This document shows positions 1 to 58,947 of a stretch of 58,947 nucleotides of DNA, piece by piece. How positions within the stretch are numbered: the stretch's first letter is position 1; every line of letters begins with the position of its first letter. Origin of the DNA: Patescibacteria group bacterium (lineage in GTDB: Bacteria; Patescibacteriota; Minisyncoccia; Phycocordibacterales; UBA9973). A model generated the notes under the pieces. The model was not told where the DNA came from and ran no database searches. It saw nothing but the letters and a program-made list of their open reading frames with translations. Location: NCBI GenBank assembly GCA_038061925.1, contig JBBTYD010000007.1, positions 1-58,947 of the forward strand, given 5' to 3'. The position numbers and the translations under genes were made by a program.

Positions 1-1
1 G

Positions 2-74
2 AGCCGGCACGAGGGATCGAACCCCGGACATCTTCTTTACAAAAGAAGTGCTCTACCAACTGAGCTATGCCGGC
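2..74 (-). tRNA. tRNA-Thr(TGT)
   Basis: Reverse complement folds as a cloverleaf: acceptor GCCGGCA/TGCCGGC, anticodon arm CTTCT-TT TGT AA-AGAAG, T-loop TTCGATC. The 3' end is at the window edge. Confidence 0.93.
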
Positions 75-191
75 TTACTGCCTTTTAGACTAGCATATAT
101 TATTCAAAAATCAAAATACTATTTAAAAAATAAAATTAGTTTTACACCTTGTAGACCACTATATACCCATTAGTTGTGGTATACTTAAGAA

Positions 192-611
192 ATGAAAAAT
201 TTAAGATTTTGTGCTGGGTGTAAAACTCAACTTTTAGTTAGACATAAAATAAAATTTTGCTCAAATAAATGCCAGTGCGATTTAGAATATAGAACAAATG
301 TTGATTTATGGAAGAAAGGAAAACTAAATGGTGGAGTTGGAATAAGTGCAAGAAATTTGGCAGCTTGGCTTAGAAAATATTTGATTGAAAAATATGATAA
401 CAAATGCTCTGTTTGTGGATGGAACAAAGAACATCCATTAACAAACGGAGTGCCACTTGAAGTAGACCATATAGATGGTAATTCTGAAAACAATCTGGAA
501 AATAACTTGAGATTATTGTGTCCAAACTGTCATGCATTAACGCCTTATTATAAAAATATGAATAAAGGAAAAGGAAGAAAGTGGAGAATGAAAAAATATA
601 TTAAAAATTAA
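192..611 (+). CDS. HNH endonuclease with zinc-binding CxxC motifs, free-standing
   Basis: CxxC pairs, EVDHIDG...N...NLRLLCPNCH HNH motif; extended -10 TGGTATACT 6 nt before the ATG. Confidence 0.88.
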   Translation: MKNLRFCAGCKTQLLVRHKIKFCSNKCQCDLEYRTNVDLWKKGKLNGGVGISARNLAAWLRKYLIEKYDNKCSVCGWNKEHPLTNGVPLEVDHIDGNSENNLENNLRLLCPNCHALTPYYKNMNKGKGRKWRMKKYIKN

Positions 612-650
612 AAGTGGATGTCGCGGGTTCGAATCCCCCTGCCGGCTCCA
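611..650 (+). pseudogene. 3' half of a tRNA-Thr-like gene (anticodon 3' strand to CCA)
   Basis: AAAGTGG-ATGTC-GCGGG TTCGAAT CCCCC-TGCCGGC-T-CCA directly after the HNH stop; acceptor strand identical to that of tRNA-Thr(TGT) at 2-74; no matching 5' half found. Confidence 0.75.
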
Positions 651-659
651 AGAGTGTAT

Positions 660-1781
660 CTATTGTTTAATTAAACTGGTTTTCAAATTTAAAATTCTTA
701 TTACAGACTGATTAATTCTTTCTTCGGGAATTTCTTTAGACAAAACCGCCTTTTTTAAACTATTAAAAATAGCAACTGCTTTTTCGGGAGTAGATGTATC
801 AATAATCATATCATCTCCAGCTAAAATAGCTTCTATCGCTGTTTGCTTGGAAGAATTTCCAGCTGAAGCCATCTCTATATCATCCGTAATCACCACTCCG
901 TCAAAACCAAGCTCATTTCTCAAAATTTCAGTTATAAATTTATGAGATAATGTAGCTGGTTTTGAGTCTGTTACAGGTATTACAATATGAGCCGTCATAA
1001 CCGCCCCAGTATTTTTGTTAGCCAATACTTTTTTGAAAGAGATTAAATTGGTTTCTAACTCTATAGCGCTAATAGGCAGTACTGACTGGTTTTTATGGGG
1101 ATTCAAGACAACATTACCATATCCTGGAAAATGTTTAGCAACAGCAATTACACCTCCTCTTAAATATCCGTTTATCATGGCATTAGCAAGTTCCCCAGTA
1201 TCATCTGGATTTGCGCCGAAGGTCCTTTTGTAGAGGTAAGATTCAGGATTTGAAACATAATCAACCACAGGTGAAAAATTCATATTAACACCCAGCTCTT
1301 TTAGCTCCAGTGCCCTACTGAAAGCAATTCGTTCCGCATCTTTTGTATTTTTAATTTCAAGTTGTGATGCTAATTCTTTTAAAAACTTAAAGCGAATAAC
1401 GGTTCCTCCTTCTTGATCGGTGCCGACAAAAAGAGGTATGGTAGAAATTTTTTGTAAATCTGAGATAAGTTTTTTTACCTGATTGGCATCTTTCACATTT
1501 ATACCCAACAGATTTATCCCGCCAATATGATATTTTTTGATCATTTCTTGGATATTGCTATCTGAATATTTATTGACAAATCCGACTATTAGCAACTGCC
1601 CAATTTTTTCATCTAAAGACATCTTATTGACTTGCAAAACAATTGGATCAATAACAATAGACTCTTTTTTTATTTCAGGTACATTGGAAATTACATTTAT
1701 CTCCTTTGGGGGATAATAAACAAAATAGATTAAAAGCAAAGTGAAAATTAATATTAATGTGTAGATTATTTTTTTATTCAT
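660..1781 (-). CDS. Membrane-anchored glycoside hydrolase family 3 (NagZ-like beta-N-acetylhexosaminidase)
   Basis: N-terminal TM helix; GTDQEGG, KHFPG.G and VITDD motifs. Confidence 0.85.
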   Translation of the reverse strand: MNKKIIYTLILIFTLLLIYFVYYPPKEINVISNVPEIKKESIVIDPIVLQVNKMSLDEKIGQLLIVGFVNKYSDSNIQEMIKKYHIGGINLLGINVKDANQVKKLISDLQKISTIPLFVGTDQEGGTVIRFKFLKELASQLEIKNTKDAERIAFSRALELKELGVNMNFSPVVDYVSNPESYLYKRTFGANPDDTGELANAMINGYLRGGVIAVAKHFPGYGNVVLNPHKNQSVLPISAIELETNLISFKKVLANKNTGAVMTAHIVIPVTDSKPATLSHKFITEILRNELGFDGVVITDDIEMASAGNSSKQTAIEAILAGDDMIIDTSTPEKAVAIFNSLKKAVLSKEIPEERINQSVIRILNLKTSLIKQ

Positions 1782-3252
1782 ATCTATAAATCGCAGAATT
1801 GTCCCACCCTCTTACACATTCAAAAACTTTGTTAAAATTATCATTTAAATCCTTTTTAATTTTACTGTCTTTCATATCATAATTGGCGAAAAAAATATAA
1901 ACTTTTCTATCTTTATAGCTGGAATTAATAATATTTCTTAATACCTCTAGATTCCATGGGTCAGGATAAAGATGAACTTCTTTTTGGGTGTAATAATAAA
2001 CTATTGGCAATTGATTCGTTACTATTAACGAAATCTTTTCTATGGAATTATTAGTTAAAAACTTATTACCATCAATGAAGCACGAATTGGCCTTTAAGTT
2101 TCTATATTCAACCTTAAACATACCTCCTAACGATATTATTAAAAAAATGCATATCAATCCAAAAATAAAATTTTTATATTTTTTTAATTTATCTACAAAA
2201 AATCCAGAAATTAAACAAACAGCAGGAATTATCGGCATAATAAATCTATCTTCTTTGTGAGGCATAGTCATAACCATTACTGAAAAAAATACAATCCAAA
2301 TTAAAAATAAGTAAATTTCTCTTTTCAAAAATTCTTTTTTGAGTAAAATATAAAACAAAGAAATTATAAACAATACACCTATTACTGAAAAAATGCGCCA
2401 AGAATTTACAAAGAAAAAATTCCAAGATTGTACTCCTCCCCAATAACCTGCTGCCTTGAAACCATGGATAAATCCTCCCAATGGATTACCGTAATATATG
2501 AAGCTATATATAAACCATGGAACCAAAGTCAGAAAGAAAATTCCGATTGCATACCACAAATATTTATCTTTTAAAAATCTCAGCGATTTATCTCTAATAA
2601 GAAAATAAAGAGGAAAGACAGGTATTATCCACAATGTTGTATAACGAGCCAGTAAAGATAGCGCCAGAAATAATCCAAACAAAATTTTGTGTTTTTTGTT
2701 TTCTTTTTCATACCCCCGCCAAAAACTAATAAAGGTTAGTAATATAAAAAATACAACAAAATTATCGGTCAATATTTTTTCACTATACAATACATGTATT
2801 GGTATTAAAGCCAAGAAAACTGCCGAGTACATTCCTATTTGTTTATTAAATAATTTTTTCCCCAAAATATAAACCAAAAATATACTCAGGGTCGAAAAAA
2901 AAGGAATGATTATTTGAATTAAGAGATTTAAGTTTAATGCATAAAAAATTGAAATAATATATGGTAATAGTGGCGCCCTAAATCCAATATTGGGCCATCC
3001 ATAAATTACATCGCTGGAAGAAATAAAATCATTCCAGCCACTATTCAAAAGAGAATACATAAATGGATTTTTACTTAAATCGTGCCCTAAATTCAAATAA
3101 ACTGTTTCGTCCCAACCCCGAAGAGGTGAATAAAAAAGAAACACAATTCTAATTAGGAATGAAAAAATCAATACTAAAATAATCAGTTTATCTGTCTTCC
3201 CCATTTCAAACCAATACATTTTTATTTGTTGGCCTATTCGTGAAAAGTCCAT
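1774..3252 (-). CDS. ArnT/PMT-like GT-C membrane glycosyltransferase
   Basis: Many TM helices, WDE motif in the first loop, KEDRF motif late in the protein. Confidence 0.8.
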   Translation of the reverse strand: MDFSRIGQQIKMYWFEMGKTDKLIILVLIFSFLIRIVFLFYSPLRGWDETVYLNLGHDLSKNPFMYSLLNSGWNDFISSSDVIYGWPNIGFRAPLLPYIISIFYALNLNLLIQIIIPFFSTLSIFLVYILGKKLFNKQIGMYSAVFLALIPIHVLYSEKILTDNFVVFFILLTFISFWRGYEKENKKHKILFGLFLALSLLARYTTLWIIPVFPLYFLIRDKSLRFLKDKYLWYAIGIFFLTLVPWFIYSFIYYGNPLGGFIHGFKAAGYWGGVQSWNFFFVNSWRIFSVIGVLFIISLFYILLKKEFLKREIYLFLIWIVFFSVMVMTMPHKEDRFIMPIIPAVCLISGFFVDKLKKYKNFIFGLICIFLIISLGGMFKVEYRNLKANSCFIDGNKFLTNNSIEKISLIVTNQLPIVYYYTQKEVHLYPDPWNLEVLRNIINSSYKDRKVYIFFANYDMKDSKIKKDLNDNFNKVFECVRGWDNSAIYRYE

Positions 3253-4298
3253 ATTTTATTTCCAATAAAATTTATCATTAACGAAATTCCAATAGCCATC
3301 ATTTGTGAAATAATGTAATATATTCCTAAAAATTCAGTGAAAACATATAGAAAAAAAATATCTATGAATAAGGCGGAGAGGCTCACAAGAAAAAAATTAA
3401 GATACTTTTTCGCTGTTTCCTCATACATATTTTCCTCGAAAGTCCATATTTTATTAAAAATAAAATTGGTGGTCATCGCAATAGTAAATGCCAGCAGAGC
3501 GGAAATTATGTAATAAATCTTAAAATATTCAGTCAGCGCATATAAGATACTGACGTTTAATAAAGTTCCAACCAATCCGACCAAGGCGAATTTAAAAAAT
3601 TGTAATATAATTTCTTTTTTATAAGAAAGATATCCGATCAAATTTCTCAGAAAATGAATAATTTCTTTGATTCCAGCTTTGCTTTCTCCAGTTGTTCGAT
3701 TGCTAAAAGTGATAGGGATTTCTATTATATTTCGGAAATTTATTTTTACTAATAATTCAAGCAAAATCTTAAAACCTTTTGGATTTATTTCTTTGTTCAC
3801 AATAAATTCTTTTCTAACCATAAAAAATCCAGACATCGGATCTTTAACATTAACAAAAGCTCTAGCTAAAAAAGTCGCTCCTGAAGACAACAACTTTCTA
3901 TCTAAATTCCAACCTTTTATTTCGCCGCCTTTCACATATCTGCTTCCGATAACCAAATCAGCGCCTTGGATGATCATTTGATACATCTCATTTATTTTTT
4001 CAGCGGGATGGCTTAAATCAGCATCCATCACCCCGAGAATGTCACCCTCGGACATTTTAAACCCTTCTAACACGGCAGATGAAAGTCCTGATTTCCCTTC
4101 CCTATGAATTATTTTTAGATTTCGATATTTTGTTTTTAATTTTTCTAAAACTTGTCCCGTTCCGTCTGGAGAATTATCGTCAACCACAATAATTTCCGCC
4201 TTAATTTTAGTCTCATCGAACTCTTCTTTTAATTTAGAAAGAAGTTTTTGTATATTTTCTTTTTCATTATAGGTCGGAATCACTAAACTAAGTTTCAT
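3234..4298 (-). CDS. Polyprenol-phosphate sugar synthase (DPM1-like GT2) fused to a GtrA-like domain
   Basis: VIPTYNE, VVDDNSPDGT, MDADLSHP, GSRY, DPMSGFF; C-terminal QFFKFALVG...NFIFNKIWTF GtrA domain. Confidence 0.88.
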   Translation of the reverse strand: MKLSLVIPTYNEKENIQKLLSKLKEEFDETKIKAEIIVVDDNSPDGTGQVLEKLKTKYRNLKIIHREGKSGLSSAVLEGFKMSEGDILGVMDADLSHPAEKINEMYQMIIQGADLVIGSRYVKGGEIKGWNLDRKLLSSGATFLARAFVNVKDPMSGFFMVRKEFIVNKEINPKGFKILLELLVKINFRNIIEIPITFSNRTTGESKAGIKEIIHFLRNLIGYLSYKKEIILQFFKFALVGLVGTLLNVSILYALTEYFKIYYIISALLAFTIAMTTNFIFNKIWTFEENMYEETAKKYLNFFLVSLSALFIDIFFLYVFTEFLGIYYIISQMMAIGISLMINFIGNKIWTFHE

Positions 4299-4311
4299 AT
4301 ATAGAATTAAC

Positions 4312-5016
4312 TTACTGCGTAGATTTTATTGTTGGTTTAATATCTAATGTTTTTTCTTGCAACTTTAAGGAATCTTTTAATTGGGGAAGAATATTTTCAA
4401 CCTCCTCTATTGTTTTGAAACCGGAATAATTTTTTCCATCAATCACCATCACTGGTACGCTCAGAGGTATTTTGTAAATAGAAATTAGAGCTTTTACAGC
4501 TGACAAATCTAAATTATAATCAAAAGAATAAATACGTAATGGCGGATATTTTTCACGCAATACCGACAAAACATATTCTTGTTTAACGCAATCGGTACAA
4601 GTGGGGTCGGGAGAATACATATAGAGAATAAACAAATTTTTCGTGCCACAGCGTTCATTTATCTTTTTCATTAAAAGGTAATCTTTAATCTCCAATAAAG
4701 AGTAATATTTCTTTAGATATCTAATGTCGGTATTGTCAGTGGCAAAATTTTTTTCACTATAATTTATTTTGTCAGCAATATTATTTATTTCTTGAGAAAG
4801 CACAGAATTATTGACATCTTTGCAAGATAATTCTTGAAAAAGAGAGAATTGAGTTTCAGAAGAAAGAATATCAATGGATATGTTGTCTTGAATATTCTTC
4901 AACTGGTTAATTTTATTATTATAAAAATAATTGGTAAAATAAAAAGCGCTGGCAAACAAGGTAGCTGTTATAAAAAAAACAATAACATATTTTTTCCAAT
5001 CGTTTTGGGGTGTCAT
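4312..5016 (-). CDS. Membrane-anchored protein with a C-terminal thioredoxin-like CxxC domain
   Basis: N-terminal TM helix, CTDC motif, later VP motif. ATG at 5016 preferred over the overlapping TTG at 5034. Confidence 0.6.
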   Translation of the reverse strand: MTPQNDWKKYVIVFFITATLFASAFYFTNYFYNNKINQLKNIQDNISIDILSSETQFSLFQELSCKDVNNSVLSQEINNIADKINYSEKNFATDNTDIRYLKKYYSLLEIKDYLLMKKINERCGTKNLFILYMYSPDPTCTDCVKQEYVLSVLREKYPPLRIYSFDYNLDLSAVKALISIYKIPLSVPVMVIDGKNYSGFKTIEEVENILPQLKDSLKLQEKTLDIKPTIKSTQ

Positions 5017-5024
5017 TTTAAAAA

Positions 5025-6269
5025 TTAGCGCCAACTTGGTCTTTCTGAAACTATAACATTATAAACAGCCTTTAAAAACCAAACAGGAGCGATAATACTA
5101 TAAGTTATAATATAAAAAATAATATAGAAACTTGGTTGAAAACGATTTTCCACTATTTTACGACCAACTAAAATAGTAAAAACAACAAAGAAAAAACACC
5201 CAATCAGGATTAACGATATACTTTTTATATTAAAATAAAACCAATCAAACTTGAACAAGTGCAGTGCCCCATTAATGCCAACCGCTTGAATTTTAATAAT
5301 TTCTTTAACAAAAAAATCAATAAATTTTGAAACAAAAATTAAAAATAAAAAAACTATGCCCAAAATGGAAATAACTCCTGAAGGTAAAGTAAGCAAGGAA
5401 AAAACCCCAAATTTAGGTTTCAATAATAAATGCTTATAGTCAATAAGATTTTTAATAAATCCGTAATACCAACGCAAACGTTGTTTATATAATTTATACA
5501 ATGAATCTGGCGAAACAGTGTAAACATAAGCATTATGACAATAATCTATACGTAGATTATGTTGGTGCATTCGCAACGCAATCTCTCCGTCTTCGGTATT
5601 GTGCGCCTTCCTAAAACCTCCCAATCGGTCAAAAACTTCACGTCTATAAATAGGCAGTGTGCCTGGCGTAACATGTAGTCCATTCAAAAAACTTAACATT
5701 TTTTTTATAAAAATAGAACCAAAATATTCAATTCTCTGAATCGATTGAGCAAAGTTTTTTGGATTATAAATTATAGTCGCTGGAATAACTGCCATAATAT
5801 CTTTATTTTCCAGAAAACATTGCATCATCCTATTTAATGCTTGCGGGTGGACAAAAGAATCAGCGTCAAGACAAGCGACAAATTCTGTCTCAACATGTTG
5901 AAGACCTAGATTTATGGCGGTATGCTTCCCGCCATTTTCTTTATGAAAGATAAAAATATTAGACTGCTTTTCAAAATGCTTCATAAGATACCATGTATTG
6001 TCAGTTGATCCGTCGTCAACTAAAAAAATTTTTAGTTTTTCTTTAGGATAATCAAGATCTAACAGCGAACGGATAGTTTTACAAATTGTTTTATCTTCAT
6101 TCCAACAAGACACAATAACAGTTATAGTGGGGTATTTTGCCAATTTGGTTTTTCTATTCTTAATAATAATTTTTCTTCTATTCTCAAAAAAAGTGACCAG
6201 AAAAAACACCTGCACGTAAACAGATAAAAAAATCAACACATAAAATACCATACTCGTGATTGAAGCCAT
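5025..6269 (-). CDS. Processive GT2 glycosyltransferase (PgaC/cellulose/hyaluronan synthase-like)
   Basis: VDDGSTD, DADS, TED and QRLRW (QxxRW) motifs with flanking TM helices. Confidence 0.88.
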   Translation of the reverse strand: MASITSMVFYVLIFLSVYVQVFFLVTFFENRRKIIIKNRKTKLAKYPTITVIVSCWNEDKTICKTIRSLLDLDYPKEKLKIFLVDDGSTDNTWYLMKHFEKQSNIFIFHKENGGKHTAINLGLQHVETEFVACLDADSFVHPQALNRMMQCFLENKDIMAVIPATIIYNPKNFAQSIQRIEYFGSIFIKKMLSFLNGLHVTPGTLPIYRREVFDRLGGFRKAHNTEDGEIALRMHQHNLRIDYCHNAYVYTVSPDSLYKLYKQRLRWYYGFIKNLIDYKHLLLKPKFGVFSLLTLPSGVISILGIVFLFLIFVSKFIDFFVKEIIKIQAVGINGALHLFKFDWFYFNIKSISLILIGCFFFVVFTILVGRKIVENRFQPSFYIIFYIITYSIIAPVWFLKAVYNVIVSERPSWR

Positions 6270-6312
6270 ATACTCGTTTTCACTATAGCATTATAAAGGT
6301 TAAATGCAAACG

Positions 6313-6349
6313 AAAAGCCTCCCACCTACACGGCAGACAGCGAGCTTTT
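6313..6349. repeat. Imperfect hairpin, possible terminator
   Basis: AAAAGC(C)TC...GAGCTTTT arms in the DUF378-GT2 intergenic region. Confidence 0.4.
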
Positions 6350-6375
6350 AGAAAAAATTTAAGAAAAAGGGCGAG

Positions 6376-6660
6376 TTACATTTTCTTGTCCATACTCCCC
6401 GTTTCACAATTGATACATTCGCCACCCACACATCTCTTGCACTTGCAACCAAAAATTTTCATAATGGCCGCAACCCCCACAAGCACATAAACTATAGCCT
6501 CAAGAGTCGGCATAGCGCCTAAAACCATGTGCACAACGTTCCAATCATTATTCATTAACATTCCAATACCTATTAAACCCCAGTTTATTCCTCCGATGAT
6601 TAGCAAAATTTTGCAAATCAAGACTGGAATACACTTGTCACCACATTTTGAATCACACAT
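6376..6660 (-). CDS. DUF378-like small membrane protein with Cys-rich termini
   Basis: LLIIGGINWGLIG motif followed by a second TM helix. Confidence 0.75.
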   Translation of the reverse strand: MCDSKCGDKCIPVLICKILLIIGGINWGLIGIGMLMNNDWNVVHMVLGAMPTLEAIVYVLVGVAAIMKIFGCKCKRCVGGECINCETGSMDKKM

Positions 6661-6761
6661 ATATATTACTTAGTCCCAAATGGGATAAATTAATTAATAA
6701 AAGACCTTTGTTATTAATATCTAAAGTGTACCATATTATAAAAAAATGCTACAATAAAAAT

Positions 6762-7532
6762 ATGGAAGAAAATAACATTGAAAATAAAAGCAAAAATAGT
6801 CAACAACAGATAGTTGGAGCAATACTTGTAGTGGGAGTTTTAATAGCTGGAGCGATCTTGTTGAAAGGAAGCAAATCATCTGAAACAATCGCCGTCCCCG
6901 TGAATAATAACGGAGTCCCGATAACAACTTTGGCGCCAGTTGGAACAGCAGACAGAACACTTGGAAATCCACAGGCAAAAGTTACACTGATTTTATACGA
7001 AGATTTCCAGTGTCCTTTCTGTGGAGCAGTCTCCGGTTTGGTATCCAATACTGATGCAATTAAATACTTAAAGGAAAAAGTTGACCCAAATTGGACTCCT
7101 TTTATGCCTCTAATTAATGAACATATAAAAAAGGGAGATGTGCAATTTGTGTATCGTGACTGGGCATTTTTGGGACCGGAATCAATAAAATCAGCCGAAG
7201 CGACCAGATGCGCCGGAGATCAAGGAAAATTCTGGGAATATCATGATTATCTTTATGGTCACCAAAATGGAGAAAACCAAGGAAGCTTCTCTGACCCAAA
7301 CTTAAAATCTTTCGCCAAAAAACTTGGTCTAAACTCTTCTAGTTTTGACAAGTGTCTGGATGAAAACAAATACGCGCAAGCGGTCGCTGATTCCAAAACT
7401 GAAGGAACAAGCGCTGGAGTAACTGGCACACCTAAAGGTTTTATCTTGAGAGATAAAAAAGTTGTTTCCACGATTGATGGCGCCGAGTCATTCACGATAG
7501 TAAAACAAAAGATTGAGAGTGCGTTGAAATAG
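6762..7532 (+). CDS. dsbA: DsbA-family thiol-disulfide oxidoreductase, membrane anchored
   Basis: EDFQCPFC active site, GTP cis-Pro motif. Start moved from 6648 to ATG 6762 because TGCTACAAT lies 6 nt upstream. Confidence 0.88.
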   Translation: MEENNIENKSKNSQQQIVGAILVVGVLIAGAILLKGSKSSETIAVPVNNNGVPITTLAPVGTADRTLGNPQAKVTLILYEDFQCPFCGAVSGLVSNTDAIKYLKEKVDPNWTPFMPLINEHIKKGDVQFVYRDWAFLGPESIKSAEATRCAGDQGKFWEYHDYLYGHQNGENQGSFSDPNLKSFAKKLGLNSSSFDKCLDENKYAQAVADSKTEGTSAGVTGTPKGFILRDKKVVSTIDGAESFTIVKQKIESALK

Positions 7533-7540
7533 AAAAAATT

Positions 7541-7711
7541 ATGACTAAAATAATATTACGGGTTATAATTATTATAATAATACTTGTAGTAATATATTGG
7601 ATTCTTGGAATGTTTGGTTTAGTACCAATTAGACACTGTGATGTTGCTATGGGACCAAACGGTGCAATTCACTTTTGTGAATGGTATCCTGGACCCAGTC
7701 GTATATATTAA
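7541..7711 (+). CDS. Small single-TM protein (56 aa) with two Cys; not in the ORF track
   Basis: MTKIILRVIIIIIILVVIYWILGMFGLVPIRHCDVAMGPNGAIHFCEWYPGPSRIY; starts 8 nt after the dsbA stop. Confidence 0.6.
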   Translation: MTKIILRVIIIIIILVVIYWILGMFGLVPIRHCDVAMGPNGAIHFCEWYPGPSRIY

Positions 7712-7768
7712 AACATCTACCCTTAAGGGTTAACTAAAGGACAAGCCATGTAATGTGGATAAAACAAG

Positions 7769-7804
7769 TTACCATAATAGACACGGCCGTGTCTATTATG
7801 GTAA
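7769..7804. repeat. Perfect 36-bp palindrome upstream of the PaaX/Cas2-like gene
   Basis: TTACCATAATAGACACGG|CCGTGTCTATTATGGTAA; overlaps the putative -10 box TGGTAATAT. Confidence 0.95.
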
Positions 7805-7813
7805 TATAGTAAT

Positions 7814-8374
7814 ATGCGTTTAATTGATCAAGAATCGAACTCAGGAAAAATAATTCGCGCTCTAGGCATCGGAATAGGCATATCTGTTGCTTTAGCAAAT
7901 AGAAGAACAAGTTATAAAATGACAAAAACATTGATTAAGGAAATCTTTGGTTTAAATGAACAGCCAAAAAATTATTCTAGATATTTTCATAAATTGAGGA
8001 AACAAAAGCTTGTATACATCAAAGAGGTTGGCAATGATCACATCATATCTCTCACGGATAAAGGCGAAGAAGTTTTTTTGAGATTTAATTACGAAAAGTT
8101 AGAAATAAAGCAAAGTAAAATATGGGATAGAAATTTCCGTATGATTATTTTTGACATTCCAGAAATAAAAAGAAATGCTAGGGACTCGCTTCGAGATAAA
8201 ATGAAAGAGCTGGGTCTTGTAAAATTTAACAATAGCGTTTGGATATATCCATATCCATGCCAAAAAGAAATTGATTTTGTCGCTAATTACTGGAAGATAG
8301 GAAAATATGTTCATTTTGCCTTGGTGAAAGACGTGACTAATAGAGAATACTTAGAGAAATATTTTAATTTATAA
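7814..8374 (+). CDS. PaaX-like protein: N-terminal wHTH plus C-terminal Cas2-like ferredoxin-fold domain
   Basis: LTDKG wing motif; WD..FRMIIFDIPE..R..RD.LR..MKELG...NNSVWIYPYPC pattern typical of CPR PaaX-like proteins. Confidence 0.75.
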   Translation: MRLIDQESNSGKIIRALGIGIGISVALANRRTSYKMTKTLIKEIFGLNEQPKNYSRYFHKLRKQKLVYIKEVGNDHIISLTDKGEEVFLRFNYEKLEIKQSKIWDRNFRMIIFDIPEIKRNARDSLRDKMKELGLVKFNNSVWIYPYPCQKEIDFVANYWKIGKYVHFALVKDVTNREYLEKYFNL

Positions 8375-8409
8375 ATAATTTCCTTACCTTATTTTCATTA
8401 TTACTAATA

Positions 8410-8441
8410 ACCACAATAACCACGGTCGTGTCTATTGTGGT
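8410..8441. repeat. Second, imperfect copy of the palindrome, downstream of the PaaX-like gene
   Basis: ACCACAATAACCACGGTCGTGTCTATTGTGGT; 27/32 identical to 7771-7802. Confidence 0.88.
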
Positions 8442-8462
8442 ATTAATGAATAGTGTTTCTTA

Positions 8463-9638
8463 TTAGTCAAAATAATTTTTCAACCTTGCAATTTTATCGT
8501 GCTGACGAAGTTTTTCGTGAACTTTCGCTTCAATTTGACGAATACGTTCACGAGTCACACCAAATTCTTCCCCTACCCGCTCCAGAGTGTGTTGAATACC
8601 ATCTAGTAATCCATAACGCATCTCCAGTATTTTGCGTTCTTTTGGATTGAGCTCGCTCAAGACCTCGCGAATTTGGTCAGAGAGAATTCTTCGAGAAGAT
8701 TCTTGATCCGGGCGTAAAATTTTATCATCTGGAATAAAGTTTTCCAGTGTTGATTTATCGTCATCGTCTCTAACCGGTTGTTCCAGAGAAACAGTTTCTT
8801 GACTAATATTTTCAATTACATGAATTTTTTCCACTGGAATACCCATTTCGGTGGCAATTTCTTCCGCCAATGGTTCTCGACCCAAATCTTGAGAAAGCTT
8901 TCGATGAGTTTGTTTATATTTAGAAATTGTCTCCACCATATGTACCGGTATGCGAATAGTTCTGCTTTGGTCAGCTAAAGCGCGAGTAATAGACTGACGA
9001 ATCCACCAAGTGGCATAAGTGGAGAATTTAAACCCTTTTGTCCAATTAAATTTTTCAACTGCCTTGAATAAACCTAAATTACCTTCCTGAATTAGATCCA
9101 ACAGAGTCAAGTTAGCGGATCTTCCCACATATTTTTTCGCAATTGAAACCACTAGACGTAAATTCGCGCGCGCCAGCAGATTCTTGGCCTCGAGATCCCC
9201 ACGCTCAATGCGCTTGGCAAGATCTTTTTCGTCGCTGGCATGAATAAGCGGATATTGACCTATCTCCTTTAAATACATTTGGATAGAATCATGCAGACTG
9301 GACTTATTTAAATCTTTATCAGTCAGATCTGTATTGAGATTAAGCAGATTCCCCCCCTCCAACACATCAATTCCGGCAATTCCAAATTTCTCGTAAAGTT
9401 CATCTAAAAATAAAATATTATTCTCAATATCCGGGAAAGTTTTTAATATTTCATCGTAAGTGATAAATCCTCTTTTACGTCCTTTTTCTATAAGCTCACT
9501 GGAAATACGAGCCAAGTTTTGTGCTTTTTTTTCAATTGAAGACAATTTTTTAATTTTTTTCTTCTTGTTTTTTTTTATCTTTTTGGTTTTAAGCTTTTTA
9601 ATCTTTTTAATCATTTTTCTTCTTGTTTTTGTTTTCAT
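8463..9638 (-). CDS. rpoD: Primary sigma-70 factor
   Basis: [45 protein letters not shown]; Lys-rich N-terminal tail. Confidence 0.97.
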
Positions 9639-9643
9639 AAAAT

Positions 9644-11419
9644 TTATTTCTTTAAACGACTATTTTTAATTTCCTCTTTTTTTTTATTTATTTCATTTAT
9701 CTTTCTTAAAATTTCTACCTCCATTTTCTTGTCTTTAAGATTCTTGAGTTCGATCATTTTTTGAACAAGTTCTTCATTTAAATACTCTTCTTCAATATTT
9801 AGTAGCATTTCTTTTACATCTTTTTGTAAATTTTCACTATTTAAATAAAAAACCTCCGCTTCATAAATTAAATCTTCTTTAAGATCTTTATAAATCTCTT
9901 TCGCTTTACTTATTTTTGTAAAAATCAATTCCGGTTCTATAATCCTATTATGCATACTCTCCTGCCAAAAAGCTATCCCTAGAAGCCGGCGCTCAATTGG
10001 ATCTTTTCTCAATTTTTTCTCCACATTTTCCTTCGCAGTTTTGGTTTCTTCTGTTTCAGATTTCAACTCAGACTCGACTTTTTTTAAATCCTCCATTAAA
10101 GCTTTTTCCGTTATGCCAGATTGATCGCTAATTTTCTTAAGAAAGTACATTTTTTCAATTGAACTTTCAATCGCATCTATGTAAGGTAATATTTTTTCTT
10201 TTATCAGTCTGCCAGCGCGCCTAGTATCAGAACCCGCTTCTTTTAAAACTTTACCCAACATAAATTCTATTATATGTTTAGCATCTTTAATAGCCAGACG
10301 CCAGGCATCAGGACCATTTTTAGAAATCAAATCTGCTGGGTCAACTCCATCTGGCAGTGACACCACTTTCACATCCATACCCAAAGACAAGGCAATTTTA
10401 CCGGCTCTGTTTGAAGCATTAAACCCCGCCTTATCAGCATCAAACGAAAGGACGATATTGGACGAAAGACGACGCACAAGTCCCAAATTGGAAATTACAT
10501 TTTCCCTCAGCCGTAGCCCGTCTACGGGCGAGGCTTTAGAAACAGTTGAGTCAGACAAAGCCGTGCCGGAGGTGGCAATTGTATTTTTATATCCAGCTTG
10601 ATGTGATAAAATCAGATCCATCTGCCCTTCAACTAAAATAGAAAAATTATTTTTGCGAATTGACTCTTTGGCTTTATCGATGCCAAAAAGCACAGAAGAT
10701 TTATTAAATATCGGGGTTTCTGGACTATTTAAATATTTGGCAGACTTGCCGTCATCAGCCAGAATTCTGCCTGAAAAAGCAATAATCCGCCCGCTTGAAT
10801 CAGCTATGGGAAACATGATGCGTCCACGAAACCTGTCGTACATCGCTTTATTTGGTTTGTCCGTCTCGGGATCTGGTCTTTTGGCTAATCCCGCGCGCTC
10901 TATTTCGTTATCAGTAAAATTCTTAGATTTTAAATAATCGTATAGTTTGCGCCAGTCTAATATAGCCAAGCCAATTCTAAAATCTTTGACAGTCTCATCT
11001 AGGAGTCCACGAGATTTTAAATATTCTTGCGCTTGTTTATTATTCTTTAGATTGTTTTCAAAAAATTCCGTAGCTTCTTCCATCACCTTATAAAGTTTTT
11101 CTTTTTCACTTTCAGTCTCTTTTATTTCTTGACTGTAAACTTCAAGCCGGATTCCAGCCCTATCCGCTAAAAGTCTAAGCGCGCCCTTAAAATCAAGTCC
11201 TTCAAATTCTTCCACGAAAGTAAAAATATCCCCCGACGCTCCACAACCAAAGCAATAATAACTTCCTCGGTTGGGCGAGACAAAAAAGCTGGGCGTCTTT
11301 TCATTGTGAAATGGACACTTGCCTTTCCAGCTTGCTCCCGCTTTATCCAGCTTTATATAAGAGCTGACCAGCGAGATAATATCTATTCTTGATTTGATTT
11401 GATCAACAGATGAGGACAT
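9644..11419 (-). CDS. dnaG: DNA primase
   Basis: [11 protein letters not shown] zinc finger, [14 protein letters not shown] and FDAD Toprim motifs. Confidence 0.97.
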
Positions 11420-11444
11420 AAATACAATTTCTAATTGACCTAAT

Positions 11445-11479
11445 ATAATTTTATCAAGGAGAATCCTTGATAAAATTAT
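11445..11479. repeat. REP-like palindrome (16-bp arms) containing the rpoC stop codon
   Basis: ATAATTTTATCAAGGA-GAA-TCCTTGATAAAATTAT. Confidence 0.9.
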
Positions 11480-14400
11480 TTTTCCACTCCAGTTTTGATC
11501 TTTTTTTGAACCCCGTCCCAGCCGGGATCAATCGTCCAATAATAACATTCTCTTTTAGTCCTCTCAAATAATCTACTCCACCCTTGATGGCATTTTCAAT
11601 CAAAACACGATTGGTGTTTTGGAACGAGGCGGCCGAAAGCCAACTTTTGGTGCGAAGCGACACTTCTGTAATACCGAGCACGACTGTTTCCGCTTTTGAT
11701 TCTTTGGATTCTTTCAGCTGTCCAACTCTTATATTTTCTTCTATAAAGGCCGTATTTTCAACAATATCGCCAATAGAAAAATTGGTATTACCGGCATCTT
11801 TTATTTTTCGGCGCGAAAACATCTGACGAATAATTATTTCGGTATGCTTCCTGGAAATTGAAGCGCTCTGCAATTCATAAACTTTATTTATTTCTCGAAT
11901 TATATACTCTTCGACTAATTCTTTACTGCCAAATTTAAAGATTTCAGCAATATCCGCAGAACCATCAGTGATAATTTGACCCTTAAAAACTTTATCACCC
12001 ACCTTCATTGTTGGGATTCTGCGAAACGGCACAAGGTATTCTATTTCGTTTGGCTGGCCGTCAAGTTTTGTGTCAGATAGCACTTTAATAATTTTTTCCC
12101 CGCCTGTGTGGACAAGTTTTCCACCTGCCTGCGCAGGTAAGTCTTTGGCCACAATAGATATCACTTCTCCATCAGTTTGTGAAACAATTGCCGGATTTTT
12201 TGGAATTCTTCTTTCAAATATCTCTTCGACTCGCGGCAGCCCCGTAGTGATATCAGTACCAGCCACACCTCCAGCGTGAAAAGTACGGAGCGTAAGCTGG
12301 GTGCCTGGCTCACCAATAGCTTGAGCGGCAATGATGCCCACCGCCTCTCCTAAATCCACCAAATGATTACGCCCTAAATCAAGTCCGTAACACATCTGAC
12401 AAAGACCATGAACAGTGCGACAAGTTAATAGAGAGCGAACAAAAACTTCGTTAAAACCTGCCCCTTCAATGTTATAAGCTTCCTCTTTGGTAATCAAGAA
12501 ACCTCTTTTGAAAACTATCTTGCCATTTTTATCTTTAAGGTCTCCCGCCAGTACCCGTCCGCGAATATTTTTGGAAAGTGGAATTTCTATTCCAGAAATA
12601 TTTTCTCTGGTAACTATTTTCCCTTCTTTTGTACCGCAATCCTCTTCAGTTATAACCACATCCTGCGCAACGTCAACCAACCTTCGAGTTAAGTACCCAG
12701 CCTTAGCCGTGTTTAAGGCGGTATCGGAAGCGCCTTTGCGAGCGCCGTGAGTAATAACGAAATATTCAATTGGAGAAAGTCCCTCTTGGTAACAAGGAAT
12801 AATGGGAAATTCCAAAGTTTTACCTTGATTGTTTTGGATAAGTCCAATCATTCCTGTCATTTGCATCAATGACGACATTGTGCCACGGGCTTTAGAAGTG
12901 AACAAATCATAAGTGGAACTCTTTTTATCAAGTGTTTTGGGTAAAACTTTTTCCAAATTTTTCTTTGTATGTGTCCAAATTTCGATAATCTTTTGATATT
13001 TTTCTTCTTCCGACAAAAGACCCTCGCGCCATTGTGATATTATTTCTTCTTCAAGTTTTTTACCTTCCGCTATTATTTTTGGTTTCTCGGGCGACACCGA
13101 AACATTATCAAGCCCCCAGGTAGTACCAGAAACTGTCGAGTATTTAAAGCCAAATGCTTTAATTTCATCCAAGATAAGAGGAGTGTTGTCGACCCCAGAG
13201 TGTACGATAAGCTCATCTAGCAGAAAAGACAGTCTATCTTGGGTCATTTCATCATTCACGTAAGAAAAATCATTTGGCAAAATACTGTTAAAAAAAAGTT
13301 TCCCAACAGAAGTGTCAAAAATTCCTCCAGAAAATTTTTTGTATTTCTCTTTCTCTGTTGCCAGAACTTTTATTTTAGCGCGTAGAGATATAATCCCATA
13401 GTTATAAGCAGTAATAGCAGAATTGGGACTGGAAAAATATTTACCCTCTCCAACTTCACCGTCAACTGATTTTGTCATCCAATAACTTCCAAGCACCATA
13501 TCCATCCGAGGATGCACTATCGGATCGCCATTCTGAGGTTTTAGCAGGTTTTTGTTTGCAGCCATTAATTCTTTTGCTTCGGATTGAGCTTCTTCGAGCA
13601 ATGGAACATAAACGGCCATTTGGTCTCCATCAAAATCAGCATTGAAGGCTTGACAAACAAGCGGATGAACTTGAATAGCATTTCCCTCAATCAGAATAGG
13701 ATTAAAGGCTTGAATACCCAAACGATGTAGAGTGGGCGCGCGGTTTAAAAGAACATATTTCCCAGCGATAACTTCTTCCAACATCGTCCAAACGTCAGGA
13801 GTGCGTTCCTCTATAAGCTTATTCGCTCCACGAATATTAAAGGCTAATTCTGCTTGCAAAATTTTAGAAATTACGAATGGTCTAAAAAGCTCGAGCGCCA
13901 TGTGCTTAGGCAATCCACATTGATTGAGTTTGAGTTCGGGACCGACAACAATCACTGAACGTCCTGAATAGTCCACTCTTTTCCCAAGTAAATTTTGGCG
14001 AAAAAGACCTTGTTTGGATTTCAAATTATCGGATAGCGATTTTAAGGGACGCTTTTGGGATTGACTCATCGCCGCCGAGTCATTTTGCTTGGCAATCGAA
14101 TTATCAATCAGCGCGTCAACGGCTTCCTGAATAATTCTTTTTTCATTTCGTAATATCACATCTGGAGCATTAATTTCTTTTAATTTCTTCAAACGATTAT
14201 TCCTATTTATAACTCGACGATAGAGATCATTGAGGTCTGATGTCGCATGTCTGCCTCCATCCAGAGCCACCATCGGACGCAAGACGGGCGGAATAACTGG
14301 AATAACAGTCAAAAACATCCATTCCGGTCGAATCCCAGCGTAAGTCATAGCGCGAATAAGAGACAGTTTTTTTTGTAATTTCTCTTTTTCCGCCATGCTT

Positions 14401-15122
14401 GCTCCCGTTATCATCTTTTCAGTGTGAGCTTTTAATTTATTTAGATCCAAATTTTTAAAAATTGAGTAAATAGCTTCAGCGCCTATATTTGCTTCAAAAC
14501 AAGTTCCGTATTTTAAAGAGTAGTGATGAAAAGAAATTTCATTTAAAACTTTCCCTTCATAAATTTCTCCAATCTCTTTTTGAGTAATAGAAAACAGGTT
14601 TTTTAATTTCTCTCGAGTCTCGTCATCAGTCACATTTTTTAATTTTGCCTTGTATTCTTTGTCTAAATTTGCCACCACGGTTCCTTTTTCATCTTCATGA
14701 ACTTTAGTAATAATATATCCGGCAAAATATATCACCTTTTCAAGGTCAGAAACAGATATATTCAAGAGGATACTCATCCGAGAAGGTACTCCGCGTAAAA
14801 ACCAAATATGAGACACGGGAGTAGAAAGTTCGATATGCCCCATTCTCTCCCTTCTCACTATTGAGCGAGTAACTTCGACTCCGCATTTCTCACAAATAAT
14901 ATCTTTATAACGAATTCGGCGATATTTTCCGCAATAACATTCATAATCTTTTTCCGGTCCAAATATTTTTTCATCAAAAAGACCCCCGCGCTCGCTCCTT
15001 CCAGTACGATAATTTATTGTCTCCGGTTTGGTCACTTCTCCAAAAGACCACTCTTTTATCTGCTCCGGCGAAGCCAGCCGTAACGCGATCGAATCAAATT
15101 CAGTTGTGTTTAAAGTTTTCAT
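11454..15122 (-). CDS. rpoC: RNA polymerase beta' subunit
   Basis: [11 protein letters not shown] catalytic motif, N-terminal zinc finger, GEPGTQLT. Confidence 0.99.
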
Positions 15123-15123
15123 A

Positions 15124-18100
15124 TTATTTATCTTCGCTTTTTTTTAAATCAACATCCAGCGCCAGACCGCGCAAATAATTTAAGAGCACGTTAAAAGAGG
15201 CGGGAGAATTCGGTGGTCTGATTTTTTCATTTTTTATAATAGAATCAAACGTCGCCGATCGACCGAGTATATCATCAGACTTAATAGTAAGCATTTCACG
15301 CAACGTATAAGCCGCGCCATAACCTTCTAATGCCCAGACTTCCATTTCTCCAAATCTCTGCCCTCCGCCTTGAGCTTTTCCGCCAAGAGGCTGTTGGGTA
15401 ATAAGCGAATATGGTCCGATTGAACGCATGTGAATCTTGTCCTCCACCATATGGTGAAGCTTTAACATATACATATAACCGACGGCAATATCTTGCTCGA
15501 AAGCTTCTCCAGTGCGTCCATCAAAAAGTTTTAATTTCCCATTTCCTGGTAATCCCGCTTTGATTAATTCTTGACTGATTTCTTCGTGTTTGGCTCCTAA
15601 AAATGGCGGAACAATAGCTTGATAACCAAGACTATTGGCGGCCATACCAAGATGCATTTCTAAAATTTGTCCCAAGTTCATACGAGAAGGAACACCAAGT
15701 GGCGAAAGTATAATATCAACCGGCGTGCCATCCGCCATGTAAGGCATATCTTCTTCTGGTAGAATGGTTGAAATAACTCCTTTGTTTCCATGTCGTCCAG
15801 AAAGCTTATCTCCAACTGAAATATTTCTAATTTGCGCGACTTCAATTACGATTTTTTTAATAATTCCCGCTTCAAGTGTATGTCCCAAATCACGAGAAAA
15901 AATCTTGACACCAATAATGCGCCCACGCTTACCATGCTCCACTCGCAACGATGTGTCCTTAACATCACGCGCTTTCTCAGCAAAAATTGAACGTAGCAGT
16001 CGCTCTTCTGGGGTAAGTTCAGTTTCACCTTTAGGGGTGATTTTACCGACTAAAATATCATTTTCTCTAACTTCCGCCCCGATGCGAATAATTCCATCTT
16101 CATCTAAATCTTTAAGTTTGAGTTCTCCGACATTTGGTATATCCCGAGTGGTAATTTCAGGTCCAAGCTTGGTATCACGAACGACGCATATAAACTCCTC
16201 TACATAAATAGATGTAAATTTACTCGCTTTTACTAGACGCTCAGATACAATTATAGCATCCTCATAAGTTGATCCAGACCAAGATAAAAATGCTACAAAA
16301 ATATTTTGTCCCAGTGAAATCTGCCCACCGACAGTACTGCTGGTATCTGCCAAAATATCGCCTTTCTTTATTTTATCACCAACATTCACAAGTGGACGCT
16401 GATGAAATACGGCAAAGTTGTTATTTCTCATAAAATTAACAAGATTGTAAATCTTCTCGGAATTTTTTTCAGACTTTTCTTTAACGATTATTTTTTTTGC
16501 ATCTAAATAAGAAACAACGCCGTCTTCTTCAGCTATAATTAATCTGCCTGAATCTCGTGATGCTAGTTCTTCTGTTCCAGTGGCAACAAGAGGCGCTTCA
16601 GGGAGAACGCAAGGTACAGCTTGCTTTTGCATATTAGATCCCATTAAGGCTCTATTCGCATTATTATGTTCCAAAAACGGAATCATAGAAGTTGCTATAG
16701 AAAAAGCTTGGTTTGGAGAAACATCAATAAAATCAACTTCCTCACGGGAAATTGCGCCCGGCTCTGTCTTAATTCTGGCTTCTACTTTTTCTTCTGTTAT
16801 TTTCCCATTCTCGTCATAAGGAATTCCAGCATGCGCAATATTATATTTTTCTTCCTCCAGCGCATTCAAATAAACCACTTCGTTGGTTAGCTTGCCATTT
16901 TTTACTTTGATATATGGAGTTTCAATAATTCCAAATTCATTTATTTTTGCATACGTGGCAAGATGCAAAATAAGTCCAATATTGGGACCCTCGGGAGTAT
17001 GAATAGGACAAACTCTACCATAGTGCGAAGGATGCACATCCCGAACTTCCAAACCCGCACGCTCACGCGTGAGACCTCCGGGTCCAAGCGCAGAGAGTGT
17101 GCGTAAATGTTCTATCTCGTAAAGCACATTTTCTTGCGCCATAAATTGCGAGAGTTGGTTTGTAGTGAAAAATTCTTTTATCCGAGCTTGGAGTGGCCGT
17201 TGGTTTATAATAGTGATAGGCATTGCGGTATCAACGTCAATAATAGACATTCTGTCTTGAATATTTCTTTTGATTTGCATCATACCGGTACGCACTTTTT
17301 GTTGAAGTATCTCGCCAACAAATCGCACTCGCCTCTGACCCAAATGATCTATGTCGTCACTTTTAGCGTCGGGAGTATTGTTTAAACTAATAATATGTGA
17401 AATTACAGTCACTAAATCCTCTTTGGAAATAGTTCGGCGAGCGAGCGCTTCTGTATTCATTGGTTTAAGAAAACGCTGATTAAATCTAAAACGACCAACT
17501 GGAGAAAGATCATACCGCTCTGTTGTAAACAAAGAGTTAATGAACTCTTTGGCATTATCAGCCGTGGCCATGTCGCCATCTCGGAGACGCTTGTAGATTT
17601 CAATATACGAATCATTTACGCTCTTGTCTTCATCTTTAGAGAGACATATTTTTATCGTTTCTTCTAGTCCCGCCACTCCACCGCCTGGAGTAGAAAAAGC
17701 TTTTAAGATTGCTTCATCATTTTCATAACCCATGGCTCGCAAGAGAGCAGTGGCGGGGAATTTTCTCTTTTTGTCTATCCTGATGTAAATTGCGCCATCC
17801 GCTTCTGACTCTATCTCAATCCAAACTCCGCGCGCGGGAATAATCTTAGCGCCAAAATATCTTTTGCCCTTACTTTCAGATTCAGTAAAGAAAACTCCAA
17901 AACTTCGCGCAAGTTGTGGCACGATAACCCGCTCTACGCCATTTATAATAAAAGTCCCGTGAGAAGTCATTAAGGGAAATTCAGACATAAAAATCTCTTG
18001 TTCCTTTATCGTGCCTAAAATTTTATTGGTTAATTTTACCCGAGCTTTCAAAAACCCTTGGTATGAGAGTTTATTTATTTTAGCGTTATTCTCATCGTAT

Positions 18101-18315
18101 TTACATTCAGAGAGTGAAAAAGAAACAAATTCAAGTTGAAACTTTTTTGTAGAATAATCACTGATCGGAGAAAATTCCTTGAATACTTCGCCAATCCCCG
18201 CTTCGACCAACCATTTGAAACTCTTTACTTGAGCTTCAATTAAATTTGGAAACTCGACGAGAGGTTTTTTATACCTTGAAAAATATTTCTTCGGACGCTT
18301 AGCTATTGTATGCAT
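15124..18315 (-). CDS. rpoB: RNA polymerase beta subunit
   Basis: GDKLSGRHGNKG, GGQRFGEMEVWAL, RALMGSNM. ATG at 18315 preferred over TTG 18360. Confidence 0.99.
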   Translation of the reverse strand: MHTIAKRPKKYFSRYKKPLVEFPNLIEAQVKSFKWLVEAGIGEVFKEFSPISDYSTKKFQLEFVSFSLSECKYDENNAKINKLSYQGFLKARVKLTNKILGTIKEQEIFMSEFPLMTSHGTFIINGVERVIVPQLARSFGVFFTESESKGKRYFGAKIIPARGVWIEIESEADGAIYIRIDKKRKFPATALLRAMGYENDEAILKAFSTPGGGVAGLEETIKICLSKDEDKSVNDSYIEIYKRLRDGDMATADNAKEFINSLFTTERYDLSPVGRFRFNQRFLKPMNTEALARRTISKEDLVTVISHIISLNNTPDAKSDDIDHLGQRRVRFVGEILQQKVRTGMMQIKRNIQDRMSIIDVDTAMPITIINQRPLQARIKEFFTTNQLSQFMAQENVLYEIEHLRTLSALGPGGLTRERAGLEVRDVHPSHYGRVCPIHTPEGPNIGLILHLATYAKINEFGIIETPYIKVKNGKLTNEVVYLNALEEEKYNIAHAGIPYDENGKITEEKVEARIKTEPGAISREEVDFIDVSPNQAFSIATSMIPFLEHNNANRALMGSNMQKQAVPCVLPEAPLVATGTEELASRDSGRLIIAEEDGVVSYLDAKKIIVKEKSEKNSEKIYNLVNFMRNNNFAVFHQRPLVNVGDKIKKGDILADTSSTVGGQISLGQNIFVAFLSWSGSTYEDAIIVSERLVKASKFTSIYVEEFICVVRDTKLGPEITTRDIPNVGELKLKDLDEDGIIRIGAEVRENDILVGKITPKGETELTPEERLLRSIFAEKARDVKDTSLRVEHGKRGRIIGVKIFSRDLGHTLEAGIIKKIVIEVAQIRNISVGDKLSGRHGNKGVISTILPEEDMPYMADGTPVDIILSPLGVPSRMNLGQILEMHLGMAANSLGYQAIVPPFLGAKHEEISQELIKAGLPGNGKLKLFDGRTGEAFEQDIAVGYMYMLKLHHMVEDKIHMRSIGPYSLITQQPLGGKAQGGGQRFGEMEVWALEGYGAAYTLREMLTIKSDDILGRSATFDSIIKNEKIRPPNSPASFNVLLNYLRGLALDVDLKKSEDK

Positions 18316-18544
18316 ATTTTTTACAACCAAAATAAAACAAAAAAAACGAAAGAAAAACAAAGAGAAAAATTCTTTTCTTTAGCTTCTTAAAAATTTATTT
18401 ATAGTTATGATTAAGCTAAAAACCTTGTAATCCAAACCAAGATTGCATCCGATACTCAATCAATGAATCTCAAGTAGCCTACTCTATTCCACTTTTTTTG
18501 TCAAATACCAGTTGGGGATTATTTTATGATGAGTAAAGACTTTC

Positions 18545-18710
18545 TTAAGATATCAAAGATTCCCTTTGTTTTTGTTCCTTGATTGTTCCGCCAGACCATT
18601 TCATCACCAGTTGAACAATTTTCGGAGTAGTCGTCTCGCTATAAAACTTCACTGCTTTTTAACTGTCAGTTTCTGATTTAGACTTTTCCTCAAATTCTTT
18701 TTGCGAACAT
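18545..18710 (-). pseudogene. Possible degraded small gene
   Basis: One frame reads EFEEKSKSETDS*KAVKFYSETTTPKIVQLVMKWSGGTIKEQKQ, which resembles a small Parcubacteria protein as I recall it (unverified). Has an in-frame stop and an out-of-frame ATG. Confidence 0.3.
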
Positions 18711-18739
18711 CAAAGAGTATAATGAACTCAACTAGGTCT

Positions 18740-18761
18740 TCATCTAGGCCTTGCCTAGCTG
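18740..18761. repeat. Left REP-like repeat of the RAYT unit
   Basis: TCATCTAGGCCTTGCCTAGCTG; exact reverse complement of 19442-19463. Confidence 0.93.
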
Positions 18762-19417
18762 AGAGTGTTATAACTAAGCCATTCAAAAATTTCAGCTAAA
18801 AAAGATTTTTTATTCGGAAAATATTTTGGAAATGTTTTTATATTTAATATTTTATTTTGGGTTCTTTGTATCCCTATATAATCTAAATAACTCGAATAGG
18901 GATAATCATTTAAATATTCTACAACTTCTTTTTTATTTTTAATCCCACTTTCTTTCCAATCCTTCTGTATAAGTTTTACTGGATTTAAATGAATATAAGA
19001 AAACATATATTTAAGATATTGATCTATGTTTATATGTTGTGATTTAAATTTTCCTTCAAACAATGATCCAGTTCTTTTATACTTTTTATTAAAATACATT
19101 GAATAAGAAGTACTAAATTTCTGTATAAAATTACTTATATTATTATCTTCAGATTGAGTGATTAATAAATGAAAATGATTAGGCATTAAACAATACGCTC
19201 CAATATTAACTAGGGGTTCTTCACGCTCAATATCATATAAAGTTTGACCTTTATTTAAATTATTAACTTTTAAGTTTCCCTTTTGATTACAGGCATACAA
19301 AAGACCAATAAAACGCAAATAATCTTCTTTATCAAGAAAAATTTTTTGTTTACTATTTCCACGATTATATATATGATAATATTCTCCAGAAACTAATTTT
19401 ACTTTTCGTATTGACAT
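18755..19417 (-). mobile_element. rayT: REP-associated tyrosine transposase (RAYT, HUH Y1 family)
   Basis: YYHIYNRG, AYCLMPNHFHLL (HUH), YIHLNPV (catalytic Tyr), YSSY; flanked by inverted REP-like repeats. Start at ATG 19417. Confidence 0.9.
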
Positions 19418-19441
19418 AGATATATAATACAAAATACTTTC

Positions 19442-19463
19442 CAGCTAGGCAAGGCCTAGATGA
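19442..19463. repeat. Right REP-like repeat of the RAYT unit; contains the trmD stop
   Basis: CAGCTAGGCAAGGCCTAGATGA. Confidence 0.93.
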
Positions 19464-20146
19464 GTTTTTTTCCACTCTTCTATTTTCTTATGATTTCCAG
19501 AAAGCAGAACTTTGGGAACTTTGTAGTTTTTACCCTTCCATTTTAAAACTTCGGGACGAGTGTAGACTTCACTACTGGAGATTCGTTCTTCTTCCAATGA
19601 TTTATATTTACCCAAAACTCCCGGAATTTGTCTGGAAATAGAATCTATTAAAACCATCGCTGGAAGCTCTCCACCAGTTAGCACATAATCCCCGATTGAA
19701 ATTTCTTCCACCTTTGTTAAAGCTCCGACGGACAGGTTTGCATTTATAATTTTCTTAACTCGCGCATCTAGACCTTCGTATCTCCCAGAAATTAAAATAA
19801 TATCTGTATATTTTTTGGCAACGACTTTAGCGTAAGCTGTATCAAACTTTTTACCTGAAGGAGAAAATAAAATCATCTTGGTTTTGTTTTTACTTTTGCT
19901 CTTCACTGCGTTCAGGACCTTCGCCACAGCTTTCAGCAGTGGCTCGGCTTTCATCACCATCCCAGGCCCTCCACCATAAGGCTTGTCATCTACCGGTTTA
20001 TAATTATTTTTGGGCGCTTTTATAAAGTCCCGTGGATTATAAAATTTTATTGAAATAAGTTCATTTTTTATCGCCCGCCCAATAATAGATTCTTTTAAAT
20101 AAGAATCGAACATTTCTGGAAAAATTGTAATTATATGAAAACGCAT
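19445..20146 (-). CDS. trmD: tRNA (guanine-N1)-methyltransferase
   Basis: DDKPYGGGPGMVM, GRYEG, SIGDYVLTGGELPAMV. Confidence 0.97.
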   Translation of the reverse strand: MRFHIITIFPEMFDSYLKESIIGRAIKNELISIKFYNPRDFIKAPKNNYKPVDDKPYGGGPGMVMKAEPLLKAVAKVLNAVKSKSKNKTKMILFSPSGKKFDTAYAKVVAKKYTDIILISGRYEGLDARVKKIINANLSVGALTKVEEISIGDYVLTGGELPAMVLIDSISRQIPGVLGKYKSLEEERISSSEVYTRPEVLKWKGKNYKVPKVLLSGNHKKIEEWKKTHLGLA

Positions 20147-20151
20147 AAATT

Positions 20152-20237
20152 AAAAAAGGAGCGAGTATAAAAATTTTCTGGGAGCAAAAAAGGGTCCAGT
20201 TGCTCCAGGCGAAAACCTTTATACTCGCTCCTTTTTT
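20152..20237. repeat. Long intergenic hairpin with 20-bp outer arms
   Basis: AAAAAAGGAGCGAGTATAAA ... TTTATACTCGCTCCTTTTTT with inner GGAGCAA/TTGCTCC pairing. Confidence 0.85.
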
Positions 20238-20240
20238 TAA

Positions 20241-20582
20241 CTAGATTCTTTTCAAGTCTTCCATCGCTTGGTCCACTGTTTTAAACGAACTCGGAGCACT
20301 ACTTGCGCCCACAGACCTTTCAGGCCTTAGACTGCCTTCTGGTTCGTTAATTTTCAAGTTCACCCGGGCATTATTTTTCATACCGATTATTCGTAGAAGA
20401 GTGCGAATAGCTTTGGCGGTGTTCCCCATTCTTCCTATAATCTTGCCCATATCGGCAGAATTCACAGTCAGAGAGATAAGCACGCCCATCTCATCAACAG
20501 TCCTATCAATTTTCACATCATTTGGGTTGTCAACAAGAGCTTTCACTACGTATTCCAGAAATGTCTTATCAGCGTCTTGCAT
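20241..20582 (-). CDS. khpA: KH-domain RNA-binding protein
   Basis: DMGKIIGRMG KH motif; located after rpsP. Confidence 0.9.
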   Translation of the reverse strand: MQDADKTFLEYVVKALVDNPNDVKIDRTVDEMGVLISLTVNSADMGKIIGRMGNTAKAIRTLLRIIGMKNNARVNLKINEPEGSLRPERSVGASSAPSSFKTVDQAMEDLKRI

Positions 20583-20689
20583 ATTTAAAAGTTAAATTTA
20601 TTTTTAATTTTAGCAGCGTTACGACCTAGAATGACTATCTGCCCTGCTTTACATCTGCATTATACTTCACCCCGCTATGGCGGGGCAAG

Positions 20690-21010
20690 TTATTTTTTCG
20701 CTTTCAACTCTTTTCTCCTCTTGGTTGGTTTCTTTTTTGGCAACACATTTACTTTCTTGCCTTCTATTATCTTATCATGCACTAAAAAATTATGCATTGT
20801 ATCGGAACATTTTGCACCTTGAGAAATCCAATACTTTATTCTATCACCAATAAAATTTGTCCTGGATTTTTTGTCTTTGGCTGTCGGACTATAAGTCCCA
20901 AGTATTTCTAGAAATCTTCCACTCTTTGTGCTGTTTTTAGAATCAGTCAAAACAACTCGAAATGCCGGGTCATTTTTTCTGCCTATTCTCTGCAATCTTA
21001 TTTTCAACAT
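20690..21010 (-). CDS. rpsP: 30S ribosomal protein S16
   Basis: MLKIRLQRIGRK..P.FRVV, GRFLEILGTY. Confidence 0.97.
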   Translation of the reverse strand: MLKIRLQRIGRKNDPAFRVVLTDSKNSTKSGRFLEILGTYSPTAKDKKSRTNFIGDRIKYWISQGAKCSDTMHNFLVHDKIIEGKKVNVLPKKKPTKRRKELKAKK

Positions 21011-21080
21011 AAATAGAGCTTAACATAAATCATTTAAAAGGCAAACTTTTACTACGAAAGGTGAAAAACAAATTTATTTG

Positions 21081-21129
21081 AGAAAAAGAAAAAGCGCCGA
21101 TGGTCACTTTTCCAGTGCGCATGGCGCTT
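21081..21129 (-). terminator. Putative intrinsic terminator
   Basis: AAGCGCC/GGCGCTT stem followed by a U-rich run on the minus strand. Confidence 0.5.
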
Positions 21130-21179
21130 CTATTGTTGATATTGTTTTATGAGCCCATCGAGCTCATTCTTTTCTTCTT

Positions 21180-21320
21180 TTACCAGAAGATGTAGTTGTA
21201 TCCACCTTCCCCTACGGAGGTAATAACTGACCCACCGTAAGTACAATGGGGAAAGGTGGAACATCCAGTGAGAACGGTAAGTAGTAATATTGCTACTACC
21301 GCTCGAATTTTTGTTTTCAT
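21180..21320 (-). CDS. Small putative lipoprotein (46 aa); not in the ORF track
   Basis: MKTKIRAVVAILLLTVLTG|CSTFPHCTYGGSVITSVGEGGYNYIFW: basic N-terminus, hydrophobic core, LTGC lipobox; has its own promoter and terminator. Confidence 0.65.
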   Translation of the reverse strand: MKTKIRAVVAILLLTVLTGCSTFPHCTYGGSVITSVGEGGYNYIFW

Positions 21321-21352
21321 AATTTCAATTTCACACTACTAACTTCGTCAGG

Positions 21353-21381
21353 AGTATAGCATATTATAGTACTATTGTCAA
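21353..21381 (-). promoter_or_regulatory. sigma70 promoter for the small lipoprotein gene
   Basis: TTGACA-17 nt-TATACT. Confidence 0.75.
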
Positions 21382-21417
21382 GCATTAATTTTAGCTATAT
21401 TTTGCTATATTTAAAAG

Positions 21418-23442
21418 GTGAAAAACAAAACAAACAAACTGGAAGGTATTATATCTATTTCCTCAAAAGGCACAGGTTATGTTGCAATCGGAGGGAGAAA
21501 AAACAAGCAAAATAATCAGGATCCAGAAATTAATTTCAAACATTTAAATACGGCAATGCATGGAGACTTCGTAGAGATAATCCTCCATCCAAAAATTAAA
21601 AACAGGCTTTTCTCCGCTCGAGACTCCGGCGAAGCAAGGCAAACGGCCGAAGTATCTAAAATAATCACTCGCGCTAAAATTCGCTTTGCCGGAGTGTTAG
21701 AAAAAGAAAATAACTTATTTTTCTTAAAGCCAGATGACACCAAGATGTACACGGATATTTTAATACCGGAAGAAGTATTAAACGGAGCCTTGGCTGGACA
21801 AAAAGTTTTTGGAGAAATAACTTCTTGGCTAGATGCGCGCAAAGCACCAGAAGGAAAAGTGATTAAAATTTTAGGACATCCAGGAGACAATAATACAGAG
21901 ATGCGCGCCATCGCAATGGAAAAAGGCTTTGATTCAGAACTGCCTAAAAAAGTTTACGAAGAAGCGGAAAAAATAAAGCGTGATGGTATAAAAGAAAGTG
22001 ATTATAGGGGACGCAGGGATTTTAGAAAAACTTTAACCTTTACCATTGACCCAAGTGATGCAAAAGATTTTGATGATGCAATTTCTTTCCGTGAAATAAA
22101 TAAAAACCCCTCAGCTCCGCTCGGGGCAAGCGAATATGAGGTTGGCATACATATTGCAGATGTTTCACATTATGTAAAAGTCGGCAACGCGCTTGATGAA
22201 GAAGCACAAGAGCGTGGAACTTCGGTGTATTTAGTAGATAGAACAATACCGATGTTGCCGGAAATATTATCAAACGATTTATGTAGTTTAGTGCCAAATA
22301 AAGATAGACTCACAATGAGCGCAGTTTTCGTTATAGATAAAAATGCCAAAGTAAAAAGTGAGTGGTTTGGACGTACGGTCATTCATTCCCAAAAAAGATT
22401 CACTTACGAGGAAGCAGAAGAATCAATAAAAAAAGCTAATGCTCCTCTGCACAAAGAGCTATCAATTTTAAATAATTTAGCAAAGCTTTTCACAGTTGAA
22501 AGATTTAAAAATGGTGCAATATCACTAGAGCAAGAAGAGGTAAAATTTGTGCTAAATAAAAACGGAGTACCGCTAAAAATAATAAAAAAAGAACGCGGTG
22601 ACTCAAATAGATTGATTGAAGAATTTATGCTTCTAGCCAACAAAAAAGTGGCCAAAATCCTGTCTCCTAAAAATATCAAAGGCCGAAAAGATGAAAGCAT
22701 ATCTTTGTATCGTATCCACGATCTTCCAAGCAAAGAAAAGATGGCTGACCTGGCATTCTTCCTACGAAGTTTGGGGCATAAAATATCCTTAGTGAATGGA
22801 ATAATCCCCAGTTATGAAATAAATAATCTTTTAAAAAAATTAGAAGAGAAAAATGAAAAAGAAACAACCAAAGATACTGTAAGCCGAGCAGTAGTGAGAT
22901 CAATGGCCAAAGCAATTTATTCCACTAAAAACATCGGACACTACGGTTTAGCTTTTGAATACTATACCCATTTCACTTCCCCGATCAGAAGGTATCCGGA
23001 TATTATTGTGCACAGATTGCTCCAAAACTACCTCTCGAACAAAAAAGTAAATAAAGATAAAATCTTAGAATATGAAAAAATTGCCAGAACTTCATCTGAA
23101 CAAGAAAAACGCGCCTCGGATGCTGAACGAGCTTCTATAAAATATAAACAAGCGGAATATATGTCCAAACATTTAGGAGAAAGCTTTGATGGAATCATAA
23201 GTGGCATAACAGAATGGGGTATTTATGTGGAAGAAATAGAAACAAAATGTGAAGGCCTGGTGAAAGTTCGAGACATGAATGACGATTTTTACGTTTTTAA
23301 CGAAAAGAAACTGGAATTAGTTGGACAAAAAAATCTACCTGCGCAGGCAGGGAAAAAGAAATATCGTTTAGGCGACCGCCTTAAAATAAAAGTAAAAGGA
23401 GTTGATCTGGAACGAAAAACGATAGATTATAGTCTAATTTAA
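21418..23442 (+). CDS. rnr: Ribonuclease R (RNB family)
   Basis: TIDPSDAKDFDDA, HIADVS, HFTSPIRRYPD, C-terminal S1 domain; GTG start with TGCTATATT 6 nt upstream. Confidence 0.95.
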   Translation: MKNKTNKLEGIISISSKGTGYVAIGGRKNKQNNQDPEINFKHLNTAMHGDFVEIILHPKIKNRLFSARDSGEARQTAEVSKIITRAKIRFAGVLEKENNLFFLKPDDTKMYTDILIPEEVLNGALAGQKVFGEITSWLDARKAPEGKVIKILGHPGDNNTEMRAIAMEKGFDSELPKKVYEEAEKIKRDGIKESDYRGRRDFRKTLTFTIDPSDAKDFDDAISFREINKNPSAPLGASEYEVGIHIADVSHYVKVGNALDEEAQERGTSVYLVDRTIPMLPEILSNDLCSLVPNKDRLTMSAVFVIDKNAKVKSEWFGRTVIHSQKRFTYEEAEESIKKANAPLHKELSILNNLAKLFTVERFKNGAISLEQEEVKFVLNKNGVPLKIIKKERGDSNRLIEEFMLLANKKVAKILSPKNIKGRKDESISLYRIHDLPSKEKMADLAFFLRSLGHKISLVNGIIPSYEINNLLKKLEEKNEKETTKDTVSRAVVRSMAKAIYSTKNIGHYGLAFEYYTHFTSPIRRYPDIIVHRLLQNYLSNKKVNKDKILEYEKIARTSSEQEKRASDAERASIKYKQAEYMSKHLGESFDGIISGITEWGIYVEEIETKCEGLVKVRDMNDDFYVFNEKKLELVGQKNLPAQAGKKKYRLGDRLKIKVKGVDLERKTIDYSLI

Positions 23443-23444
23443 AT

Positions 23445-25313
23445 ATGCTAGAAAAAATTAAATTTGGATTTTGGATGATGTTCCCTATAACTCTTGGCAT
23501 TTTTTTAGCGTCATTTGGATTGCTGGTTTTTAAAAATATAAATTACGAAAAAACAATTCAGCCAGGAAATAATACAGCGACAGTAGTGTATTCTGGAACA
23601 GAAAAACCCAAATACTTTTATCTAAATAAGGATCCCAATGGAGAACCAAAGGTCTCCGCTTTAACATACTTGGTTGGTGACCTAAACACAGGTGAAATCA
23701 TTTTATCAAAAAACCAAGAGAAGAAATTTCCAATTGCTTCAATTTCTAAGCTGATGACTGCGCTGGTCACAAAAGAAATAATGACTCCGGACGACACTGC
23801 CAAAATAACTAAAACAGCCTTGGCCACCAGTGGCACAAACGGTGAGCTCCGATTGGGAGAAAAAATAAAAACAGGGGATTTACTATACCCGCTACTTTTA
23901 GAATCAAGCAACGACGCGGCCGAAGCGCTCGCTCTCTATTTTGGGCGAGACATTTTTATTGCGAAAATGAATCAGAAAGCGGAAAAATTAAAAATGTCGG
24001 GAACGTCATATGTAGATCCAAGCGGACTTTCTCCAAATAATCAATCAACCGTTTCCGACATATTTAAACTGACAGGATATTTAACCCAACAACAACCGGA
24101 TTTGATTAAAATTACAAGTAAGCGCAGTTTCAACAATAAAAAACAATCTTGGTCAAATATTAGTCAATTTCTGGGCGAAGAAGGCTATTGGGGAGGAAAA
24201 AGCGGGTATACTGATCCGGCCAAGGAAACAGTTGTATCTCTTTTTAATCTACCTCTCGGGCAAACAGGGTTTCGTCCCATCACCATCACTCTCTTGCAAA
24301 GCTCTGACCGACATAAAGATGTAAAAACTATTTTAAAATATTTAAAAAAAAATATATATTACGGAGGAGTGGCTGATGCGACCACCAACTGGGTACAAGA
24401 GAAAGTTGGTATACCGGACATCCAAGATCCAGACTTTGTAACGCTTGTTTTCGGGGGCGACCTAATGCTTGACCGCGGGGTAAGATCGTCAGTCGTTAAA
24501 AATTTCAACAACGATTATTCAGCGCTTTTTGAAAAACTAAAAATTTTGAAAGAATCTGACATCGTTTTCGCAAATTTAGAAGGCGTAGCCTCAGACCAAG
24601 GCAGTGATACACATAATCTTTATTCTTTTCGTATGGATCCGAGTGCCATTCCTGCCCTGAAGGGCGCTGGAATAAATATTTTATCCGTTGCCAATAATCA
24701 TATTGGAGACTGGGGTCGTCTTGCTTATATTGACACACTCTCACGCTTAAAAGAAAATGAAATACTTTACACTGGCGGAGGGCAAAATAAAATAGAAGCT
24801 GAAACACCGACAATTATTGAAAAATATAGAATGAAAATAGGATTCTTGGGATTTTCTGACAAAGGCCCAAATTATATGGTAGCGGATGCTGAAAAAGCGG
24901 GCATACTTCTCGCAAGCGATCCGAACTTCGATGAAATAATAAAAAACGCCTCAAAACAAGTTGACTATCTTGTCGTAACGTTTCATTTTGGTGAAGAATA
25001 TCAAACAAAACATAATGCAAGACAAGAATATTTAGCGCATCGAGCGGTTGATGATGGAGCAAAAATCATCATTGGAAGCCATCCGCATGTCATAGAAGAT
25101 ACAGAAGTTTATAAAAATAGTTACATCGCTTATTCGCTCGGTAATTTTATATTTGATCAATCTTGGAGTAAGCCAACAATGCAAGGCATGCTTCTCCAAA
25201 TCAAATTAAATAGAGATGGCTCGATGACTACGAAAAAAAATATCATCCAATTAAATTCCGCTTTCCAGCCAGATAAAATAATTAAAGGCAAGGAGGAGAA
25301 AGTTAAATTTTAA
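23445..25313 (+). CDS. D-Ala-D-Ala carboxypeptidase (S11) fused to a CapA/PGA_cap metallophosphoesterase domain
   Basis: SISK, SSN and KSG motifs; then GDLMLDR, ANLEG, ANNHIGD, FHFGEEY, GSHPHV, YSLGNFIFDQ. Confidence 0.85.
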   Translation: MLEKIKFGFWMMFPITLGIFLASFGLLVFKNINYEKTIQPGNNTATVVYSGTEKPKYFYLNKDPNGEPKVSALTYLVGDLNTGEIILSKNQEKKFPIASISKLMTALVTKEIMTPDDTAKITKTALATSGTNGELRLGEKIKTGDLLYPLLLESSNDAAEALALYFGRDIFIAKMNQKAEKLKMSGTSYVDPSGLSPNNQSTVSDIFKLTGYLTQQQPDLIKITSKRSFNNKKQSWSNISQFLGEEGYWGGKSGYTDPAKETVVSLFNLPLGQTGFRPITITLLQSSDRHKDVKTILKYLKKNIYYGGVADATTNWVQEKVGIPDIQDPDFVTLVFGGDLMLDRGVRSSVVKNFNNDYSALFEKLKILKESDIVFANLEGVASDQGSDTHNLYSFRMDPSAIPALKGAGINILSVANNHIGDWGRLAYIDTLSRLKENEILYTGGGQNKIEAETPTIIEKYRMKIGFLGFSDKGPNYMVADAEKAGILLASDPNFDEIIKNASKQVDYLVVTFHFGEEYQTKHNARQEYLAHRAVDDGAKIIIGSHPHVIEDTEVYKNSYIAYSLGNFIFDQSWSKPTMQGMLLQIKLNRDGSMTTKKNIIQLNSAFQPDKIIKGKEEKVKF

Positions 25314-25315
25314 TT

Positions 25316-27586
25316 CTATTTTGCAATTTGGGTAGCTTCTTCAAACTTCACCGAGAGAAGCTTAGAGGCGCCATTACTACCGATGGTGATGCCGTAAAGC
25401 ACGCTGGCGCGGGACATCGTTTCTCTATTATGAGTAACAACAATAAGTTGAGAACTTTTAGAAAGTTTCTCTAACATATCGCCATATTTGCGCGAATTGG
25501 CTTCATCTAGCGCGGCATCGGTTTCATCTAACACAAGAAAAGGCGGCGGATTCACTTGCGACATGGCAAAAAGAAGAGCGATGGAAGTGAGCGACCTCTC
25601 TCCACCCGAGAGCGCATGAAGTTCTTTGACTTTCTTATGAGGCAAGGAAACATTTATTTCTACACCTTGTTCGAGCACAGCAGTATTATTATCTTCTTGT
25701 AATCCTAACTCTAGTTCTTCATCTGATTCGATAGAATCAGGCTGATTATTTTTTTTCTTCTTCTCTGGAACAATGATAGCTAAAGATCCCGTTCCCCCAT
25801 CAAACATAAGCGAGAAAAATTTCTGAAATTCTATATTAATTTTTTTAACACCTTCTTTGAATTCTAGATCAATTTTTTCTTTCAGGTCAGTTACTAGTTT
25901 TTGTAATGATTCAATGCTTTTAGCCAAATCTTCCATTTCTTTCTCCAAAAAACTATCTCGCTCCGTCACTTCTTTAAATTCTTTCATAATTTCAGCCCCG
26001 TTACCAATACCAACATCTTCTAATTTTATTTTTAGACGTTCAATTTTTCTCTTTAACTCTTCTTGAGTTGCGGAAGCCTTGCTTCCGCCCTAAGGCGTAA
26101 GCAAGGCTTCCGCAATATTTTTATAAGACAAAATTTCTTGACCAATCAAGGCGACGCCTTCCTTTATTTCATTTTCAAAAACTTTAGCTCTCTCTTTTAG
26201 ATTTCCTTCTTTAAGAATCACAAATTCCAAAGCGGAAGCCAATTCTTGATGTCTAACCTTAAATTTAAATTTTTCTTTTTCAAGATCACGTAAAGTTTCC
26301 ATCTCTTGATTTATCTCCTTTTTTAAAATATCCACTGATTTAGAAATTTCTTTCTCTTTCTCCTCTATTTCTCGCATTCTATTGCTAATTTCTTGGTAAT
26401 TTTTATTTAAGTTTTGTATTTCAAAATTCTTGTTAAAATTTTCTTTATTGGGAGTAGAAAATTTTTTCAAGATACTTTTAATTCGTTCTAAAATAGACTT
26501 CACATCTTCTATATTAGCTTTGGAAATAGCTTCATCTATCGAATAGTTTATTTCGTTTATCGTGGTTTTGATTTCCTCTTGGGAAATTTCTATCACTTTC
26601 GCTTTTTGCTCGGCCCGGCGTTCTTCCATCTCAATCATTCCCTCGATTCTGCCCAGCTTGCGTTCTATTTCGCTTTTTACTCCGCGCAGAGAATTCAAAT
26701 TATCTTCCAGAACTTTTAATTCATCTATCTTCTTATTACCTTTTCCAAAATTGCCATCTTCCGCGACAGAGATTCGACTCACGACACTTTGAAGTTCACT
26801 TCTCAGTTTGTTTCTTTCGGTCGATAAAACATTTTTTTCATTCTCTAAGTAAACATCTTCCCCTTTAAAATATTCTTTATATAAAATTGCCAATTCCGCT
26901 TGCATTTCTTTAGTTTTCTCAAACTTTTCCACTTGTTTCTTTAGAAAATTAAGATGCGGAATATTTTCTCTTCGCAAGAGAGTTACTTCTTTCATATTCT
27001 CCTCTGCCCGTTCTAGTTTCCTAGCACTTTCTTTTATTTTATATTGATAAATTTTAAGTCCGAGCGCGTCTTCTACCATTTCGCGTCTATCTTCCATATT
27101 GGCATTCAAAATTCTATCAGCTTCCCCCTGTGAAATAATATGATGCTGAGAAGAACCAATGTTGACTGAAGACAAAAGGTGGTGAATATCTTTTAACCTA
27201 ACTTCCGTGCCATTCAAAATATATTTGCTTAATCCATCAGAATAAACCTCACGAGAAATACTGACAGTTTCATAATTTAAATTTATATTGTCTCCGAGAT
27301 CATTATTAAGTTTAAAAATTTTATCAGAATTATTAAAATAGATTGAAACCGATGCGCGTGAACCTTTGGGTAAATTTTTTGATCCTTTAAAAATAAGATC
27401 AGCGCCTGACTTTCCACGCATTGATTTGATTGATTGTTCGCCTAAAACATAGCGAATGGCTTCCACCACGTTAGATTTTCCAGAACCATTTGGCCCAACA
27501 ATAGAGACAATTGAATTATCAAATTCTAAAACAGTTTTTTGCGCAAAAGATTTAAAACCATTTAATTCGAGGGTTTGAAGTCGCAT
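25316..27586 (-). pseudogene. smc: SMC-family ATPase (about 756 codons) interrupted by an in-frame TAG at 26090-26092
   Basis: Walker A GPNGSGKSN in the 5' ORF; LSGGERS and LDETDAALD in the 3' ORF. The 34 codons between the TAG and ATG 25987 are open and in frame (GGSKASATQEELKRKIERLKIKLEDVGIGNGAEI). Confidence 0.85.
26068..26115. repeat. 48-bp palindrome inside smc with the stop codon in its loop
   Basis: Minus strand: TTGCGGAAGCCTTGCTT-ACGCC-TTAG-GGCGG-AAGCAAGGCTTCCGCAA (17-bp perfect arms). Confidence 0.93.
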
Positions 27587-27605
27587 GTTGCTATATTTTT
27601 TATCT

Positions 27606-28301
27606 TTAATCCAGCCAATTCTTTACTTTTAATGCCGCTTCGGCTGCTTTTTGTTCTGCCTCCTGTTTTGACTTACCCTTGCCCTCAGCTATCAAATTAG
27701 GTCCAAAGAAAATCCCAACCATAAAATGTTTATCATGATCGGGACCTGACTCGGAGAGAACTTTATACGCGGGAGTAAAATTCACAAATTCTTGCGCTTT
27801 TTCTTGCACTAGAGATTTTGCATCACGCCAAAGCTTTTTTGATACTATTTCTTCTGTTTGGGGTAAAAGAGATTGATGCACAAATTTGTCCACCGCCTTA
27901 ATGCCTTGATCTAGATACATAGCCCCAATATATGCCTCATAGGTGTTCGCTAAAATATACTGTCTGGCTTTACCATTATCTTTGGCCTCACCTTTAGATA
28001 AAAGCAAGTAATCGTTCATGCCTATTTTCAAGGCAACTTCAGAAATAATCACAGCGTTCACCAGAGCTGAACGCAAGGAAGTCAATTCACCTTCTGTGTA
28101 ATTAGGATATTTTTTATAAAGAAAATCTGTAACGATAAGTTCAAGCACCGCATCACCCAAAAACTCAAGTCGTTCATTGTGCGAAAAATTAGTCGATGGA
28201 TTTTCGTTTATATAAGAACGATGTATAAAAGCTTGCTGGAGTAATTTTTTATCCTTAAATATTACTTTAGTTTTTTTCTCAAAATTGGAAAATTGAATCA
28301 T
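27606..28301 (-). CDS. rnc: Ribonuclease III
   Basis: HNERLEFLGDAVL signature and C-terminal dsRBD. Confidence 0.97.
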   Translation of the reverse strand: MIQFSNFEKKTKVIFKDKKLLQQAFIHRSYINENPSTNFSHNERLEFLGDAVLELIVTDFLYKKYPNYTEGELTSLRSALVNAVIISEVALKIGMNDYLLLSKGEAKDNGKARQYILANTYEAYIGAMYLDQGIKAVDKFVHQSLLPQTEEIVSKKLWRDAKSLVQEKAQEFVNFTPAYKVLSESGPDHDKHFMVGIFFGPNLIAEGKGKSKQEAEQKAAEAALKVKNWLD

Positions 28302-28328
28302 ATTTTTGTTCTTTATTTTATAAATTTT

Positions 28329-29291
28329 CTAATTTATTTTTTGCTTTTCATTACTTAATATATGGACTGCCTTCGTGATTAGTGGAATAATGTCGTTATA
28401 AATACGAAGCTCCGGCACCTCCGTCACCTCGAACCATCTGGCACCATCGAGTCCGCCTGAGTCTTCAAGTTTAAGCTCTTTATATTCACTATACGCCAGA
28501 AAGTATACAACTTTTTTTAGACTTTTTCCTTTGGAAGGATGCGTAGCGATATATTCATTTATCCCAAGTTTTTCTTCCACTTTTATATCAAGCCCGATTT
28601 CTTTTTTAATTACTTTAGATATACCTTCTTTTACATCCTCCAATGCTTCAATTTTACCTTTTGATAAAGTCCAGTAACCAAAAACGTCATGCACCAGCGC
28701 AAATAAAATATTGCCACTTTTTTTCGCATATACTAACGCCCCTCCTAAATTCTCAACTGGCAATTTATTAATATCTGTTAATTCTTTTTCTTCTCGAGAG
28801 TCAATATAATTTTTCTTTTTATCATATTTTTTTTGATGTTCTTTATCCGGCTCGCCTATTTCTTTATAAACCGCCCCAAGTACGCCATTTATAAATTTAC
28901 CAGAATTCTCCCCACCAAAAGTTTTTGCTAATTCGATAGCTTCATTAATTGCCACTTTCGGAGGCACTTGCAATCTGTCGCCAAACAACAGTTCAGTCAA
29001 TCCGATTCGGAGAATATTCCTATCGACAATAGAGATTTTATCTAACGGCCAATCTGGTGCGGCCTTTTTTATGATTTCATCAACCATCACTTGCTTCTTT
29101 AAGATTTGGTCTAAAAGAGAAAACACAAAAGGATCCTCCTCCAGACCGGGGGCAAATTCTTTTAAATTTCTATTTAATGCAACTTTAATCTCGTTACTAG
29201 TGGAGTGGTCGCTCTTTTTTTCTAAAGGTAAAAAATCCCACTCAAAAAGCGTCTGAAGTACTATTGATCTTGAAAGGTGCCTATTTGCCAT
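28329..29291 (-). CDS. nusB: NusB fused to a C-terminal Nudix-fold domain
   Basis: RHLSR, DRNILR, AINEAIELAK.FG, FINGVLG; C-terminal Nudix fold with a degenerate Nudix box. Confidence 0.9.
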   Translation of the reverse strand: MANRHLSRSIVLQTLFEWDFLPLEKKSDHSTSNEIKVALNRNLKEFAPGLEEDPFVFSLLDQILKKQVMVDEIIKKAAPDWPLDKISIVDRNILRIGLTELLFGDRLQVPPKVAINEAIELAKTFGGENSGKFINGVLGAVYKEIGEPDKEHQKKYDKKKNYIDSREEKELTDINKLPVENLGGALVYAKKSGNILFALVHDVFGYWTLSKGKIEALEDVKEGISKVIKKEIGLDIKVEEKLGINEYIATHPSKGKSLKKVVYFLAYSEYKELKLEDSGGLDGARWFEVTEVPELRIYNDIIPLITKAVHILSNEKQKIN

Positions 29292-29368
29292 AAATTAACG
29301 AACGTAGTGAATATAATTTATGAGCATCCTGAAACGCACCCTGTGCGTGGGGGACGCCATAACTATCG

Positions 29369-29599
29369 CTACTTACTTGCCTCCTTTTTTTTAGCCTTTT
29401 CTTTCTTCTGCTTCTTTTCTGTCTTTTTGACTAAATCTAAAACTTTTTTTCCTCGATAAAAACCGCAAGCAGAGCACACTCTGTGGCGTCTTTTCAAGGC
29501 TTTGCAATTTTCGCATTTAGTAAAATTCGTGCTCACTAGCGCGTGATGAGAACGTCTATTCCTCGTATGTGATTTTGTACTCCTCATTCGTACTACCAT
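29369..29599 (-). CDS. rpmF: 50S ribosomal protein L32 (Zn-ribbon type)
   Basis: RNRRSHHAL, CENC...HRVCSACGFYRG. Confidence 0.95.
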   Translation of the reverse strand: MVVRMRSTKSHTRNRRSHHALVSTNFTKCENCKALKRRHRVCSACGFYRGKKVLDLVKKTEKKQKKEKAKKKEASK

Positions 29600-29683
29600 A
29601 ATGGGATTATACTAGCATATTCATAGTTAAAAGCAACCAAGAAAATTTTGGAAAATAAAATAATAATGTGTTATGATACGAAA

Positions 29684-31435
29684 ATGGAAAAAACAGAAAA
29701 GTTGAGCAATATGAGACATACGCTGGCGCACTTATTGGCAGCTTCGGTAGGAGAAATATATAAATTCGACAAAATAAAGCTGACTCTGGGACCCGCTATA
29801 GAAAATGGTTTTTATTACGATATTGATTTCGGTGGGGAAAAAATAACTGATGTAAATTTAAAAAAAATAGAAGATATGATGCGAAAGAAATTGCCTAAAT
29901 GGACAGAATGGGAACATAAAGAAATGAGCAAAGACGAAGCTTTAAAATTTTTCAAGAACGAATATAAAGCGGAACTTATAAACGAAATTGTGAAACGTGG
30001 AGAAAAAATTACTGCCTACACTTGTGGAAAATTCACTGATTTATGCCGTGGTGGACACCTAGAAAACCCAGCTAAGGAAATCAAGGTAGATAGCTTTAAA
30101 TTAGACCGTCTGGCGGGAGCGTATTGGCGCGGAGATGAGAAAAATAAAATGCTTACGCGTATTTATGGATTAGCATTCGAAACTAAAGAAGAATTAGATG
30201 CTTATATAATAAAACGTATCGAAGCAGAAAAAAGAGACCATAAAAAACTTGGCCAGGAACTTGATCTATTTACTTTTTCCAAACTCGTCGGCGCAGGACT
30301 CCCTCTTTTTACTCCTAAGGGTACATTGGTTAGGGATTTATTAGACAATTTCGTATGGGAACTTCGTAAAAAAGTTGGTTATGAGAGAGTAGACATACCC
30401 CACATAACCAAAAAAGAACTTTACGAAAAATCAGGACACTGGGAAAAATTTAAGGATGATTTATTTAGGATAAATACTCGTGAAGGACATATATTCGCGA
30501 TGAAACCCATGAATTGCCCACATCACAGCCAAATTTACAACAGAAAACAGTGGAGTTATAAAGAACTTCCTCAGAGATATGCTTCCACCACCAAAGTTTA
30601 TCGTGATGAACAAACGGGCGAATTAAACGGGCTATCTCGAGTACGCTCTATCACTCAAGATGATGCCCATGTATTCTGCCGATTAGACCAAGCAGGAGAT
30701 GAAATGGGTAAAATTTATAATATTGTTAAAACTTTTTACGGGTCTTTTGGATTTTCTTTAACACCTCGCCTGTCTCTTCATGACCCCAAAAACATGCAAG
30801 CTTATTTGGGCACAGAAAAAATATGGCAAGACGCGGAAAATGCTTTAAGAGAAATAATTAAACAAAACGGAGAAGTTGGAAAAGAAGCTCTAGGTGAAGC
30901 TACTTTTTATGGACCAAAAATAGATTTTATGGCCCAAGATGCTATAGGACGAGAACATCAAGTGGCGACTATTCAACTTGATATGAATATGCCAGAACGA
31001 TTTGATTTATACTGCATTAATAAAAAAGGTGAACAAGAACGAATTGTGATGATTCATGCCGCTATCATGGGCTCAATTGAAAGGTTTATGTCAATCCTCC
31101 TAGAACACACAGCCGGCGTCTTCCCTCTTTGGCTTTCCCCAATACAAGTAAAAGTTATTCCGGTCCGCGAAAATCATAATGAATATGCAAAAAATATTTT
31201 TGAATTATTGAAAAATAATAACATTCGTGTCGAATTTGATGATGGAGACTTAAATCTCGGGACAAAAGTTCGAGACGCAAAAAATAGTAAAATCCCTTAT
31301 TGGATCGTCATCGGCGATAAAGAAGTAGAAGCTAAAAAAGTAACTCTCGAATCTCGCGACACTGGAACGCTTGGACAGATATCAAAAGAAGAACTACTAA
31401 AAAGACTTTTGGAAGAAATAAAAGACAAGGAGTAG
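29684..31435 (+). CDS. thrS: Threonyl-tRNA synthetase lacking the N-terminal TGS domain
   Basis: RHTLAHLLA, DLCRGGH, KPMNCP, FYGPKID, MIHAAIMGSIERF. ATG 29684 has TGTTATGAT 6 nt upstream. Confidence 0.96.
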   Translation: MEKTEKLSNMRHTLAHLLAASVGEIYKFDKIKLTLGPAIENGFYYDIDFGGEKITDVNLKKIEDMMRKKLPKWTEWEHKEMSKDEALKFFKNEYKAELINEIVKRGEKITAYTCGKFTDLCRGGHLENPAKEIKVDSFKLDRLAGAYWRGDEKNKMLTRIYGLAFETKEELDAYIIKRIEAEKRDHKKLGQELDLFTFSKLVGAGLPLFTPKGTLVRDLLDNFVWELRKKVGYERVDIPHITKKELYEKSGHWEKFKDDLFRINTREGHIFAMKPMNCPHHSQIYNRKQWSYKELPQRYASTTKVYRDEQTGELNGLSRVRSITQDDAHVFCRLDQAGDEMGKIYNIVKTFYGSFGFSLTPRLSLHDPKNMQAYLGTEKIWQDAENALREIIKQNGEVGKEALGEATFYGPKIDFMAQDAIGREHQVATIQLDMNMPERFDLYCINKKGEQERIVMIHAAIMGSIERFMSILLEHTAGVFPLWLSPIQVKVIPVRENHNEYAKNIFELLKNNNIRVEFDDGDLNLGTKVRDAKNSKIPYWIVIGDKEVEAKKVTLESRDTGTLGQISKEELLKRLLEEIKDKE

Positions 31436-31453
31436 CTTGTGTTTTATTGTCTC

Positions 31454-33514
31454 TTAGATATCAATCTCCGCTAATTTAGCATTGGATTGAATAAAAGATT
31501 TACGAGGAGGAACTTCGGAACCCATAAGAATATCAAAGATTTTATTCGCTTCTTCCGCGTCATCAATATTCACTTTTTTAAGCACACGGTTCGCCGGATC
31601 CATCGTTGTTTCCCAGAGTTCCTCTGGATTCATTTCTCCTAAACCTTTAAAGCGTTGAATATGCATTTTATTAGTTTTAGTTTCAGCGCTCTCTTTTTCT
31701 TCCATTGTCTCACCAGAATCATTTACAACATCGACAGACTGTATGTCACTTATATTCGCGCCCTTGCCAACAATTTTTAACTTTTCTTCGTCCGTATAAG
31801 CATATAAAATCTCTTTACCTTTTTTTATTTTATAAAGTGGCGGTTGGGCAATATAAATATATCCAGCATCAATCACCTGTCTGAAATATCGATAAAAAAG
31901 CGTCAAAAGCAAGGTGCGAATATGCGAGCCATCAACATCGGCATCAGTCGCGATAATTATTTTATGATAACGCATTTTAGAGAGATCGAAAGTATCTCCA
32001 ATCGAAGTACCCATAGCGATAACCAAAGATTTTACTTCTTTGGAAGCAAGCATTTTATCTATCCGCGCCCGCTCAACATTTAAAATTTTTCCACGCAGGG
32101 GCAAGATTGCCTGGATCCGGCGGTCTCTACCCTGTTTAGCACTACCTCCTGCTGAATCTCCCTCCACCAAGAATAATTCTGATTCTTCGGCATTTTTGCT
32201 TTGGCAATCTGCTAACTTGCCAGGAAGGGTCATCCCCTCTAGAGCGCCTTTTCGCAGAATTGAGTCTTTCGCAGCTTTGGCGGCCTTGCGAGCTTTAAGA
32301 GCTAAAATAGACTTATTTATTATGGCCTTTGCCTCATCAGGGTTTTCTTCTAAAAAATTATTAAAGGCTTCGCCAAACACTGTAGCGACAGCTCCTTGGG
32401 CTTCCATGCTCCCCAGTTTCGCTTTTGTTTGACCTTCAAATTGGATCTCGCGAAGTTTTACAGAAATAGCAACCGTCAATCCTTCTAAAACATCTTCGCC
32501 GGTAAATCCCCCTTCTGATTCTTTCATCATTTCTCGCTTCTTGCAGTAAGTATTTAAAGTCCTCGTGAGCGCGGTCTTAAAACCTGTCACATGGGTGCCA
32601 CCTTCAGGTGTGTTGATATTATTGGCGAAAGGAATAATACGATCACTTATGTCATCCACATACTGCAGAGCAATCTCTACTCCTACGCCATCCAATTCCT
32701 TTTCAACGTAAAAAATATTGCTCTGGATAGGTTTTTGAAATTTATTATAATATTTTATAAGAGAAATAAGTCCACCTTCAAAGTAAAAAGAAATCGAAGG
32801 AAGCTCTAATCCAAGTTCTTTAAAATAAAAAACATCTGCTAGGTCTATTTTTTCTTTCAACTCGCGGGCATCGACTATTAGAATTTTTAATCCCTTTACT
32901 AAATAAGCCTGTTGACGAATATGATTGACTATCGTTGTCCAATCAAATTTAATATCTTTGAAAATTTCTTGATCCGGTTCAAAAGTCACAATCGTGCCAT
33001 GAAGTTTTGAGTTAATTGTTTTTCTGACCGCAAATTTGTTCTTGCCTTGAGAATATTCTTGTTCATACTTGCCACCATCCCTGTGTACTTCTACTTTACA
33101 AAAAATAGAAAGAGCGTTTACCACTGACGCGCCCACCCCATGCAAACCGCCAGAAACTTTATACCCTTCGCCGCCAAATTTACCACCAGCGTGCAGAGTG
33201 GTCATCACAGTCTCCAGAGCGGAAACTTTTGTTTTTTTATGAATATCCACCGGTATTCCTCGGCCATTGTCCGCTATTCGCACACGATTGCCTGGAAGAA
33301 GCACCACTTCAATATCATTGCAAAAACCTCCCATCGCTTCATCGCGTGAGTTATCAAAAACCTCCCAGACTAAATGATGAAGCCCTTCCGGACCGGTGGT
33401 GCCAATATACATCCCAGGCCGACGCCGGACGGGCTCCAGACCCTCTAAGACCGAGATATCCGAGGCGTCATAATGATGCGCTTTATCAGCTTTTATTTTC
33501 TTTTCTTTTGCCAT
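31454..33514 (-). CDS. gyrB: DNA gyrase subunit B
   Basis: RRRPGMYIG, EGDSAGG, PLRGKILN, DADVDGSHI, RFKGLGEMN. Confidence 0.97.
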   Translation of the reverse strand: MAKEKKIKADKAHHYDASDISVLEGLEPVRRRPGMYIGTTGPEGLHHLVWEVFDNSRDEAMGGFCNDIEVVLLPGNRVRIADNGRGIPVDIHKKTKVSALETVMTTLHAGGKFGGEGYKVSGGLHGVGASVVNALSIFCKVEVHRDGGKYEQEYSQGKNKFAVRKTINSKLHGTIVTFEPDQEIFKDIKFDWTTIVNHIRQQAYLVKGLKILIVDARELKEKIDLADVFYFKELGLELPSISFYFEGGLISLIKYYNKFQKPIQSNIFYVEKELDGVGVEIALQYVDDISDRIIPFANNINTPEGGTHVTGFKTALTRTLNTYCKKREMMKESEGGFTGEDVLEGLTVAISVKLREIQFEGQTKAKLGSMEAQGAVATVFGEAFNNFLEENPDEAKAIINKSILALKARKAAKAAKDSILRKGALEGMTLPGKLADCQSKNAEESELFLVEGDSAGGSAKQGRDRRIQAILPLRGKILNVERARIDKMLASKEVKSLVIAMGTSIGDTFDLSKMRYHKIIIATDADVDGSHIRTLLLTLFYRYFRQVIDAGYIYIAQPPLYKIKKGKEILYAYTDEEKLKIVGKGANISDIQSVDVVNDSGETMEEKESAETKTNKMHIQRFKGLGEMNPEELWETTMDPANRVLKKVNIDDAEEANKIFDILMGSEVPPRKSFIQSNAKLAEIDI

Positions 33515-33551
33515 AATACGCTTTGATTATAACAAATTTTTGTGGATAATG

Positions 33552-35447
33552 CTATCTTACCTGCCAATCATTATTTTCTTTAATTTTATTAGTTATTTTA
33601 ATCATATTTTCATTTACTTCAATATCTGTCAGAGTCCGGTCGTAAGACTGAAAAACTAATCTAAAGGCATACGAGATTTGGTTACCTTTCTTGAATTCAT
33701 CAAAAAGTTCTGGACCTCGGATTACCATATCTCCCATATTTTTTTTTATTATATTTTTGACTTCTGAGCTTTTTACATTTTCCGGCACCCAGACAGCTAT
33801 ATCACGCGCGATGAAAGGAAATAAAGACCACATCTGAAATAAAAGAGGCTTTAGTGAAGAATTCTTATTTTTTTTTTGTAAAAGAAAATCTTCTTTAAAA
33901 GAGACTTGGAAGCGCGACGGCGCGAGCACGAGGAATTTTTCAGCAGAAAAATATCCGTGCTCTTTGGAAGAAGAATTCTCTAGAACAAATTCTTCAAGCG
34001 TCGTTTCTTTTATCTCTTTTTTATCTCCATACGCAATATGCATCTCTTCCCCCGTCTTTTTAAATATCGTTCCAATTTCAAAAATCTTGACCTGATTAAT
34101 TCCCAAAAATAGAGCATTTAATTGATTAAGTTTGCTACTTTCTTTAAGACCATCAGTTAAATTTGTGCGTAAAAATTTCTTATCAGAAGCACTGTTTTGC
34201 ACTTCCACTTCCCCTTTATCGCAAAAAGTATAAGTCATCACTTCGAAGTATCCATCACTGAGTAATCTATTTTTCGCCCAACAAATTTTCGCATACGTTT
34301 CATTTTGTTTTGGTTTAAAACTTATTTTAGGAATATTTCCTTTTATCTTATCGTATCCAAGAATTCTCGCCATTTCTTCCGCCATATCTTCTTCAATTTC
34401 TAAATCAAGGCGCATCGGCGGCACGGTCATTAGAAACTTGGTAGTCGGAGTACCAAGTGGTACTCCGACTACCAAGTCGTATGTAAAATTATATCTTTTT
34501 AAAATATCCTTTATCGTAGTTACCGAAACATCAAGACCTAAAATGTCTGAGATTCTATTAGCCGAAAATGAAAGTTTTTTTTCTTTTTGTTTTTTGGGAT
34601 AAGTATCGACGATATCTTCAAAAATAGCTCCAGGACACATTTCAAAAATAAGCGCGGAAAGTTCCCTCATCGCATAAGAACCCAATTCTGGAGATAAATT
34701 ATTTTCAAAACGTTTTCGAGCGTCAGTAAAAATATTTAAAGCTTGAGCCGTTTTCCTGACACTCATAGGATCAAAATTAGCAACTTCAATAATTATATTT
34801 TTTGTATTTTCGTCAACCTCCGCAATCTTTCCGCCTTTTATTCCGGCCAGAGCTAAAACATTCTTCGAATCAGCAATAACAAGGTGGAAATTTTTTAATT
34901 TTATTTCTTTATTATCCAATGTGACTATCTCTTCACCAGCCTGCGCGTCACGCACCATTATTCCACCCTTTATTTTATCCAAATCAAAAGCATGTGTCGG
35001 CTGTCCGCAGTCAAACATCACAATATTTGCAGCATCCACAATATTATTTATGCTTCTCTGCCCTATCGATTCTAAATGTTTCACTACCCAGTCTGGACTA
35101 GAACCAACTTTCACACTTCTTATTATTCTACCCATATATCTTGGACATTTGTCGATCTTTATTTCTATCAGCAAATTAGTTGATTTAGACTCCGGAATTT
35201 TATATTTTGGTGTTGGATCAACATATTTTATATTCAAAAGTGAAGCTAGCTCACGAGCAACACCCTGATGAGAAAGTAAATCATGCGCGCGGTTCGGCAA
35301 TATTTTTAAATCAAAAATAACATCCCCATCCAGCTTTTTCTCCGCAGTCTCAACTTCACAAAGATGATAATTAAAAATATCTACCAGTTTATTTGCATCT
35401 GGCGCCTTCGGTATATACTGTTTAAGCCAATTGTAAGAAATTTTCAT
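33552..35447 (-). CDS. pheT: Phenylalanyl-tRNA synthetase beta subunit, shortened, with two palindromic insertions
   Basis: MKISYNWLKQY start, PNRAHDLLSH.GVARE, RDIAVW, FDX-ACB C-terminus. Confidence 0.93.
   Translation of the reverse strand: MKISYNWLKQYIPKAPDANKLVDIFNYHLCEVETAEKKLDGDVIFDLKILPNRAHDLLSHQGVARELASLLNIKYVDPTPKYKIPESKSTNLLIEIKIDKCPRYMGRIIRSVKVGSSPDWVVKHLESIGQRSINNIVDAANIVMFDCGQPTHAFDLDKIKGGIMVRDAQAGEEIVTLDNKEIKLKNFHLVIADSKNVLALAGIKGGKIAEVDENTKNIIIEVANFDPMSVRKTAQALNIFTDARKRFENNLSPELGSYAMRELSALIFEMCPGAIFEDIVDTYPKKQKEKKLSFSANRISDILGLDVSVTTIKDILKRYNFTYDLVVGVPLGTPTTKFLMTVPPMRLDLEIEEDMAEEMARILGYDKIKGNIPKISFKPKQNETYAKICWAKNRLLSDGYFEVMTYTFCDKGEVEVQNSASDKKFLRTNLTDGLKESSKLNQLNALFLGINQVKIFEIGTIFKKTGEEMHIAYGDKKEIKETTLEEFVLENSSSKEHGYFSAEKFLVLAPSRFQVSFKEDFLLQKKNKNSSLKPLLFQMWSLFPFIARDIAVWVPENVKSSEVKNIIKKNMGDMVIRGPELFDEFKKGNQISYAFRLVFQSYDRTLTDIEVNENMIKITNKIKENNDWQVR
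33856..33979. repeat. Probable 114-bp in-frame insertion in pheT bounded by 10-bp direct repeats
   Basis: GAAGAATTCT at 33856 and 33970 (114 nt apart); inner hairpin GAGCACG...CGTGCTC at 33924-33962. Confidence 0.6.
34436..34477. repeat. 42-bp palindrome in frame inside pheT
   Basis: ACTTGGTAGTCGGAGTACCA-AG-TGGTACTCCGACTACCAAGT; encodes DLVVGVPLGTPTTK. Confidence 0.93.
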
Positions 35448-35461
35448 ATCAAAATCGAAAA

Positions 35462-36181
35462 TTAAAATTGATTCAGCCTTAAATCTCCCTGATAAAAAAG
35501 ACGCACATCGGGAATACCCCATTTTATCATCGCAATCCGGTCAAGCCCTCCACCAAAAGCGAAACCTTGCACCTTGGCGGGATCCAGACCAATATTGCGC
35601 AAAACATTCGGGTGCAACATTCCCGCACCCATCATCTCGAGCCATTTACCTTTAAATTTAGCAAATACTTCAATGGAGGGTTCAGTAAAAGGGAAAAAAC
35701 TCGGCCTGAATTCTATCTCCACATTTTCCCCCAGCATTTTTTTATAAAAAAGAGTCAGCACGCCTTTCAAATCAGCCAGAGAAATATCCTCTCCCACCAT
35801 TACTCCATCTATCTGAAAAAACTGCATCTCGTGAGTTATATCTGTGGCTTCGTTTCTAAATACTTTTCCGATTGAAATAAAGGCGCAAGGCATCCTGCCC
35901 GCCTTACCCGCCTGTTCAATCGCGCGAGCGGTGACCGTCGTGGTATGAGTGCGAAGCACAGCTGAGCCTGGATGCTTCCCATTTTTTATCCAAAAAGTGT
36001 CTTGCATGTCCAGCGCCGGATGATCTTTGGAAAAGTTCAAGACATAAAAGTTATACCAGTCGTTTTCCAGTTCCGGCCCGATCGCAATTTCAAAACCCAT
36101 ATCGGAAAAAGCTTGGTACGCTTGATTTGTCAATCTAGAAAACGGATGCATTGTGCCTTTTTGCTTATTTTCATCGGTCAT
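35462..36181 (-). CDS. pheS: Phenylalanyl-tRNA synthetase alpha subunit, N-terminally truncated
   Basis: HPALDMQDTF, LRTHTT, FRNE, FPFTEPS, GFAFGGGLDR. Confidence 0.96.
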   Translation of the reverse strand: MTDENKQKGTMHPFSRLTNQAYQAFSDMGFEIAIGPELENDWYNFYVLNFSKDHPALDMQDTFWIKNGKHPGSAVLRTHTTTVTARAIEQAGKAGRMPCAFISIGKVFRNEATDITHEMQFFQIDGVMVGEDISLADLKGVLTLFYKKMLGENVEIEFRPSFFPFTEPSIEVFAKFKGKWLEMMGAGMLHPNVLRNIGLDPAKVQGFAFGGGLDRIAMIKWGIPDVRLFYQGDLRLNQF

Positions 36182-36236
36182 ACAGCTATCTTATCGATAA
36201 AAAGACAAAATTACAAGATTTTGGTACAATCAAAGA

Positions 36237-36350
36237 GTGAACAAAGAAACAAGAAAGACCTATATGATTTTAATCATCGTCACCATTGTTTTCGCCTTAT
36301 TGGGTTTCTATTTGGGCTGGTTGGACAATGGCCCGAGACCAGCATTTTAA
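36237..36350 (+). CDS. Small single-TM protein (37 aa); not in the ORF track
   Basis: MNKETRKTYMILIIVTIVFALLGFYLGWLDNGPRPAF; GTG lies 6 nt after TGGTACAAT; stop overlaps the convergent helicase stop. Confidence 0.55.
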   Translation: MNKETRKTYMILIIVTIVFALLGFYLGWLDNGPRPAF

Positions 36351-39334
36351 ATTCTATAAATTTCTGCCATTTGGCAATATTCACATTCTGTGTTTTTTCC
36401 GTAAGAATTATAGTTACAAGAACGGTTCACCCATTCTCCTTTTTTGATAGATTGATCATAATCTTTTATGTCTTGAATAAGTAAATCAATCTGCTCTTTT
36501 TTGACCACTGTTTTATATATACTTTCTTCCTCATTTTTTGCCTCTAAAAATTCCAAACGTGACTCGCGCACATTCATTCTCCATTTTGGATTTTGTTTTA
36601 TCAAGTAAGAATACATCGCCAACTGACGTAAATATGAATTCATTCTTCCTTCGAAATCTTTTTTTTCAATTTCAGATTTTTTTCTAATACTTCCAGTTTT
36701 GAAATCTGTCACCCGCGCATTTTTAGCATCCAAATTTTCTATCAAATCTATTTTTCCATAAATATTCAAGTGTGGAAATCTATCGTCAATGAAAGATATG
36801 CTTTGTTCATTTTCTCTTTTTTTATTTATCTCCCCTAGTCTAGCCTTTGTCCATTTTAAGATAATTTTAAAAGCCAGATTAAATAATTCTTTTTGCTTCC
36901 TTTCATCACCAAAATCTGATTTTCGCACTTGCTGTAAAATTATATTTTCTAAATCTTCTTCATTCGGCTTTTTAGATAATTCCAAAATTGCATCTATAGA
37001 CCTATGCACAATATTTCCAAATTCCAGACTTTCAGATTTCGGTTCCGGCAATTGAAGTAGGTTTCTGAAATACCATTTCCAGGGACATTCAAAAAAATTA
37101 TTTAAAAGGGATACAGATACTTTCTTGTTTTCATAATCTTGCGCGACTAATTTCACTAAATCCGGTAAACTAGTGTGTTTTTCTTCCTTTAATTTTTTCT
37201 CCACATACGCTCGCTCGTCATTTTGAAGAATGATTTTCTCTGTTTCAATAGCATTTTGTTTTTCAAAATTATTTTGCATATCAGAGACAATATGCGTGAG
37301 CTCTTGATTTCCTCCGGTATAAGATTTTGATGCGTAAGAAATTGTGCAGAATCTTTTAGCGCGAGTCATCGCAACGTATAATTCGCGTTTCAAAACTATT
37401 TCATCTTTTTTTTCAACCATTTCTTTTGCAAATAAAGGCAAAGTAAAACCTTCACGCTTGCTTCCGGCAAAAGACTTTTCATCCATATGAGCGATCCACA
37501 CATAATCAAATTCAAGTCCTTTTGACCCATGCAAAGTAAGAACCTTTACCCCCTCATTTGGAGAAAATATTGTAAGTGGGATATTCTCTCCATATTCTTC
37601 CACTCTTTCTAAAAAATTCAAGAAATTTTTTAGATCAATTTTGGGATTTTTCTCTTTTTGCCTTAATACTAAATGGAGCATTGTGCGTATAACTTCAATT
37701 CGAGTCACTAGCTCTTCGTGATTTTTTGCAGTATCAAGTAAAAATTCTGTTCCGACTTTTTGAATAAAAGAATAAAGAGGCTCGGTCGAAGATGCGATCC
37801 ATCGTCTTAATTTATCAATCCAAATATTTACCTCGTTGGGACTATCAAATAAATTGTTTTTTCCTTGAACAACACTTAAAAGAGAAAAATCACGCATTTT
37901 ATTGTCTCTTATAAACTCATAAGCTTTCAGAGGTGAAACAATTGAATTTTTATCGAAAAAAGATTCGGCTAACATCGTACCATCTTCTGGATTTGCTATA
38001 ATTTTCAAAACTCGCAAAAACGAAATAGCTTCATTTGCATCAAAAAAATTCATAGCCTCGCCTCCGGCAACTGGCACACCCATATCTTTCAAGATAGTAA
38101 TCGCGCTTTCTACTTGACGATTCTTGGGCATTAAAATTGCCATATCATTTACATAATCACCCTTTTTTATTTTATCTTTTATCTCTAATCCACTTAGGAT
38201 AATTTCATCTCTCGGATAATAAGCTTCAATCAGACGTAAAGCGTGATTTTCTTTGCGATTACTTTTAAGATGACCTTGGGAAATGGAACTTTGAAGTAAA
38301 TTATCAGAAGAATCTAGAATTTTTTGAGTCGAACGGTAATTTTCGGATAGAGTGATAAGTTTTGTTTTGCCAAAAGTATTTTTAAAGTTTTCAAAATATT
38401 CAAGCGATGCTCCTCCAAAACCGTAAATAAGCTGACGATCATCTCCAACCACGAAAATATTTGGTTTTTCCTCGTGTTCCCAAACTTTGGACAGAAATTC
38501 ATTCTGCACCCCGCTTGAGTCTTGATGCTCATCGATTAAAACATAAAGGAAATTCTCCTTAATATAATTATTTGCCTCCTCTGATTCCTCTACAATAAAA
38601 ACAAGAGACTCTAAAATATCATCATAATCAAATAAATTTTTTTCTTTTTTCAGAAGCTCATAAAAGATGTAAAATTTCACAGCTTCTAGCGTGCGATAAA
38701 GACTTTCAATCTTTTTTTCTAATTCTTTTTTTATCTTACCTTTACTTTCTCCCCTAGAAGAAATACTCAGAGGATTTTCTTTAATATTTTTTATTTCTTT
38801 ATTAATTTCATCTTCAATTTTCTGGGGAGTTATGCGTTCTCTTTTTAAAAAAGAGATTAAACTTTTTAAATCCTTAAAATATCGTGATATATCAGAGCGT
38901 GGACGAATATATTCCCATTCTTGTTTTTGTAAAACTTCATCATAGAGAGCGATTGAGTCTTTCTCATCCATTAATTCTGGTTTTTCGTCAAACCCCAGTA
39001 CATTATAATATTTATCAAGTATTTCCATACCAAAACTATGAAATGTAGAAATATTAACTCTTGAAACTTCTGGACCGATATATTTACGTAATCTTTCCCT
39101 CATGGCTTTAACCGCAGAATTTGTAAAGGTAAGACATAAAATACCGTCTGCTTTTGTGTCTGTTTTTAAGAGAATATTGCCAATACGTAAAGCCAATATT
39201 TGCGTCTTGCCCGTCCCCGGACCCGCCACCACCATTACCGGCCCATCAATAGTATCCACCGCTTCTTTCTGAGCTTTATTTAACTTTTTATATTCTTTAT
39301 TATATTCAATATATCCTTCAAATTTAGATGCCAT
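36347..39334 (-). CDS. UvrD/PcrA-like helicase with a C-terminal PD-(D/E)XK nuclease (AddA/AdnAB-like)
   Basis: AGPGTGKT, IDEHQD, VGDDRQLIY, NYRS, HGSKGLEF, YVAMTRA; GKIDLIE, DFKTG, QLAMY, Cys cluster. Confidence 0.9.
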   Translation of the reverse strand: MASKFEGYIEYNKEYKKLNKAQKEAVDTIDGPVMVVAGPGTGKTQILALRIGNILLKTDTKADGILCLTFTNSAVKAMRERLRKYIGPEVSRVNISTFHSFGMEILDKYYNVLGFDEKPELMDEKDSIALYDEVLQKQEWEYIRPRSDISRYFKDLKSLISFLKRERITPQKIEDEINKEIKNIKENPLSISSRGESKGKIKKELEKKIESLYRTLEAVKFYIFYELLKKEKNLFDYDDILESLVFIVEESEEANNYIKENFLYVLIDEHQDSSGVQNEFLSKVWEHEEKPNIFVVGDDRQLIYGFGGASLEYFENFKNTFGKTKLITLSENYRSTQKILDSSDNLLQSSISQGHLKSNRKENHALRLIEAYYPRDEIILSGLEIKDKIKKGDYVNDMAILMPKNRQVESAITILKDMGVPVAGGEAMNFFDANEAISFLRVLKIIANPEDGTMLAESFFDKNSIVSPLKAYEFIRDNKMRDFSLLSVVQGKNNLFDSPNEVNIWIDKLRRWIASSTEPLYSFIQKVGTEFLLDTAKNHEELVTRIEVIRTMLHLVLRQKEKNPKIDLKNFLNFLERVEEYGENIPLTIFSPNEGVKVLTLHGSKGLEFDYVWIAHMDEKSFAGSKREGFTLPLFAKEMVEKKDEIVLKRELYVAMTRAKRFCTISYASKSYTGGNQELTHIVSDMQNNFEKQNAIETEKIILQNDERAYVEKKLKEEKHTSLPDLVKLVAQDYENKKVSVSLLNNFFECPWKWYFRNLLQLPEPKSESLEFGNIVHRSIDAILELSKKPNEEDLENIILQQVRKSDFGDERKQKELFNLAFKIILKWTKARLGEINKKRENEQSISFIDDRFPHLNIYGKIDLIENLDAKNARVTDFKTGSIRKKSEIEKKDFEGRMNSYLRQLAMYSYLIKQNPKWRMNVRESRLEFLEAKNEEESIYKTVVKKEQIDLLIQDIKDYDQSIKKGEWVNRSCNYNSYGKNTECEYCQMAEIYRI

Positions 39335-39341
39335 TTTTATA

Positions 39342-40259
39342 TTATACCCTATTATTCAAGGCTATTTTTGATTTAAAGAAGAAAAATCCAATTATTAGAA
39401 ATGTGGCAAGTGGAGAAATATATTCCGGAATATAAGCGCCAAAACTATGTAAGATCATAATAATACCTAAAACTAATATGGAATACATCGCGCCATTTTT
39501 TAAATAAATATACTTTTTAATATGTTCTATATTTTGGATTGTTAACTTTCTGATTAATAATGCGCCAAAGCCATTGCCGAGCAAAATCAAAGGCACCGAA
39601 AGAGTAAAAGCAAAAGCGCCCAGCACACCGTCAATGGAGAAAGTAGTATCAATTATTTCCAGAAAAAAAAGTTTACTTAAATCTGAATGTCCGCCATCAA
39701 GTAGTTTTTTTTCTTGTGCTTCCGCATTTTGTTTAAAACCATGAGTAATAAAAAACAAACTTGATCCAACAATCGCACCAAATCCCATTAAAATATTCTT
39801 TTCTAGCGCAAACCATGAAATTACTGTCAGCAAGATAGAAACCACTGCATAGAACCAGATTCCTTGATTCATAAAAAATTTCTCTGTTCTAGGCAAACCT
39901 AATTTTTTATCTTCCAGAAAAAGCCAATGCAAAAAAAGAAAAATCAAAAATACCCCACCCGCCACAAGCAATATGGGAGCTGATTTATTGATAGATTCTA
40001 AAACCAAAGGATCGCTTGACCAAGCAGCCGATAAAACTTGCCCGACATTGAGTTGGACATTAAAAGACCAAATGATAATAAAAGGAAGAATTCCGCGCAC
40101 TAGAAAAACCGCAATAAACATTCCCCAAGTCAAAAACCACTTTTTCCCCCGCTCACTTACCTTGGTAAGCACTTCCGCATTAATAATGGCGTTATCCACA
40201 GATGAAACCGCCTCAAAAAGTGATAAACCAATTATTGTAATTAAAGCAGAAAATATCAT
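39342..40259 (-). CDS. TerC-family (DUF475) membrane protein
   Basis: EAVSSVDNAIINA, EIIDTTFSIDGVLGAFA. Confidence 0.85.
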   Translation of the reverse strand: MIFSALITIIGLSLFEAVSSVDNAIINAEVLTKVSERGKKWFLTWGMFIAVFLVRGILPFIIIWSFNVQLNVGQVLSAAWSSDPLVLESINKSAPILLVAGGVFLIFLFLHWLFLEDKKLGLPRTEKFFMNQGIWFYAVVSILLTVISWFALEKNILMGFGAIVGSSLFFITHGFKQNAEAQEKKLLDGGHSDLSKLFFLEIIDTTFSIDGVLGAFAFTLSVPLILLGNGFGALLIRKLTIQNIEHIKKYIYLKNGAMYSILVLGIIMILHSFGAYIPEYISPLATFLIIGFFFFKSKIALNNRV

Positions 40260-40321
40260 TATCGTATTCTACTCTACTTGTCTTTAGTTGCCAATTTTAT
40301 CCTTTTTAAATTCTGCTTGCG

Positions 40322-40336
40322 TTAGGCAAGGCCTAG
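40322..40336. repeat. Copy of the RAYT-flanking REP
   Basis: TTAGGCAAGGCCTAG upstream of tRNA-Ser. Confidence 0.8.
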
Positions 40337-40390
40337 CGTAATAATTTACTCCTTTCTTTTTGCAGAAAATAATGTAAATTAAGAGATATT

Positions 40391-40475
40391 GGAGGGTTCG
40401 CATAGTGGTCTAGTGCGCACGCTTGGAAAGCGTGTGTGGAGCAATCCACCAGGAGTTCGAATCTCCTACCCTCCG
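40391..40475 (+). tRNA. tRNA-Ser(GGA)
   Basis: Anticodon arm CACGC-TT GGA AA-GCGTG, long variable arm GTGGA/TCCAC, TTCGAAT, G73. Confidence 0.95.
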
Positions 40476-40597
40476 CAGTCAGTATTTAGTATCGGGCTAT
40501 GCTGAGAGCTATATTTTACAACGGCTAGAAACCTCTCTGGGCTTGATATCCCATGCATTGCAGTGGCAGATTCTTTTATATATGCTAGAATTTTTTT

Positions 40598-41203
40598 ATG
40601 AAACTGCCCAAAAATATTCCTTTAGATAAAGAAGGTCAGTATTGCATCAACTGTTTTTCTGGTCTCGTTGAGCGTGTCTATTAAAGTAATTTGACCTATT
40701 ATAAATGCGATTCGTGTAATCAGGTATTAGAGCGGAGCGTAGTGATGGATAATAAAATAGAATGGTGGGTTGATGAGCGAGGAAATTACTGGCACGAAAG
40801 TGTTGGGATAATTGCTGTCAACAAAAACAATAAAATGTTTTGTATGTTACGAAAAATCTTTCCGTTTTCTTATACGTTACCAGCTGGTCATTTAGATAAA
40901 GGAGAAAAACCAAAAAAGTCTGCGGTGCGGGAGCTTGAGGAGGAGACTGGCATTTAAGCGACAGCTGGCCAACTGGAACTCATAGAAGAATTTGATATGC
41001 CAAGAGATTCGTGCCGAAGGGGCAGCGATCATCACAAATGGCATTTGTATAGACTCAAGCCTTCTGAAGAAGGCCAGATCGTCTTGTCTGATGAGGCATC
41101 GACAGCAAATTGGTATAGTCTCGATGAGTTGAAAAGAATGGATAACCTAAGTTTCGCTTTGAATTTCATAGTAAATAAATTCGGGAAGTCTCTTACAGAA
41201 TAA
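40598..41203 (+). pseudogene. Zn-ribbon plus Nudix hydrolase with two in-frame TAA stops (40682 and 40955)
   Basis: One frame from ATG 40598 (CINC...RVY*SNLTYYKCDSC...AGHLDKGEKPKKSAVRELEEETGI*ATAGQLEL...) joins the two ORF-track pieces. Confidence 0.8.
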
Positions 41204-41227
41204 ATATATTTACATCAAGGAGTTTAC

Positions 41228-41246
41228 ATCAAGGAGTATCCTTGAT
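41228..41246. repeat. REP-like palindrome containing the pyrG stop, with a tandem partial copy
   Basis: ATCAAGGA-GTA-TCCTTGAT; TTTACATCAAGGAG duplicated at 41209 and 41223. Confidence 0.85.
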
Positions 41247-42923
41247 ATTTTTACATCTTAGAACGCAAGCTTCCAGGAAAGCGATGAAAAGAGGATGTGG
41301 ATGGAGCGGTCTGGACTTCAGTTCGGGATGAAATTGAGTACCCAAGAAAAAGGGATGCTTGGTTTGCGAAAGTTCGGCAATTTCCATTAATCGAAAATCC
41401 GGCGAAGTACCAGAAAATATTAAACCAGTTTTCTCCAGTTTTTCTATGTATTCTGGATTAACTTCATAGCGATGACGATGACGTTCAGAAATTTGTTTTT
41501 TTCCATCCTCCTTCGCTAAAGCTCCAGCGGACAAGTAAGCGGCGTTCGCGATGCTCCTTTCTTTCAGAATTGCCGGATAAGCTCCTAAACGCATCGTCGC
41601 GCCGAAATTCTTTTCTTTCAGATTCTTTTTTTGTTCGAGCATAATATCAACAACCGGATAAGAAGTTTTGGGATTTATTTCAGTTGTGTTTGCGTCTTTC
41701 ATTAAAGCCACGTTTCGCGCAAATTCGATAACCGCGAGTTGCATACCATAGCATAAACCGAAATAAGGAATTTTTTTCTCTCGACAGTATTTAATAACAG
41801 AAATTTTACCTTCTATGCCTCGGCTGCCAAAACCACCGGGCACAATTATACCGTCGAATTTGTTTAATTCTTTTAAAGATTTTGGGTCCTTTTCAAATTG
41901 TTCCGAATTTAGCCAAATAATCTCGGGAACGCAACCTACCTTGCCTCCCGCATGTTTTATCGCTTCAATCACGGAAATATAAGAATCTTCAAGCACAAAC
42001 TCGCCCGTACCAAAATACTTGCCAACAATTCCAACCCGAACCGATCTGGTTGCGCTATTCATCTTGAGAACCATCTCTCGCCATTCTTTCATATCTCGTT
42101 TCCCCGACAACATTCTAAGTTTCTTCAAGATACGATCACCCAACCCGTCATTTTCGAAATTAACTGGCACCTGATAGATATTCTCCACGTTCGGCGCCGA
42201 GATAACATCTCCTTTTTCTAAACTGCACATAAATTCAATTTTTTCCTTTCGTTTTTCGTCCATCGGAATATGCGCGCGCGCGAGGATAATGTCTGGATTC
42301 AGCCCAACTGCGTTTAAGCTACGAACTGCGTGTTGGGTAGGTTTGGTTTTAAGTTCATTTCCACCGGCGCCGAGCGCGGGCACGTAACTCACCAACACTA
42401 AAACAACATCACGAGGATTTTTAATCTTGAGCATACGCACTGCCTCGAGAAATAAAATATTTTCATATTCGCCAACCGTACCGCCGATTTCCGTGATTGC
42501 AACTTTCGCATGAGCTTTGACTACTGCCTTATTGATACGTTCGATAATCTCGAGTGGAATACGTGGCACCACTTCCACTTGTTTGCCACCAAATTCCAAA
42601 TTGCGTTCTTTCTGAATCACGGAAAGATAAACACTGCCTGTCGTCATATAATTCGTTCGAGTAAGATCACGATCCAGAAAACGTTCATAATTACCCATAT
42701 CCTGATCACACTCTGTGCCATCATCTAAAACAAAAACCTCACCGTGTTCGGTGGGGCTCATAGTGCCCGCGTCAACATTCACATACGGATCTATTTTGAG
42801 AGCCGTAACTTCGATTCCTCGAGACTGAAGAATCTTGCCGATTGAAGCGGAAGCGACCCCCTTTCCAACTCCCGACATAACTCCCCCCACTACGAAAATA
42901 TATTTTGTTTGTTTGGCTGGCAT
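41229..42923 (-). CDS. pyrG: CTP synthase
   Basis: GGVMSGVGKG, KIDPYVNVDAGTMSP, GLCYGMQ, TQFHPE. Confidence 0.98.
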   Translation of the reverse strand: MPAKQTKYIFVVGGVMSGVGKGVASASIGKILQSRGIEVTALKIDPYVNVDAGTMSPTEHGEVFVLDDGTECDQDMGNYERFLDRDLTRTNYMTTGSVYLSVIQKERNLEFGGKQVEVVPRIPLEIIERINKAVVKAHAKVAITEIGGTVGEYENILFLEAVRMLKIKNPRDVVLVLVSYVPALGAGGNELKTKPTQHAVRSLNAVGLNPDIILARAHIPMDEKRKEKIEFMCSLEKGDVISAPNVENIYQVPVNFENDGLGDRILKKLRMLSGKRDMKEWREMVLKMNSATRSVRVGIVGKYFGTGEFVLEDSYISVIEAIKHAGGKVGCVPEIIWLNSEQFEKDPKSLKELNKFDGIIVPGGFGSRGIEGKISVIKYCREKKIPYFGLCYGMQLAVIEFARNVALMKDANTTEINPKTSYPVVDIMLEQKKNLKEKNFGATMRLGAYPAILKERSIANAAYLSAGALAKEDGKKQISERHRHRYEVNPEYIEKLEKTGLIFSGTSPDFRLMEIAELSQTKHPFFLGTQFHPELKSRPLHPHPLFIAFLEACVLRCKNIKDTP

Positions 42924-42928
42924 TCTTA

Positions 42929-43846
42929 TTACTTATTTAAATACTTTCTAATGGCGAAAAAACTGGAAATCACCCCCAAGATTATACCTGACAATAAAAT
43001 AATGGCAAAAATTTGAAAGAAATTTGAAATATAATAATTATAGAGATTAAGTCCCAGGAAACCAGTCATATTACGTCCAAACCAGGCTGTCGCTGGCCAG
43101 AAAAGAAGGAGGGTCACGATGGTAGAGATAATTCCATAAATTGCGCCCTCAACCATAAAAGGTCCCCGAACCCGCATTTTACTTGCTCCTACCAATCGCA
43201 TTACTCCAATTTCTTCTTTCGAAATAAAAATAGTCAATCGAATAGTGTTGAAGGTGATAAAGATAGAAGAAATTATGAAATAAAGCGTGAGAAGAAAACC
43301 AAACTTCTGCGCGCCGGATATTATGGTATTCAATCGGTCTATCACTAATTTATTATTGTAATAATTTGAGTGATTTACAATATCAGACGAACCTAAAACA
43401 AGCGCGTTGTCAGATTTCAAAAAGTTTGCGATACTTTCATATTGAGAAACTTCTTTAGTTTTAACATTCAAAACAGCGCCGAGTGGATTATCCCCTATTT
43501 CATCCAATGCGGCAATCGTTGGATAATCGTTCTGGTGACGATCACGAAAAAGTTTAAGCGCTTCGGAAGCGCTGGTATAGGAAACATTGGCCACTTCCGG
43601 CAATTTCAAAAGAGAATCTTTTAAAAGCGCAATTCGCGCTTCGGAGGCGCCCACGTTAAAATAAATCGTCACGTCTACTTTATCTTTTATGACATTAAGA
43701 GAAGAATAGAGTACTGCTTGTAAAAGAATAATCGTGACAATCACAGCTAAAGTATTCACTACTTGCAGGACTGCGGCGAAAGAAACTAAACCACTCCGAG
43801 TAAAATTTGTAAATCCTGCTTTTGTAATTCTTTTTAATTCAGTCAT
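42929..43846 (-). CDS. ftsX: Cell division permease FtsX
   Basis: Four-TM topology, NTIRLTI..SKEEIGVMRLVGAS, PFMVEG; downstream of ftsE. Confidence 0.92.
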   Translation of the reverse strand: MTELKRITKAGFTNFTRSGLVSFAAVLQVVNTLAVIVTIILLQAVLYSSLNVIKDKVDVTIYFNVGASEARIALLKDSLLKLPEVANVSYTSASEALKLFRDRHQNDYPTIAALDEIGDNPLGAVLNVKTKEVSQYESIANFLKSDNALVLGSSDIVNHSNYYNNKLVIDRLNTIISGAQKFGFLLTLYFIISSIFITFNTIRLTIFISKEEIGVMRLVGASKMRVRGPFMVEGAIYGIISTIVTLLLFWPATAWFGRNMTGFLGLNLYNYYISNFFQIFAIILLSGIILGVISSFFAIRKYLNK

Positions 43847-43866
43847 ACTATAATTATACCATAAGT

Positions 43867-44535
43867 CTATTGGTTATTTTTGGTATCTCGAATAACTTTC
43901 CCATTTTCCATCGTAATTACTCTTTCACCAATTAAATCAATAACACCACGATTGTGGGTAGCTAAAATCACCGTCGTGCCAAGATCATTTATTTTTTTTA
44001 AAATTTGCACTATCTCATACGTATTTATAGAATCAAGATTACCGGTTGGTTCGTCAGCAATGATAAGTTCAGGCTGATTAATAATAGCGCGAGCGATGGC
44101 GAGTCTTTGTTGTTCACCGCCCGAAAGTTGATTTGGAAAGTGATCTAAACGATGACTCAAATCAACCAACTCAAGAACATGCGGCACATCGGAAGCTATT
44201 TCCAGATCGGACTTGCCGACCGCTTCCATAGCAAAAGCGATGTTTTCGTACGCGGTTTTATTGGAAAGTAGTTTAAAATCTTGAAATACCACTCCAATCC
44301 GCCGACGCAGTTTGGTCAAATCTTTGTTTTTTAATTTATGCACATTAATAGATTCAAAAAAAACTGTTCCATTAGTCGGATTTTCATCGGCCACAATCAT
44401 TTTAGTGAGAGTTGTCTTGCCTGCCCCTGAATGTCCAACAATAGAAACAAACTCTCCCGCGGTAATTGAAAAAGTGACATCATCTAACGCCACCGCATCC
44501 TTATAAATTTTAGAAACATTATTGAAATAAATCAC
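43867..44535 (-). CDS. ftsE: Cell division ATPase FtsE
   Basis: GHSGAGKTT, VVFQDFKLL, LSGGEQQR, ADEPTGNLD. Confidence 0.93.
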   Translation of the reverse strand: MIYFNNVSKIYKDAVALDDVTFSITAGEFVSIVGHSGAGKTTLTKMIVADENPTNGTVFFESINVHKLKNKDLTKLRRRIGVVFQDFKLLSNKTAYENIAFAMEAVGKSDLEIASDVPHVLELVDLSHRLDHFPNQLSGGEQQRLAIARAIINQPELIIADEPTGNLDSINTYEIVQILKKINDLGTTVILATHNRGVIDLIGERVITMENGKVIRDTKNNQ

Positions 44536-44553
44536 ATTTTCATTGTATCATAT

Positions 44554-45453
44554 TTAGAAATTTTTCTCCGCCTCAATAAAAATATCTATTTCACCATTTA
44601 AAACAGCCTCCGTGTTTGATGTTTCCGCGCCTGTCCGATGGTCTTTGACCATTTTATACGGATGCAACACATACGAGCGAATTTGGTTCCCCCATTCTAT
44701 TTCCAGACCTTTATTTATTTTCATACTCTCTTCCACGCTTTTTTTCTCCTCTTCCGCTTTTTTGAAAATTTTTGCTCGAAGAATGCCCAGCGCGAGCTGC
44801 CGATTCTGTTCTTGGGAACGCTCACCTGAAGCATGCACGGCAGTACCTGTGGGAATATGGACGATTCTAACGGCTGTTTCTCTTTTGTTCACATTCTGCC
44901 CTCCGGGTCCAGATGAACGAGCAAATTCTATTTTTAAATCCGCATCTGGTATAACAATATCTTTTTCTTCAAGTTTAGAAAACTTGGGCAGAACTTCAAC
45001 TAGAGAAAAAGAGGTGTGTCTTAATTTTTTTGCATTAAAAGGAGAAATACGCACGAGACGATGTACTCCGGATTCATTTTTCAAATTTCCGTACGCATTT
45101 TTACCGGAAATTTCTATGGTGATATTGCGATAACCTCCATGTTCATTTTTATTTTCATGGATAAAAAAAATCCCCCAGCCCTTTTTATTCGTATACTTCA
45201 TATACATAGAAAGAAGCATGCTCGAAAAATCTTCGGCATCGTCTCCGCCCGCGCCGGAAATTATCGCCAGAATCGCATTCCCTTTGTCATATTTTCCAAC
45301 ACCCTCTTTTCTGGCTTTTAGTTCTGACAATTCTTTTAAAACAGCTTGAGCTTTATTTTTGTCATTCCAAAAATCCGGACCTTGCATCGAAGTTTCAAGT
45401 TTTTCTATCTCTTTTTGTAAATTATCTTGCATGTCATTTATATCTTTTTTCAT
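44554..45453 (-). CDS. prfB: Peptide chain release factor 2, shortened domain 1, no programmed frameshift
   Basis: SPF motif (RISPFNA), GGQ (GPGGQNVNK), WGNQIRSYVLHPY. Confidence 0.93.
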   Translation of the reverse strand: MKKDINDMQDNLQKEIEKLETSMQGPDFWNDKNKAQAVLKELSELKARKEGVGKYDKGNAILAIISGAGGDDAEDFSSMLLSMYMKYTNKKGWGIFFIHENKNEHGGYRNITIEISGKNAYGNLKNESGVHRLVRISPFNAKKLRHTSFSLVEVLPKFSKLEEKDIVIPDADLKIEFARSSGPGGQNVNKRETAVRIVHIPTGTAVHASGERSQEQNRQLALGILRAKIFKKAEEEKKSVEESMKINKGLEIEWGNQIRSYVLHPYKMVKDHRTGAETSNTEAVLNGEIDIFIEAEKNF

Positions 45454-45463
45454 AATATTTTCT

Positions 45464-45537
45464 TGGAGCCGAGAGTGGGAATCGGACCCACGTTCCTACT
45501 TTACGAAAGTAGTGTTCTGCCACTGAACTATATCGGC
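45464..45537 (-). tRNA. tRNA-Thr(CGT)
   Basis: Anticodon arm CTACT-TT CGT AA-AGTAG, encoded CCA; T-loop TCCGATT. Confidence 0.92.
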
Positions 45538-45577
45538 CTAAAAATTGTCAACCTACTACATCGACAAGTTTTGCCTG

Positions 45578-45649
45578 AGCCGTTGGTGGGGATCGGACCC
45601 ACGGTCTCGTTCTTACCAAGAACGTGCTTTACCACTAAGCTACAACGGC
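45578..45649 (-). tRNA. tRNA-Thr(GGT)
   Basis: Anticodon arm CGTTC-TT GGT AA-GAACG; T-loop TCCGATC. Confidence 0.92.
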
Positions 45650-45777
45650 GCATTCACACTTTTGTGTTCGGTACTTCCTCTCCCTCGTTCGTCAGTATAC
45701 TTAAACATACTAGTTTATATTCACCTAACACTACTTTTAGTATAACAAAGATTTTTTAATATAAAGAGTACTTTGAT

Positions 45778-45995
45778 ACGACGGCGACTCGGACGCCAAG
45801 AACAAGTGCTCTTGTTCTTGCGCTCCTCGCTTGTCGTAATAAAAATAAAAACAAGTGAGCGTGGAATAATCCGATGGCTCACTTGTGTGTGAATGATGCG
45901 TTCTACTGCACCATCCACACACAAGTGGGAGTGCAAAAAAAACGCGAATGCAAGGGCAAAGGGCAAAGTGTCAAAAAGACCACAGTGCCCAATGC
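45778..45995 (-). ncRNA. Candidate structured RNA or DNA hairpin array downstream of the GC-rich gene
   Basis: Stems CAAGAACAAG/CTTGTTCTTG (45797-45820), ACAAGTGAGC/GCTCACTTGT (45851-45886) and CACTTGTGTGTG/CACACACAAGTG (45880-45927). Confidence 0.45.
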
Positions 45996-46003
45996 CAGAG
46001 TGC

Positions 46004-46594
46004 CTACTTGCCGAAGCGGAGTGCGGGGAGGCTGGAGTACCAGTGGCCGTCCAGCCAGAACCAAACCAACCCAACCTTGTCGCCGTTGTCGTAGAGATAC
46101 GGGACAAGCAGGTGGCCGTTGCGGTCCTGCACGACCGAGCCCCACAGGAACACCGCCTTGCCCGCGAACAGCTTGCGGAACACGGCGATACCCTTCTGCT
46201 GAATGGCGAGCCCATCCTGCAAGTTCAGGCAGGTGGCGAGGTTGTCGCCCTTCTGCAAGTGCTTGTAGATGGTGTTGCCGACGACGGACCCACGCTTCTG
46301 GTCATCGTGGAGCCACTGGTCAACCTTTGTGAGGTCGTATTCAGCGGGTCCCGCGAGTTCCAACTCGGGATGCTCCAACTTCTTGAACCAGTCGGGGTAG
46401 GTCGGCTTGACGGACCTGTCCACGCGAACGAGGAAGTCCAGCACGGGTTCGGGCGGGAATTTGAGTTTCGGTTGTGGAATGAGGATCAGCTCGCCTCACA
46501 GGAACTGGGTGGCTCCCTCAAGTCCTCCTAGTTTGTTGAAGACAGCTTCCATCATCCCCAAATCCAGCGAAGCGTATTTCATCGTCGTGTTCAT
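46004..46594 (-). pseudogene. GC-rich gene resembling a CPR DGR target protein; in-frame TGA at codon 33 (46496-46498)
   Basis: MNTTMKYASLDLGMMEAVFNKLGGLEGATQFL*GELILIP...VLDFLVRVDRS... is in frame with the ORF-track 46004-46444 piece; aromatic, VR-like C-terminus. Confidence 0.7.
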
Positions 46595-46605
46595 TGTGTC
46601 TTTCT

Positions 46606-46752
46606 CCGACCATTGGTCGGCATTGTTTCTCCGCCTACTAGACGGAGAGCCGTGTAATCACGGCAGGTTGTTGTTTGATGCTAGAGGACGACCACAGTGG
46701 TAGTCATAGCCAGAAAATACCAAGTAAATTGGGACCTTTTGGCTATGACTAC
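46606..46752 (-). ncRNA. Candidate structured 5' leader
   Basis: Four hairpins: CCGACC/GGTCGG, TCTCCG/CGGAGA, GCCGTG/CACGGC and a 13-bp GTAGTCATAGCCA/TGGCTATGACTAC stem. Confidence 0.45.
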
Positions 46753-46794
46753 TGCTTTTGCAAGTAGTTTATCAAGGAACATTTTACGGGCTAT

Positions 46795-46824
46795 ATTATA
46801 CTATACTTTACGGATATTTGTCAA
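46795..46824 (-). promoter_or_regulatory. Consensus sigma70 promoter for the GC-rich cassette
   Basis: TTGACA-18 nt-TATAAT. Confidence 0.75.
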
Positions 46825-46879
46825 ATTTTTGTAATACCCGTGAACTTTTTATGCTTTATTTATAAGACTAAAAACTTTG

Positions 46880-46951
46880 CGCGGCTGATGGGTGCTGACC
46901 CCACGGCCTCCCACGTGACAGGCGGGTGCTCTACCGTTGAGCTACAGCCGC
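46880..46951 (-). tRNA. tRNA-Asp(GTC) with a non-canonical T-loop
   Basis: Acceptor GCGGCTG/CAGCCGC, G73, anticodon loop CT GTC AC, T-loop GTCAGCA. Confidence 0.88.
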
Positions 46952-46964
46952 AAAATTTATTCTT

Positions 46965-46983
46965 ATCAAGGTTTAATCTTGAT
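46965..46983. repeat. REP-like palindrome between tRNAs
   Basis: ATCAAG-GTTTAAT-CTTGAT; same arms as the rpoC and pyrG copies. Confidence 0.7.
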
Positions 46984-46984
46984 G

Positions 46985-47055
46985 TGCCGGAGAGTGGAAT
47001 TGAACCACTGTCTAAGGCTTATGAGTCCTTCGTTCTACCATTGAACTACACCGGC
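46985..47055 (-). tRNA. tRNA with CAT anticodon (elongator Met or Ile2)
   Basis: Anticodon loop CT CAT AA, G1-C72 paired, A73; identity cannot be resolved from sequence alone. Confidence 0.85.
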
Positions 47056-47201
47056 GTATTGTAAACCAAACTAATGCTAGAGTAGCACATTTTAGCTTAT
47101 TTTCAAATGTATTTACAAAAATAAAATTGCTAATTATTCGCAATATATTTGCGAACTTATACATTGCATATCTTTATAATCTAATATAAACTATTCTGTA
47201 T

Positions 47202-47272
47202 AGCGGGATAGAGAAGAGGCATCTCGTAAGGCTCATAACCTTAAGACGGCCGTTCGATTCGGCCTCCCGCAA
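47202..47272 (+). tRNA. Initiator tRNA-fMet(CAT)
   Basis: Unpaired 1:72 (A:A) then GCGGGA/TCCCGC; anticodon arm TAAGG-CT CAT AA-CCTTA. Confidence 0.85.
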
Positions 47273-47357
47273 CTCTTCGTCGCAAAGCTCCTCAGAGCCT
47301 GTGGCCGCTGATGTCTTTATAGAGAAGATACTGACAAACGTTAGTGAGAAAGTAAAA

Positions 47358-48005
47358 TTAAATAAAACCAAATACACGGAAAATATGCTCATATAGAGCA
47401 ATTACTCTTTTTGCTTCATGCTGAGTCAGTTCGAAAGAAACCCCCTCGTGAGCTATCCTATTACGGACTGTATGCGCTTCCCAAGCGGAGCTCAAATCGT
47501 GAAACTTGTCTTGGGTAGTAGATTTCAGTTTGTCACCAAAAGTCTCGCCCTTGAATCCCAATTGATTCATCAAATCTTCTAGCATCGCGTCAGCTTCAAT
47601 AACCGCCAGCTTCCAATCGCTTGAATGTTGGGAAAAAAGATAACCTAGAGTTTTGACCCACCTCTCGTTTTTTGACATTGCTTCTCCGAGTTTTGATTTT
47701 TTTTCTTTTTCTGCCTGATGATGCGCATATTCGGCCAGCTCCTGCTTTAGATGTTTGCGTTCCTTGCTTCTAATTTCAAACATCCTAATTGAAGTATATG
47801 AAATAATAGTCAGAAAAAACAATAAAAAAATAAAGAGAAGAGCATGGTAAAAAGATATTATTCCCGCGCCACTATTATAAATAAAATCAAAAAACTGACG
47901 AAAAAACACAATACCCTGATTAAATAAATAACTTGGATCAAACCACTTGGAACCAAGAACCGAATCTCCGAGAATAGGATTGGGATTTAATGATGATGGA
48001 TTCAT
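47358..48005 (-). CDS. Hypothetical membrane protein
   Basis: One TM helix, then W..AVIEADAMLED.M...G.GETFGDKLKS...AWEAHTVRNRIAHE (contains an RxxxxH motif). Confidence 0.7.
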   Translation of the reverse strand: MNPSSLNPNPILGDSVLGSKWFDPSYLFNQGIVFFRQFFDFIYNSGAGIISFYHALLFIFLLFFLTIISYTSIRMFEIRSKERKHLKQELAEYAHHQAEKEKKSKLGEAMSKNERWVKTLGYLFSQHSSDWKLAVIEADAMLEDLMNQLGFKGETFGDKLKSTTQDKFHDLSSAWEAHTVRNRIAHEGVSFELTQHEAKRVIALYEHIFRVFGFI

Positions 48006-48025
48006 AATATACGATAATTATACTC

Positions 48026-49456
48026 TTATTTTTCGTTTATTTCCTCAAAACGCTTGCTAATTTCAAAAAGCAAATCTTCCCTCCCGTGCGACGCCATAAA
48101 TTGAATCCCGAGCGGTAATTTTTTGCCTTCTATTTCCAGAAAACCACTAGGCAAAGAAATGGCCGGCACACCCACGATATTTGCCGTCACTGTAAAAATA
48201 TCCGCTAACCACACAGAGACAGGATCGCTTTTCTCTCCTATTTTCCAAGCGACAAACGGCGCAGTCGGGGTAATAATGAAGTCAACACTTTCAAAGGCTT
48301 TGGTAAATTCTTTTTTTAATTCGTTTCGAACCATCTGCGCCTTTCCATAATATGCGTCGTAATATCCATGAGAGAGAACATAAGTACCAAGAAGAATTCG
48401 GCGGCGAACTTCTTTGCCAAAACCCGCCCCTTTGGTAAACATATAATCTTCCAGTAGATTTTTTCCATCTTTATGAAGACCATATCGAACGCCATCAAAA
48501 CGAGCCAAGTTTGTAGATGCTTCTGCGGGCATAATGATGTAATAAATAGCTAAAGACATATCAAGATTTTTTAAAGAAATATTTTTAGTTTTAAATCCAA
48601 GCTTTTTTAATTTTTCAACAGCTTGTGTAAAATTTTCTCTCACTTCCGGACTAACACCTTCTCCAATAGCCAAGTCGTAAGGTATACCGATTACTAATTC
48701 TTTGTTAAAAATTTGTTTTGGATATGTTGTATCGGTAATGCTAGTACTGTCCAAAACATCATGTCCAGAAATAGCATCAAAAATAATTTGTACATCTTCA
48801 GTATTTTTAGCAATCTGACCGATGCAATCAAGTGACGAACCCATAGTAATAAGCCCATAGCGTGATACTCGACCATATGTTGGTTTCATCCCTACTATTC
48901 CACAAAAGGCCGCTGGTTCTCGCACCGAACCACCCGTGTCAGAGCCTAGCGCTCCAAGAGCAAGGTTGGCGGCAACAGCTACGATTGCCCCTCCCGAAGA
49001 CCCTCCTGCCACTCGTTTAAGATCATGAGGATTTTTGGTTACTCCATAGGCAGAATTTTCCGTTGAACCACCCATCGCAAATTCATCCATATTTGTTCTG
49101 CCTAAAAATACCGCCCCTTGTTTTTTTAATTTAGTTATCACTGTGGCATCATAAGAAGCAACATAGTTTGCTAAAATTTTTGACGCAGCGGAAACAAATT
49201 TACCTTTTATTAAAATATTATCTTTAATGGCAAGAGGAATACCAAGAAGAGGAGATGACTCCCCTTTGGCAATTCGGTCATCTGCCACTTTTGCTTGATC
49301 TAAAACATCATTATAAACTTCTAAATATGCGTTAAGTTCTTTATTTTTATTTTTAATCTCATTAAGATAGGTCTGCGCCAAATCCACCGCCGAAAATTCG
49401 CCTGCGTCGAGAGCTAGCCTTGCTTTTTTTATTGTCAGATTTTTCAAGTCTATCAT
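48026..49456 (-). CDS. gatA: Asp/Glu-tRNA amidotransferase subunit A
   Basis: GRTNMDEFAMGGSTENSA, GGSSGG, GSDTGGSVR. Confidence 0.97.
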   Translation of the reverse strand: MIDLKNLTIKKARLALDAGEFSAVDLAQTYLNEIKNKNKELNAYLEVYNDVLDQAKVADDRIAKGESSPLLGIPLAIKDNILIKGKFVSAASKILANYVASYDATVITKLKKQGAVFLGRTNMDEFAMGGSTENSAYGVTKNPHDLKRVAGGSSGGAIVAVAANLALGALGSDTGGSVREPAAFCGIVGMKPTYGRVSRYGLITMGSSLDCIGQIAKNTEDVQIIFDAISGHDVLDSTSITDTTYPKQIFNKELVIGIPYDLAIGEGVSPEVRENFTQAVEKLKKLGFKTKNISLKNLDMSLAIYYIIMPAEASTNLARFDGVRYGLHKDGKNLLEDYMFTKGAGFGKEVRRRILLGTYVLSHGYYDAYYGKAQMVRNELKKEFTKAFESVDFIITPTAPFVAWKIGEKSDPVSVWLADIFTVTANIVGVPAISLPSGFLEIEGKKLPLGIQFMASHGREDLLFEISKRFEEINEK

Positions 49457-49743
49457 AATATCTTTTTTACTTTCAAAAATCCGTCTTGCGTGTCTGGAAA
49501 TTGTCCAAGAATTAGCTCTTTTGAAAATTCACGCGATTCTATTTTATCTTCACGCCAAACATTTATGAGATTATTGTATTCATTTTTCTCATCTGCTAAT
49601 TGGCGGATAGGCATTTTAACCTTCTCAATCTGCTTCACATACTCCAAGATACCTTTCATATCCGAAAGTATTTCTTTTTTTTCGTCCCCGCTAAGCTCAA
49701 TTCGCGCAAGCTCTGCAAGGTTTTCAACATCTTCAATATCCAT
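49453..49743 (-). CDS. gatC: Asp/Glu-tRNA amidotransferase subunit C
   Basis: DVENLAELARI, NVWRED, FLKVKKIL; ATG 49743 has TGTTATAAT 6 nt upstream. Confidence 0.92.
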   Translation of the reverse strand: MDIEDVENLAELARIELSGDEKKEILSDMKGILEYVKQIEKVKMPIRQLADEKNEYNNLINVWREDKIESREFSKELILGQFPDTQDGFLKVKKIL

Positions 49744-49846
49744 CAAGAGATTATAACAAAAAATAAGAAAAAATAAAACTTAACAAAATACTCTAAAAAA
49801 TTTTATCCCCATATACGCTATAGCGTATATGGAAATATCTGATATT

Positions 49847-50737
49847 TTACCCTATTAAGGCTTTAATTCGCTCTTCTGCCGGCGGATGAGTGGCAAAAAA
49901 ACCGCTGATTTTTTTACCAAAACTTGAGCCCTTGGGATCGGAAATATATAAATGCGCAATAGCGCTAGACTGCTGCGTCATTGGTTTACTATATTGAGAA
50001 ATTTTTCGCAACGCATTTGCTAAACCTTCGGGATAGCGAGTGAGTAATGCTCCAGACGCATCTGCTAAAAATTCTCTCTTTCTGGAAATCGCTAATTGAA
50101 TTAAAATGGCAGATAAGGGCGCTAAAATTGAAAGAATAATTCCAATAAGCATCATCCAGCCTCCGCCTTTGTCATTACCCCTGCTCCGACCCATATTGCC
50201 AAAAAATAAATTTCTCCTAAAAATATCCGCCATAATAGTCACAAAACCGACCAGCGTGACAATGACCGTCGAGAGCAACATATCTCGATTACCGACATGG
50301 GAAAGTTCATGCGCCAGGACACCTTCCAACTCTGGCTTATCAAGTATGACGAGAAGTCCAGCCGTTACACACACCACCGCGTGATTTTTATCTCGACCAG
50401 TGGCAAATGCATTTGGCGCTTGATCTGTTATTACATATACCTTTGGCATCGGCAACCCAGCGGTAATAGACAAATTTTCCACACTTGTATATAAATCAAA
50501 ATACTCTCCCCTTTTTGCCTCTTTGGCTCCAGCCAGTTTAAGAACAATTTTATCTGAAAACCAATACGAAAAAAAATTCATCAAAATACTAAAAACAACG
50601 AAAAAGTAAAGAATGTTTGGATTACCGTAATAAATGCTTATGAACCAACCAAAAAGAATAACTGCGACAAAAAATACTGACATAAGTAGCCATGTTTTTG
50701 CGACATTTTTTGATTGTTGGGTGTATAAAGTTGCCAT
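49847..50737 (-). CDS. htpX: M48 zinc metalloprotease HtpX
   Basis: PNAFATG, HELSH, SRKREFLADA, THPP. Confidence 0.93.
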   Translation of the reverse strand: MATLYTQQSKNVAKTWLLMSVFFVAVILFGWFISIYYGNPNILYFFVVFSILMNFFSYWFSDKIVLKLAGAKEAKRGEYFDLYTSVENLSITAGLPMPKVYVITDQAPNAFATGRDKNHAVVCVTAGLLVILDKPELEGVLAHELSHVGNRDMLLSTVIVTLVGFVTIMADIFRRNLFFGNMGRSRGNDKGGGWMMLIGIILSILAPLSAILIQLAISRKREFLADASGALLTRYPEGLANALRKISQYSKPMTQQSSAIAHLYISDPKGSSFGKKISGFFATHPPAEERIKALIG

Positions 50738-51289
50738 TTAGAACTTAACTTTCACCGGATTCTGAGCCACATCATTGTCCGCCAAATCAAAGAATTCTTT
50801 CTTAGAAAAATTGAATATCCCAGCTAAAATGTTTGAAGGGAAAGATTCAATTTTTATATTCAAGTCGCGAACATTCCCATTATAAAACCTGCGCGCCGCT
50901 TGAATTTTATTTTCTGTGTCCGAAAGTTCATTTTGTAAAGCTAAAAAATTTGTGTTGGCTTTAAGATCTGGATAGGCTTCGGCAATAGCAAAAATGGACT
51001 TGAGCGCTCCCGTAAGCATATTTTCGGCTTGTCCCTTATCCGCTAAATTACCCCCCGCCCCCATAGCCAGAGATCGCGCCTTGGTCACATTCTCAAACGC
51101 GCTAGATTCATGCGTAGCATATCCCTTCACGGTATTCACTAAATTGGGAATTAAATCATATCGACGTTTTAACTGGACCTCAATATCCGCCCAAGCTTCC
51201 CCTGCACGGTTCTTGAGAGAAACAAGACCATTAAACACAAAAATTACCCATAAAACCACCACTCCTAAAACTATGAATGTGTAAATCAT
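50738..51289 (-). CDS. lemA: LemA family protein
   Basis: LKRRYDLIPNLV, EAYPDLKAN.NFL.LQ, ARRFYN. Confidence 0.95.
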   Translation of the reverse strand: MIYTFIVLGVVVLWVIFVFNGLVSLKNRAGEAWADIEVQLKRRYDLIPNLVNTVKGYATHESSAFENVTKARSLAMGAGGNLADKGQAENMLTGALKSIFAIAEAYPDLKANTNFLALQNELSDTENKIQAARRFYNGNVRDLNIKIESFPSNILAGIFNFSKKEFFDLADNDVAQNPVKVKF

Positions 51290-51323
51290 ATCTTGATTAT
51301 ATCACAAAAAACAAAAAAGCAAG

Positions 51324-52217
51324 TTATTTTTTCTTTTGCCACTCTTCCACCCATACTAAAAGTGGCGAGGCAAAGAAAAGCGATGAGTAAATTCCAAAGA
51401 AAAGACCAATGGTTAAAATAAGCGCGAAATTTTTGGTCGTTTCTGGTCCAAACAAATAAAGTGGCACAAGCACGAAAATAATCGTGAGAGTAATATTAAT
51501 CGAACGGACAATAGTTTGGCTAGTGCTTCGACCGATGGTCTCCCTAAAATCCTTTTTGTCTCCCGCGCTTAAATTCTCTCTCACTCTATCAAAAACAACA
51601 ATCTTATCATGAACAGACAAACCTAAAATAGTCAAGAGCGCCAAGACAAAGAGCGTATCAATTTCAGCGCCGGTATAATGGGAGAATAGGGCGAAGATTC
51701 CCGTTGGTATAATAATGTCATGAAGAAGAGTAATGATTGTGATGATTCCATATTTCCAAGATGAAACTGGTTTTGAAACTTTACGAAAAGCGTAAGTGAT
51801 AAAAAGAATAATTGCGATAAAAACAAAAATGATGGAAAGAATTGCTTTATGGGCAAGCTCGCTTCCGACTGAAGGACCGATGGAAGTAAAACCTTTCTCG
51901 GAAACAGGATATTTGCCTTTTAGGGATAATGATTGAGAAAGTGTCTCGTGTTCTAATTCGTTTAAATCGCGAGTTTTAATGAGATAACCCGATTCTCCAG
52001 TCGGTTGAATAAGCGCTTGATTTATATTAAGCGTCTTAATTGCATTCTCCAGCAATGATACGTCCGGACGACCGCTCGGGTAATTTACCTCAAGCAAAGC
52101 GCCTCCTTTAAAATCAATCCCAAGCTTTAAACCAAAAGTAAAAATAAAAACAACCGAAATAAGAACTAGAATAACTGACAAGGAAAGAAATATTTTTTTG
52201 TGTTTGATTATAAACAT
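51324..52217 (-). CDS. secF: Protein translocase subunit SecF
   Basis: LGIDFKGG, SIGPSVG, SVHDKIVVFDRVRE. Confidence 0.95.
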   Translation of the reverse strand: MFIIKHKKIFLSLSVILVLISVVFIFTFGLKLGIDFKGGALLEVNYPSGRPDVSLLENAIKTLNINQALIQPTGESGYLIKTRDLNELEHETLSQSLSLKGKYPVSEKGFTSIGPSVGSELAHKAILSIIFVFIAIILFITYAFRKVSKPVSSWKYGIITIITLLHDIIIPTGIFALFSHYTGAEIDTLFVLALLTILGLSVHDKIVVFDRVRENLSAGDKKDFRETIGRSTSQTIVRSINITLTIIFVLVPLYLFGPETTKNFALILTIGLFFGIYSSLFFASPLLVWVEEWQKKK

Positions 52218-52224
52218 ATTATTT

Positions 52225-53610
52225 TTATTGATTATTTTTTATGTTCTGAATTGATGAAAAACCGCTACTAAAAAGGAATCTGGTAAAGCGGTTACTCTTA
52301 TTGATACCGAGAGCAAAAAGAAATATTCGAGAAACAGTAATAGCGGAAAACATTGAAACCAAGACACCTAAACCAAAGGTTAGCGCAAAACCTTTTATAA
52401 GCGGGGTGCCAAGCCAAAATAAAATAATGGAAGTGATGATACTTGAAGTGTTTGAGTCTCGGACCGACGTCCAAGCTCTTTTGAAACCATTATGAATACC
52501 ATCATCGATATTATTTCCTTTTCTGATTTCCTCTTTCATTCTTTCAAAAATAAGCACATTTGCGTCAACCGCCATTCCAAGCGAGATAATAAATCCACCG
52601 ATTCCAGCGGCGGTCAAAGTGACAGGCAGGAGTTTGAAAATAGCCAAAAGAATTGCTGTGTAAAAGAAAAGCGCCAGGACGGCGATAAGACCGGGCAAAC
52701 GATACCAAAAAATGAGGAAGAGAGCCACCAATAAGAATCCTATAATTGCGGCTTTCACTCCAGCTTTCACGGCGGACTCCCCTAAAGTGGCGCCAATAGT
52801 TTGCGTGGAAAGAAGAGTGATAGGCACTGGAAGGGCGCCTGAATTTAATCTGCCAACTAACAGTTTTGCTTCATTGGGGGTAAAATTGCCGGAAATAACC
52901 GCTTGACCATTTGGAATTTCTTCCCGGACTACCGGGGTGGATACTGGCGCGCCGTCTAGGTAAATAGCCACCATTTTACCTATATTATCTTTAGTAATCT
53001 GCGCAAAAAGTTTTGTCCCTGTATTATTAAATTGCAAACTCACTTTTGGTTCACGAGTATTCTGGTCAAATTCTAAAGTCGCTTTTTGTAAGTACCTGCC
53101 AGTAAGTTCGGTCGAAATAAACTGAGAACTTACATCCAAAGTTACTTTGCCGTTTTTATCCACCGTCGCATTTTGCGGAGCGTCTTGGGGAGCTTCAGTT
53201 TTAAATTCTAGAATCGGGGTTTGTCCAATCATTTCTATCGCTTTTTTTATATCGGTCACTCCCGGAAGATCAACTATCAATTTTTCTCCGCCACCAGAAA
53301 TAAGTCCGCCACGCTCCACTTGCACAACTGGCTCAGAAACTCCAAAAAGATTTATCCGTCGTTCAATTACATCACGAAGCGCATTCATTGAACTTCCAAC
53401 CTCACTAGACGGTACAGCGCCAATATCAGCTTTATATATGAGGTGACTGCCTCCAGATAAATCTAAGCCCAAGCGAAAAGGGAATTTCTTAAAGAAAGCT
53501 TTTTGCGTCTCAAAATTTTTATTCAATTTAAGCTCAGTCTTAAAAACAAAAAAAGCCACGCCAAAGCCAAAAATAAGTATTATAAAAGCCAAAATTATTC
53601 TTTTCTTCAT
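52225..53610 (-). CDS. secD: Protein translocase subunit SecD
   Basis: LGLDLSGG, IERRIN.FGVSEP, GMAVDANVLIFER. Confidence 0.96.
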   Translation of the reverse strand: MKKRIILAFIILIFGFGVAFFVFKTELKLNKNFETQKAFFKKFPFRLGLDLSGGSHLIYKADIGAVPSSEVGSSMNALRDVIERRINLFGVSEPVVQVERGGLISGGGEKLIVDLPGVTDIKKAIEMIGQTPILEFKTEAPQDAPQNATVDKNGKVTLDVSSQFISTELTGRYLQKATLEFDQNTREPKVSLQFNNTGTKLFAQITKDNIGKMVAIYLDGAPVSTPVVREEIPNGQAVISGNFTPNEAKLLVGRLNSGALPVPITLLSTQTIGATLGESAVKAGVKAAIIGFLLVALFLIFWYRLPGLIAVLALFFYTAILLAIFKLLPVTLTAAGIGGFIISLGMAVDANVLIFERMKEEIRKGNNIDDGIHNGFKRAWTSVRDSNTSSIITSIILFWLGTPLIKGFALTFGLGVLVSMFSAITVSRIFLFALGINKSNRFTRFLFSSGFSSIQNIKNNQ

Positions 53611-53655
53611 AAAGATACAAATATACTATACATTTTTAAAAAAATAAGCAAATTC

Positions 53656-53674
53656 AGCTAGGCCTTGCCTAGCT
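53656..53674. repeat. Copy of the RAYT-flanking REP containing the PAP2 gene stop
   Basis: AGCTAGGCCTTGCCTAGCT. Confidence 0.88.
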
Positions 53675-54166
53675 AGTTTTAACAAAATATCTTACAAGAT
53701 AAACTATAAAAGCACCTAATACAAACCCACCCAATATATCAATCGGAAAATGGATTCCAACGATAATGCGCGCCAGACCGATTAAGAGAGCAAAAAAAAT
53801 AAAAATATAGCCAATTTTTTTATCCAGAAAGAAAAGTGATACAGCCAAGGCCGAAAAAAGTGTTGCGTGCCCAGAAGGAAAAGCATACCCGATTTCCAGA
53901 AAAAGCGGATGAACATTGGCGAGCGTTAAAAATGGTCGTGAAGCATGAATTAAATATTTCAACAATAAATCAATAAACACAGCCAGACCTCCGGAAAAAA
54001 ATACCAGAAATAATTCTCGCCAATTTTTACGACAGAAAAGTAAAAATAATCCCGCCATTAAAATCACTAAATAGGGAAAATAAACAGCTAAAAAAACAAC
54101 TACTTTATCAAAAAATTGTGAGTGATGCGCTAAATTATAAAAGAAGTAAAAAATTGTTTCGTTCAT
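53669..54166 (-). CDS. PAP2-family phosphatase (undecaprenyl-PP phosphatase-like)
   Basis: K...ASRP, FPSGHA, ARIIVGIHFPIDILGG. Confidence 0.88.
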   Translation of the reverse strand: MNETIFYFFYNLAHHSQFFDKVVVFLAVYFPYLVILMAGLFLLFCRKNWRELFLVFFSGGLAVFIDLLLKYLIHASRPFLTLANVHPLFLEIGYAFPSGHATLFSALAVSLFFLDKKIGYIFIFFALLIGLARIIVGIHFPIDILGGFVLGAFIVYLVRYFVKTS

Positions 54167-55056
54167 ATATTTGATTTAGCAAAATCATCCCGAGCTTTGT
54201 TGAGGGACTTCGCCACTTTTAATACATTATTAAAAAGCATCGCGACGGTTACTGGCCCAACTCCTCCAGGAACGGGAGAGACGAAACCAGCCACGTTTTT
54301 TACAGATTCCAAATCAACGTCACCAACTATATTTTTCCGATTATCTAAAGAACTATTTTTTTCCTCTGAAGTACCCGCGTCTATTAAAACTGCCCCTGAC
54401 TTAATTATATTGCCGGTAATATATTTTCCCTTTCCCATACCTGAAATCACAACATCCGCTCGTTGTAAAAGATATTCCTTATTTTCCGTCTTGCTTGTAA
54501 TCGTAAGATAAGTCAAGCCTCGATAACGCAAAAGCGCCGCGGTTGGTTTGCCCACCAATTCTCCTTGTCCTAAAACAACTATAATCTTCCCTTTAAAATC
54601 TAAATTGAGAGAATCAAGAAGCGCCATACAGGCAAGCGCTGTAGGATATCCTAAATCTGTTTGACTATCATAGTTATTATAAAATTTCTCACTGGCTACG
54701 AGCCCTAAACAATCAACATCCAAACGCGGATCGATGCTTTCAAGTATCGCTCTTTTATCAATTGATCCCGGCAATGGAAGCTGGACAATAATTCCGCACA
54801 TATTCTCTATTTTATTTAAAACCTTTATTTCTTTTATTAAATCATTTGTTGATATGGAGGCTGGGAAAGTTGCTTTGTGAAAATGAATACCCATTATTTC
54901 GGCAGTTTTTGCTTTCATCTCCACATACTGGAGAGATGCGGGATCATCACCCACCAGCACATCGCAAAAAATTGGCGTAAAAGAAAGAGCGGCAACTTCT
55001 TTTTTTACTTTAGATAATATTTCCCCGCGTATTTTTTTTCCGTCAATTATTTGCAT
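54163..55056 (-). CDS. folD: Methylene-THF dehydrogenase/cyclohydrolase
   Basis: GIIVQLPLP, LIDAGTS, VGDVD, SPVPGGVGPVTVAML. Confidence 0.93.
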   Translation of the reverse strand: MQIIDGKKIRGEILSKVKKEVAALSFTPIFCDVLVGDDPASLQYVEMKAKTAEIMGIHFHKATFPASISTNDLIKEIKVLNKIENMCGIIVQLPLPGSIDKRAILESIDPRLDVDCLGLVASEKFYNNYDSQTDLGYPTALACMALLDSLNLDFKGKIIVVLGQGELVGKPTAALLRYRGLTYLTITSKTENKEYLLQRADVVISGMGKGKYITGNIIKSGAVLIDAGTSEEKNSSLDNRKNIVGDVDLESVKNVAGFVSPVPGGVGPVTVAMLFNNVLKVAKSLNKARDDFAKSNI

Positions 55057-55059
55057 AAA

Positions 55060-56190
55060 TTAGACTCCCAGAAACTCATTCTTTGTGTCATCTCGATGCA
55101 CAGGTCTCGCATATCTTCTCATGCTCATCAAAATTCCTAAACCGGCAAATTCAAATAAAAGATGTGAACCGCCATAACTCATAAATGGCAATGGTATACC
55201 AGTTACCGGCATCAATCCCAGATTCATACCGATATTTACGAGTATATGACTCATAAAAAAAATAGCAATACCCATGCTAAAAAGCATTTCAAAATTATAT
55301 GCTCCGAGAGTGGCAAAAGAGAGAATCCTCCAAATAACCAGCAAAAAAAGCAAAAGAACTAAGGAAGAACCAATGAAGCCCCACTCTTCGGCATACGCAG
55401 CGAAAACAAAATCAGCCTGAGGTTGGGGTAAAAATTTCAACCGTGACTGCGTGCCAAAACCAAGACCCTTACCAATAATTTCTCCAGAACCCACCGCTAT
55501 CGTAGATTGAAATGCGTTATAGCCTGTTCCCTGAATATCAGTGAGTGGATGAATAAAATTAAGAATACGAGCTTTCTGATATGGCGCAAAAACCAACAAC
55601 CAGAACGTTGCAAAAATTATAATGCCAGAGGCCAGAACAGCGAATAAATGCATTTTAGAAATTCCAGAGACAAGCACCATCCCAAGCCAGATAAAACCGA
55701 TAATCATCGCCGAACCAAAATCAGGTTGAAACAATACTAAGACAAAAGGCGCAAATGCGTAAAAACCAGAAATAAAAATATGTTTTATGTCTCTAATCTC
55801 CACGTGACGACGAGAAAAATACTTCGCTAAAATAAGGACTAATACTAGCTTCATCATATCAACCGGCTGAAAAGAAAAAAGGCCAAGGTTAAACCAACTT
55901 TTAGCGCCATGGGAAACATTCCCTAAAATAAAAAGTAAAAGTAAAATACCAGAGCTAAAAAGATACAACGCTATCAGTACAGAGGAACGCTTAAGAAAAC
56001 TAAAATCTATAAAAGAAAAAATAAAAAAAACAGCAAAACCTATCAAAATCCAAATAATCTGTTTATTAAAAAAATCTCCGGTAACCTCTAGGGGCGCAAA
56101 ACTCTTCATCGTGACAAGCCCAGCAATAACTAAAGGAAGTATAAAAAAAACTAGAAGCCAATCTATTCGATTAAAAGCTTTTTTTACCAT
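55060..56190 (-). CDS. rodA: SEDS peptidoglycan polymerase (RodA)
   Basis: GAKSW, QPDFGSAM, GYNAFQSTIAVGSG, LPFMSYGGS. Confidence 0.88.
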   Translation of the reverse strand: MVKKAFNRIDWLLVFFILPLVIAGLVTMKSFAPLEVTGDFFNKQIIWILIGFAVFFIFSFIDFSFLKRSSVLIALYLFSSGILLLLFILGNVSHGAKSWFNLGLFSFQPVDMMKLVLVLILAKYFSRRHVEIRDIKHIFISGFYAFAPFVLVLFQPDFGSAMIIGFIWLGMVLVSGISKMHLFAVLASGIIIFATFWLLVFAPYQKARILNFIHPLTDIQGTGYNAFQSTIAVGSGEIIGKGLGFGTQSRLKFLPQPQADFVFAAYAEEWGFIGSSLVLLLFLLVIWRILSFATLGAYNFEMLFSMGIAIFFMSHILVNIGMNLGLMPVTGIPLPFMSYGGSHLLFEFAGLGILMSMRRYARPVHRDDTKNEFLGV

Positions 56191-56193
56191 ATC

Positions 56194-56976
56194 TTATTTT
56201 AATTGCACCGATAAAATGTTATATAGGGGAATTATTTCTTTAACAATGACTTTGGAGGACATTGGTTCTGGCCAAGTAAAATTAACATCTCTGCTCTCTT
56301 CCCCCACGAGAGTTTGCAAATAAGTACTACTGACAGAAACAGCGTTATGATTCGCATCATATAGAATAGCCACTACATTCATCTTCGGAATAGCAAAGAA
56401 AGAATTATTTTTTATTGTAGCGGAAAGTGTTGGACTTGTGTCTTCATTAGCAAGAGTTATATTTGAAACTGACACTTGCAATTGATTAATTTTTTCTTGG
56501 GAAACTTGAATCCACCGTGGTATTTGCGTAAACTCAAAAGTGGTATAAACGGGGATAGAATTCCCGATATCTATGCCGGGCTCAAAAATGGCAATCTTCC
56601 CTCCGGGGGGAATAAAAGTGTTACCTTCACGCTTGCCTATATAAATATTATTTGCGTCAGCAAAACGAAATTTATAATTTATTTTTTCGAGAGCGGCATT
56701 TTTATTATGATTTTCAAGATAGGCAACAGCATTATAGCGCCCTGGAATAATTTTAAAGGCGCGAGTCCAAAGAACTGAAATCGCATCCACTTGCGTCAGA
56801 CACGCCTCAGCGCAAAATCCTCCACAATCTACACCCGTCTCAGTTCCATTTTGCTTGTTATCTGTGCAACTTGGCGCTTTGTTTAGACTTGGATAAGATA
56901 TTAAGTATCCAAATACTGTCAAAAATAAAACGAGCGCAAACACATAAAAAATTTGTCTCCGAAAAGCCCAAGTCAT
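56194..56976 (-). CDS. Hypothetical membrane-anchored protein with a Cys-rich D..QNG.ETGVDCGG.C repeat
   Basis: TM helix, SCTDNKQNGTETGVDCGGFC, then beta-rich domains. Confidence 0.7.
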   Translation of the reverse strand: MTWAFRRQIFYVFALVLFLTVFGYLISYPSLNKAPSCTDNKQNGTETGVDCGGFCAEACLTQVDAISVLWTRAFKIIPGRYNAVAYLENHNKNAALEKINYKFRFADANNIYIGKREGNTFIPPGGKIAIFEPGIDIGNSIPVYTTFEFTQIPRWIQVSQEKINQLQVSVSNITLANEDTSPTLSATIKNNSFFAIPKMNVVAILYDANHNAVSVSSTYLQTLVGEESRDVNFTWPEPMSSKVIVKEIIPLYNILSVQLK

Positions 56977-56999
56977 AAGAACATTGTAACATTAAAAAC

Positions 57000-57034
57000 T
57001 CAAGAAACCAGTAATCACTTACCGGTTTCTTTGA
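57000..57034 (-). terminator. Putative terminator after 5S rRNA
   Basis: AAGAAACC...GGTTTCTT stem. Confidence 0.5.
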
Positions 57035-57044
57035 ATCAAGTGCT

Positions 57045-57158
<114 letters not shown>

Positions 57159-57171
57159 AAAACTCAATTCG

Positions 57172-57192
57172 TCCATAGGCCTTGCCTATGGA
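57172..57192. repeat. REP variant in the 23S-5S spacer
   Basis: TCCATAGGCCTTGCCTATGGA. Confidence 0.8.
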
Positions 57193-57378
57193 TTTTACTT
57201 AATTTTTATATATTGAAAACTGAGTTTTAGGCTTCGGCTTAAAAGTTTAAAAAACCAAAAGCCGAAGAATAAAAGATAGCGCTCCGCGAGGATAATCCTC
57301 TCTATGTGGCCAACCCCAAATAGGCTCTCCACAGAGCACGGAGCGCAAGACAAAGAGCAATTTGGGAGCGTATGCATT

Positions 57379-57444
57379 GTAAAGTCCCGCTTTACATTAA
57401 TACACAGCCAGTATGTAATCGTAAAGTCCCGCTTTACATTAATA
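57379..57444. repeat. Two direct copies of a 24-bp palindrome-containing unit
   Basis: GTAAAGTCCCGCTTTACATTAATA at 57379 and 57421. Confidence 0.85.
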
Positions 57445-57529
57445 TACACACCTTCCCCAAAACTCAATTCTCAATATTGTTTTTCCCGCCTCCACCGAAA
57501 TTTCGGCGAGGCAAGTGTGATTTCCAAAT

Positions 57530-57759
57530 TTCTTAACAGGAATCGAAACATTAGTACTTCTCAGCTCAAGCGATTACTCGCCTTACACTTAAAGCCTATC
57601 AACGTGATCATCTCTCACGGTTCTTAACGATTCCTAATCTTAAAGCTGGCTTCCCTCTTAGATGCTTTCAGAGGTTATCCATTCCCGACATAGTTACCGA
57701 GCAGTGCCCTTGGCAGGACAGCTCGCACGCCAGAGGTCAGTTCACTTCGGTCCTCTCGT
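57530..57759 (-). rRNA. rrl: 23S rRNA 3' exon (about E. coli 2657 to the 3' end; end approximate)
   Basis: CATTAGTAC, CCTATCAACGT, TTAGATGCTTTCAG and CGGTCCTCTCGT match the 23S reverse complement. Confidence 0.93.
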
Positions 57760-57925
57760 CACATATTTCCCCTATTTCTAGGAGTGCAGACTATATCTTC
57801 ATCCTTCGACAAGCTTAGGATAAATCCTTTACTTATCGGGAGGATGTTGGCGTATTACAAGCATAAGCCTGTTTCAAAAAACTTTCCAGCGTTATGCAAG
57901 TCCTCCGACCTGAGTCGGAGAGTCG

Positions 57926-58405
57926 TTACGGGGTCAAATTTAAAATCTTATACAATTCGTTTTTTGTTTTCTTCTTTTTAGTAATATAATTTTCACTTTG
58001 AATAAGTAAAATGAGATTAACAAGTTTAACCAATTGCTTTTTTGTTAGCTTTTGAAATTTCGTACCAGATAATATCCCACACGCTTGTAAAAGCGCATGA
58101 GCTTGAAGTTTTTTGAATTTGATATATGGCAATAAATTTTTAAGAATATTTCTTATTTGTTTATAACCATTTATTCGCAGTTCGGTCATTCCATCATTTC
58201 TTTTGGAAATATAACCAATTCCTAAAACTTCCTTTATCCAATACAAAGTCTTTTCGTGCCTAGTATCTTGATAGAAACAAATTGTAGTCATAAAACGAAT
58301 TGCTCGTTTACTATCGCTTCGCTTTTTCAGCTGAAGCATTAGACTACCATCTCCATCAAGAAAACCGGCAATATAAGCTAATTTGATTTTAGATTGACTT
58401 CCCAC
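57926..58405 (-). CDS. Intron-encoded single-motif LAGLIDADG homing endonuclease
   Basis: AYIAGFLDGDGS; LLPYIKFKKLQA; stop codon abuts the R element. Confidence 0.93.
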   Translation of the reverse strand: MGSQSKIKLAYIAGFLDGDGSLMLQLKKRSDSKRAIRFMTTICFYQDTRHEKTLYWIKEVLGIGYISKRNDGMTELRINGYKQIRNILKNLLPYIKFKKLQAHALLQACGILSGTKFQKLTKKQLVKLVNLILLIQSENYITKKKKTKNELYKILNLTP

Positions 58406-58411
58406 GGTATT

Positions 58412-58420
58412 ATCTTACCA
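58412..58420 (-). promoter_or_regulatory. Extended -10 box inside the intron, 6 nt before the LAGLIDADG GTG
   Basis: TGG-TAAGAT-AATACC-GTG. Confidence 0.55.
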
Positions 58421-58568
58421 CATTTCTGGTCCTCAAGCGAATCATAATACCAAAGACCGTTCAGTATTATTTTTCATCGAACTAGAGACATTGATGAAGA
58501 CTCCACCGTTATTAGCCACATTGTCATCATAAATTTCTTTATGAAGTAGCAAGGACCCTCTCGGGTCT

Positions 58569-58631
58569 ACTAGAAGCAAATCTTTTCAAGAATCAACGAG
58601 TGCAGTAGATAGGAGACCAACCTGTCTCACG
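58569..58631 (-). rRNA. rrl: 23S rRNA internal exon (E. coli 2594-2656)
   Basis: 63 nt, the same length as the E. coli segment; CGTGAGACAG...CTAGT. Confidence 0.93.
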
Positions 58632-58932
58632 CATGATTTCACAAATTACTTTGTGCATTGGACTATACTTTCTCTGACATAAGATCAGAGGTCGGTTTGT
58701 AGTCTCTACAAAGAAAATTAAAATTTTCTTCTCGATATCATCCTATCAGTGTTAGTGATATGGGATTTCATCGAAAACCCCGACTTAATTCTCATAATTA
58801 AACAAGAACCGCCGTGATTTGATTGGTTCTATCTTTCAATTTCATAAACAAAAACAATTTAAATAACATAAGTTTCAACTTTCCTCTGAGGATTCAAACT
58901 GTACTTCAGCCGAAATAAATTTCCGCTTCAGT
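58632..58932 (-). mobile_element. ORF-less group I intron (301 nt) after U2593
   Basis: Exons join as CAGACCGT|CGTGAGACAG; terminal G; R element GTAGAGACTA and S element AAGTATAGTCC. The canonical U.G pair in P1 was not clearly found. Confidence 0.85.
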
Positions 58933-58947
58933 ACGGTCTGAACCCAG
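58933..58947 (-). rRNA. rrl: 23S rRNA upstream exon (partial, runs off the window)
   Basis: CTGGGTTCAGACCGT matches E. coli about 2579-2593. Confidence 0.85.

What the first reader, a model, noticed from the sequence alone, without database searches (positions are those of the whole stretch)
7769..8441. PaaX/Cas2-like gene bracketed by two related long palindromes
Seen: a perfect 36-bp palindrome overlapping the promoter and a second copy 36 nt after the stop, 27/32 identical with a compensatory T-A to C-G change. The protein has a wHTH plus a Cas2-like domain and no paa or cas genes nearby. The layout (palindrome-gene-palindrome) mirrors the RAYT unit in this window. Inference: a self-contained module whose protein binds, and possibly cuts or mobilises, its own CACGGCCGTG-core palindromes, rather than a phenylacetate regulator.
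Basis: partly seen in the sequence, partly recalled or inferred. Interest (0 to 1): 0.7.

Follow-up and report, generated by a model that had tools for sequence, protein, structure and literature searches.

The report
Palindrome-bracketed mini-PaaX repressor cassette
A small DNA-binding protein gene in an ultra-small groundwater bacterium sits between two copies of its own 36-bp palindromic binding site; the first copy doubles as its promoter, and the whole unit is an optional cassette that related genomes gain and lose at a junction also used by toxin-antitoxin and transposase genes.

Summary
A perfect 36-bp palindrome (7769-7804) and a 27/32-identical copy (8410-8441) bracket a 186-aa gene, and no further copy occurs in the 59-kb window.

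The protein is a short PaaX relative: a winged helix plus a Cas2-homologous domain, without PaaX's effector-binding C-terminal domain. It is not a phenylacetate regulator.

The upstream palindrome holds the promoter: -35 TAGACA, extended -10 TGgTAATAT, and an ATG 6 nt later (leaderless). In 25 of 33 homolog loci its centre lies exactly 27 nt before the ATG. 32 of 33 loci also carry a cognate palindrome just after the stop. Upstream and downstream copies co-vary within loci. Three distant family members have different palindrome pairs in the same layout.

The most likely mechanism is self-repression through two operators.

New here: the cassette is accessory. At the dsbA|rpoD junction, close relatives are empty or carry MazF, HicAB, IS200-like or DUF559 genes. 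Monophyly of cassette-bearing genomes is rejected (p 7e-70). Three loci show 47-57-bp duplications of a neighbour gene's 3' end around the insert.

Self-mobilisation by the protein is not shown. Identical proteins always sit in one context, and no solo copies or viral copies were found.

The parts
7769..7804 (.). P1/O1: perfect 36-bp palindrome, the upstream cognate operator, co-extensive with the promoter
   Evidence: A homologous site lies with its centre 27 nt before the ATG in 25 of 33 homolog loci.
7778..7783 (+). -35-like hexamer TAGACA inside the left arm of P1
   Evidence: Promoter scan, (TAGACA-18-TAATAT with TG). This triplet block is conserved in upstream sites but not in downstream sites.
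7799..7807 (+). Extended -10 TGgTAATAT, made of the end of P1's right arm plus 3 nt. It ends 6 nt before the ATG, so the mRNA is probably leaderless.
   Evidence: TGnTAxxAT-type boxes lie at the same place in homolog loci and in distant relatives L115, L116 and L118.
7814..8374 (+). mini-PaaX gene, 186 aa: wHTH (about residues 34-90) plus a Cas2-homologous PaaX_M domain (residues 103-174); no PaaX_C domain
8120..8335 (+). Coding region of the Cas2-like (PaaX_M) domain, with the invariant FDIPE...R...SVW motifs (D114, R123, S141, P146)
   Evidence: Pfam. Weak Cas2 model matches at residues 108-143. Superfamily invariants.
8408..8443 (.). P2/O2: imperfect copy of the palindrome (32-nt core 8410-8441), 35 nt after the stop and 19 nt before the stop of convergent rpoD
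   Evidence: A downstream cognate site is present in 32 of 33 homolog loci. There is no T-tract and it was not called as a terminator.
7533..8462 (.). Variable segment between the stop of dsbA (7532) and the stop of rpoD (8463). It holds a 56-codon hydrophobic sORF (7541-7711) and the cassette. Relatives are empty here or hold other cargo.
   Evidence: (joint 7531->8463 in a relative).

Best explanation
This is a self-contained, self-repressing accessory gene cassette of an undescribed 'mini-PaaX' family. The 186-aa protein has a winged-helix DNA-binding domain and a Cas2-homologous domain; the equivalent domain in PaaX is the dimerisation module. It lacks PaaX's C-terminal phenylacetyl-CoA-binding domain. 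A dimer would recognise a 32-36-bp dyad with shared conserved positions ATA-N4-ACGG|CCGT-N4-TAT. This dyad occurs twice, and only twice, in the sampled DNA. O1 (P1) is the gene's promoter: -35 TAGACA lies in the left arm, an extended -10 at the end of the right arm, and the start codon follows 6 nt later (leaderless). A bound protein would therefore exclude RNA polymerase, as PaaX does at its own Px promoter. O2 (P2) lies just past the stop codon. It is part of the cassette rather than a neighbour's control site, because it is kept whatever gene follows and in whatever orientation. It most likely cooperates with O1, by looping between two bound dimers and/or as a roadblock or insulator at the 3' end, so the unit is transcriptionally sealed at both ends. 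The cassette is optional. Over evolutionary time it is gained and lost at junctions between conserved genes that also collect toxin-antitoxin, IS200-like and DUF559 genes. Shown here: sequence anatomy, promoter geometry, conservation, co-variation and patchy phylogenetic distribution. Inferred: DNA binding, repression, looping, and how the cassette moves (most simply by recombination in the conserved flanks).
For: The palindromes are real and unique in the window. Promoter geometry fits. The centre-to-ATG distance is 27 nt in 25 of 33 loci. The -35 block is conserved only in upstream sites. 32 of 33 homolog loci have both sites and none has a further site in about 270 kb of flanks. A locus's own downstream site matches its upstream site better than other loci's do (25.1 versus 20.3 of 32; permutation p<1e-4). 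It also beats the nearest protein relative's site in 22 loci against 9. Dyad symmetry is kept through compensatory changes at positions -15, -4 and -2. There is no orientation bias (13 direct, 11 inverted, 9 ties), as expected for a symmetric dimer site. Distant relatives (25-37% identity) L115, L116 and L118 have different palindrome pairs in the same layout. P2 faces the 3' end of convergent rpoD in group 1, but co-directional genes in group 2. Relatives use canonical GC-stem plus T-tract terminators at the same junction, whereas P2 has no T-tract. Homology to PaaX: Pfam PaaX_M, Foldseek best match 8a39, hhalign 90.8%. PaaX autorepression by occlusion of RNA polymerase at Px is described in PMC9493321. 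Accessory status.
Against: No binding or expression data exist, and no RNA run holds the locus. A repressor whose only detectable targets bracket its own gene has no obvious benefit to the cell, which suggests a further activity. The Cas2-like domain is far more conserved than a dimerisation role requires (D114, R123, S141 and P146 are invariant across 25-37%-identical relatives). The sampled ~330 kb therefore only bounds extra sites to fewer than about 9 per Mb. The AF2 model is of moderate quality (pLDDT 66; the N-terminal 40 residues are poor).
Confidence: 0.6

Rival explanations
1. Self-mobilising or selfish cassette. The protein synapses its two terminal palindromes, and its Cas2-homologous domain nicks or cuts them (as duplex, cruciform or hairpin). 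This would excise, copy or insert the palindrome-gene-palindrome unit, functionally analogous to RAYT/REP or IS200/IS605 ends.
For: The conserved unit begins and ends exactly at the palindromes in every context and paralog. Cas2 hallmark motifs (beta1 Asp D114, FDIPE, QKSVF/NNSVW) are invariant, whereas E. coli PaaX has lost them. The distribution is patchy, with at least 7 gains or losses among 21 close relatives, and monophyly is rejected. The cassette shares its insertion junction with MazF, HicAB, IS200-like, rve and DUF559 genes. Direct repeats of 47-57 bp, copied from a neighbour gene's 3' end, flank the insert in L001, L018 and L029. In L018 all 9 differences are synonymous, which implies that one copy came from another lineage.
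Against: Identical proteins occur in only one context (7 and 24 contigs). No solo palindromes or extra copies were found in about 330 kb. No relative occurs in IMG/VR viral contigs. The palindrome pairs show no orientation bias. No short target duplication abuts the palindromes. In L029 the long repeats enclose an additional 226-aa gene, and the repeats are what Campbell-type host recombination would produce. The module tree is unresolved, so vertical descent with losses is not rejected.
Confidence: 0.13
2. Tightly self-repressed effector (toxin-like or defence-like single-gene module). The Cas2/VapD-type domain is an active nuclease acting on cellular or invader nucleic acids, and the wHTH with its two operators exists to keep its dose low, like an autoregulated toxin-antitoxin unit fused into one polypeptide.
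For: Strong conservation of acidic and basic residues in the Cas2-like domain. Weak but consistent matches to Cas2 models over beta1-alpha1. Co-location with toxin-antitoxin modules at the same hotspot, and accessory distribution. Two or three paralogs per genome with private operators (pairs; sites).
Against: No PADLOC or PHROG family match above noise. No partner gene is conserved next to it. In PaaX the homologous domain is described as a dimerisation motif, not an enzyme (PMC9493321). Sequence conservation alone does not show catalysis.
Confidence: 0.15
3. The palindromes are only transcription terminators or structural hairpins, for the upstream gene and for the mini-PaaX/rpoD pair. Their similarity reflects duplication, not protein recognition.
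For: Both fold into stable hairpins as RNA (z -7.6 for P1 and -3.8 for P2, on both strands). P2 sits between convergent genes, where a bidirectional terminator is expected.
Against: Sequence, not just pairing, is conserved across 54-90%-identical homologs. Positions -5 to -7 are often unpaired. Neither palindrome has a T-tract on the + strand; the scan calls only the minus strand of P1 terminator-like. Relatives use canonical terminators at this same junction. P1 is fixed at 27 nt from the ATG and carries the -35 and -10 elements. Within-locus co-variation exceeds what relatedness explains.
Confidence: 0.06
4. It is a bona fide PaaX: a phenylacetyl-CoA-responsive repressor of aromatic catabolism.
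For: Pfam PaaX_M match, and some database records name homologs 'PaaX family'.
Against: It scores 27.6 bits against the 264.55 cut-off of the TIGR02277 equivalog. It has no PaaX_C domain and no match to the PaaX N-terminal model, whereas E. coli PaaX has all three. No paa genes are nearby. The operator differs in sequence and geometry from TGATTC-N27-GAATCA (PMC9493321).
Confidence: 0.01

Closest known systems
PaaX, phenylacetyl-CoA-responsive repressor of the paa operons (E. coli, Pseudomonas; PDB 8a39, 3l09; Pfam PF07848+PF20803+PF08223)
   Same: It has an N-terminal wHTH followed by the Cas2-like middle domain (hhalign 90.8% over residues 48-167; best Foldseek match). It binds, or here is inferred to bind, a long dyad. 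PaaX represses its own promoter by occluding RNA polymerase (PMC9493321).
   Different: It is 186 aa against 316 aa. It has no PaaX_C effector domain and falls far below the TIGR02277 cut-off. It keeps the Cas2-type FDIPE/R123 motifs where E. coli PaaX has SEGLD. There is no paa context. The operator is a contiguous 32-36-bp palindrome present once over the promoter and once after the stop. The gene is an accessory cassette.
Cas2 (CRISPR adaptation protein; SSO1404, SSO8090, S. pyogenes Cas2) and the related VapD toxins
   Same: The C-terminal domain has the ferredoxin-like Cas2 fold (TM 0.5-0.64 normalised to the target). It carries Cas2-like motifs: an Asp at the end of beta1 and the Q-x-SVF strand.
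   Different: It is fused to a wHTH. There is no Cas1, no CRISPR array and no cas genes. Cas2 model scores are below threshold (17 versus 24.5 bits). Activity is untested.
Two-operator autorepression with DNA looping (for example lac O1-O2, gal OE-OI, lambda CI OR-OL)
   Same: A primary operator overlaps the promoter and an auxiliary operator of the same sequence lies hundreds of bp away (about 640 bp centre to centre here).
   Different: The auxiliary site lies just beyond the regulator's own stop codon, and this placement is a family-wide trait. Looping is inferred, not shown.
RAYT/REP and IS200/IS605-type units (gene flanked by cognate palindromes)
   Same: The layout is palindrome-gene-palindrome, with palindromes specific to each paralog.
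   Different: The protein has no HUH/Y1 fold. There are no dispersed solo repeats. The upstream palindrome is a promoter at fixed spacing. Identical copies never occur in two contexts.
Type II toxin-antitoxin modules
   Same: It is a small autoregulated accessory unit with a palindromic operator over its promoter. It occupies the same dsbA|rpoD hotspot as MazF/PhdYefM and HicAB pairs in relatives.
   Different: It is a single gene. Toxicity is untested. It has a second operator after the stop.

Membership tests
PaaX (TIGR02277 equivalog / Pfam PaaX + PaaX_M + PaaX_C) | Whole-protein score above the curated equivalog cut-off | tested here: not met
   27.6 bits against a cut-off of 264.55.
PaaX (TIGR02277 equivalog / Pfam PaaX + PaaX_M + PaaX_C) | Central Cas2-like domain (PF20803) | tested here: met
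   E 1.8e-19, 70 bits against a cut-off of 24, residues 103-174.
PaaX (TIGR02277 equivalog / Pfam PaaX + PaaX_M + PaaX_C) | C-terminal effector (phenylacetyl-CoA) domain PF08223 | tested here: not met
   The protein ends at residue 186 and has no PaaX_C match. E. coli PaaX carries it at residues 190-280.
PaaX (TIGR02277 equivalog / Pfam PaaX + PaaX_M + PaaX_C) | N-terminal PaaX-type wHTH (PF07848) | tested here: inconclusive
   No PF07848 match at E<=1. However, hhalign aligns residues 48-100 with the PaaX recognition helix and wing, and the model shows a wHTH.
PaaX (TIGR02277 equivalog / Pfam PaaX + PaaX_M + PaaX_C) | Genomic association with paa catabolic genes, and a TGATTC-N27-GAATCA operator | tested here: not met
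   The neighbours are GT, DUF378, dsbA, rpoD and dnaG. The operator is a contiguous ACGGCCGT-centred dyad. The PaaX operator is taken from PMC9493321.
Cas2 (TIGR01573 / PADLOC Cas2) | Score above the family cut-off | tested here: not met
   17 bits against 24.5. PADLOC Cas2 E 0.0015 over residues 108-143 only.
Cas2 (TIGR01573 / PADLOC Cas2) | Cas2 fold with the conserved beta1 Asp | tested here: met
   Foldseek matches to SSO8090, SSO1404 and SpCas2. D114 is invariant in 31 close and 50 distant relatives.
Cas2 (TIGR01573 / PADLOC Cas2) | Adjacent cas1 and a CRISPR array | tested here: not met
   Neither is present in the flanks.
REP/RAYT-type or IS200/IS605-type mobile unit | HUH/Y1 transposase | tested here: not met
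   No Y1_Tnp match; the fold is wHTH plus Cas2-like.
REP/RAYT-type or IS200/IS605-type mobile unit | Dispersed solo repeats or multiple identical copies | tested here: not met
   Two sites only in the 59-kb window, and two per locus in 33 loci. Identical proteins occur in one context only.
Autoregulated two-operator repressor | Operator overlapping the gene's own core promoter | tested here: met
   -35 and extended -10 lie inside or abut P1, at fixed spacing to the ATG across homologs. This is sequence evidence only.
Autoregulated two-operator repressor | Specific binding of the protein to both sites, and repression | not testable with these tools
   Needs EMSA or footprinting and reporter assays. 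Co-variation is indirect support.

The most novel reading that the evidence does not exclude
The mini-PaaX cassettes (about 4,000 clusters at 50% identity) may be a new class of minimal selfish or addiction element. In this reading a wHTH-Cas2-homolog protein binds the two long palindromes that delimit its own gene, and uses the conserved Cas2-type acidic site to nick or cut them, or an RNA or hairpin form of them. That activity would drive excision, insertion or post-segregational retention of the unit at 3' ends of conserved genes. It would also make the family a candidate free-living relative of the Cas2 adaptation protein with a sequence-specific DNA handle.
Probability: 0.15. Interest if true: 0.85.

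Novelty: new variant of a known kind. Interest (0 to 1): 0.6.

Why it matters
If the reading holds, it defines a very large, unstudied family of short PaaX/Cas2-homologous DNA-binding proteins, 3,972 clusters at 50% identity. For each member, both the protein and its exact binding site can be read directly from the genome. That is rare for uncultured CPR bacteria and makes the proteins immediately testable in vitro, and possibly usable as orthogonal repressor-operator pairs.

The work shows that the unit is accessory. It shares insertion junctions with toxin-antitoxin and transposase genes, and some inserts are flanked by duplicated gene ends. This raises the question of what a regulator that appears to regulate only itself is for. 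It also asks whether a Cas2-type domain has a sequence-directed activity outside CRISPR.

In addition, the locus gives a clean example of a leaderless promoter embedded in an operator in Patescibacteria, and it marks the dsbA|rpoD junction as a gene-flux hotspot in Nomurabacteria.

Tried and rejected
- Profile and single-sequence searches of PDB sequences found nothing meaningful. Only the fold search linked the protein to PaaX and Cas2.
- The IMG/VR viral contigs hold no relative.
- RNA runs: none hold the locus, so the transcription start and 3' end could not be checked.
- The rpoD DNA tree alone was unresolved and was replaced by a concatenated flank-protein tree.
- The module gene tree is a star. 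AU tests could not reject congruence with the flank tree, so gain by transfer and ancestral presence with repeated loss cannot be separated.
- No single recognition-helix residue tracked the palindrome core type. Only the two most divergent proteins (L030, L033) combine a changed helix (RDLY/REIY versus RYFH) with changed cores, and this is confounded by phylogeny.
- Flanking direct repeats were sought in all loci. Only L001, L018 and L029 have them, and the window itself has none.
- Literature searches for PaaX+Cas2 and PaaX+Patescibacteria returned nothing. The Cas2-like+'winged helix' search returned one paper that was not directly relevant.
- PADLOC and PHROGs gave only sub-threshold matches.
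- Logan contigs break at P1. They are therefore uninformative about same-strain excision.

Full report
**Observation**

P1 (7769-7804, TTACCATAATAGACACGG|CCGTGTCTATTATGGTAA) is a perfect 18+18 palindrome. P2 has its 32-nt core at 8410-8441, 35 nt after the stop of ORF 7814..8374. It matches P1 at 27 of 32 positions, including the symmetric T-A to C-G change in the arms. The 20-nt core with up to 3 mismatches occurs at these two places only in the 58,947-base window. None of 100 shuffles gave two matches. A half-site scan of the whole window also finds no further copy.

**The protein**

- The 186-aa product matches Pfam PaaX_M, the 'central Cas2-like domain', at E 1.8e-19 over residues 103-174. 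It does not match the PaaX N-terminal or C-terminal models.
- It scores 27.6 bits against the 264.55-bit cut-off of the PaaX equivalog, and 17 against 24.5 for Cas2.
- An AF2 model has mean pLDDT 66, with the C-terminal domain at 75-89.
- By Foldseek, its best solved-structure matches are E. coli PaaX (8a39) and the PaaX-like 3l09 over the whole length. Cas2 proteins match the C-terminal half and wHTH proteins such as F93 match the N-terminal half.
- A profile of 50 distant relatives aligns with E. coli K-12 PaaX at 90.8% probability, residues 48-167 against 51-167.
- E. coli PaaX carries all three Pfam domains. Ours stops before the effector-binding PaaX_C domain.
- Where the mini family has the invariant Cas2-like FDIPE...R123...(Q/N)xSV(F/W), E. 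coli PaaX has SEGLD and no arginine.

The protein is therefore a PaaX and Cas2 homolog. It is not a PaaX orthologue and not a phenylacetate regulator. No paa or cas genes lie near it.

**P1 is a promoter**

The scan finds TAGACA-18 nt-TAATAT preceded by TG (7778-7807). The -35 lies in the left arm of P1. The extended -10 (TGgTAATAT) runs from the end of the right arm. The ATG follows 6 nt later with no Shine-Dalgarno sequence, so the mRNA is probably leaderless. This agrees with the unverified scan note e1-5219871 about this genome.

In 25 of 33 homolog loci the palindrome centre lies exactly 27 nt before the ATG. The GAC of TAGACA is well conserved in upstream sites and poorly conserved in downstream sites. 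That is the pattern expected if the upstream copy carries a promoter constraint on top of an operator constraint.

**Family-wide architecture**

The close family contains 175 proteins, nearly all of 186 aa, at 64-90% identity. They come from Nomurabacteria/Paceibacterota.

Thirty-four loci were fetched from species-representative genomes. Of the 33 loci compared (the window's own plus 32 fetched ones), all have the upstream palindrome and 32 have a cognate palindrome 7-47 nt after the stop. None has a further copy in about 270 kb of flanks.

- A locus's upstream site matches its own downstream site better than other loci's: 25.1 against 20.3 of 32, permutation p<1e-4.
- It also beats the downstream site of the nearest protein relative in 22 loci against 9.
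- Dyad symmetry is maintained through compensatory changes at positions -15, -4 and -2.
- The pair has no preferred relative orientation: 13 direct, 11 inverted, 9 ties. This fits a symmetric dimer site rather than directional recombination sites.
- Positions conserved in both sites give ATA-N4-ACGG|CCGT-N4-TAT.
- Genomes with two paralogs have distinct palindromes for each.

The superfamily is large: 3,972 clusters at 50% identity with E<=1e-3, of which 2,044 have E<=1e-10. Three of three evaluable distant members (L115, L116, L118) have their own, different palindrome pairs. Each pair again lies over an extended -10 upstream and just after the stop.

Earlier notes of this scan reported the same layout in other genomes. 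I treated those notes as leads and re-derived the result here.

**What P2 is not**

P2 cannot be the control site of a neighbour. In the window's synteny group it faces the 3' end of convergent rpoD. In other groups it precedes co-directional genes of varied identity.

It is not a canonical terminator. It has no T-tract and was not called as one. Relatives use classical GC-stem plus T-tract bidirectional terminators at this very junction. P2 does fold stably as RNA on both strands, so a hairpin contribution at the mRNA 3' end is not excluded.

**The cassette is accessory (new here)**

Searching metagenomes with the neighbouring DsbA gave 18 loci that keep the order GT-DUF378-dsbA-rpoD-dnaG, with rpoD 86-97% identical. 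None of them carries the mini-PaaX gene. The dsbA|rpoD gap in these loci falls into several states:

| State of the gap | Loci |
|---|---|
| Empty (about 8-48 nt) | L040, L043, L049, L085, L100 |
| Terminator hairpins only | L042, L078 |
| PemK/MazF plus Phd/YefM | L039, L079 |
| HicA/HicB | L058 |
| IS200-like Y1 transposase | L081 |
| rve fragment | L035 |
| DUF559 and/or a membrane protein | L041, L036 |

A contig of a relative in the source samples likewise joins 7531 to 8463 with only 40 nt between.

On a tree of the concatenated flank proteins (1,374 columns), cassette-bearing and cassette-free loci interleave with strong support. Examples are L005 with L042, L008 with L049, and WIN+L002 next to L039. 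The minimum of 7 state changes equals the shuffled expectation. Forcing the nine bearers into one clade costs 465 log-likelihood units (AU p 7e-70).

One caveat applies. Bearers and non-bearers came from different searches, so frequencies are not estimable. Only the interleaving is.

**Traces of insertion**

- In L001 a 57-bp copy of the rpoD 3' end flanks the cassette on both sides.
- In L018 the last 16 codons of the upstream DEAD-box helicase gene (RTGRSGKKGIALTFV*) recur just after P2. The copies match at 44 of 53 nt and all nine differences are synonymous. The two copies therefore diverged as functional genes in different lineages.
- In L029 a 47-nt repeat (45 of 47 identical) encloses a 226-aa gene plus the cassette.

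This is the product expected from Campbell-type recombination of a circular fragment carrying a homologous gene end. It shows horizontal arrival. It does not implicate the mini-PaaX protein.

**Against active self-mobility**

- The exact window protein is found on 7 contigs, all in the same context. Another family member is found on 24 contigs, again in one context.
- No relative occurs in IMG/VR.
- There are no solo palindromes.
- The window itself has no flanking repeat.
- The cassette gene tree is unresolved and does not reject vertical descent.

**Verdict**

The best-supported reading (about 0.6) is a self-repressing, two-operator, accessory cassette of a large undescribed mini-PaaX family.

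The strong conservation of Cas2-type residues, and the absence of any target other than itself, leave room for an enzymatic, toxin-like or selfish role. Together these rivals take about 0.28 (0.13 self-mobilising, 0.15 self-repressed effector), and the boldest form is put at 0.15. A terminator-only reading (0.06) and a true PaaX role (0.01) are disfavoured.

No paper in the searchable library describes this family or layout.

Noticed in passing
window 7533-8462, and loci L035-L100 (dsbA|rpoD junction): The junction between convergent dsbA and rpoD is a gene-flux hotspot in Nomurabacteria. In close relatives it is empty, or holds MazF/PhdYefM, HicAB, an IS200-like transposase, an rve fragment, DUF559 or small membrane proteins.
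   Followed up: yes
L018:3858-3910 versus 4680-4732; L029:3190-3237 versus 4643-4690; L001:3865-3922 versus 4621-4678: Direct repeats of 47-57 bp, copied from the 3' end of a conserved neighbour gene (DEAD-box helicase or rpoD), flank the insert. In L018 all nine differences are synonymous, which implies a donor from another lineage.
   Followed up: yes
window 7541-7711: A 56-codon, strongly hydrophobic sORF (MTKIILRVIIIIIILVVIYWILGMF...) lies between dsbA and P1. L008 has a different small membrane ORF at the same place. It may be separate cargo of the hotspot.
   Followed up: partly
window 34436-34477: A perfect 20+20 palindrome with a 2-nt centre lies inside a long ORF (33552..35522, minus strand).
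   Followed up: no
window 26068-26115: A 48-nt GC-rich palindrome (22-bp arms, one mismatch, 4-nt loop) overlaps the 5' end of ORF 26090..27586 and lies next to ORF 25316..25987.
   Followed up: no
window 11442-11482: A 41-nt AT-rich hairpin (19-bp arms, 3-nt loop) lies at the dnaG start / rpoC end boundary.
   Followed up: no
L116:2055-2200: This distant mini-PaaX locus has a third related palindrome (GTTGATACAACGTAAAAGCAGCCGCGTCTTAATTGTATCAA) about 60 nt after the downstream one. A ParE-like toxin gene lies about 1 kb upstream.
   Followed up: no
L115:2340-2359: A further palindrome with a related core (CATACACGATCGTGT...) begins at the contig end, about 270 nt after the cassette's downstream site. 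It may mark a neighbouring paralog or a solo site.
   Followed up: no
window 7772-7798 in runs X1 and X2: Logan contigs of the source samples break inside P1. The perfect 36-bp palindrome exceeds the assembler's word length, so short-read assemblies may fragment at such cassettes.
   Followed up: no
L010-L028 (ileS...recO interval): In the second synteny group, the cassette's order relative to three small hydrolase-type genes varies between genomes. These genes are an MBL-fold gene, a Ser_hydrolase gene and an unassigned 170-aa gene. The variation suggests local gene flux there too.
   Followed up: partly

Follow-up and report, generated by a model that had tools for sequence, protein, structure and literature searches.

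The stretch of DNA analysed here (the window, 58,947 nt) comes from Candidatus Nomurabacteria (Patescibacteria/CPR), an ultra-small groundwater bacterium, and has a GC content of about 36% (approximately 0.29-0.45 per 2 kb). Unusual lineage-specific insertions are a familiar feature of CPR/Patescibacteria proteins, and the genomes of these bacteria are believed to contain little mobile DNA. The window carries dnaG, rpoC, rpoB, trmD, rnr, smc, pheT, pyrG, gatC and folD, all correctly named in a preliminary description which proposed that short palindromic repeats are inserted in frame throughout such essential genes, together with a gene for a RAYT-like transposase. The encoded proteins were aligned with 16 to 81 relatives per gene (only 5 for dnaG), and repeat families were counted over the window and related loci, 2.37 Mb in total. 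The alignment of orthologues bore out the proposal, with lineage-specific in-frame insertions of 12-81 nt at 12 of the 14 claimed sites; the aligned insertion sites are those of dnaG, rpoC, rpoB, trmD, rnr (three), smc, pheT (two) and pyrG. The inserts have 43-73% GC versus 35-43% for the genes that host them. In a survey of 15 genes in 80 relatives, 314 rare inserts had a mean GC content of 50%, compared with 39% for their genes; some small indels in the same survey are AT-rich.

In-frame inserts in housekeeping genes

The dnaG insert (10505-10534, minus strand) is an in-frame segment of 30 nt in the Toprim domain, with 73% GC and an imperfect hairpin, which is missing from 4 of the 5 aligned relatives. 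Its family, GCCTCGCCCGTAG...CTACGGC.GAGG, contains GTAG/CTAC and is also found in rnr and rpoB of relatives. The unit described in rpoC at 12124-12139 is indeed part of an insert, but the true insert is wider (12105-12140, minus strand): a composite in-frame segment in which the palindrome CCTGCGCAGGCAGG is followed by a small hairpin (GTGGA...TCCAC), rare among the aligned relatives and located at a hotspot. An exact 16-mer is common to this insert and to rnr (23336-23351), in the identical reading frame. The rpoB insert (17674-17691, minus strand), which adds TPGGGV in frame and forms the hairpin ACTCCA-GGCGG-TGGAGT, also occupies a hotspot; different GC-rich inserts are found there in 7 relatives (50 RpoB sequences aligned).

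Three in-frame inserts are present in rnr (plus strand). The GC-rich, non-hairpin segment IKNRLFSARDSGEAR at site 1 (21595-21639) stands in place of the GKGR of relatives and was found in the window only (78 sequences); a 12-mer that it has in common with the rpoC N-terminus is a chance match, the rpoC copy belonging to the conserved RLASPEQ motif. Site 2 (22105-22131, NPSAPLGAS, 70% GC) is a hotspot with inserts of at least six families in 36 of 78 relatives; at least 22 gain or loss changes separate these 78, and sisters paired with good support differ from each other. Three non-sister lineages share a 45-nt insert with about 90% identity (judged by eye), their flanks being about 73-76% identical; allele transfer by homologous recombination was rejected for such shared inserts, the similarity between carriers being no higher in the flanks than elsewhere in the gene. 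At site 3 (23335-23352), a clean insert of 18 nt encoding LPAQAG consists of the palindrome CCTGCGCAGG(CAGG), and a nucleotide-level comparison of the window with one related locus, L028, revealed no target-site duplication. CCTGCGCAGG has 5 copies in the 2.37 Mb (in rpoC, rnr and thrS), all within long ORFs and all in the LPAQAG frame, and the LPAQAG palindrome also occurs in pheT of another relative, P0002. In an AlphaFold2 model of RNase R, the three inserts are placed in coil loops between beta strands (flanking strands 51-56/76-84, 221-226/239-247 and 633-636/648-650), with pLDDT below 50 at site 1. The model thus predicts surface-located, fold-compatible inserts, in agreement with the earlier suggestion that the units are tolerated in surface loops.

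The smc insert (26066-26113, minus strand) is an in-frame hairpin of 48 nt (AEALLTP*GGSKASAT) built of two inverted copies of the REP CGGAAGCCTTGCTTCCG, one in each arm. Its loop contains an in-frame TAG (26090-26092) that splits smc into two ORFs (26090-27586 and 25316-25987); across the hairpin the gene keeps a single reading frame with this one stop, and the smc of L028 has the same insert without a stop. In pheT, the first insert, DLVVGVPLGTPTTK (34436-34477, minus strand), is a perfect in-frame palindrome of 42 nt at a hotspot where one relative carries NLPAQAGG. An origin of this palindrome by local fold-back was rejected, as the sequence that relatives have at the empty site does not correspond to its arm. 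The second, KEHGYFSAEKFLVLAPSRFQ... (about 33885-33965, minus strand), is a double hairpin in a hypervariable linker that holds different repeat families in relatives. That different families repeatedly use one and the same codon-level site is explained at least as well by targeting as by selection alone.

The inserts of trmD (19715-19744, minus strand, NANLSVGALT) and pyrG (41505-41534, minus strand, LSAGALAKED, in the GATase domain) are non-hairpin members of one family: both are in-frame segments of 30 nt, cleanly inserted in the case of pyrG, and their 29-mers are 79% identical (by eye) in the same frame. Each was found in the window only, among 59 TrmD sequences and, at codon level, among 81 pyrG sequences. 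The first part of SLNKARDDFAKSNI in folD resembles this family; this segment, described earlier as an in-frame unit at 54188-54207, is a C-terminal tail (54166-54207, minus strand) and not an internal insert, common to roughly a third of the relatives aligned. Like the 12-mer of rnr site 1, other candidates were discarded. The gatC segment at 49591-49608 (IRQLAD), which had been listed as a member, has 44% GC and does not fold (MFE 0); it matches none of the families, and the linker around it varies in length. The SASEAL hairpin of ftsX is an ordinary chance case, as is the RETMSRA hairpin of smc.

The units thus recur in unrelated genes as described, in several distinct families spread over genes and other genomes, but the claim that they are palindromic holds for only part of them. 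With DNA-fold z-scores computed against shuffles, about seven inserts are true hairpins, including those of smc (-11.3), pheT (-9.3 for the first and -3.6 for the second insert), rnr site 3 (-3.2), dnaG (-2.2) and rpoB (-2.0); the segments of trmD (+0.5), pyrG, folD and rnr sites 1 and 2 fold indistinguishably from shuffles. Perfect GC-rich hairpins number 10 in the window versus 1.75 in shuffles, and 362 versus 46 in the 2.37 Mb, an eight-fold excess. About half of the latter (187 of the 362) are within ORFs, and nearly every large housekeeping gene examined holds at least one perfect hairpin. Logan contigs from four runs match the window with 0-1 differences and end at hairpins (22059-22088 and 26073-26099). 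They include a 3-nt variant at 26089, in the loop of the smc hairpin, which cannot be assigned to this organism because the depth is inflated there by the repeat.

The RAYT gene and its REP hairpins

The ORF at 18755-19432 (minus strand) encodes a RAYT-like Y1 (HUH) tyrosine transposase of 225 amino acids with the motifs PNHFHLLI and YIHLNPV. It matches Pfam Y1_Tnp (E 3.2e-9), and its best NCBIfam match is REP_Tyr_transpos (E 2.8e-14), with 53 bits, under the equivalog cutoff of 80 bits; its homologs are named RayT or REP-associated tyrosine transposase in the sources. The resident RAYT gene announced in the preliminary description is therefore real, and it is bracketed by its own hairpin. The 20-nt sequence ATCTAGGCCTTGCCTAGCTG, read at 19462-19443, has its exact reverse complement at 18762-18743. 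The upstream copy (19443-19462) encodes the last residues of TrmD and the stop codon (HLGLA*), an arrangement that is also found in L050 and L052, and the downstream copy (CAGCTAGGCAAGGCCTAGAT on the gene strand, 18743-18762, fold z -3.0) contains the stop codon of the RAYT gene. Further copies are located in an intergenic region (TTAGGCAAGGCCTAGC, 40322-40338), between secD and the PAP2 gene, where the copy overlaps the PAP2 stop codon (AGCTAGGCCTTGCCTAGCT, 53656-53674), and, as a variant, beside the 5S rRNA gene (TCCATAGGCCTTGCCTATGGA, 57172-57192). With 5 copies in 59 kb, this REP (CTAGGCCTTGCCTAG) is found only between genes or at gene ends, carries TAG stops and has CTAG at both feet.

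Each of ten related RAYTs has a cognate hairpin specific to its lineage, and in most of them, as in P0454, the matching hairpin stands on both sides of the gene. The 120 homologs listed for the RAYT of the window are at least 67% identical to it, and the one examined has nearly the same REP. The arm of the smc hairpin is the REP that flanks the RAYT of a relative, L084, a REP also found inside pyrG of L084. Apart from the C-terminus of TrmD, encoded by the REP of the window, the smc hairpin is the only intragenic family tied by its sequence to a RAYT-flanking REP, and no cognate RAYT was found in the window and related loci for the LPAQAG, dnaG, pheT and trmD/pyrG families. The earlier idea that the RAYT might spread the units consequently finds its link in one family only.

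A second candidate RAYT (ORF 7814-8374) proved to be a PaaX-type wHTH/Cas2-like protein; palindromes of 36 nt lie on either side of it. Carriage by phages was also considered. Of the IMG/VR contigs, 25 contain the 18-nt palindrome CCTGCCTGCGCAGGCAGG; 23 of these have 42-67% GC and show it in mixed reading frames, LPAQAG being read in the 2 low-GC contigs alone; the REP of smc matched no IMG/VR contig and that of the RAYT matched one. This pattern does not support phage carriage.

Origin of the inserts

We propose, with a probability of roughly 0.6, that each GC-rich segment is a copy of a very small REP/REPIN-like selfish element, that these elements form several families, and that RAYTs probably move them. 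Intragenic REPs and the cleavage of REPs by RAYTs (PMC3733652), as well as the RPEs of Rickettsia (PMC10969869), are published precedents. The elements would be single or double hairpins of 12-50 nt, accompanied by decayed or half copies, which spread within and between Nomurabacteria genomes. They would land anywhere, most likely carried in trans by a RAYT-type Y1 (HUH) transposase acting on single-stranded hairpin DNA, and such transposition would leave no target-site duplication. Purifying selection would then purge the copies that disrupt a reading frame or a folded core, and the survivors in essential genes would be those with a length multiple of three, no stop codon and a loop-friendly frame, their peptides being rich in Gly, Ala, Pro, Ser, Leu and Arg and situated in surface loops, linkers or termini. 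Occupied sites might be hit again, or their insert replaced, giving hotspots and composite inserts. We infer that the intragenic families are mobilised by RAYTs, and that their sites are set by selection and not by targeting. The junctions of pyrG and rnr site 3 are clean and without duplication, and four clean junctions share no conserved target motif (left flanks TAC, AAT, ATA and AAA).

A different account of the inserts dispenses with the transposase: GC-rich hairpins extruded at replication forks would trigger template switching or short-patch gene conversion, by which a hairpin is copied to a new locus or exchanged for another one where a site is already filled, and the RAYTs would be bystanders that have the hairpin habitat in common with these elements. 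The lack of both target-site duplication and conserved target motif is compatible with it, as are the hotspots at which different families are swapped at the same codon, the composite and nested inserts, the REP that lies on native-length sequence in pyrG of L084 and L083, as if converted, and the majority of intragenic families with no known cognate RAYT. We nevertheless consider this account unlikely, since conversion needs a flanking homology that unrelated genes lack, shared inserts have flanks that resemble one another no more than other parts of the gene do, and every RAYT found has cognate hairpin brackets, one of which is the smc element. Still less probable is that the inserts are useful to their host, as mRNA structures (pausing of ribosomes at domain boundaries, control by RNase III or RNase R), DNA signals or adaptive extensions of protein loops, their recurrence then reflecting function. 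The same sites are refilled in many lineages, the shared insert is better conserved than its flanks (about 90%, by eye, versus about 73%) and the LPAQAG family is confined to one reading frame, as usefulness would lead one to expect; yet sister species differ in the presence and family of the insert at the same site, most relatives lack an insert at each site, unrelated sequences fill the same site, the predicted structures are disordered coils and one copy carries the stop codon that splits smc. Finally, GC-rich Gly, Ala, Pro and Arg codons in variable loops, alignment noise or assembly errors could imitate inserts. This explanation is true of gatC, the ftsX SASEAL hairpin, the RLASPEQ 12-mer and the smc RETMSRA hairpin, and some small AT-rich indels exist, but as a general explanation it is already largely refuted and hardly credible in view of the exact 16-mer, the perfect palindromes of 42 and 48 nt, the eight-fold excess of hairpins over shuffles, the presence of the same elements in independent assemblies from many studies and the agreement of the Logan contigs with the window.

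If the REP/REPIN-like elements are indeed the source of the inserts, much of the length variation of core enzymes (RNA polymerase, primase, RNase R, PheRS, CTP synthase, TrmD and SMC) would come from tiny selfish hairpins whose turnover outpaces the divergence of species, one hairpin family or more being in common with those that bracket RAYTs. The system would then be a second independent natural one, beside Rickettsia, for the absorption of random peptide insertions by proteins, and it offers a concrete RAYT-REP pair for biochemistry. It is also a practical warning for anyone who annotates or assembles CPR genomes or aligns phylogenetic markers from them, because contigs break at hairpins. 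We can only tentatively go further and suggest, as a possible but doubtful extension, that Patescibacteria host highly active ultrashort REPIN-like elements that home to codon-level sites instead of inserting at random, the targets being pre-existing hairpins or A-tracts in loop-coding DNA. If so, the same loop (in RNase R, PheT, RpoB or RpoC) would be refilled independently by different families in sister species, the length variation and the lineage-specific loops of CPR core proteins would stem mainly from RAYT-driven elements, and these could occasionally split genes, as smc here.

Comparison with known mobile elements

Short GC-rich palindromic mobile elements in a very AT-rich genome, occasionally inserted in frame in a protein gene (var1), are exemplified by the GC clusters of yeast mitochondrial DNA, which are organellar and eukaryotic, have another sequence and presumably use another mechanism. 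The elements described here also differ from MITEs, in that there is no duplication at pyrG and rnr site 3 and that the whole element is the hairpin, not a segment bounded by terminal inverted repeats. They resemble the PATEs derived from IS200/IS605, which are gene-less hairpin elements without target-site duplication, moved in trans by Y1 transposases of the same superfamily (Pfam Y1_Tnp) as the RAYT of the window. In PATEs, however, the subterminal hairpins of the left and right ends are distinct, and insertion takes place 3' of a fixed tetra- or pentanucleotide, features unseen here at the four clean junctions.

The REPtrons, REP hairpins accompanied by RAYT transposases, are also alike. 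As in them, the present system consists of short GC-rich hairpins of 20-40 nt, single or in inverted doublets, and of a Y1/HUH transposase gene placed between inverted copies of its cognate hairpin, the pairs being lineage-specific. REPs have been found within genes in several species, and in two Xanthomonas species recB is occupied at approximately the same position by different REPs (Di Nocera et al. 2013, PMC3733652). Unlike the REPtrons described, the present elements inhabit a Patescibacteria genome that is reduced and low in GC, ORFs hold about half of the perfect hairpins, nearly every large housekeeping gene examined is affected, units are as short as 12-18 nt and no RAYT partner was found for most of the intragenic families. 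The CTAG of the window REP replaces the GTAG/CGTC tag, which defines the two superfamilies of Di Nocera et al. and not REPs generally.

Our literature search located no published report of in-frame palindromic repeats or of RAYT/REP systems in CPR. The analogy with the Rickettsia palindromic elements drawn in the preliminary description is apt, the repeated palindromes seen here being in frame in unrelated protein genes. As far as the cited accounts describe them, RPEs are likewise in-frame palindromes of several families, found in housekeeping genes that are unrelated to one another, in a genome that is small and AT-rich, and translated as fold-compatible extra peptides (Ogata et al. 2000, 2002; PMC10969869, PMC3733652). 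In these accounts the RPEs (RPE-1 to RPE-10) measure approximately 100-150 bp and have a conserved peptide, so that the elements found here, with 12-50 nt, are set apart by their length; the RPEs are moreover presented there without an associated transposase, whereas RAYT genes with cognate hairpins are common here. The elements of the window thus extend two known phenomena, the intragenic REPs and the RPEs of Rickettsia.

In-frame inserts in housekeeping genes

The window, whose GC content is 29-45% per 2 kb, is crowded with housekeeping genes and carries in addition seven tRNA genes and one 5S rRNA gene. The genes considered here are dnaG (9644-11419), rpoC (11454-15122), rpoB (15124-18360), trmD (19445-20146), rnr (21418-23442), an smc-like gene (25316-27586, minus strand) with thrS, gyrB and pheT (33552-35522) next in order, then a UvrD/PD-(D/E)XK helicase gene, pyrG (41229-42923), gatA/gatC and secDF, and folD (54163-55056). 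Relatives were drawn from three sources: orthologs of 15 genes from 80 syntenic loci collected by an RNase R scan keeping one genome per species (60-78% identity, titles almost all Candidatus Nomurabacteria, Paceibacterota or Patescibacteria), 80 metagenome loci retrieved by pyrG, and database homologs of PheT, FolD and GatC. Window residues in alignment columns that few relatives fill were considered as inserts.

The preliminary description had claimed 14 in-frame GC-rich palindromic repeats, and ortholog alignments show that 12 of these sites are lineage-specific and in frame. They include dnaG (10505-10534, 73% GC), rpoC (12105-12140), rpoB (17674-17691, TPGGGV), trmD (19715-19744, NANLSVGALT, found in the window alone among 59 sequences), three sites in rnr (site 1, 21595-21639; site 2, 22105-22131; site 3, 23335-23352), two sites in pheT, one in smc and a clean 30-nt insert between Tyr and Gly codons of pyrG (41505-41534, LSAGALAKED) that is present in none of 80 relatives. 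The inserts have 43-73% GC against 35-43% in their host genes, and the 314 rare inserts found across all relatives average 50% against 39% in their genes; in the essential genes examined, the density reaches about one insert per 2-3 kb. The folD segment is not an internal insert and corresponds to a C-terminal tail common to about one third of the aligned relatives. The gatC segment was withdrawn: it has 44% GC, no fold and no family match, and sits in a linker whose length varies.

Folding of the segments as single-stranded DNA, compared with dinucleotide shuffles, restricts the term palindromic to some of these sites. The lowest z-scores belong to the smc element, a hairpin of 48 nt (-11.3), and to pheT site 1, a perfect palindrome of 42 nt (-9.3). 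They are followed by pheT site 2, a double hairpin (-3.6), rnr site 3 (-3.2), dnaG (-2.2) and rpoB (-2.0); the trmD, pyrG, folD and rnr site 1 and 2 segments fold no better than their shuffles. More generally, hairpins are in clear excess: perfect GC-rich ones number 10 in the window, where shuffles give 1.75, and 362 in the window together with the 160 loci (2.37 Mb), where shuffles give 46; 187 of the 362 fall within ORFs of 120 codons or more. In an AlphaFold2 model of the window RNase R (60-sequence alignment, mean pLDDT 74), the three inserts (residues 57-75, 227-238 and 637-647) are all predicted in coil between beta strands, in line with the proposed tolerance at loops, and residues 62-71 have a pLDDT below 50.

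Three other candidates were discarded: the ftsX hairpin (43557-43573) and the RETMSRA hairpin of smc are native sequence, and the rpoC copy of a 12-mer found in rnr site 1 belongs to the conserved, native RLASPEQ motif. A GC-rich hairpin, ATGGCGG-TATGCTTC-CCGCCAT (5914-5935), lies within a family-2 glycosyltransferase gene (5025-6269). Between gatC and an M48 peptidase gene, a perfect 24-nt AT-rich palindrome, CCATATACGCTATAGCGTATATGG (49809-49832), looks more operator-like than REP-like.

The smc-like gene keeps one reading frame throughout, broken by a single in-frame TAG (26090-26092) that falls precisely in the loop of the 48-nt hairpin insert and delimits ORFs of 498 and 223 aa. In L028, one of the related loci fetched for comparison, the same insert reads PPAGG in place of TP*GG and the gene is intact. 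The window gene may encode an SMC in two pieces, have its stop read through, or be dying. In four groundwater metagenome runs, the independent Logan contigs all stop at 22059-22088, a short way upstream of the insert at rnr site 2, and at 26073-26099, within the smc hairpin; assemblies thus appear to break at or near the elements.

Repeat families, reading frame and hotspots

Recurrence in unrelated genes, as first described, is borne out by an exact 16-mer common to rpoC and rnr of the window in the same frame. The palindrome of the rpoC insert and rnr site 3 reads LPAQAG; its core, CCTGCGCAGG, has five copies in 2.37 Mb, all in long ORFs (rpoC, rnr and thrS) and all reading LPAQAG, and one PheT homolog carries NLPAQAGG at the pheT hotspot. 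Selection offers the best explanation for this strict frame, given that the alternative frames encode CLRRQ and PACAGR; among viral contigs of high GC, the palindrome is found in all three frames. Peptides from intragenic hairpins consist mostly of Gly, Leu, Ala, Arg, Pro and Ser.

When 235 inserts were clustered by DNA similarity, the resulting families extended over two to four genes and across many genomes. Among them are the dnaG-type family (GCCTCGCCCGTAG...), with further copies in rnr, rpoB and a nusB-like gene, the SRRPSGSGSR double hairpin, the FLNGLAGVGAPENRGPE-type family of rnr and pheT, and PARNASHSDAGG, present in both rpoB and rpoC of a single genome. The inserts of trmD and pyrG match each other at 79% identity in the same frame. 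They and the beginning of the folD tail align with C-terminal and internal inserts of relatives, which read PFGKAQGK or LRQAQDKF on the opposite strand; the consensus is CCTTCGNTAAAGCTC.GGACAAG. On this sequence similarity, the trmD/pyrG/folD-type segments form a probable, though not proven, superfamily.

Some sites are occupied repeatedly. At rnr site 2, 36 of 78 relatives have inserts belonging to at least six unrelated families, and on a tree built without the insert columns, explaining presence or absence takes at least 22 changes, and explaining family identity takes 34; well-supported sister pairs are unlike each other. Inserts from three different families occupy rnr site 3, all within a codon of one position, and comparison of the window with L028 reveals a clean insertion of 18 nt with no duplication. 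Such repeated use of codon-level sites may reflect either targeting or tolerance.

The RAYT and its hairpins

The resident REP-associated Y1 tyrosine transposase (RAYT) mentioned in the preliminary description does exist. The ORF at 18755-19432 (225 aa) has a Pfam Y1_Tnp match and an HFH motif, its top NCBIfam match is the REP-associated tyrosine transposase model (with a score under the model's cutoff), and several database homologs carry the name RayT in their source records. A 20-nt hairpin, ATCTAGGCCTTGCCTAGCTG, stands on one side of the gene and its exact reverse complement on the other. The REP, the RAYT's cognate short hairpin, is GCTAGGCCTTGCCTAGC; its upstream copy provides the end of trmD (the final five codons plus the stop), and three further copies occur at 40322, 53656 and 57172. 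Ten RAYT homologs were found in the fetched loci, most of them visibly bracketed by their own, differing hairpin, and a nearly identical REP accompanies a close homolog found elsewhere, in another genomic neighbourhood.

The most direct connection with intragenic elements comes from a second REP, CGGAAGCCTTGCTTCCG, which brackets the RAYT of the related locus L084 and forms both arms of the 48-nt smc hairpin in the window and in L028. At least one intragenic element is therefore what the literature calls a REPIN, a doublet of REPs, from a family associated with a RAYT. No cognate RAYT for the remaining intragenic families was found in the window and the fetched loci.

Several neighbouring features were also recorded. 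The ORF at 7814-8374, with a 36-nt near-palindrome on each side (7770-7805 and 8407-8442), was rejected as a RAYT and encodes a wHTH and PaaX_M (Cas2-like) protein. An ORF for an HNH endonuclease (192-611) has tRNA-Thr (1-74) on one side and a 32-nt copy of the tRNA's 3' part (617-648, 81% identity to 1-32) on the other; this arrangement, within 1-653, suggests that a small cassette with an endonuclease has inserted at a tRNA gene. On the minus strand, the group I intron model gives two sub-threshold matches, 57768-58020 (32.9 bits, enclosing a hairpin at 57903-57920) and 58639-58826 (24.2 bits). Both lie downstream of the 5S gene region and are probably the intron noted in the preliminary description, presumably located in the 3' part of a 23S rRNA gene. 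Finally, the region of about 1 kb between tRNA genes at 45778-46824 has a much higher GC content (about 45% per 2 kb), many GC islands and no Pfam matches.

Mode of spread and comparison with known systems

Taken together, the inserts fit small selfish REP/REPIN-like hairpins later filtered by selection. Such hairpins would insert without target duplication, in the manner of Y1/HUH enzymes, with RAYTs as the putative movers of the intragenic families; inside essential genes, only in-frame, stop-free copies in tolerant loops would last, and these would then decay into non-palindromic GC-rich remnants.

The main rival is a transposase-free spread by template switching or conversion between hairpins. 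It is favoured by the occurrence of CGGAAGCCTTGCTTCCG inside pyrG of L084 (2506) and of another related locus, L083 (2420), where protein length is unchanged: the site reads LKNGSLASVAY against LKERSIANAAY in the window, as if native codons had been overwritten rather than interrupted. The 45-nt SRRPSG element shows about 90% identity (by eye) across three non-sister lineages. Its flanks (25 codons per side) are 73-76% identical, not above whole-gene similarity, which argues against whole-allele transfer and favours either recent independent arrival or concerted evolution of the element.

Full-text searches found no literature report of such elements or of RAYT/REP systems in CPR/Patescibacteria. 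In several other species, REPs within genes have been described by Di Nocera et al. 2013 (PMC3733652), together with REPtrons, REP cleavage by RAYT and two species with different REPs at one recB site. The window is notable for its insert density, the very small size of the units and the direct REP-RAYT link. The classic in-frame case, the Rickettsia palindromic elements, concerns units of about 150 bp with no known transposase (PMC10969869), whereas the elements described here are much smaller and, for at least one family, have a link to a REP-RAYT system.

Follow-up and report, generated by a model that had tools for sequence, protein, structure and literature searches.

It is clear from our results that the smc gene in the 58,947-nucleotide contig from a Patescibacteria group bacterium analyzed here (the window) is neither recoded nor truly split, since the stop codon that interrupts it occurs in only one of six assemblies and the hairpin that harbors this stop is normally translated. 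Whether the TAG is an allele or an error, an intact smc is the normal condition, and the amber codon itself is very probably a non-programmed single-base variant, unique to this assembly, of an unpaired codon at the apex. The explanation that best accommodates these data is that smc in these Paceibacterota (CPR) would carry a 48-bp GC-rich palindromic repeat within a disordered break of the C-terminal coiled-coil arm, and that this repeat would be of the Rickettsia palindromic element (RPE) kind, selfish or at any rate dispersed. The element would normally be translated as AEALLPPxGGSKASA, leaving a single intact chain of 756 aa as the ordinary product, and the amber codon would have arisen by a plus-strand G-to-T change at position 26091 in the apex codon, signaling neither recoding, nor bypass, nor a two-chain SMC. 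Taken as a whole, that is, as a translated repeat with a private TAG that is not programmed, we hold this explanation with high confidence. For this metagenome-assembled genome (MAG), the apparently split smc is accordingly no mark of a lost gene, of recoding, or of a novel SMC made of two chains, as the gene is intact in five sibling assemblies.

The smc gene lies on the minus strand from 27586 to 25316 (757 codons), and its translation contains one internal stop, after residue 498, beyond which the same frame remains open for another 257 codons to a terminal TAG. The N-terminal 498 codons (26093..27586, minus strand) encode the head lobe with Walker A and the N-terminal arm of the coiled coil, followed by a helical tip that replaces the hinge and by the greater part of the returning arm, and the C-terminal 257 codons together with the terminal TAG (25316..26089, minus strand) encode the end of the coiled coil, the signature motif LSGGE, and Walker B. 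In Pfam searches, the N-terminal part matched positions 2-136 of SMC_N, with GPNGSGKS as Walker A, and the C-terminal part matched positions 117-219, with LSGGE and the Walker B motif FLVLDE. These matches to both halves confirm the suggestion of an earlier note, made from the sequence of the window, that the interruption separates Walker A from the signature and Walker B motifs. The canonical SMC layout of head lobes joined by a coiled coil is present, as seen both in the SMC_N matches and in the long helices of a structural model, and the protein matched TIGR02168 with E = 2e-151 and 506 bits, under the cut-off of 567 bits. The gene for RNase III, rnc (27606..28301, minus strand; Pfam Ribonuclease_3 and dsrm), adjoins smc on its upstream side, and rnc-smc is the usual gene order, which supports the identification of the gene as that of the chromosomal SMC.

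The interruption falls within a palindromic repeat element of 48 bp (26068..26115) that is read in frame as IAEALLTP*GGSKASAT. Its 22-nt arms, 26068-26089 and 26094-26115, are 95% complementary, with one mismatch (26098) and a 4-nt spacer that forms the loop, and the amber codon (26090..26092, minus strand, read from 26092 to 26090) occupies positions 2-4 of the UUAG loop in the mRNA. The hairpin is predicted to be highly stable both as RNA (-43.3 kcal/mol, z = -8.3, with 0 of 200 shuffled sequences folding as well) and as DNA (-26.7 kcal/mol, z = -10.5). The earlier note had described the sole interruption of smc as a TAG at the UUAG apex of a 48-bp palindrome, and both the translation and the coordinates of the arms bear this out.

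The strongest evidence on the nature of the stop comes from sibling assemblies of the same population, namely four other assemblies from Hainich well H43 (L001, L002, L003, and L017) and an NCBI MAG (L018). The contigs of these five siblings match the window over 13,857-22,271 bases, and all five encode an intact SMC of 756 aa, with a read-through query recovering proteins that are 100% identical to it outside the insert and that carry either Ser or Ala at the position of the stop. The positions that vary between the window and its siblings are 26082, 26090-26093, 26098, and, elsewhere, 33665, so that six of the seven lie within 17 nt in the center of the palindrome. In mRNA sense, the loop is TTAG in the window, with a stop at the apex and a T at 26098 that creates a stem mismatch relative to L017 and L018. 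The loop is GTCG in L001 (Ser at the apex, also with T at 26098) and AGCT in L002 (Ala, with no other difference and a perfect stem). The remaining three share TTCG and Ser: L003 has an A at 26082 that introduces a stem mismatch, L017 has no difference within the palindrome and differs only at 33665, and L018 has no difference at all and a perfect stem. The codon at the apex is thus TCG in four siblings and GCT in one, and the commonest form of the smc copy combines C(TTCG)G with a perfect stem of 22 bp, as in L017 and L018, from which the window departs at 26091 (TCG to TAG) and 26098, in each case by G to T on the plus strand. Since TTCG is the commonest loop, the TAG can be read as TCG with one C-to-A change, which is the first of the options that the earlier note had put forward, a TCG-to-TAG change in a C(UUCG)G loop, and this option is supported by CC-TTCG-GG in L003, L017, and L018, next to GTCG in L001 and AGCT in L002. 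Measured against the majority form, all eight substitutions are transversions (G:C to T:A, A:T to C:G, and one A to T), a spectrum that is not adenine-specific and on that ground led us to reject a diversity-generating retroelement.

The earlier note had also raised the prospect that the hairpin stimulates readthrough of the UAG or ribosomal bypass, so that full-length SMC would be made from the TAG allele. The open frame on either side of the stop and the high stability of the hairpin are compatible with such programmed recoding, and there is a precedent in T4 gene 60, where a UAG lies within a stem-loop at the take-off site for bypass; the smc copy resembles that system in combining a UAG and a stable stem-loop in a continuous frame. 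However, the stop is not conserved, with sense codons in its place in the five siblings and in the orthologue from locus L008 that carries the same insert. Unlike T4 gene 60, moreover, the smc copy lacks matched take-off and landing codons, as the sequence reads CCU at take-off and contains no in-frame CCN landing codon downstream, and no stimulatory structure follows the stop. The location of the stop is itself unfavorable, because a TAG in the loop would be decoded only when the 5' arm was already within the ribosome and the stem had melted. TAG is also an ordinary terminator here, ending 13 of the 41 long open reading frames (ORFs) of the window, smc among them, and none of the seven tRNAs in the window has a CUA anticodon that could mark a suppressor. 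Programmed recoding is for these reasons exceedingly improbable, and the smc amber falls outside the class of programmed bypass and readthrough and is unlikely to work like its members. Within the scope of the window, the same counts of TAG-terminated ORFs and tRNAs led us to reject reassignment of TAG as a sense codon, and bypass between the internal direct repeats GCGGAAGC was rejected as well, since on reading the sequence these lie 25 nt apart and a hop between them would break the frame.

A further option in the earlier note was a two-chain SMC, in which translation would restart at ATG 25987 and the resulting C-terminal chain would assemble with the 498-aa N-terminal chain into a working ATPase. 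The ORF that begins at this ATG encodes 223 aa and does contain the signature and Walker B motifs, but a restart there would drop about 34 residues of the coiled coil, and every sibling, like about 8000 homologues, has an intact single-chain gene; the split is confined to one assembly and is found in none of the 120 best homologues. With siblings and orthologues alike encoding single chains, the proposal is left unsupported, and we regard a two-chain enzyme as having next to no likelihood. The possibility that the lineage has lost smc, with the TAG as the first inactivating mutation of a fixed pseudogene, deserves slightly more consideration, as some slow-growing bacteria can do without SMC, yet at least 13.9 kb of the window is identical to siblings with an intact gene except at 26091 and 26098, both of which lie in the palindrome, and there is no second lesion, divergence, or sign of relaxed selection. 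The earlier note had named relaxed selection, as in an ordinary pseudogene, as the observation that would count against its account, and the comparison with the siblings gave no such sign. A fixed pseudogene is accordingly very unlikely.

The non-programmed variant that we favor could be either an allele carried by cells or a technical error, and the data lean slightly toward the TAG and the other center variants representing real heterogeneity, at the level of reads or of the population, at the smc copy. If this heterogeneity is real and the TAG allele is present in cells, it would be a minority smc-null allele. In the public sequencing runs, the evidence comes from Logan contigs rather than from read-level counts, and in four runs these contigs end at 26073-26078 on the left and resume at 26092-26103 on the right, leaving the center uncovered. 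In the same four runs, locus-specific Logan contigs cross the element and loop of the copy in topA with 0 differences, a comparison that is imperfect in that the central words of the topA copy also occur in other copies, which raises their depth. Depths at the topA and smc loci match (5.4/9.6/14.8/7.6 and 5.7/10.6/16.9/8.2 across the four runs, respectively), and the two loci therefore probably belong to the same genome. As a further control, the window contains an unrelated, perfect palindrome of 42 bp (34436..34477; 20-bp arms; -21.9 kcal/mol) inside a long minus-strand ORF (33552-35522), and Logan contigs from the same runs pass its center with 0 differences, nor is there any difference among the four siblings that cover 34436-34477. 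The TopA protein is likewise identical on five contigs, with no near-identical variant. The clean topA copy and control palindrome indicate that a strong hairpin alone is insufficient to scramble the data.

These controls have to be weighed against the reading in which every cell carries TCG and the center variants are a pure technical artefact, arising from errors or damage in low-coverage Illumina data at the hairpin together with confusion among the copies in the assembly graph. Several observations are in keeping with such an origin. The spectrum consists only of transversions, which is more like damage or a base-calling artefact than natural variation, and coverage is only 6-14x in the three siblings for which contig names were read. 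The contig of locus L021 is chimeric immediately past its copy in gap, which indicates that assemblers mis-join at the element, and two assemblies also disagree at a single arm base of the copy in gap (Leu to Phe). In L002, moreover, the center of the smc copy is the family consensus that this assembly also carries in topA, as mixing in the graph would predict. Nevertheless, the topA and smc copies have identical arms and nearly equal stabilities (-31.1 and -32.0 kcal/mol, respectively), yet topA yields one protein on 5 contigs, and its loop is read cleanly by locus-specific Logan words at the same depth of 5-15x. The control palindrome is also free of variation, and the single-base variants do not shift toward the consensus loop. 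A wholly technical origin is thus a serious contender, to which we assign somewhat less than an even chance.

Differences among assemblies of this otherwise clonal population lie almost entirely in the center of the smc copy, and if the heterogeneity there is real, the center may vary through damage to the single-stranded loop, through template switching, or through conversion from sister copies with an AGCT loop. A stronger form of this idea is that the center of the smc palindrome is a genuine mutational hot spot in vivo, at a rate orders of magnitude above that of the rest of a near-clonal genome, with the hairpin being extruded and its imperfect center exposed or repeatedly re-copied. We consider this possible but rather doubtful. 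It recalls the model of Ripley and Lovett for quasi-palindrome and template-switch mutagenesis, in which the centers of palindromes change fast. The present data resemble this model in that the arms stay symmetric, as in a compensatory pair of changes in locus L015, and the unpaired center varies, and in that the G/T difference at 26098 switches the stem between perfect and imperfect. They depart from it in that the loop variants are not the reverse complements expected from simple strand switching. Real heterogeneity would make this a rare case in nature of a palindrome center acting as a local mutation hot spot, and if the hot spot itself is true, one groundwater population would hold several missense alleles together with a real amber smc-null allele, in effect a contingency-like locus that a palindrome drives within a minimal CPR genome.

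The hairpin in smc belongs to a dispersed family with the consensus TTGCGGAAGCCTTGCTTCCGCC-AGCT-GGCGGAAGCAAGGCTTCCGCAA and the loop variants AGTT and AACT, of which the smc copy is a diverged member. Scans with exact patterns over GTDB genomes and metagenome contigs added 13 loci to this family, distributed over five host genes (smc, topA, gap, atpG, and rpe, with hosts identified by Pfam), and the source MAGs and metagenomes represent more than a single site, the Hainich aquifer included. All 13 further copies lie inside long ORFs and are read in the frame AEALLPPxGGSKASA, with a stop only in the copy of the window. The earlier note had called the hairpin inserted, and this description proved right, as the element is a dispersed repeat translated in frame at 13 further loci. 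The check that it suggested, a comparison of other copies for a TTCG loop, shows this loop in the smc copies of siblings L003, L017, and L018; in the wider family, the loops are AGCT, AGTT, and AACT. The element is open in all three frames and its 48 nt are a multiple of three, and the use of the same frame at five independent sites has a chance probability of about (1/3)^4 = 0.012. Length variants include copies of 45 nt in L004 and L011, one of 57 nt in L005 that contains a 9-nt tandem duplication, and a half form of 24 nt in L019, at the site where L008 has its 48-mer and with the frame kept, so that all of the lengths (24, 45, 48, and 57 nt) are multiples of 3. In L015, a compensatory GCAG/CTGC change keeps the palindrome. 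The smc element is shared by L008, whose SMC is a 77%-identical orthologue (P0004), and orthologous copies of the element are 92-100% identical vs 69-82% in their flanks, a conservation at the nucleotide level that is biased upward because the scan demanded exact matches. The predicted junction peptide of the translated element in SMC is NIAEALLPPSGGSK.

Within the window, the smc copy is the only one found, and the consensus center CCGCCAGCTGGCGG has no match there within 3 mismatches. The loci that were fetched yielded no copies beyond those already known, no match to the 19-nt unit turned up among viral contigs, and Rfam returned only sub-threshold matches to generic, miRNA-like hairpins, with no family covering the region. 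A synthetic linker or adapter was considered as a source and rejected, as the element is confined to CPR genes, in frame, across unrelated studies. In SMC, the insert corresponds to residues 494-504, which an AlphaFold2 model of moderate quality (mean pLDDT 68) places in a low-confidence loop (pLDDT < 50) that joins helices in the returning arm, and most of the listed SMC homologues have an unrelated, variable stretch, mostly of 10-13 residues, at the same position.

Rickettsia provides the textbook example of palindromic repeats that are inserted in frame and translated. These RPE (Ogata et al. 2000), as summarized in a review of MITEs (PMC10969869), offer the closest comparison to the element described here. 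In both cases, hairpin-forming palindromes are scattered through a small genome, lie in frame in unrelated housekeeping genes, and are translated as extra peptide segments, and the present element, like RPE, may occupy tolerant loops of host proteins that remain functional. The present element differs in being 48 nt rather than roughly 100-150 nt, in forming a nested double hairpin in which each arm is itself a small hairpin, in residing in CPR/Patescibacteria rather than in Rickettsia, in its low copy number of one per 59-kb window, and in using one frame in all five host genes. By analogy, the element may be filed as the same kind as RPE, not as the same family, given that its size and host phylum differ. 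A literature search found no published description of in-frame translated palindromic repeats for CPR/Patescibacteria, and the element adds a compact 48-nt family to repeats of this type, one that alters such essential proteins as SMC, topoisomerase I, GAPDH, ATP synthase gamma, and Rpe. The element also has practical implications for metagenomics, as such repeats break or scramble assemblies, with contigs mis-joining and consensus bases varying at them.

The architecture of the element is also like that of a REPIN, in which two inverted copies of an imperfect palindrome of 21-22 nt form one long hairpin. The window encodes a Y1/HUH transposase-like (RAYT-like) gene (18755..19432, minus strand; PF01797), located between trmD and rpoB, that is single-copy and about 6 kb from the element. 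It is conceivable that this gene mobilizes hairpin repeats, yet no copy of the element lies beside it, and its flanks contain weak AT-rich inverted repeats only. Its match to NF047646 is 53 bits, below the 80-bit cut-off, and with neither a flanking copy nor a score above the family cut-off, we rejected a REP-RAYT pairing between the element and this gene. Unlike REP sequences and REPINs, all of the copies located are intragenic rather than extragenic, and their number is far lower.

Apart from its interruption, the SMC encoded in the window is unusually compact, with 756 aa in its intact form vs about 1150-1200 aa for canonical bacterial SMC, and Pfam SMC_hinge has no match in either half of the product at E <= 0.01. 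The earlier note had given a length of about 756 aa, far below the canonical size, and had recognized no hinge, and it was correct on both counts. Of about 8000 SMC homologues, the 120 best that were listed have lengths of mostly 710-760 aa and, three siblings excepted, are 65-77% identical to the read-through query; they come from Paceibacterota, Nomurabacteria, and relatives. A short, hinge-less SMC is conserved across the lineage and does not represent damage to this copy of smc. In the AlphaFold2 model, the coiled coil turns back at about residues 330-387, where the tip is predicted to consist of two short helices, 336-355 and 359-374.

Besides the smc element, the 48-bp palindromic repeat at 26068-26115, the window carries a perfect palindrome of 42 bp with 20-bp arms (34436-34477), which lies within a long minus-strand ORF (33552-35522). 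In the groundwater runs, the depth of this palindrome was 56-266x, whereas that of its flank was 7-18x, and it was adjoined by many different flanks; it thus represents a second family of dispersed repeats.

The smc element itself is found in more than one length. In the smc orthologue L019, which encodes the SMC homologue P0006, the site of the 48-mer is occupied in the linker by a 24-nt single-hairpin form, GGCGAAAGCCTTGCTTCTGC, encoding the peptide GESLASA, and this may be either a half element or a derivative of the full element produced by deletion between its internal direct repeats. Three of the gap copies (L005, L009, and L010) are instead lengthened by three codons: their right ends carry a 9-nt tandem duplication (CTTCCGCAA x2), which could be the result of replication slippage or a feature resembling a target duplication. 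Single-hairpin units also appear to be clustered somewhere in the groundwater metagenomes, as suggested by the presence, in each of the four public runs X1-X4, of one Logan contig with three separate 21-nt arm units at spacings of about 400 and 320 nt. At another gap copy, L021, positions 10001-10680 are identical to the gap contig L016 as far as the palindromic element, beyond which there are 18 mismatches in about 90 nt, followed by unrelated sequence to the end of the contig. L021 appears to be an assembly chimera, or possibly a recombinant, in which two sequences were joined at the repeat they share. A single-copy gene for a Y1/HUH (RAYT-like) transposase is located between trmD and rpoB (18755-19432) and is kept in every sibling assembly that extends that far; no recognisable hairpins of the smc element were found in its flanks.

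The SMC protein encoded by the window (25316-27586) and its listed homologues (P0004-P0120) are mostly 710-760 aa in length, a short form that is conserved in the lineage and in which there was no match to the Pfam hinge. In the AF2 model of the window protein, the fold-back tip consists of two short helices (336-355 and 359-374). We found no paper on the dimerisation of such short SMC proteins lacking a Pfam hinge match. Upstream of rnc, a 320-aa ORF (28329-29291) combines a NusB domain with a NUDIX domain, an unusual fusion in which the NUDIX match is weak.

Around topA, contig L006 (CAYIHB010000025.1), labelled 'uncultured Candidatus Saccharibacteria', is 100% identical to the Hainich H43 contig L014. 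The Saccharibacteria label looks doubtful, because the closest relatives of this contig among the sequences compared are Paceibacterota or Nomurabacteria.

Follow-up and report, generated by a model that had tools for sequence, protein, structure and literature searches.

The insert and its boundaries

What is the 809-nt insert that interrupts the sarcin-ricin loop in the 23S rRNA gene of a Patescibacteria group bacterium (CPR; assembly GCA_038061925.1), and is it peculiar to this organism? We analysed the window, i.e. the whole 58,947-nucleotide stretch of contig JBBTYD010000007.1. The insert occupies positions 57760-58568 on its minus strand, between U2656 and A2657 of the 23S rRNA (E. coli numbering), and parts AGU from ACGAGAGGACC within the loop. 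Alignment to E. coli showed that the coordinates and the split site given in the initial annotation are exact. The surrounding features are as follows.

57760..58568, minus strand: group I intron, 809 nt (E. coli exon alignment; boundaries kept in 53 of 53 introns; Rfam RF00028)
57530..57759, minus strand: 23S rRNA 3' exon, from A2657 to approximately the 3' end; the 3' half of the sarcin-ricin loop, ACGAGAGGACC, comes first (Rfam LSU alignment reaching model end 2925; E. coli alignment)
58569..58631, minus strand: 23S rRNA exon between two introns, C2594-U2656 (exon coordinates, E. coli numbering)
58632-58932: separate ORF-less intron at L2593, in the same 23S gene of the window

In the RNA sense, the 5' exon ends in GCUUCUAGU at 58569, and the insert begins with A (58568) followed by GACCCGAGAGGGUCCUUGCUAC. 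At its other end the insert closes with AAAUAUGUG at 57760, and the 3' exon resumes with A (57759) followed by CGAGAGGACCGAAGUG. When both inserts of the gene were taken out, the exons aligned in one piece across both junctions (E. coli 23S rRNA, 5,426 of 5,426 genomes). The numbering reference was the annotated E. coli rrl, which starts one base late: AGTACGAGAGGACC begins at its position 2653, which is canonical A2654, and the junction is therefore U2656↓A2657 (arrows mark junctions). An A on either side leaves the boundary ambiguous by one base. In group I introns the 5' exon ends in a U that pairs with a guide G, and the intron ends in G; since both rules apply here, the ambiguity is settled. 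The 5' exon U and the intron-terminal G are present in all 53 complete introns that we compared.

Occupation of the same site across the CPR

A search with the intron-encoded protein found 57 loci. Both junctions were resolved in 52 of them, and all 52 introns lie at the identical site, with the shared junction YUAGU↓A...G↓ACGAGAGGAC. The closest relatives by protein (81-91% identity) are found in Nomurabacteria/Paceibacteria MAGs. A scan for the 3'-junction pattern yielded at least 120 further species loci with an intron, nearly all of them CPR; the lineages among the matches listed include Magasanikbacteria, Daviesbacteria, WWE3, Kaiserbacteria, Zambryskibacteria and others. The intron thus occupies the same site in more than 150 CPR species, including complete chromosomes such as OY970216.1.

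The matches listed comprise 104 resolved introns, of which 75 carry a LAGLIDADG motif. Approximately 25 of the 104 are short (254-600 nt) and ORF-less or with a decayed ORF, two of these still with the motif. Intact, degenerate and ORF-less copies lie side by side across species. Two loci among the matches bear non-CPR labels (L159 and L224); the identity of their 3' exons does not separate them from mis-binned CPR contigs. The matches listed for a looser 5'-junction pattern, CTAGTAN{3,30}TTGCTACTTC, were mostly chance occurrences in unrelated bacteria and were left out of the counts.

The site has a published name. Position 2657 of the 23S rRNA was catalogued in 2024 as '23IS14', a frequent CPR insertion site harbouring group I introns that mostly encode LAGLIDADG_1 proteins (Tsurumaki, Sato, Saito & Kanai 2024, J Bacteriol 206:e00074-24, PMC11270868). 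The window intron is likewise an insert of at least 100 bp at ~2657 in a CPR host, with a group I-like RNA encoding a LAGLIDADG_1 protein. Gene, position, host group, intron class and protein family are the same, and nothing essential differs from the class as the text of that survey describes it (PMC11270868). According to the survey text, introns with and without an ORF occur at one and the same site, dispersed over the host phylogeny, as seen here. Site, intron class, protein family and CPR spread were therefore already known in 2024, and the idea that the site is new does not stand: 23IS14 is listed as frequent, and we found it occupied in 52 related species and at least 120 further loci.

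The narrower statement that L2656 is not a classical LSU intron position did stand, as the text of the 2024 paper gives the 23IS14 group I introns as having no earlier report in other bacteria (PMC11270868). A literature search for an intron named L2656 returned nothing relevant, and a survey of archaeal group I introns has no site at 2654-2658 among its sites (PMC6125680). The non-CPR bacterial 23S introns named in the 2024 text, at L1917/L1951 in Coxiella burnetii and at L1931 in Simkania and Thermotoga, resemble the window intron in being group I introns of single- or low-copy 23S genes at functionally critical sites (PMC11270868). In contrast, they occupy other positions, and none is reported in that text in the sarcin-ricin loop. 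The main text of the survey does not mention the sarcin-ricin loop and presents no secondary structure for the 23IS14 class (PMC11270868).

A complete, IA-like ribozyme core

We assessed the fold by covariation in a set of 53 introns, i.e. that of the window and those of the 52 related loci, counting standard pairs per alignment cell. The elements are listed from the 5' to the 3' end of the intron RNA.

58569..58572, minus strand: P1 exon strand UAGU (U2653-U2656), with U2656 in the U·G pair (UAGU and GCUA invariant in 53 of 53; Rfam alignment of the ORF-less relative L270)
58554..58567, minus strand: P1 extension hairpin GACCC-GAGA-GGGUC, optional and lineage-specific (in 19 of 53 introns; stem covaries)
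58547..58550, minus strand: internal guide sequence GCUA, P1 3' strand (part of UGCUAC, which all 53 introns have; TTGCTACTT in most)
58527..58544, minus strand: P2 hairpin, 7 bp, GAAA loop (98.9% of cells with standard pairs; five of seven pairs with compensatory double changes, in 8-30 sequences)
58515..58518, minus strand: P3 5' strand UGGC (partner GCCA, 57848-57851; standard pairs in 100% of cells; UA replaced by CG in 14 sequences and GC by UA in 5)
58504..58509, minus strand: P4 5' strand ACGGUG (partner UACCGU, 58404-58409; a single G-C to G·U change among 53 sequences; P4 recovered by RNAalifold and the Rfam alignment)
58410..58503, minus strand: P5 and a variable, loosely modelled peripheral extension (conserved blocks GGAGUCUUC and CUUGAGGACCAGAA; predicted fold)
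58404..58409, minus strand: P4 3' strand UACCGU, which includes GU of the GUG start codon (AAUACCGUGGGAAG nearly invariant in 53 introns, one C/U position)
58396..58403, minus strand: P6 5' strand GGGAAGUC, from the last base of the start codon to the first base of codon 4 (invariant; Rfam alignment)
57930..57935, minus strand: P6 3' strand GACCCC, inside the final three sense codons, UUG ACC CCG (the same TTGACCCCGTAACGACT in 52 of 53 introns, even at synonymous positions)
57921..57924, minus strand: P7 5' strand GACU, one base past the stop codon (UAA-C-GACU; invariant; pairs with AGUC at 57789-57792)
57903..57920, minus strand: P7.1 hairpin CUCCGAC-UCAG-GUCGGAG, loosely modelled (a hairpin of differing sequence at the same place in relatives)
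57861..57897, minus strand: P7.2, base GCAUAA/UUAUGC (88% of cells pair; six of six pairs with double changes, in 4-24 sequences)
57848..57851, minus strand: P3 3' strand GCCA, partner of UGGC
57801..57845, minus strand: P8, base AUCCU/AGGAU (standard pairs in 89% of cells; CG replaced by UA in 26 sequences)
57788..57800, minus strand: J8/7 and P7 3' strand GAAGAUAUAGUCU (matches the Rfam group I consensus gAAGAUAUAGUC; nearly invariant)
57769..57787, minus strand: P9.0 5' strand GCA and P9 hairpin CUCCUA-GAAA-UAGGGG (P9 pairs in 99% of cells and covaries)
57760..57763, minus strand: P9.0 3' strand UGU and terminal G at 57760 (G before ACGAGAGGAC in every intron)

Compensatory changes were found in P2, P3, P7.2, P8, P9.0 and P9, with 85-100% standard pairs as against ~10-60% when the partner column was shifted. 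P4, P6 and P7 are invariant and complementary, save for the single G-C to G·U change in P4. P1 shows no covariation because the exon is invariant, and the pair count of P7.1 is weak (47%) because of indels in the alignment. The three pairs of P9.0 vary as GC/GU/AU, CG/UG/AU/UA and AU/GC/UA, and this covariation fixes the register of the terminal G. The pairing of GACU with AGUC in P7 gives the P3/P7 pseudoknot topology, and two hairpins, P7.1 and P7.2, are found between the P7 5' strand and the P3 3' strand. This arrangement is typical of subgroup IA. Judged from these pairings, the insert is a group I intron with a complete, IA-like core. The P1, terminal G and core elements proposed initially are borne out by the invariant UAGU/GCUA, the covariation of P9.0 and the paired core.

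Against Rfam RF00028, whose curated gathering score is 50 bits, the window intron (32.9 bits, E 4e-6) and the ORF-less relatives L270 (41.1 bits, E 2.5e-9) and L214 (37.4 bits) all score under 50 bits yet significantly. The cut-off given in the text of the 2024 CPR survey is a cmscan E ≤ 1e-4 (PMC11270868). The match of the window intron is confined to the 3' half because the ORF splits the core. L270 aligns with the full group I model (1-253) with the same helix assignment, and ORF-less relatives retain GGGAAGUC, a short hairpin and UUGACCCC in succession.

The 5' hairpin GACCC-GAGA-GGGTC had been read as resembling the sarcin-ricin hairpin that the intron interrupts. It is indeed present at 58554-58567, but the resemblance is not a conserved property. 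The stem occurs as GACCC/GGGTC, AACCC/GGGTT, GGCCC/GGGCT or AGCCC/GGGGC, and the loop as GAGA, GAAA, GCAA, GGAA, GTAA, TTTA, TTTT, TAAA, ATAA and others. The hairpin is missing from 34 of 53 introns and the GAGA loop is found in two only (that of the window and L023); we therefore rejected mimicry of the interrupted loop. The P10 element claimed for this intron did not hold up either, as no conserved P10 was found among relatives. The candidate pairing of GGUCCU with exon AGGACC was discarded: it lies six bases from the splice site and is unconserved in relatives.

A LAGLIDADG protein encoded in the P6 loop

57926..58405, minus strand: ORF of 159 aa, single-motif LAGLIDADG homing endonuclease of the I-CreI type, in the P6 loop (Pfam, PDB, dN/dS)

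The protein matches Pfam PF00961 (LAGLIDADG_1) in one stretch, with 46.2 bits against a cutoff of 23.1. Together with the ribozyme core, this ORF shows that the initial identification of a homing-endonuclease group I intron in the sarcin-ricin loop at L2656 was right. The closest solved relatives in the PDB are I-CvuI, I-MsoI and I-CreI (E 9e-18 to 8e-12). The equivalents of I-CreI D20, Q47 and K98 are present as D19, Q46 and K97, as counted by hand in alignments with I-CreI-derived chains (FLDGDGS versus FVDGDGS, YQDT versus TQKT and IKFKK versus LKLKQ). Like these three homodimeric enzymes, the window protein has a single LAGLIDADG motif and ~160 aa and is encoded in a group I intron of a large-subunit rRNA gene; it would probably form a homodimer as well. 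I-CreI is carried by the L2593 intron of the Chlamydomonas reinhardtii chloroplast 23S gene. That intron thus has an organelle host and lies at site 2593, whereas the window intron is at 2656 and the L2593 intron of the window is ORF-less.

The CPR introns encoding I-ShaI and I-KazI at 23IS7 (position 1931) similarly carry a single-domain LAGLIDADG_1 protein in a group I-like 23S insert, and I-ShaI cuts insertion-site DNA and dimerises, according to the text of the 2024 survey (PMC11270868). However, their insertion site and target are different, and this biochemistry belongs to 23IS7, not to 2656/2657. For the window protein, dyad symmetry of the putative target is best (6 of 11 positions) when centred on the insertion point itself, in the near-palindrome TCTAGT↓ACGAGA. 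The 15-base core of the sarcin-ricin-loop DNA, TAGTACGAGAGGACC, is identical in E. coli.

Both ends of the ORF contribute to the ribozyme. The GUG start and first codons form P4 and P6, and the last codons and the stop codon form P6 and J6/7. Because they are embedded in the core, these stretches are (nearly) identical in all relatives, and AATACCGTGGGAAG is the same in 53 of 53 introns save for one C/U position. No obvious Shine-Dalgarno sequence was found before the GUG start, which is sequestered in P4/P6. A 65-aa ORF on the plus strand (57784-57981), which runs antisense to the ribozyme over its 3' half, was taken as a chance occurrence; it lies across the conserved core, and nothing was found to support it.

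The homologous ORFs are intact in 52 of 53 introns, from a conserved GTG to a conserved TAA, and dN/dS values of 0.10-0.23 indicate that the intron ORF is under purifying selection. Such constraint might also reflect a host need at an essential single-copy site, if the protein were mainly or only a maturase, i.e. a splicing cofactor. LAGLIDADG maturases occur in fungal mitochondria. Under pure homing, decay would be predicted after fixation, yet the ORFs are intact in lineages in which the intron is nearly fixed, and a splicing helper would be valuable at a lethal insertion site. However, approximately one-quarter of the introns at the site, among the matches listed, are short and mostly devoid of a LAGLIDADG ORF; hence, splicing in these must proceed with no protein encoded in cis. 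The catalytic equivalents of I-CreI are kept, and endonuclease activity is documented for I-ShaI, a related CPR enzyme, in the 2024 survey, whose text also raises the maturase possibility (PMC11270868). A role mainly or only in splicing is therefore unlikely in our view, and we favour a homing endonuclease.

DNA and RNA contigs from groundwater metagenomes

In two groundwater metagenome runs, identical DNA contigs at ~10x depth extend over the 5' exon-intron junction (58499-58609) and the inside of the intron, making an assembly chimera unlikely; the 3' junction is spanned by none of the DNA contigs listed. One DNA contig in run X2 shows an intron-less junction. It would fit with the intron-bearing gene being a dead or assembly-chimeric rRNA copy, the ribosomes being made from another, intron-less gene. 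This explanation is highly improbable given the recurrence of the 5' junction in both runs, the exons, which are intact and conserved as far as the 5S gene, and the same arrangement in more than 150 species, the complete chromosome OY970216.1 included. Moreover, one rRNA operon per genome is the usual state in CPR, according to the 2024 text (PMC11270868).

In two groundwater metatranscriptomes, at ≥97% likeness, exon depth was 10^3-10^5 and intron depth 0, and a 55-nt RNA contig is identical to the ligated exons of the window. We did not count these contigs as proof of splicing: they are short and were taken from other studies, and intron-less relatives whose flanks are identical could be their source, an intron-less DNA junction being present as well. 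An intron depth of 0 would equally follow from removal without ligation, if the insert were an intervening sequence cut by RNase III-type cleavage that leaves the 23S rRNA fragmented. Bacterial 23S genes with such sequences are known, and others are suspected at CPR 23IS2 and 23IS4, according to the 2024 text (PMC11270868). For the window insert, fragmentation is scarcely credible: the group I core is complete and covarying, with its terminal G and P9.0, the RNA contigs carry a ligated junction, and a break at U2656/A2657 would sever the sarcin-ricin loop itself. The loop (H95) must be one continuous hairpin.

Proposed mechanism and implications

We consider the window intron to belong to a large family of mobile group I introns in CPR (Patescibacteria) at 23S 2656/2657 (23IS14), with a probability of roughly nine in ten; self-splicing and homing are predicted from sequence. 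The intron would be transcribed within a single pre-rRNA and then remove itself by two guanosine-initiated transesterifications. U2656 would be rejoined to A2657 (...CUAGU-ACGAGAGG...), which would allow the sarcin-ricin loop to form. The 159-aa protein, as a homodimer like I-CreI, would cut intron-less DNA at TCTAGT↓ACGAGA, and repair from an intron-bearing copy would spread the intron by homing. The coexistence of intact, degenerate and ORF-less copies fits the usual homing-endonuclease cycle of gain, decay and loss.

A bolder proposal, which we hold to be distinctly improbable, goes beyond this family membership. With the site presumably single-copy and no sarcin-ricin loop before exon joining, splicing could be an obligatory late switch for 50S activity. 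If so, an intron-holding pre-50S could not activate EF-Tu or EF-G, and ribosome output in slow-growing CPR cells would be set by how fast the intron is spliced. This rate might be tuned by the intron-encoded protein: with start and stop codons buried in P4, P6 and J6/7, translation and ribozyme folding would be mutually exclusive. A more modest version of this proposal is that the protein may be an active meganuclease with specificity for sarcin-ricin-loop DNA.

As a member of 23IS14, the sarcin-ricin intron is real but ordinary and carries little weight as a discovery. Our analysis adds a covariation-supported secondary structure for the class, IA-like and with the ORF in the P6 loop. It also adds the embedding of the start and stop codons in P4, P6 and J6/7, and the observation that the P1 hairpin is not a sarcin-ricin mimic. 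The target of the predicted enzyme would be among the most conserved DNA sequences in bacteria. The intron would be a useful test case of how cells tolerate an intron at a place where failed splicing should be lethal.

Two inserts in the 23S rRNA

The rRNA operon lies on the minus strand at the window end, and two inserts interrupt its 23S sequence (listed in the RNA sense, followed by 5S):

58947 (window end) down to ~57530, minus: 3' part of 23S rRNA (Rfam LSU match)
58632-58932, minus: first insert, 301 nt, without ORF, after U2593
57760-58568, minus: second insert (L2656 intron), 809 nt, after U2656
58554-58567, minus: hairpin GACCC-GAGA-GGGUC, P1 loop extension
57926-58405, minus: endonuclease ORF, 159 aa, one LAGLIDADG motif (YIAGFLDGDGS)
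57048-57154, minus: 5S rRNA (72 bits)

Once both inserts were deleted, the 308 nt of exon matched the 23S rRNA in each of the 5,426 E. coli genomes as a single alignment running through the two junctions. Numbering was set on an annotated E. coli rrl that begins one base late, so its position 2653, where AGTACGAGAGGACC starts, is canonical A2654. The L2656 junctions read ...GCUUCUAGU/AGACCC...AUAUGUG/ACGAGAGGACC, and the exon alignment showed that the initial annotation, made from sequence alone, had placed the intron and its splice sites exactly. An assembly artefact is unlikely, because window-identical contigs of ~10x depth from two groundwater metagenome runs cover the intron interior as well as its junction with the 5' exon. 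That the intron-bearing gene is a dead or chimeric copy is very improbable.

The ORF-less insert is a second group I intron, with an exon U ahead and a terminal G (RF00028, 24.2 bits, E 0.0017), at the classical I-CreI site. Its ligated junction also occurs in RNA contigs. The 23S-5S spacer holds two direct copies of a ~33-nt hairpin (TGTAAAG-TCCCG-CTTTACA, ~57373-57448) with similar flanks, which may act in processing or constitute a small repeat element; another hairpin, CCATAGGCCTTGCCTATGG, lies immediately upstream of the 5S gene (~57165-57200).

Group I core of the L2656 intron

The Rfam group I model matched the 3' half of the insert at 32.9 bits (E 4e-6), a low score because the ORF splits the core. 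In L270, an ORF-less relative of 279 nt, the whole model (1-253) was aligned with the same helix assignment (41.1 bits, E 2.5e-9). L214, a related locus, gave 37.4 bits, and all three scores lie below the curated 50 bits.

Helices in an alignment of 53 introns, ORF deleted (standard pairs; changes)
P2: 7 bp, GNRA loop; 98.9%; double changes at 5/7 pairs
P3: UGGC/GCCA; 100%; UA to CG (n=14), GC to UA (n=5)
P4: ACGGUG/UACCGU; 100%; one G-C to G·U change
P6: GGG(AA)GUC/GACCCC; 100%; invariant
P7: GACU/AGUC; 100%; invariant
P7.2: GCAUAA/UUAUGC; 88%; double changes at all six pairs
P8: AUCCU/AGGAU; 89%; CG to UA (n=26)
P9: 6 bp, GNRA loop; 99%; covaries
P9.0: GCA/UGU, 3 bp; 85%; GC/GU/AU, CG/UG/AU/UA, AU/GC/UA

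P3 and P7 are interleaved as the group I pseudoknot, and two hairpins between P7 and P3', P7.1 and P7.2, make the intron IA-like. P9.0 pairs the bases directly after P7 with the three ahead of the terminal G and thus pins the 3' splice site. When the 3' partner was shifted by one or two columns, the covarying helices paired only ~10-60%; the three invariant G-C pairs of P6 still paired fully after a one-column shift, owing to a run of four C. Judged from its sequence, the L2656 insert belongs to the group I introns; the initial identification is supported by the Rfam match, the covarying core helices, P9.0 and the terminal G. That an insert with this core is instead an intervening sequence of the RNase III type, excised with no joining of the exons, is extremely improbable. 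The plausible P10 first proposed was not borne out, as no conserved P10 was found in the L2656 introns.

The periphery of the family is very plastic. A P9.1-like extra hairpin of 20-70 nt lies between P9 and the terminal G in a dozen relatives (L007, L015, L017, L018, L023, L027, L030-L032, L034, L046 and L056), and L015 has an additional insert of ~150 nt in the P5 region. The 5' hairpin, which had been likened to the sarcin-ricin GAGA hairpin that the intron interrupts, exists, and relatives show covariation along its stem (GACCC/GGGTC, AACCC/GGGTT, GGCCC/GGGCT, AGCCC/GGGGC). This extension is present in only 19 of the 53 introns, the loop sequences comprise, among others, GAGA, GAAA, GCAA, GGAA, GTAA, TTTA, TTTT, TAAA and ATAA, and GAGA is found only in the window and in the related locus L023. 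Such optional occurrence and variable loops rule out sarcin-ricin mimicry; the likeness arises because GNRA loops are common.

Encoded endonuclease

The predicted homing-endonuclease gene was confirmed by a Pfam LAGLIDADG_1 match (46.2 bits vs a cutoff of 23.1) and by its I-CreI-type relatives. The closest solved structures (E 9e-18 to 8e-12) are I-CvuI, I-MsoI and I-CreI, homodimeric rRNA-intron enzymes, and the alignment retains the equivalents of I-CreI D20, Q47 and K98. A role as maturase only is rather unlikely for this protein. In 52/53 introns an uninterrupted frame runs from GTG to TAA, both conserved, and the ORF is under selection (pairwise dN/dS against the window ORF, 0.10-0.23).

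The ORF occupies the P6 loop. Its start codon and next three codons (GUG GGA AGU C..) supply the 3' strand of P4 and the 5' strand of P6, its last codons and stop (UUG ACC CCG UAA) supply the 3' strand of P6 together with J6/7, and P7 begins one base past the stop codon. Consistent with ORF ends lying inside P4/P6/J6/7, the ORF-start block AATACCGTGGGAAG is the same in 53/53 introns save one C/U position, and the ORF-end block TTGACCCCGTAACGACT in 52/53, including synonymous positions. ORF-less relatives retain both blocks flanking a short hairpin.

Distribution among relatives

Insertions at L2656 proved to recur in CPR 23S genes. With the encoded protein as query, GTDB species representatives yielded 57 loci (57-91% identity), 52 with a complete intron at the identical junction; in the remaining five, a contig end truncates the locus or one junction is missing. 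In all 52 the 5' exon ends in YUAGU, and the intron opens with A, contains the guide block UGCUAC and closes with a G just ahead of ACGAGAGGAC. A 3'-junction scan (AAGATATAGTCT, 20-50 nt, GACGAGAGGACC) found at least 120 loci; among the matches listed, nearly all are CPR, from many candidate phyla. Also among the matches listed, 104 introns have both ends resolved: 75 (~700-880 nt) carry the LAGLIDADG motif, and ~25 of 254-600 nt have no usable ORF or (n=2) a shortened one keeping the motif. This mix is the pattern expected from a homing cycle. Related proteins form 3,228 clusters, the best 120 of which share 80% identity or more with the window protein.

Non-CPR labels are attached to two loci that match the 3'-junction pattern exactly: L159 (a MAG labelled Elusimicrobiota) and L224 (uncultured Gammaproteobacteria). 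Their 3' exons are 66-77% identical to the window and 67-70% to E. coli, which fits mis-binned CPR or a true non-CPR host. At the same site, the 254-nt intron of a Zambryskibacteria MAG (L192; MHWZ01000002.1, 4933-5186) has lost P2-P5, including the 5' strands of P3 and P4, and keeps an endonuclease C-terminus remnant and the whole 3' half; its RNA should not adopt the group I core fold, and it reflects either an assembly error or a problem in that 23S gene. In Nomurabacteria GW2011_GWA1_36_15 (L009; LBRM01000007.1, ~448-1222), the 5' exon ...CTATCTACT is directly joined to intron-internal ACGGTGAAGTCTTC...; ~35 nt of exon and about the first 60 nt of intron are missing, a deletion or misassembly.

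Proposed splicing and homing

Alongside the observed anatomy, conservation, covariation and selection on the ORF, we propose that self-splicing would restore U2656-A2657 and that homing would be driven by the encoded enzyme as a homodimer. The best dyad symmetry of the target DNA (6/11 positions, TCTAGT/ACGAGA) is centred exactly on the insertion point, which is only suggestive of a homodimer. In four metatranscriptomes, exon depth was 10^3-10^6 and intron depth 0-25; at >= 97% likeness, two groundwater metatranscriptomes gave zero intron depth and short contigs matching the window's ligated exons. Run X2 contains one DNA contig with an empty, intron-less junction. The ligated-exon RNA contigs may derive from relatives that lack the intron, and they offer weak support for L2656 splicing.

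Relation to published site 23IS14

Tsurumaki et al. (2024; PMC11270868) surveyed 348 CPR 23S genes and numbered the frequent insertion sites 23IS1-14; U2593 corresponds to 23IS12. According to the main text, LAGLIDADG_1 predominates in inserts at 1917, 1931, 1952, 2593, 2604 and 2657 (23IS6-8, 12-14), sites 23IS6-14 harbour group I introns, and those at 23IS14 are unreported in other bacteria. The main text is silent on the sarcin-ricin loop, and the enzyme assayed there, I-ShaI, differs in coming from 23IS7 rather than the 2656/2657 site. The novelty initially suggested for the L2656 site is not upheld, because this survey had already catalogued 2657 (23IS14) as a common site with group I introns and LAGLIDADG_1. 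The window carries a well-formed example of a CPR intron class that is already published and very common.
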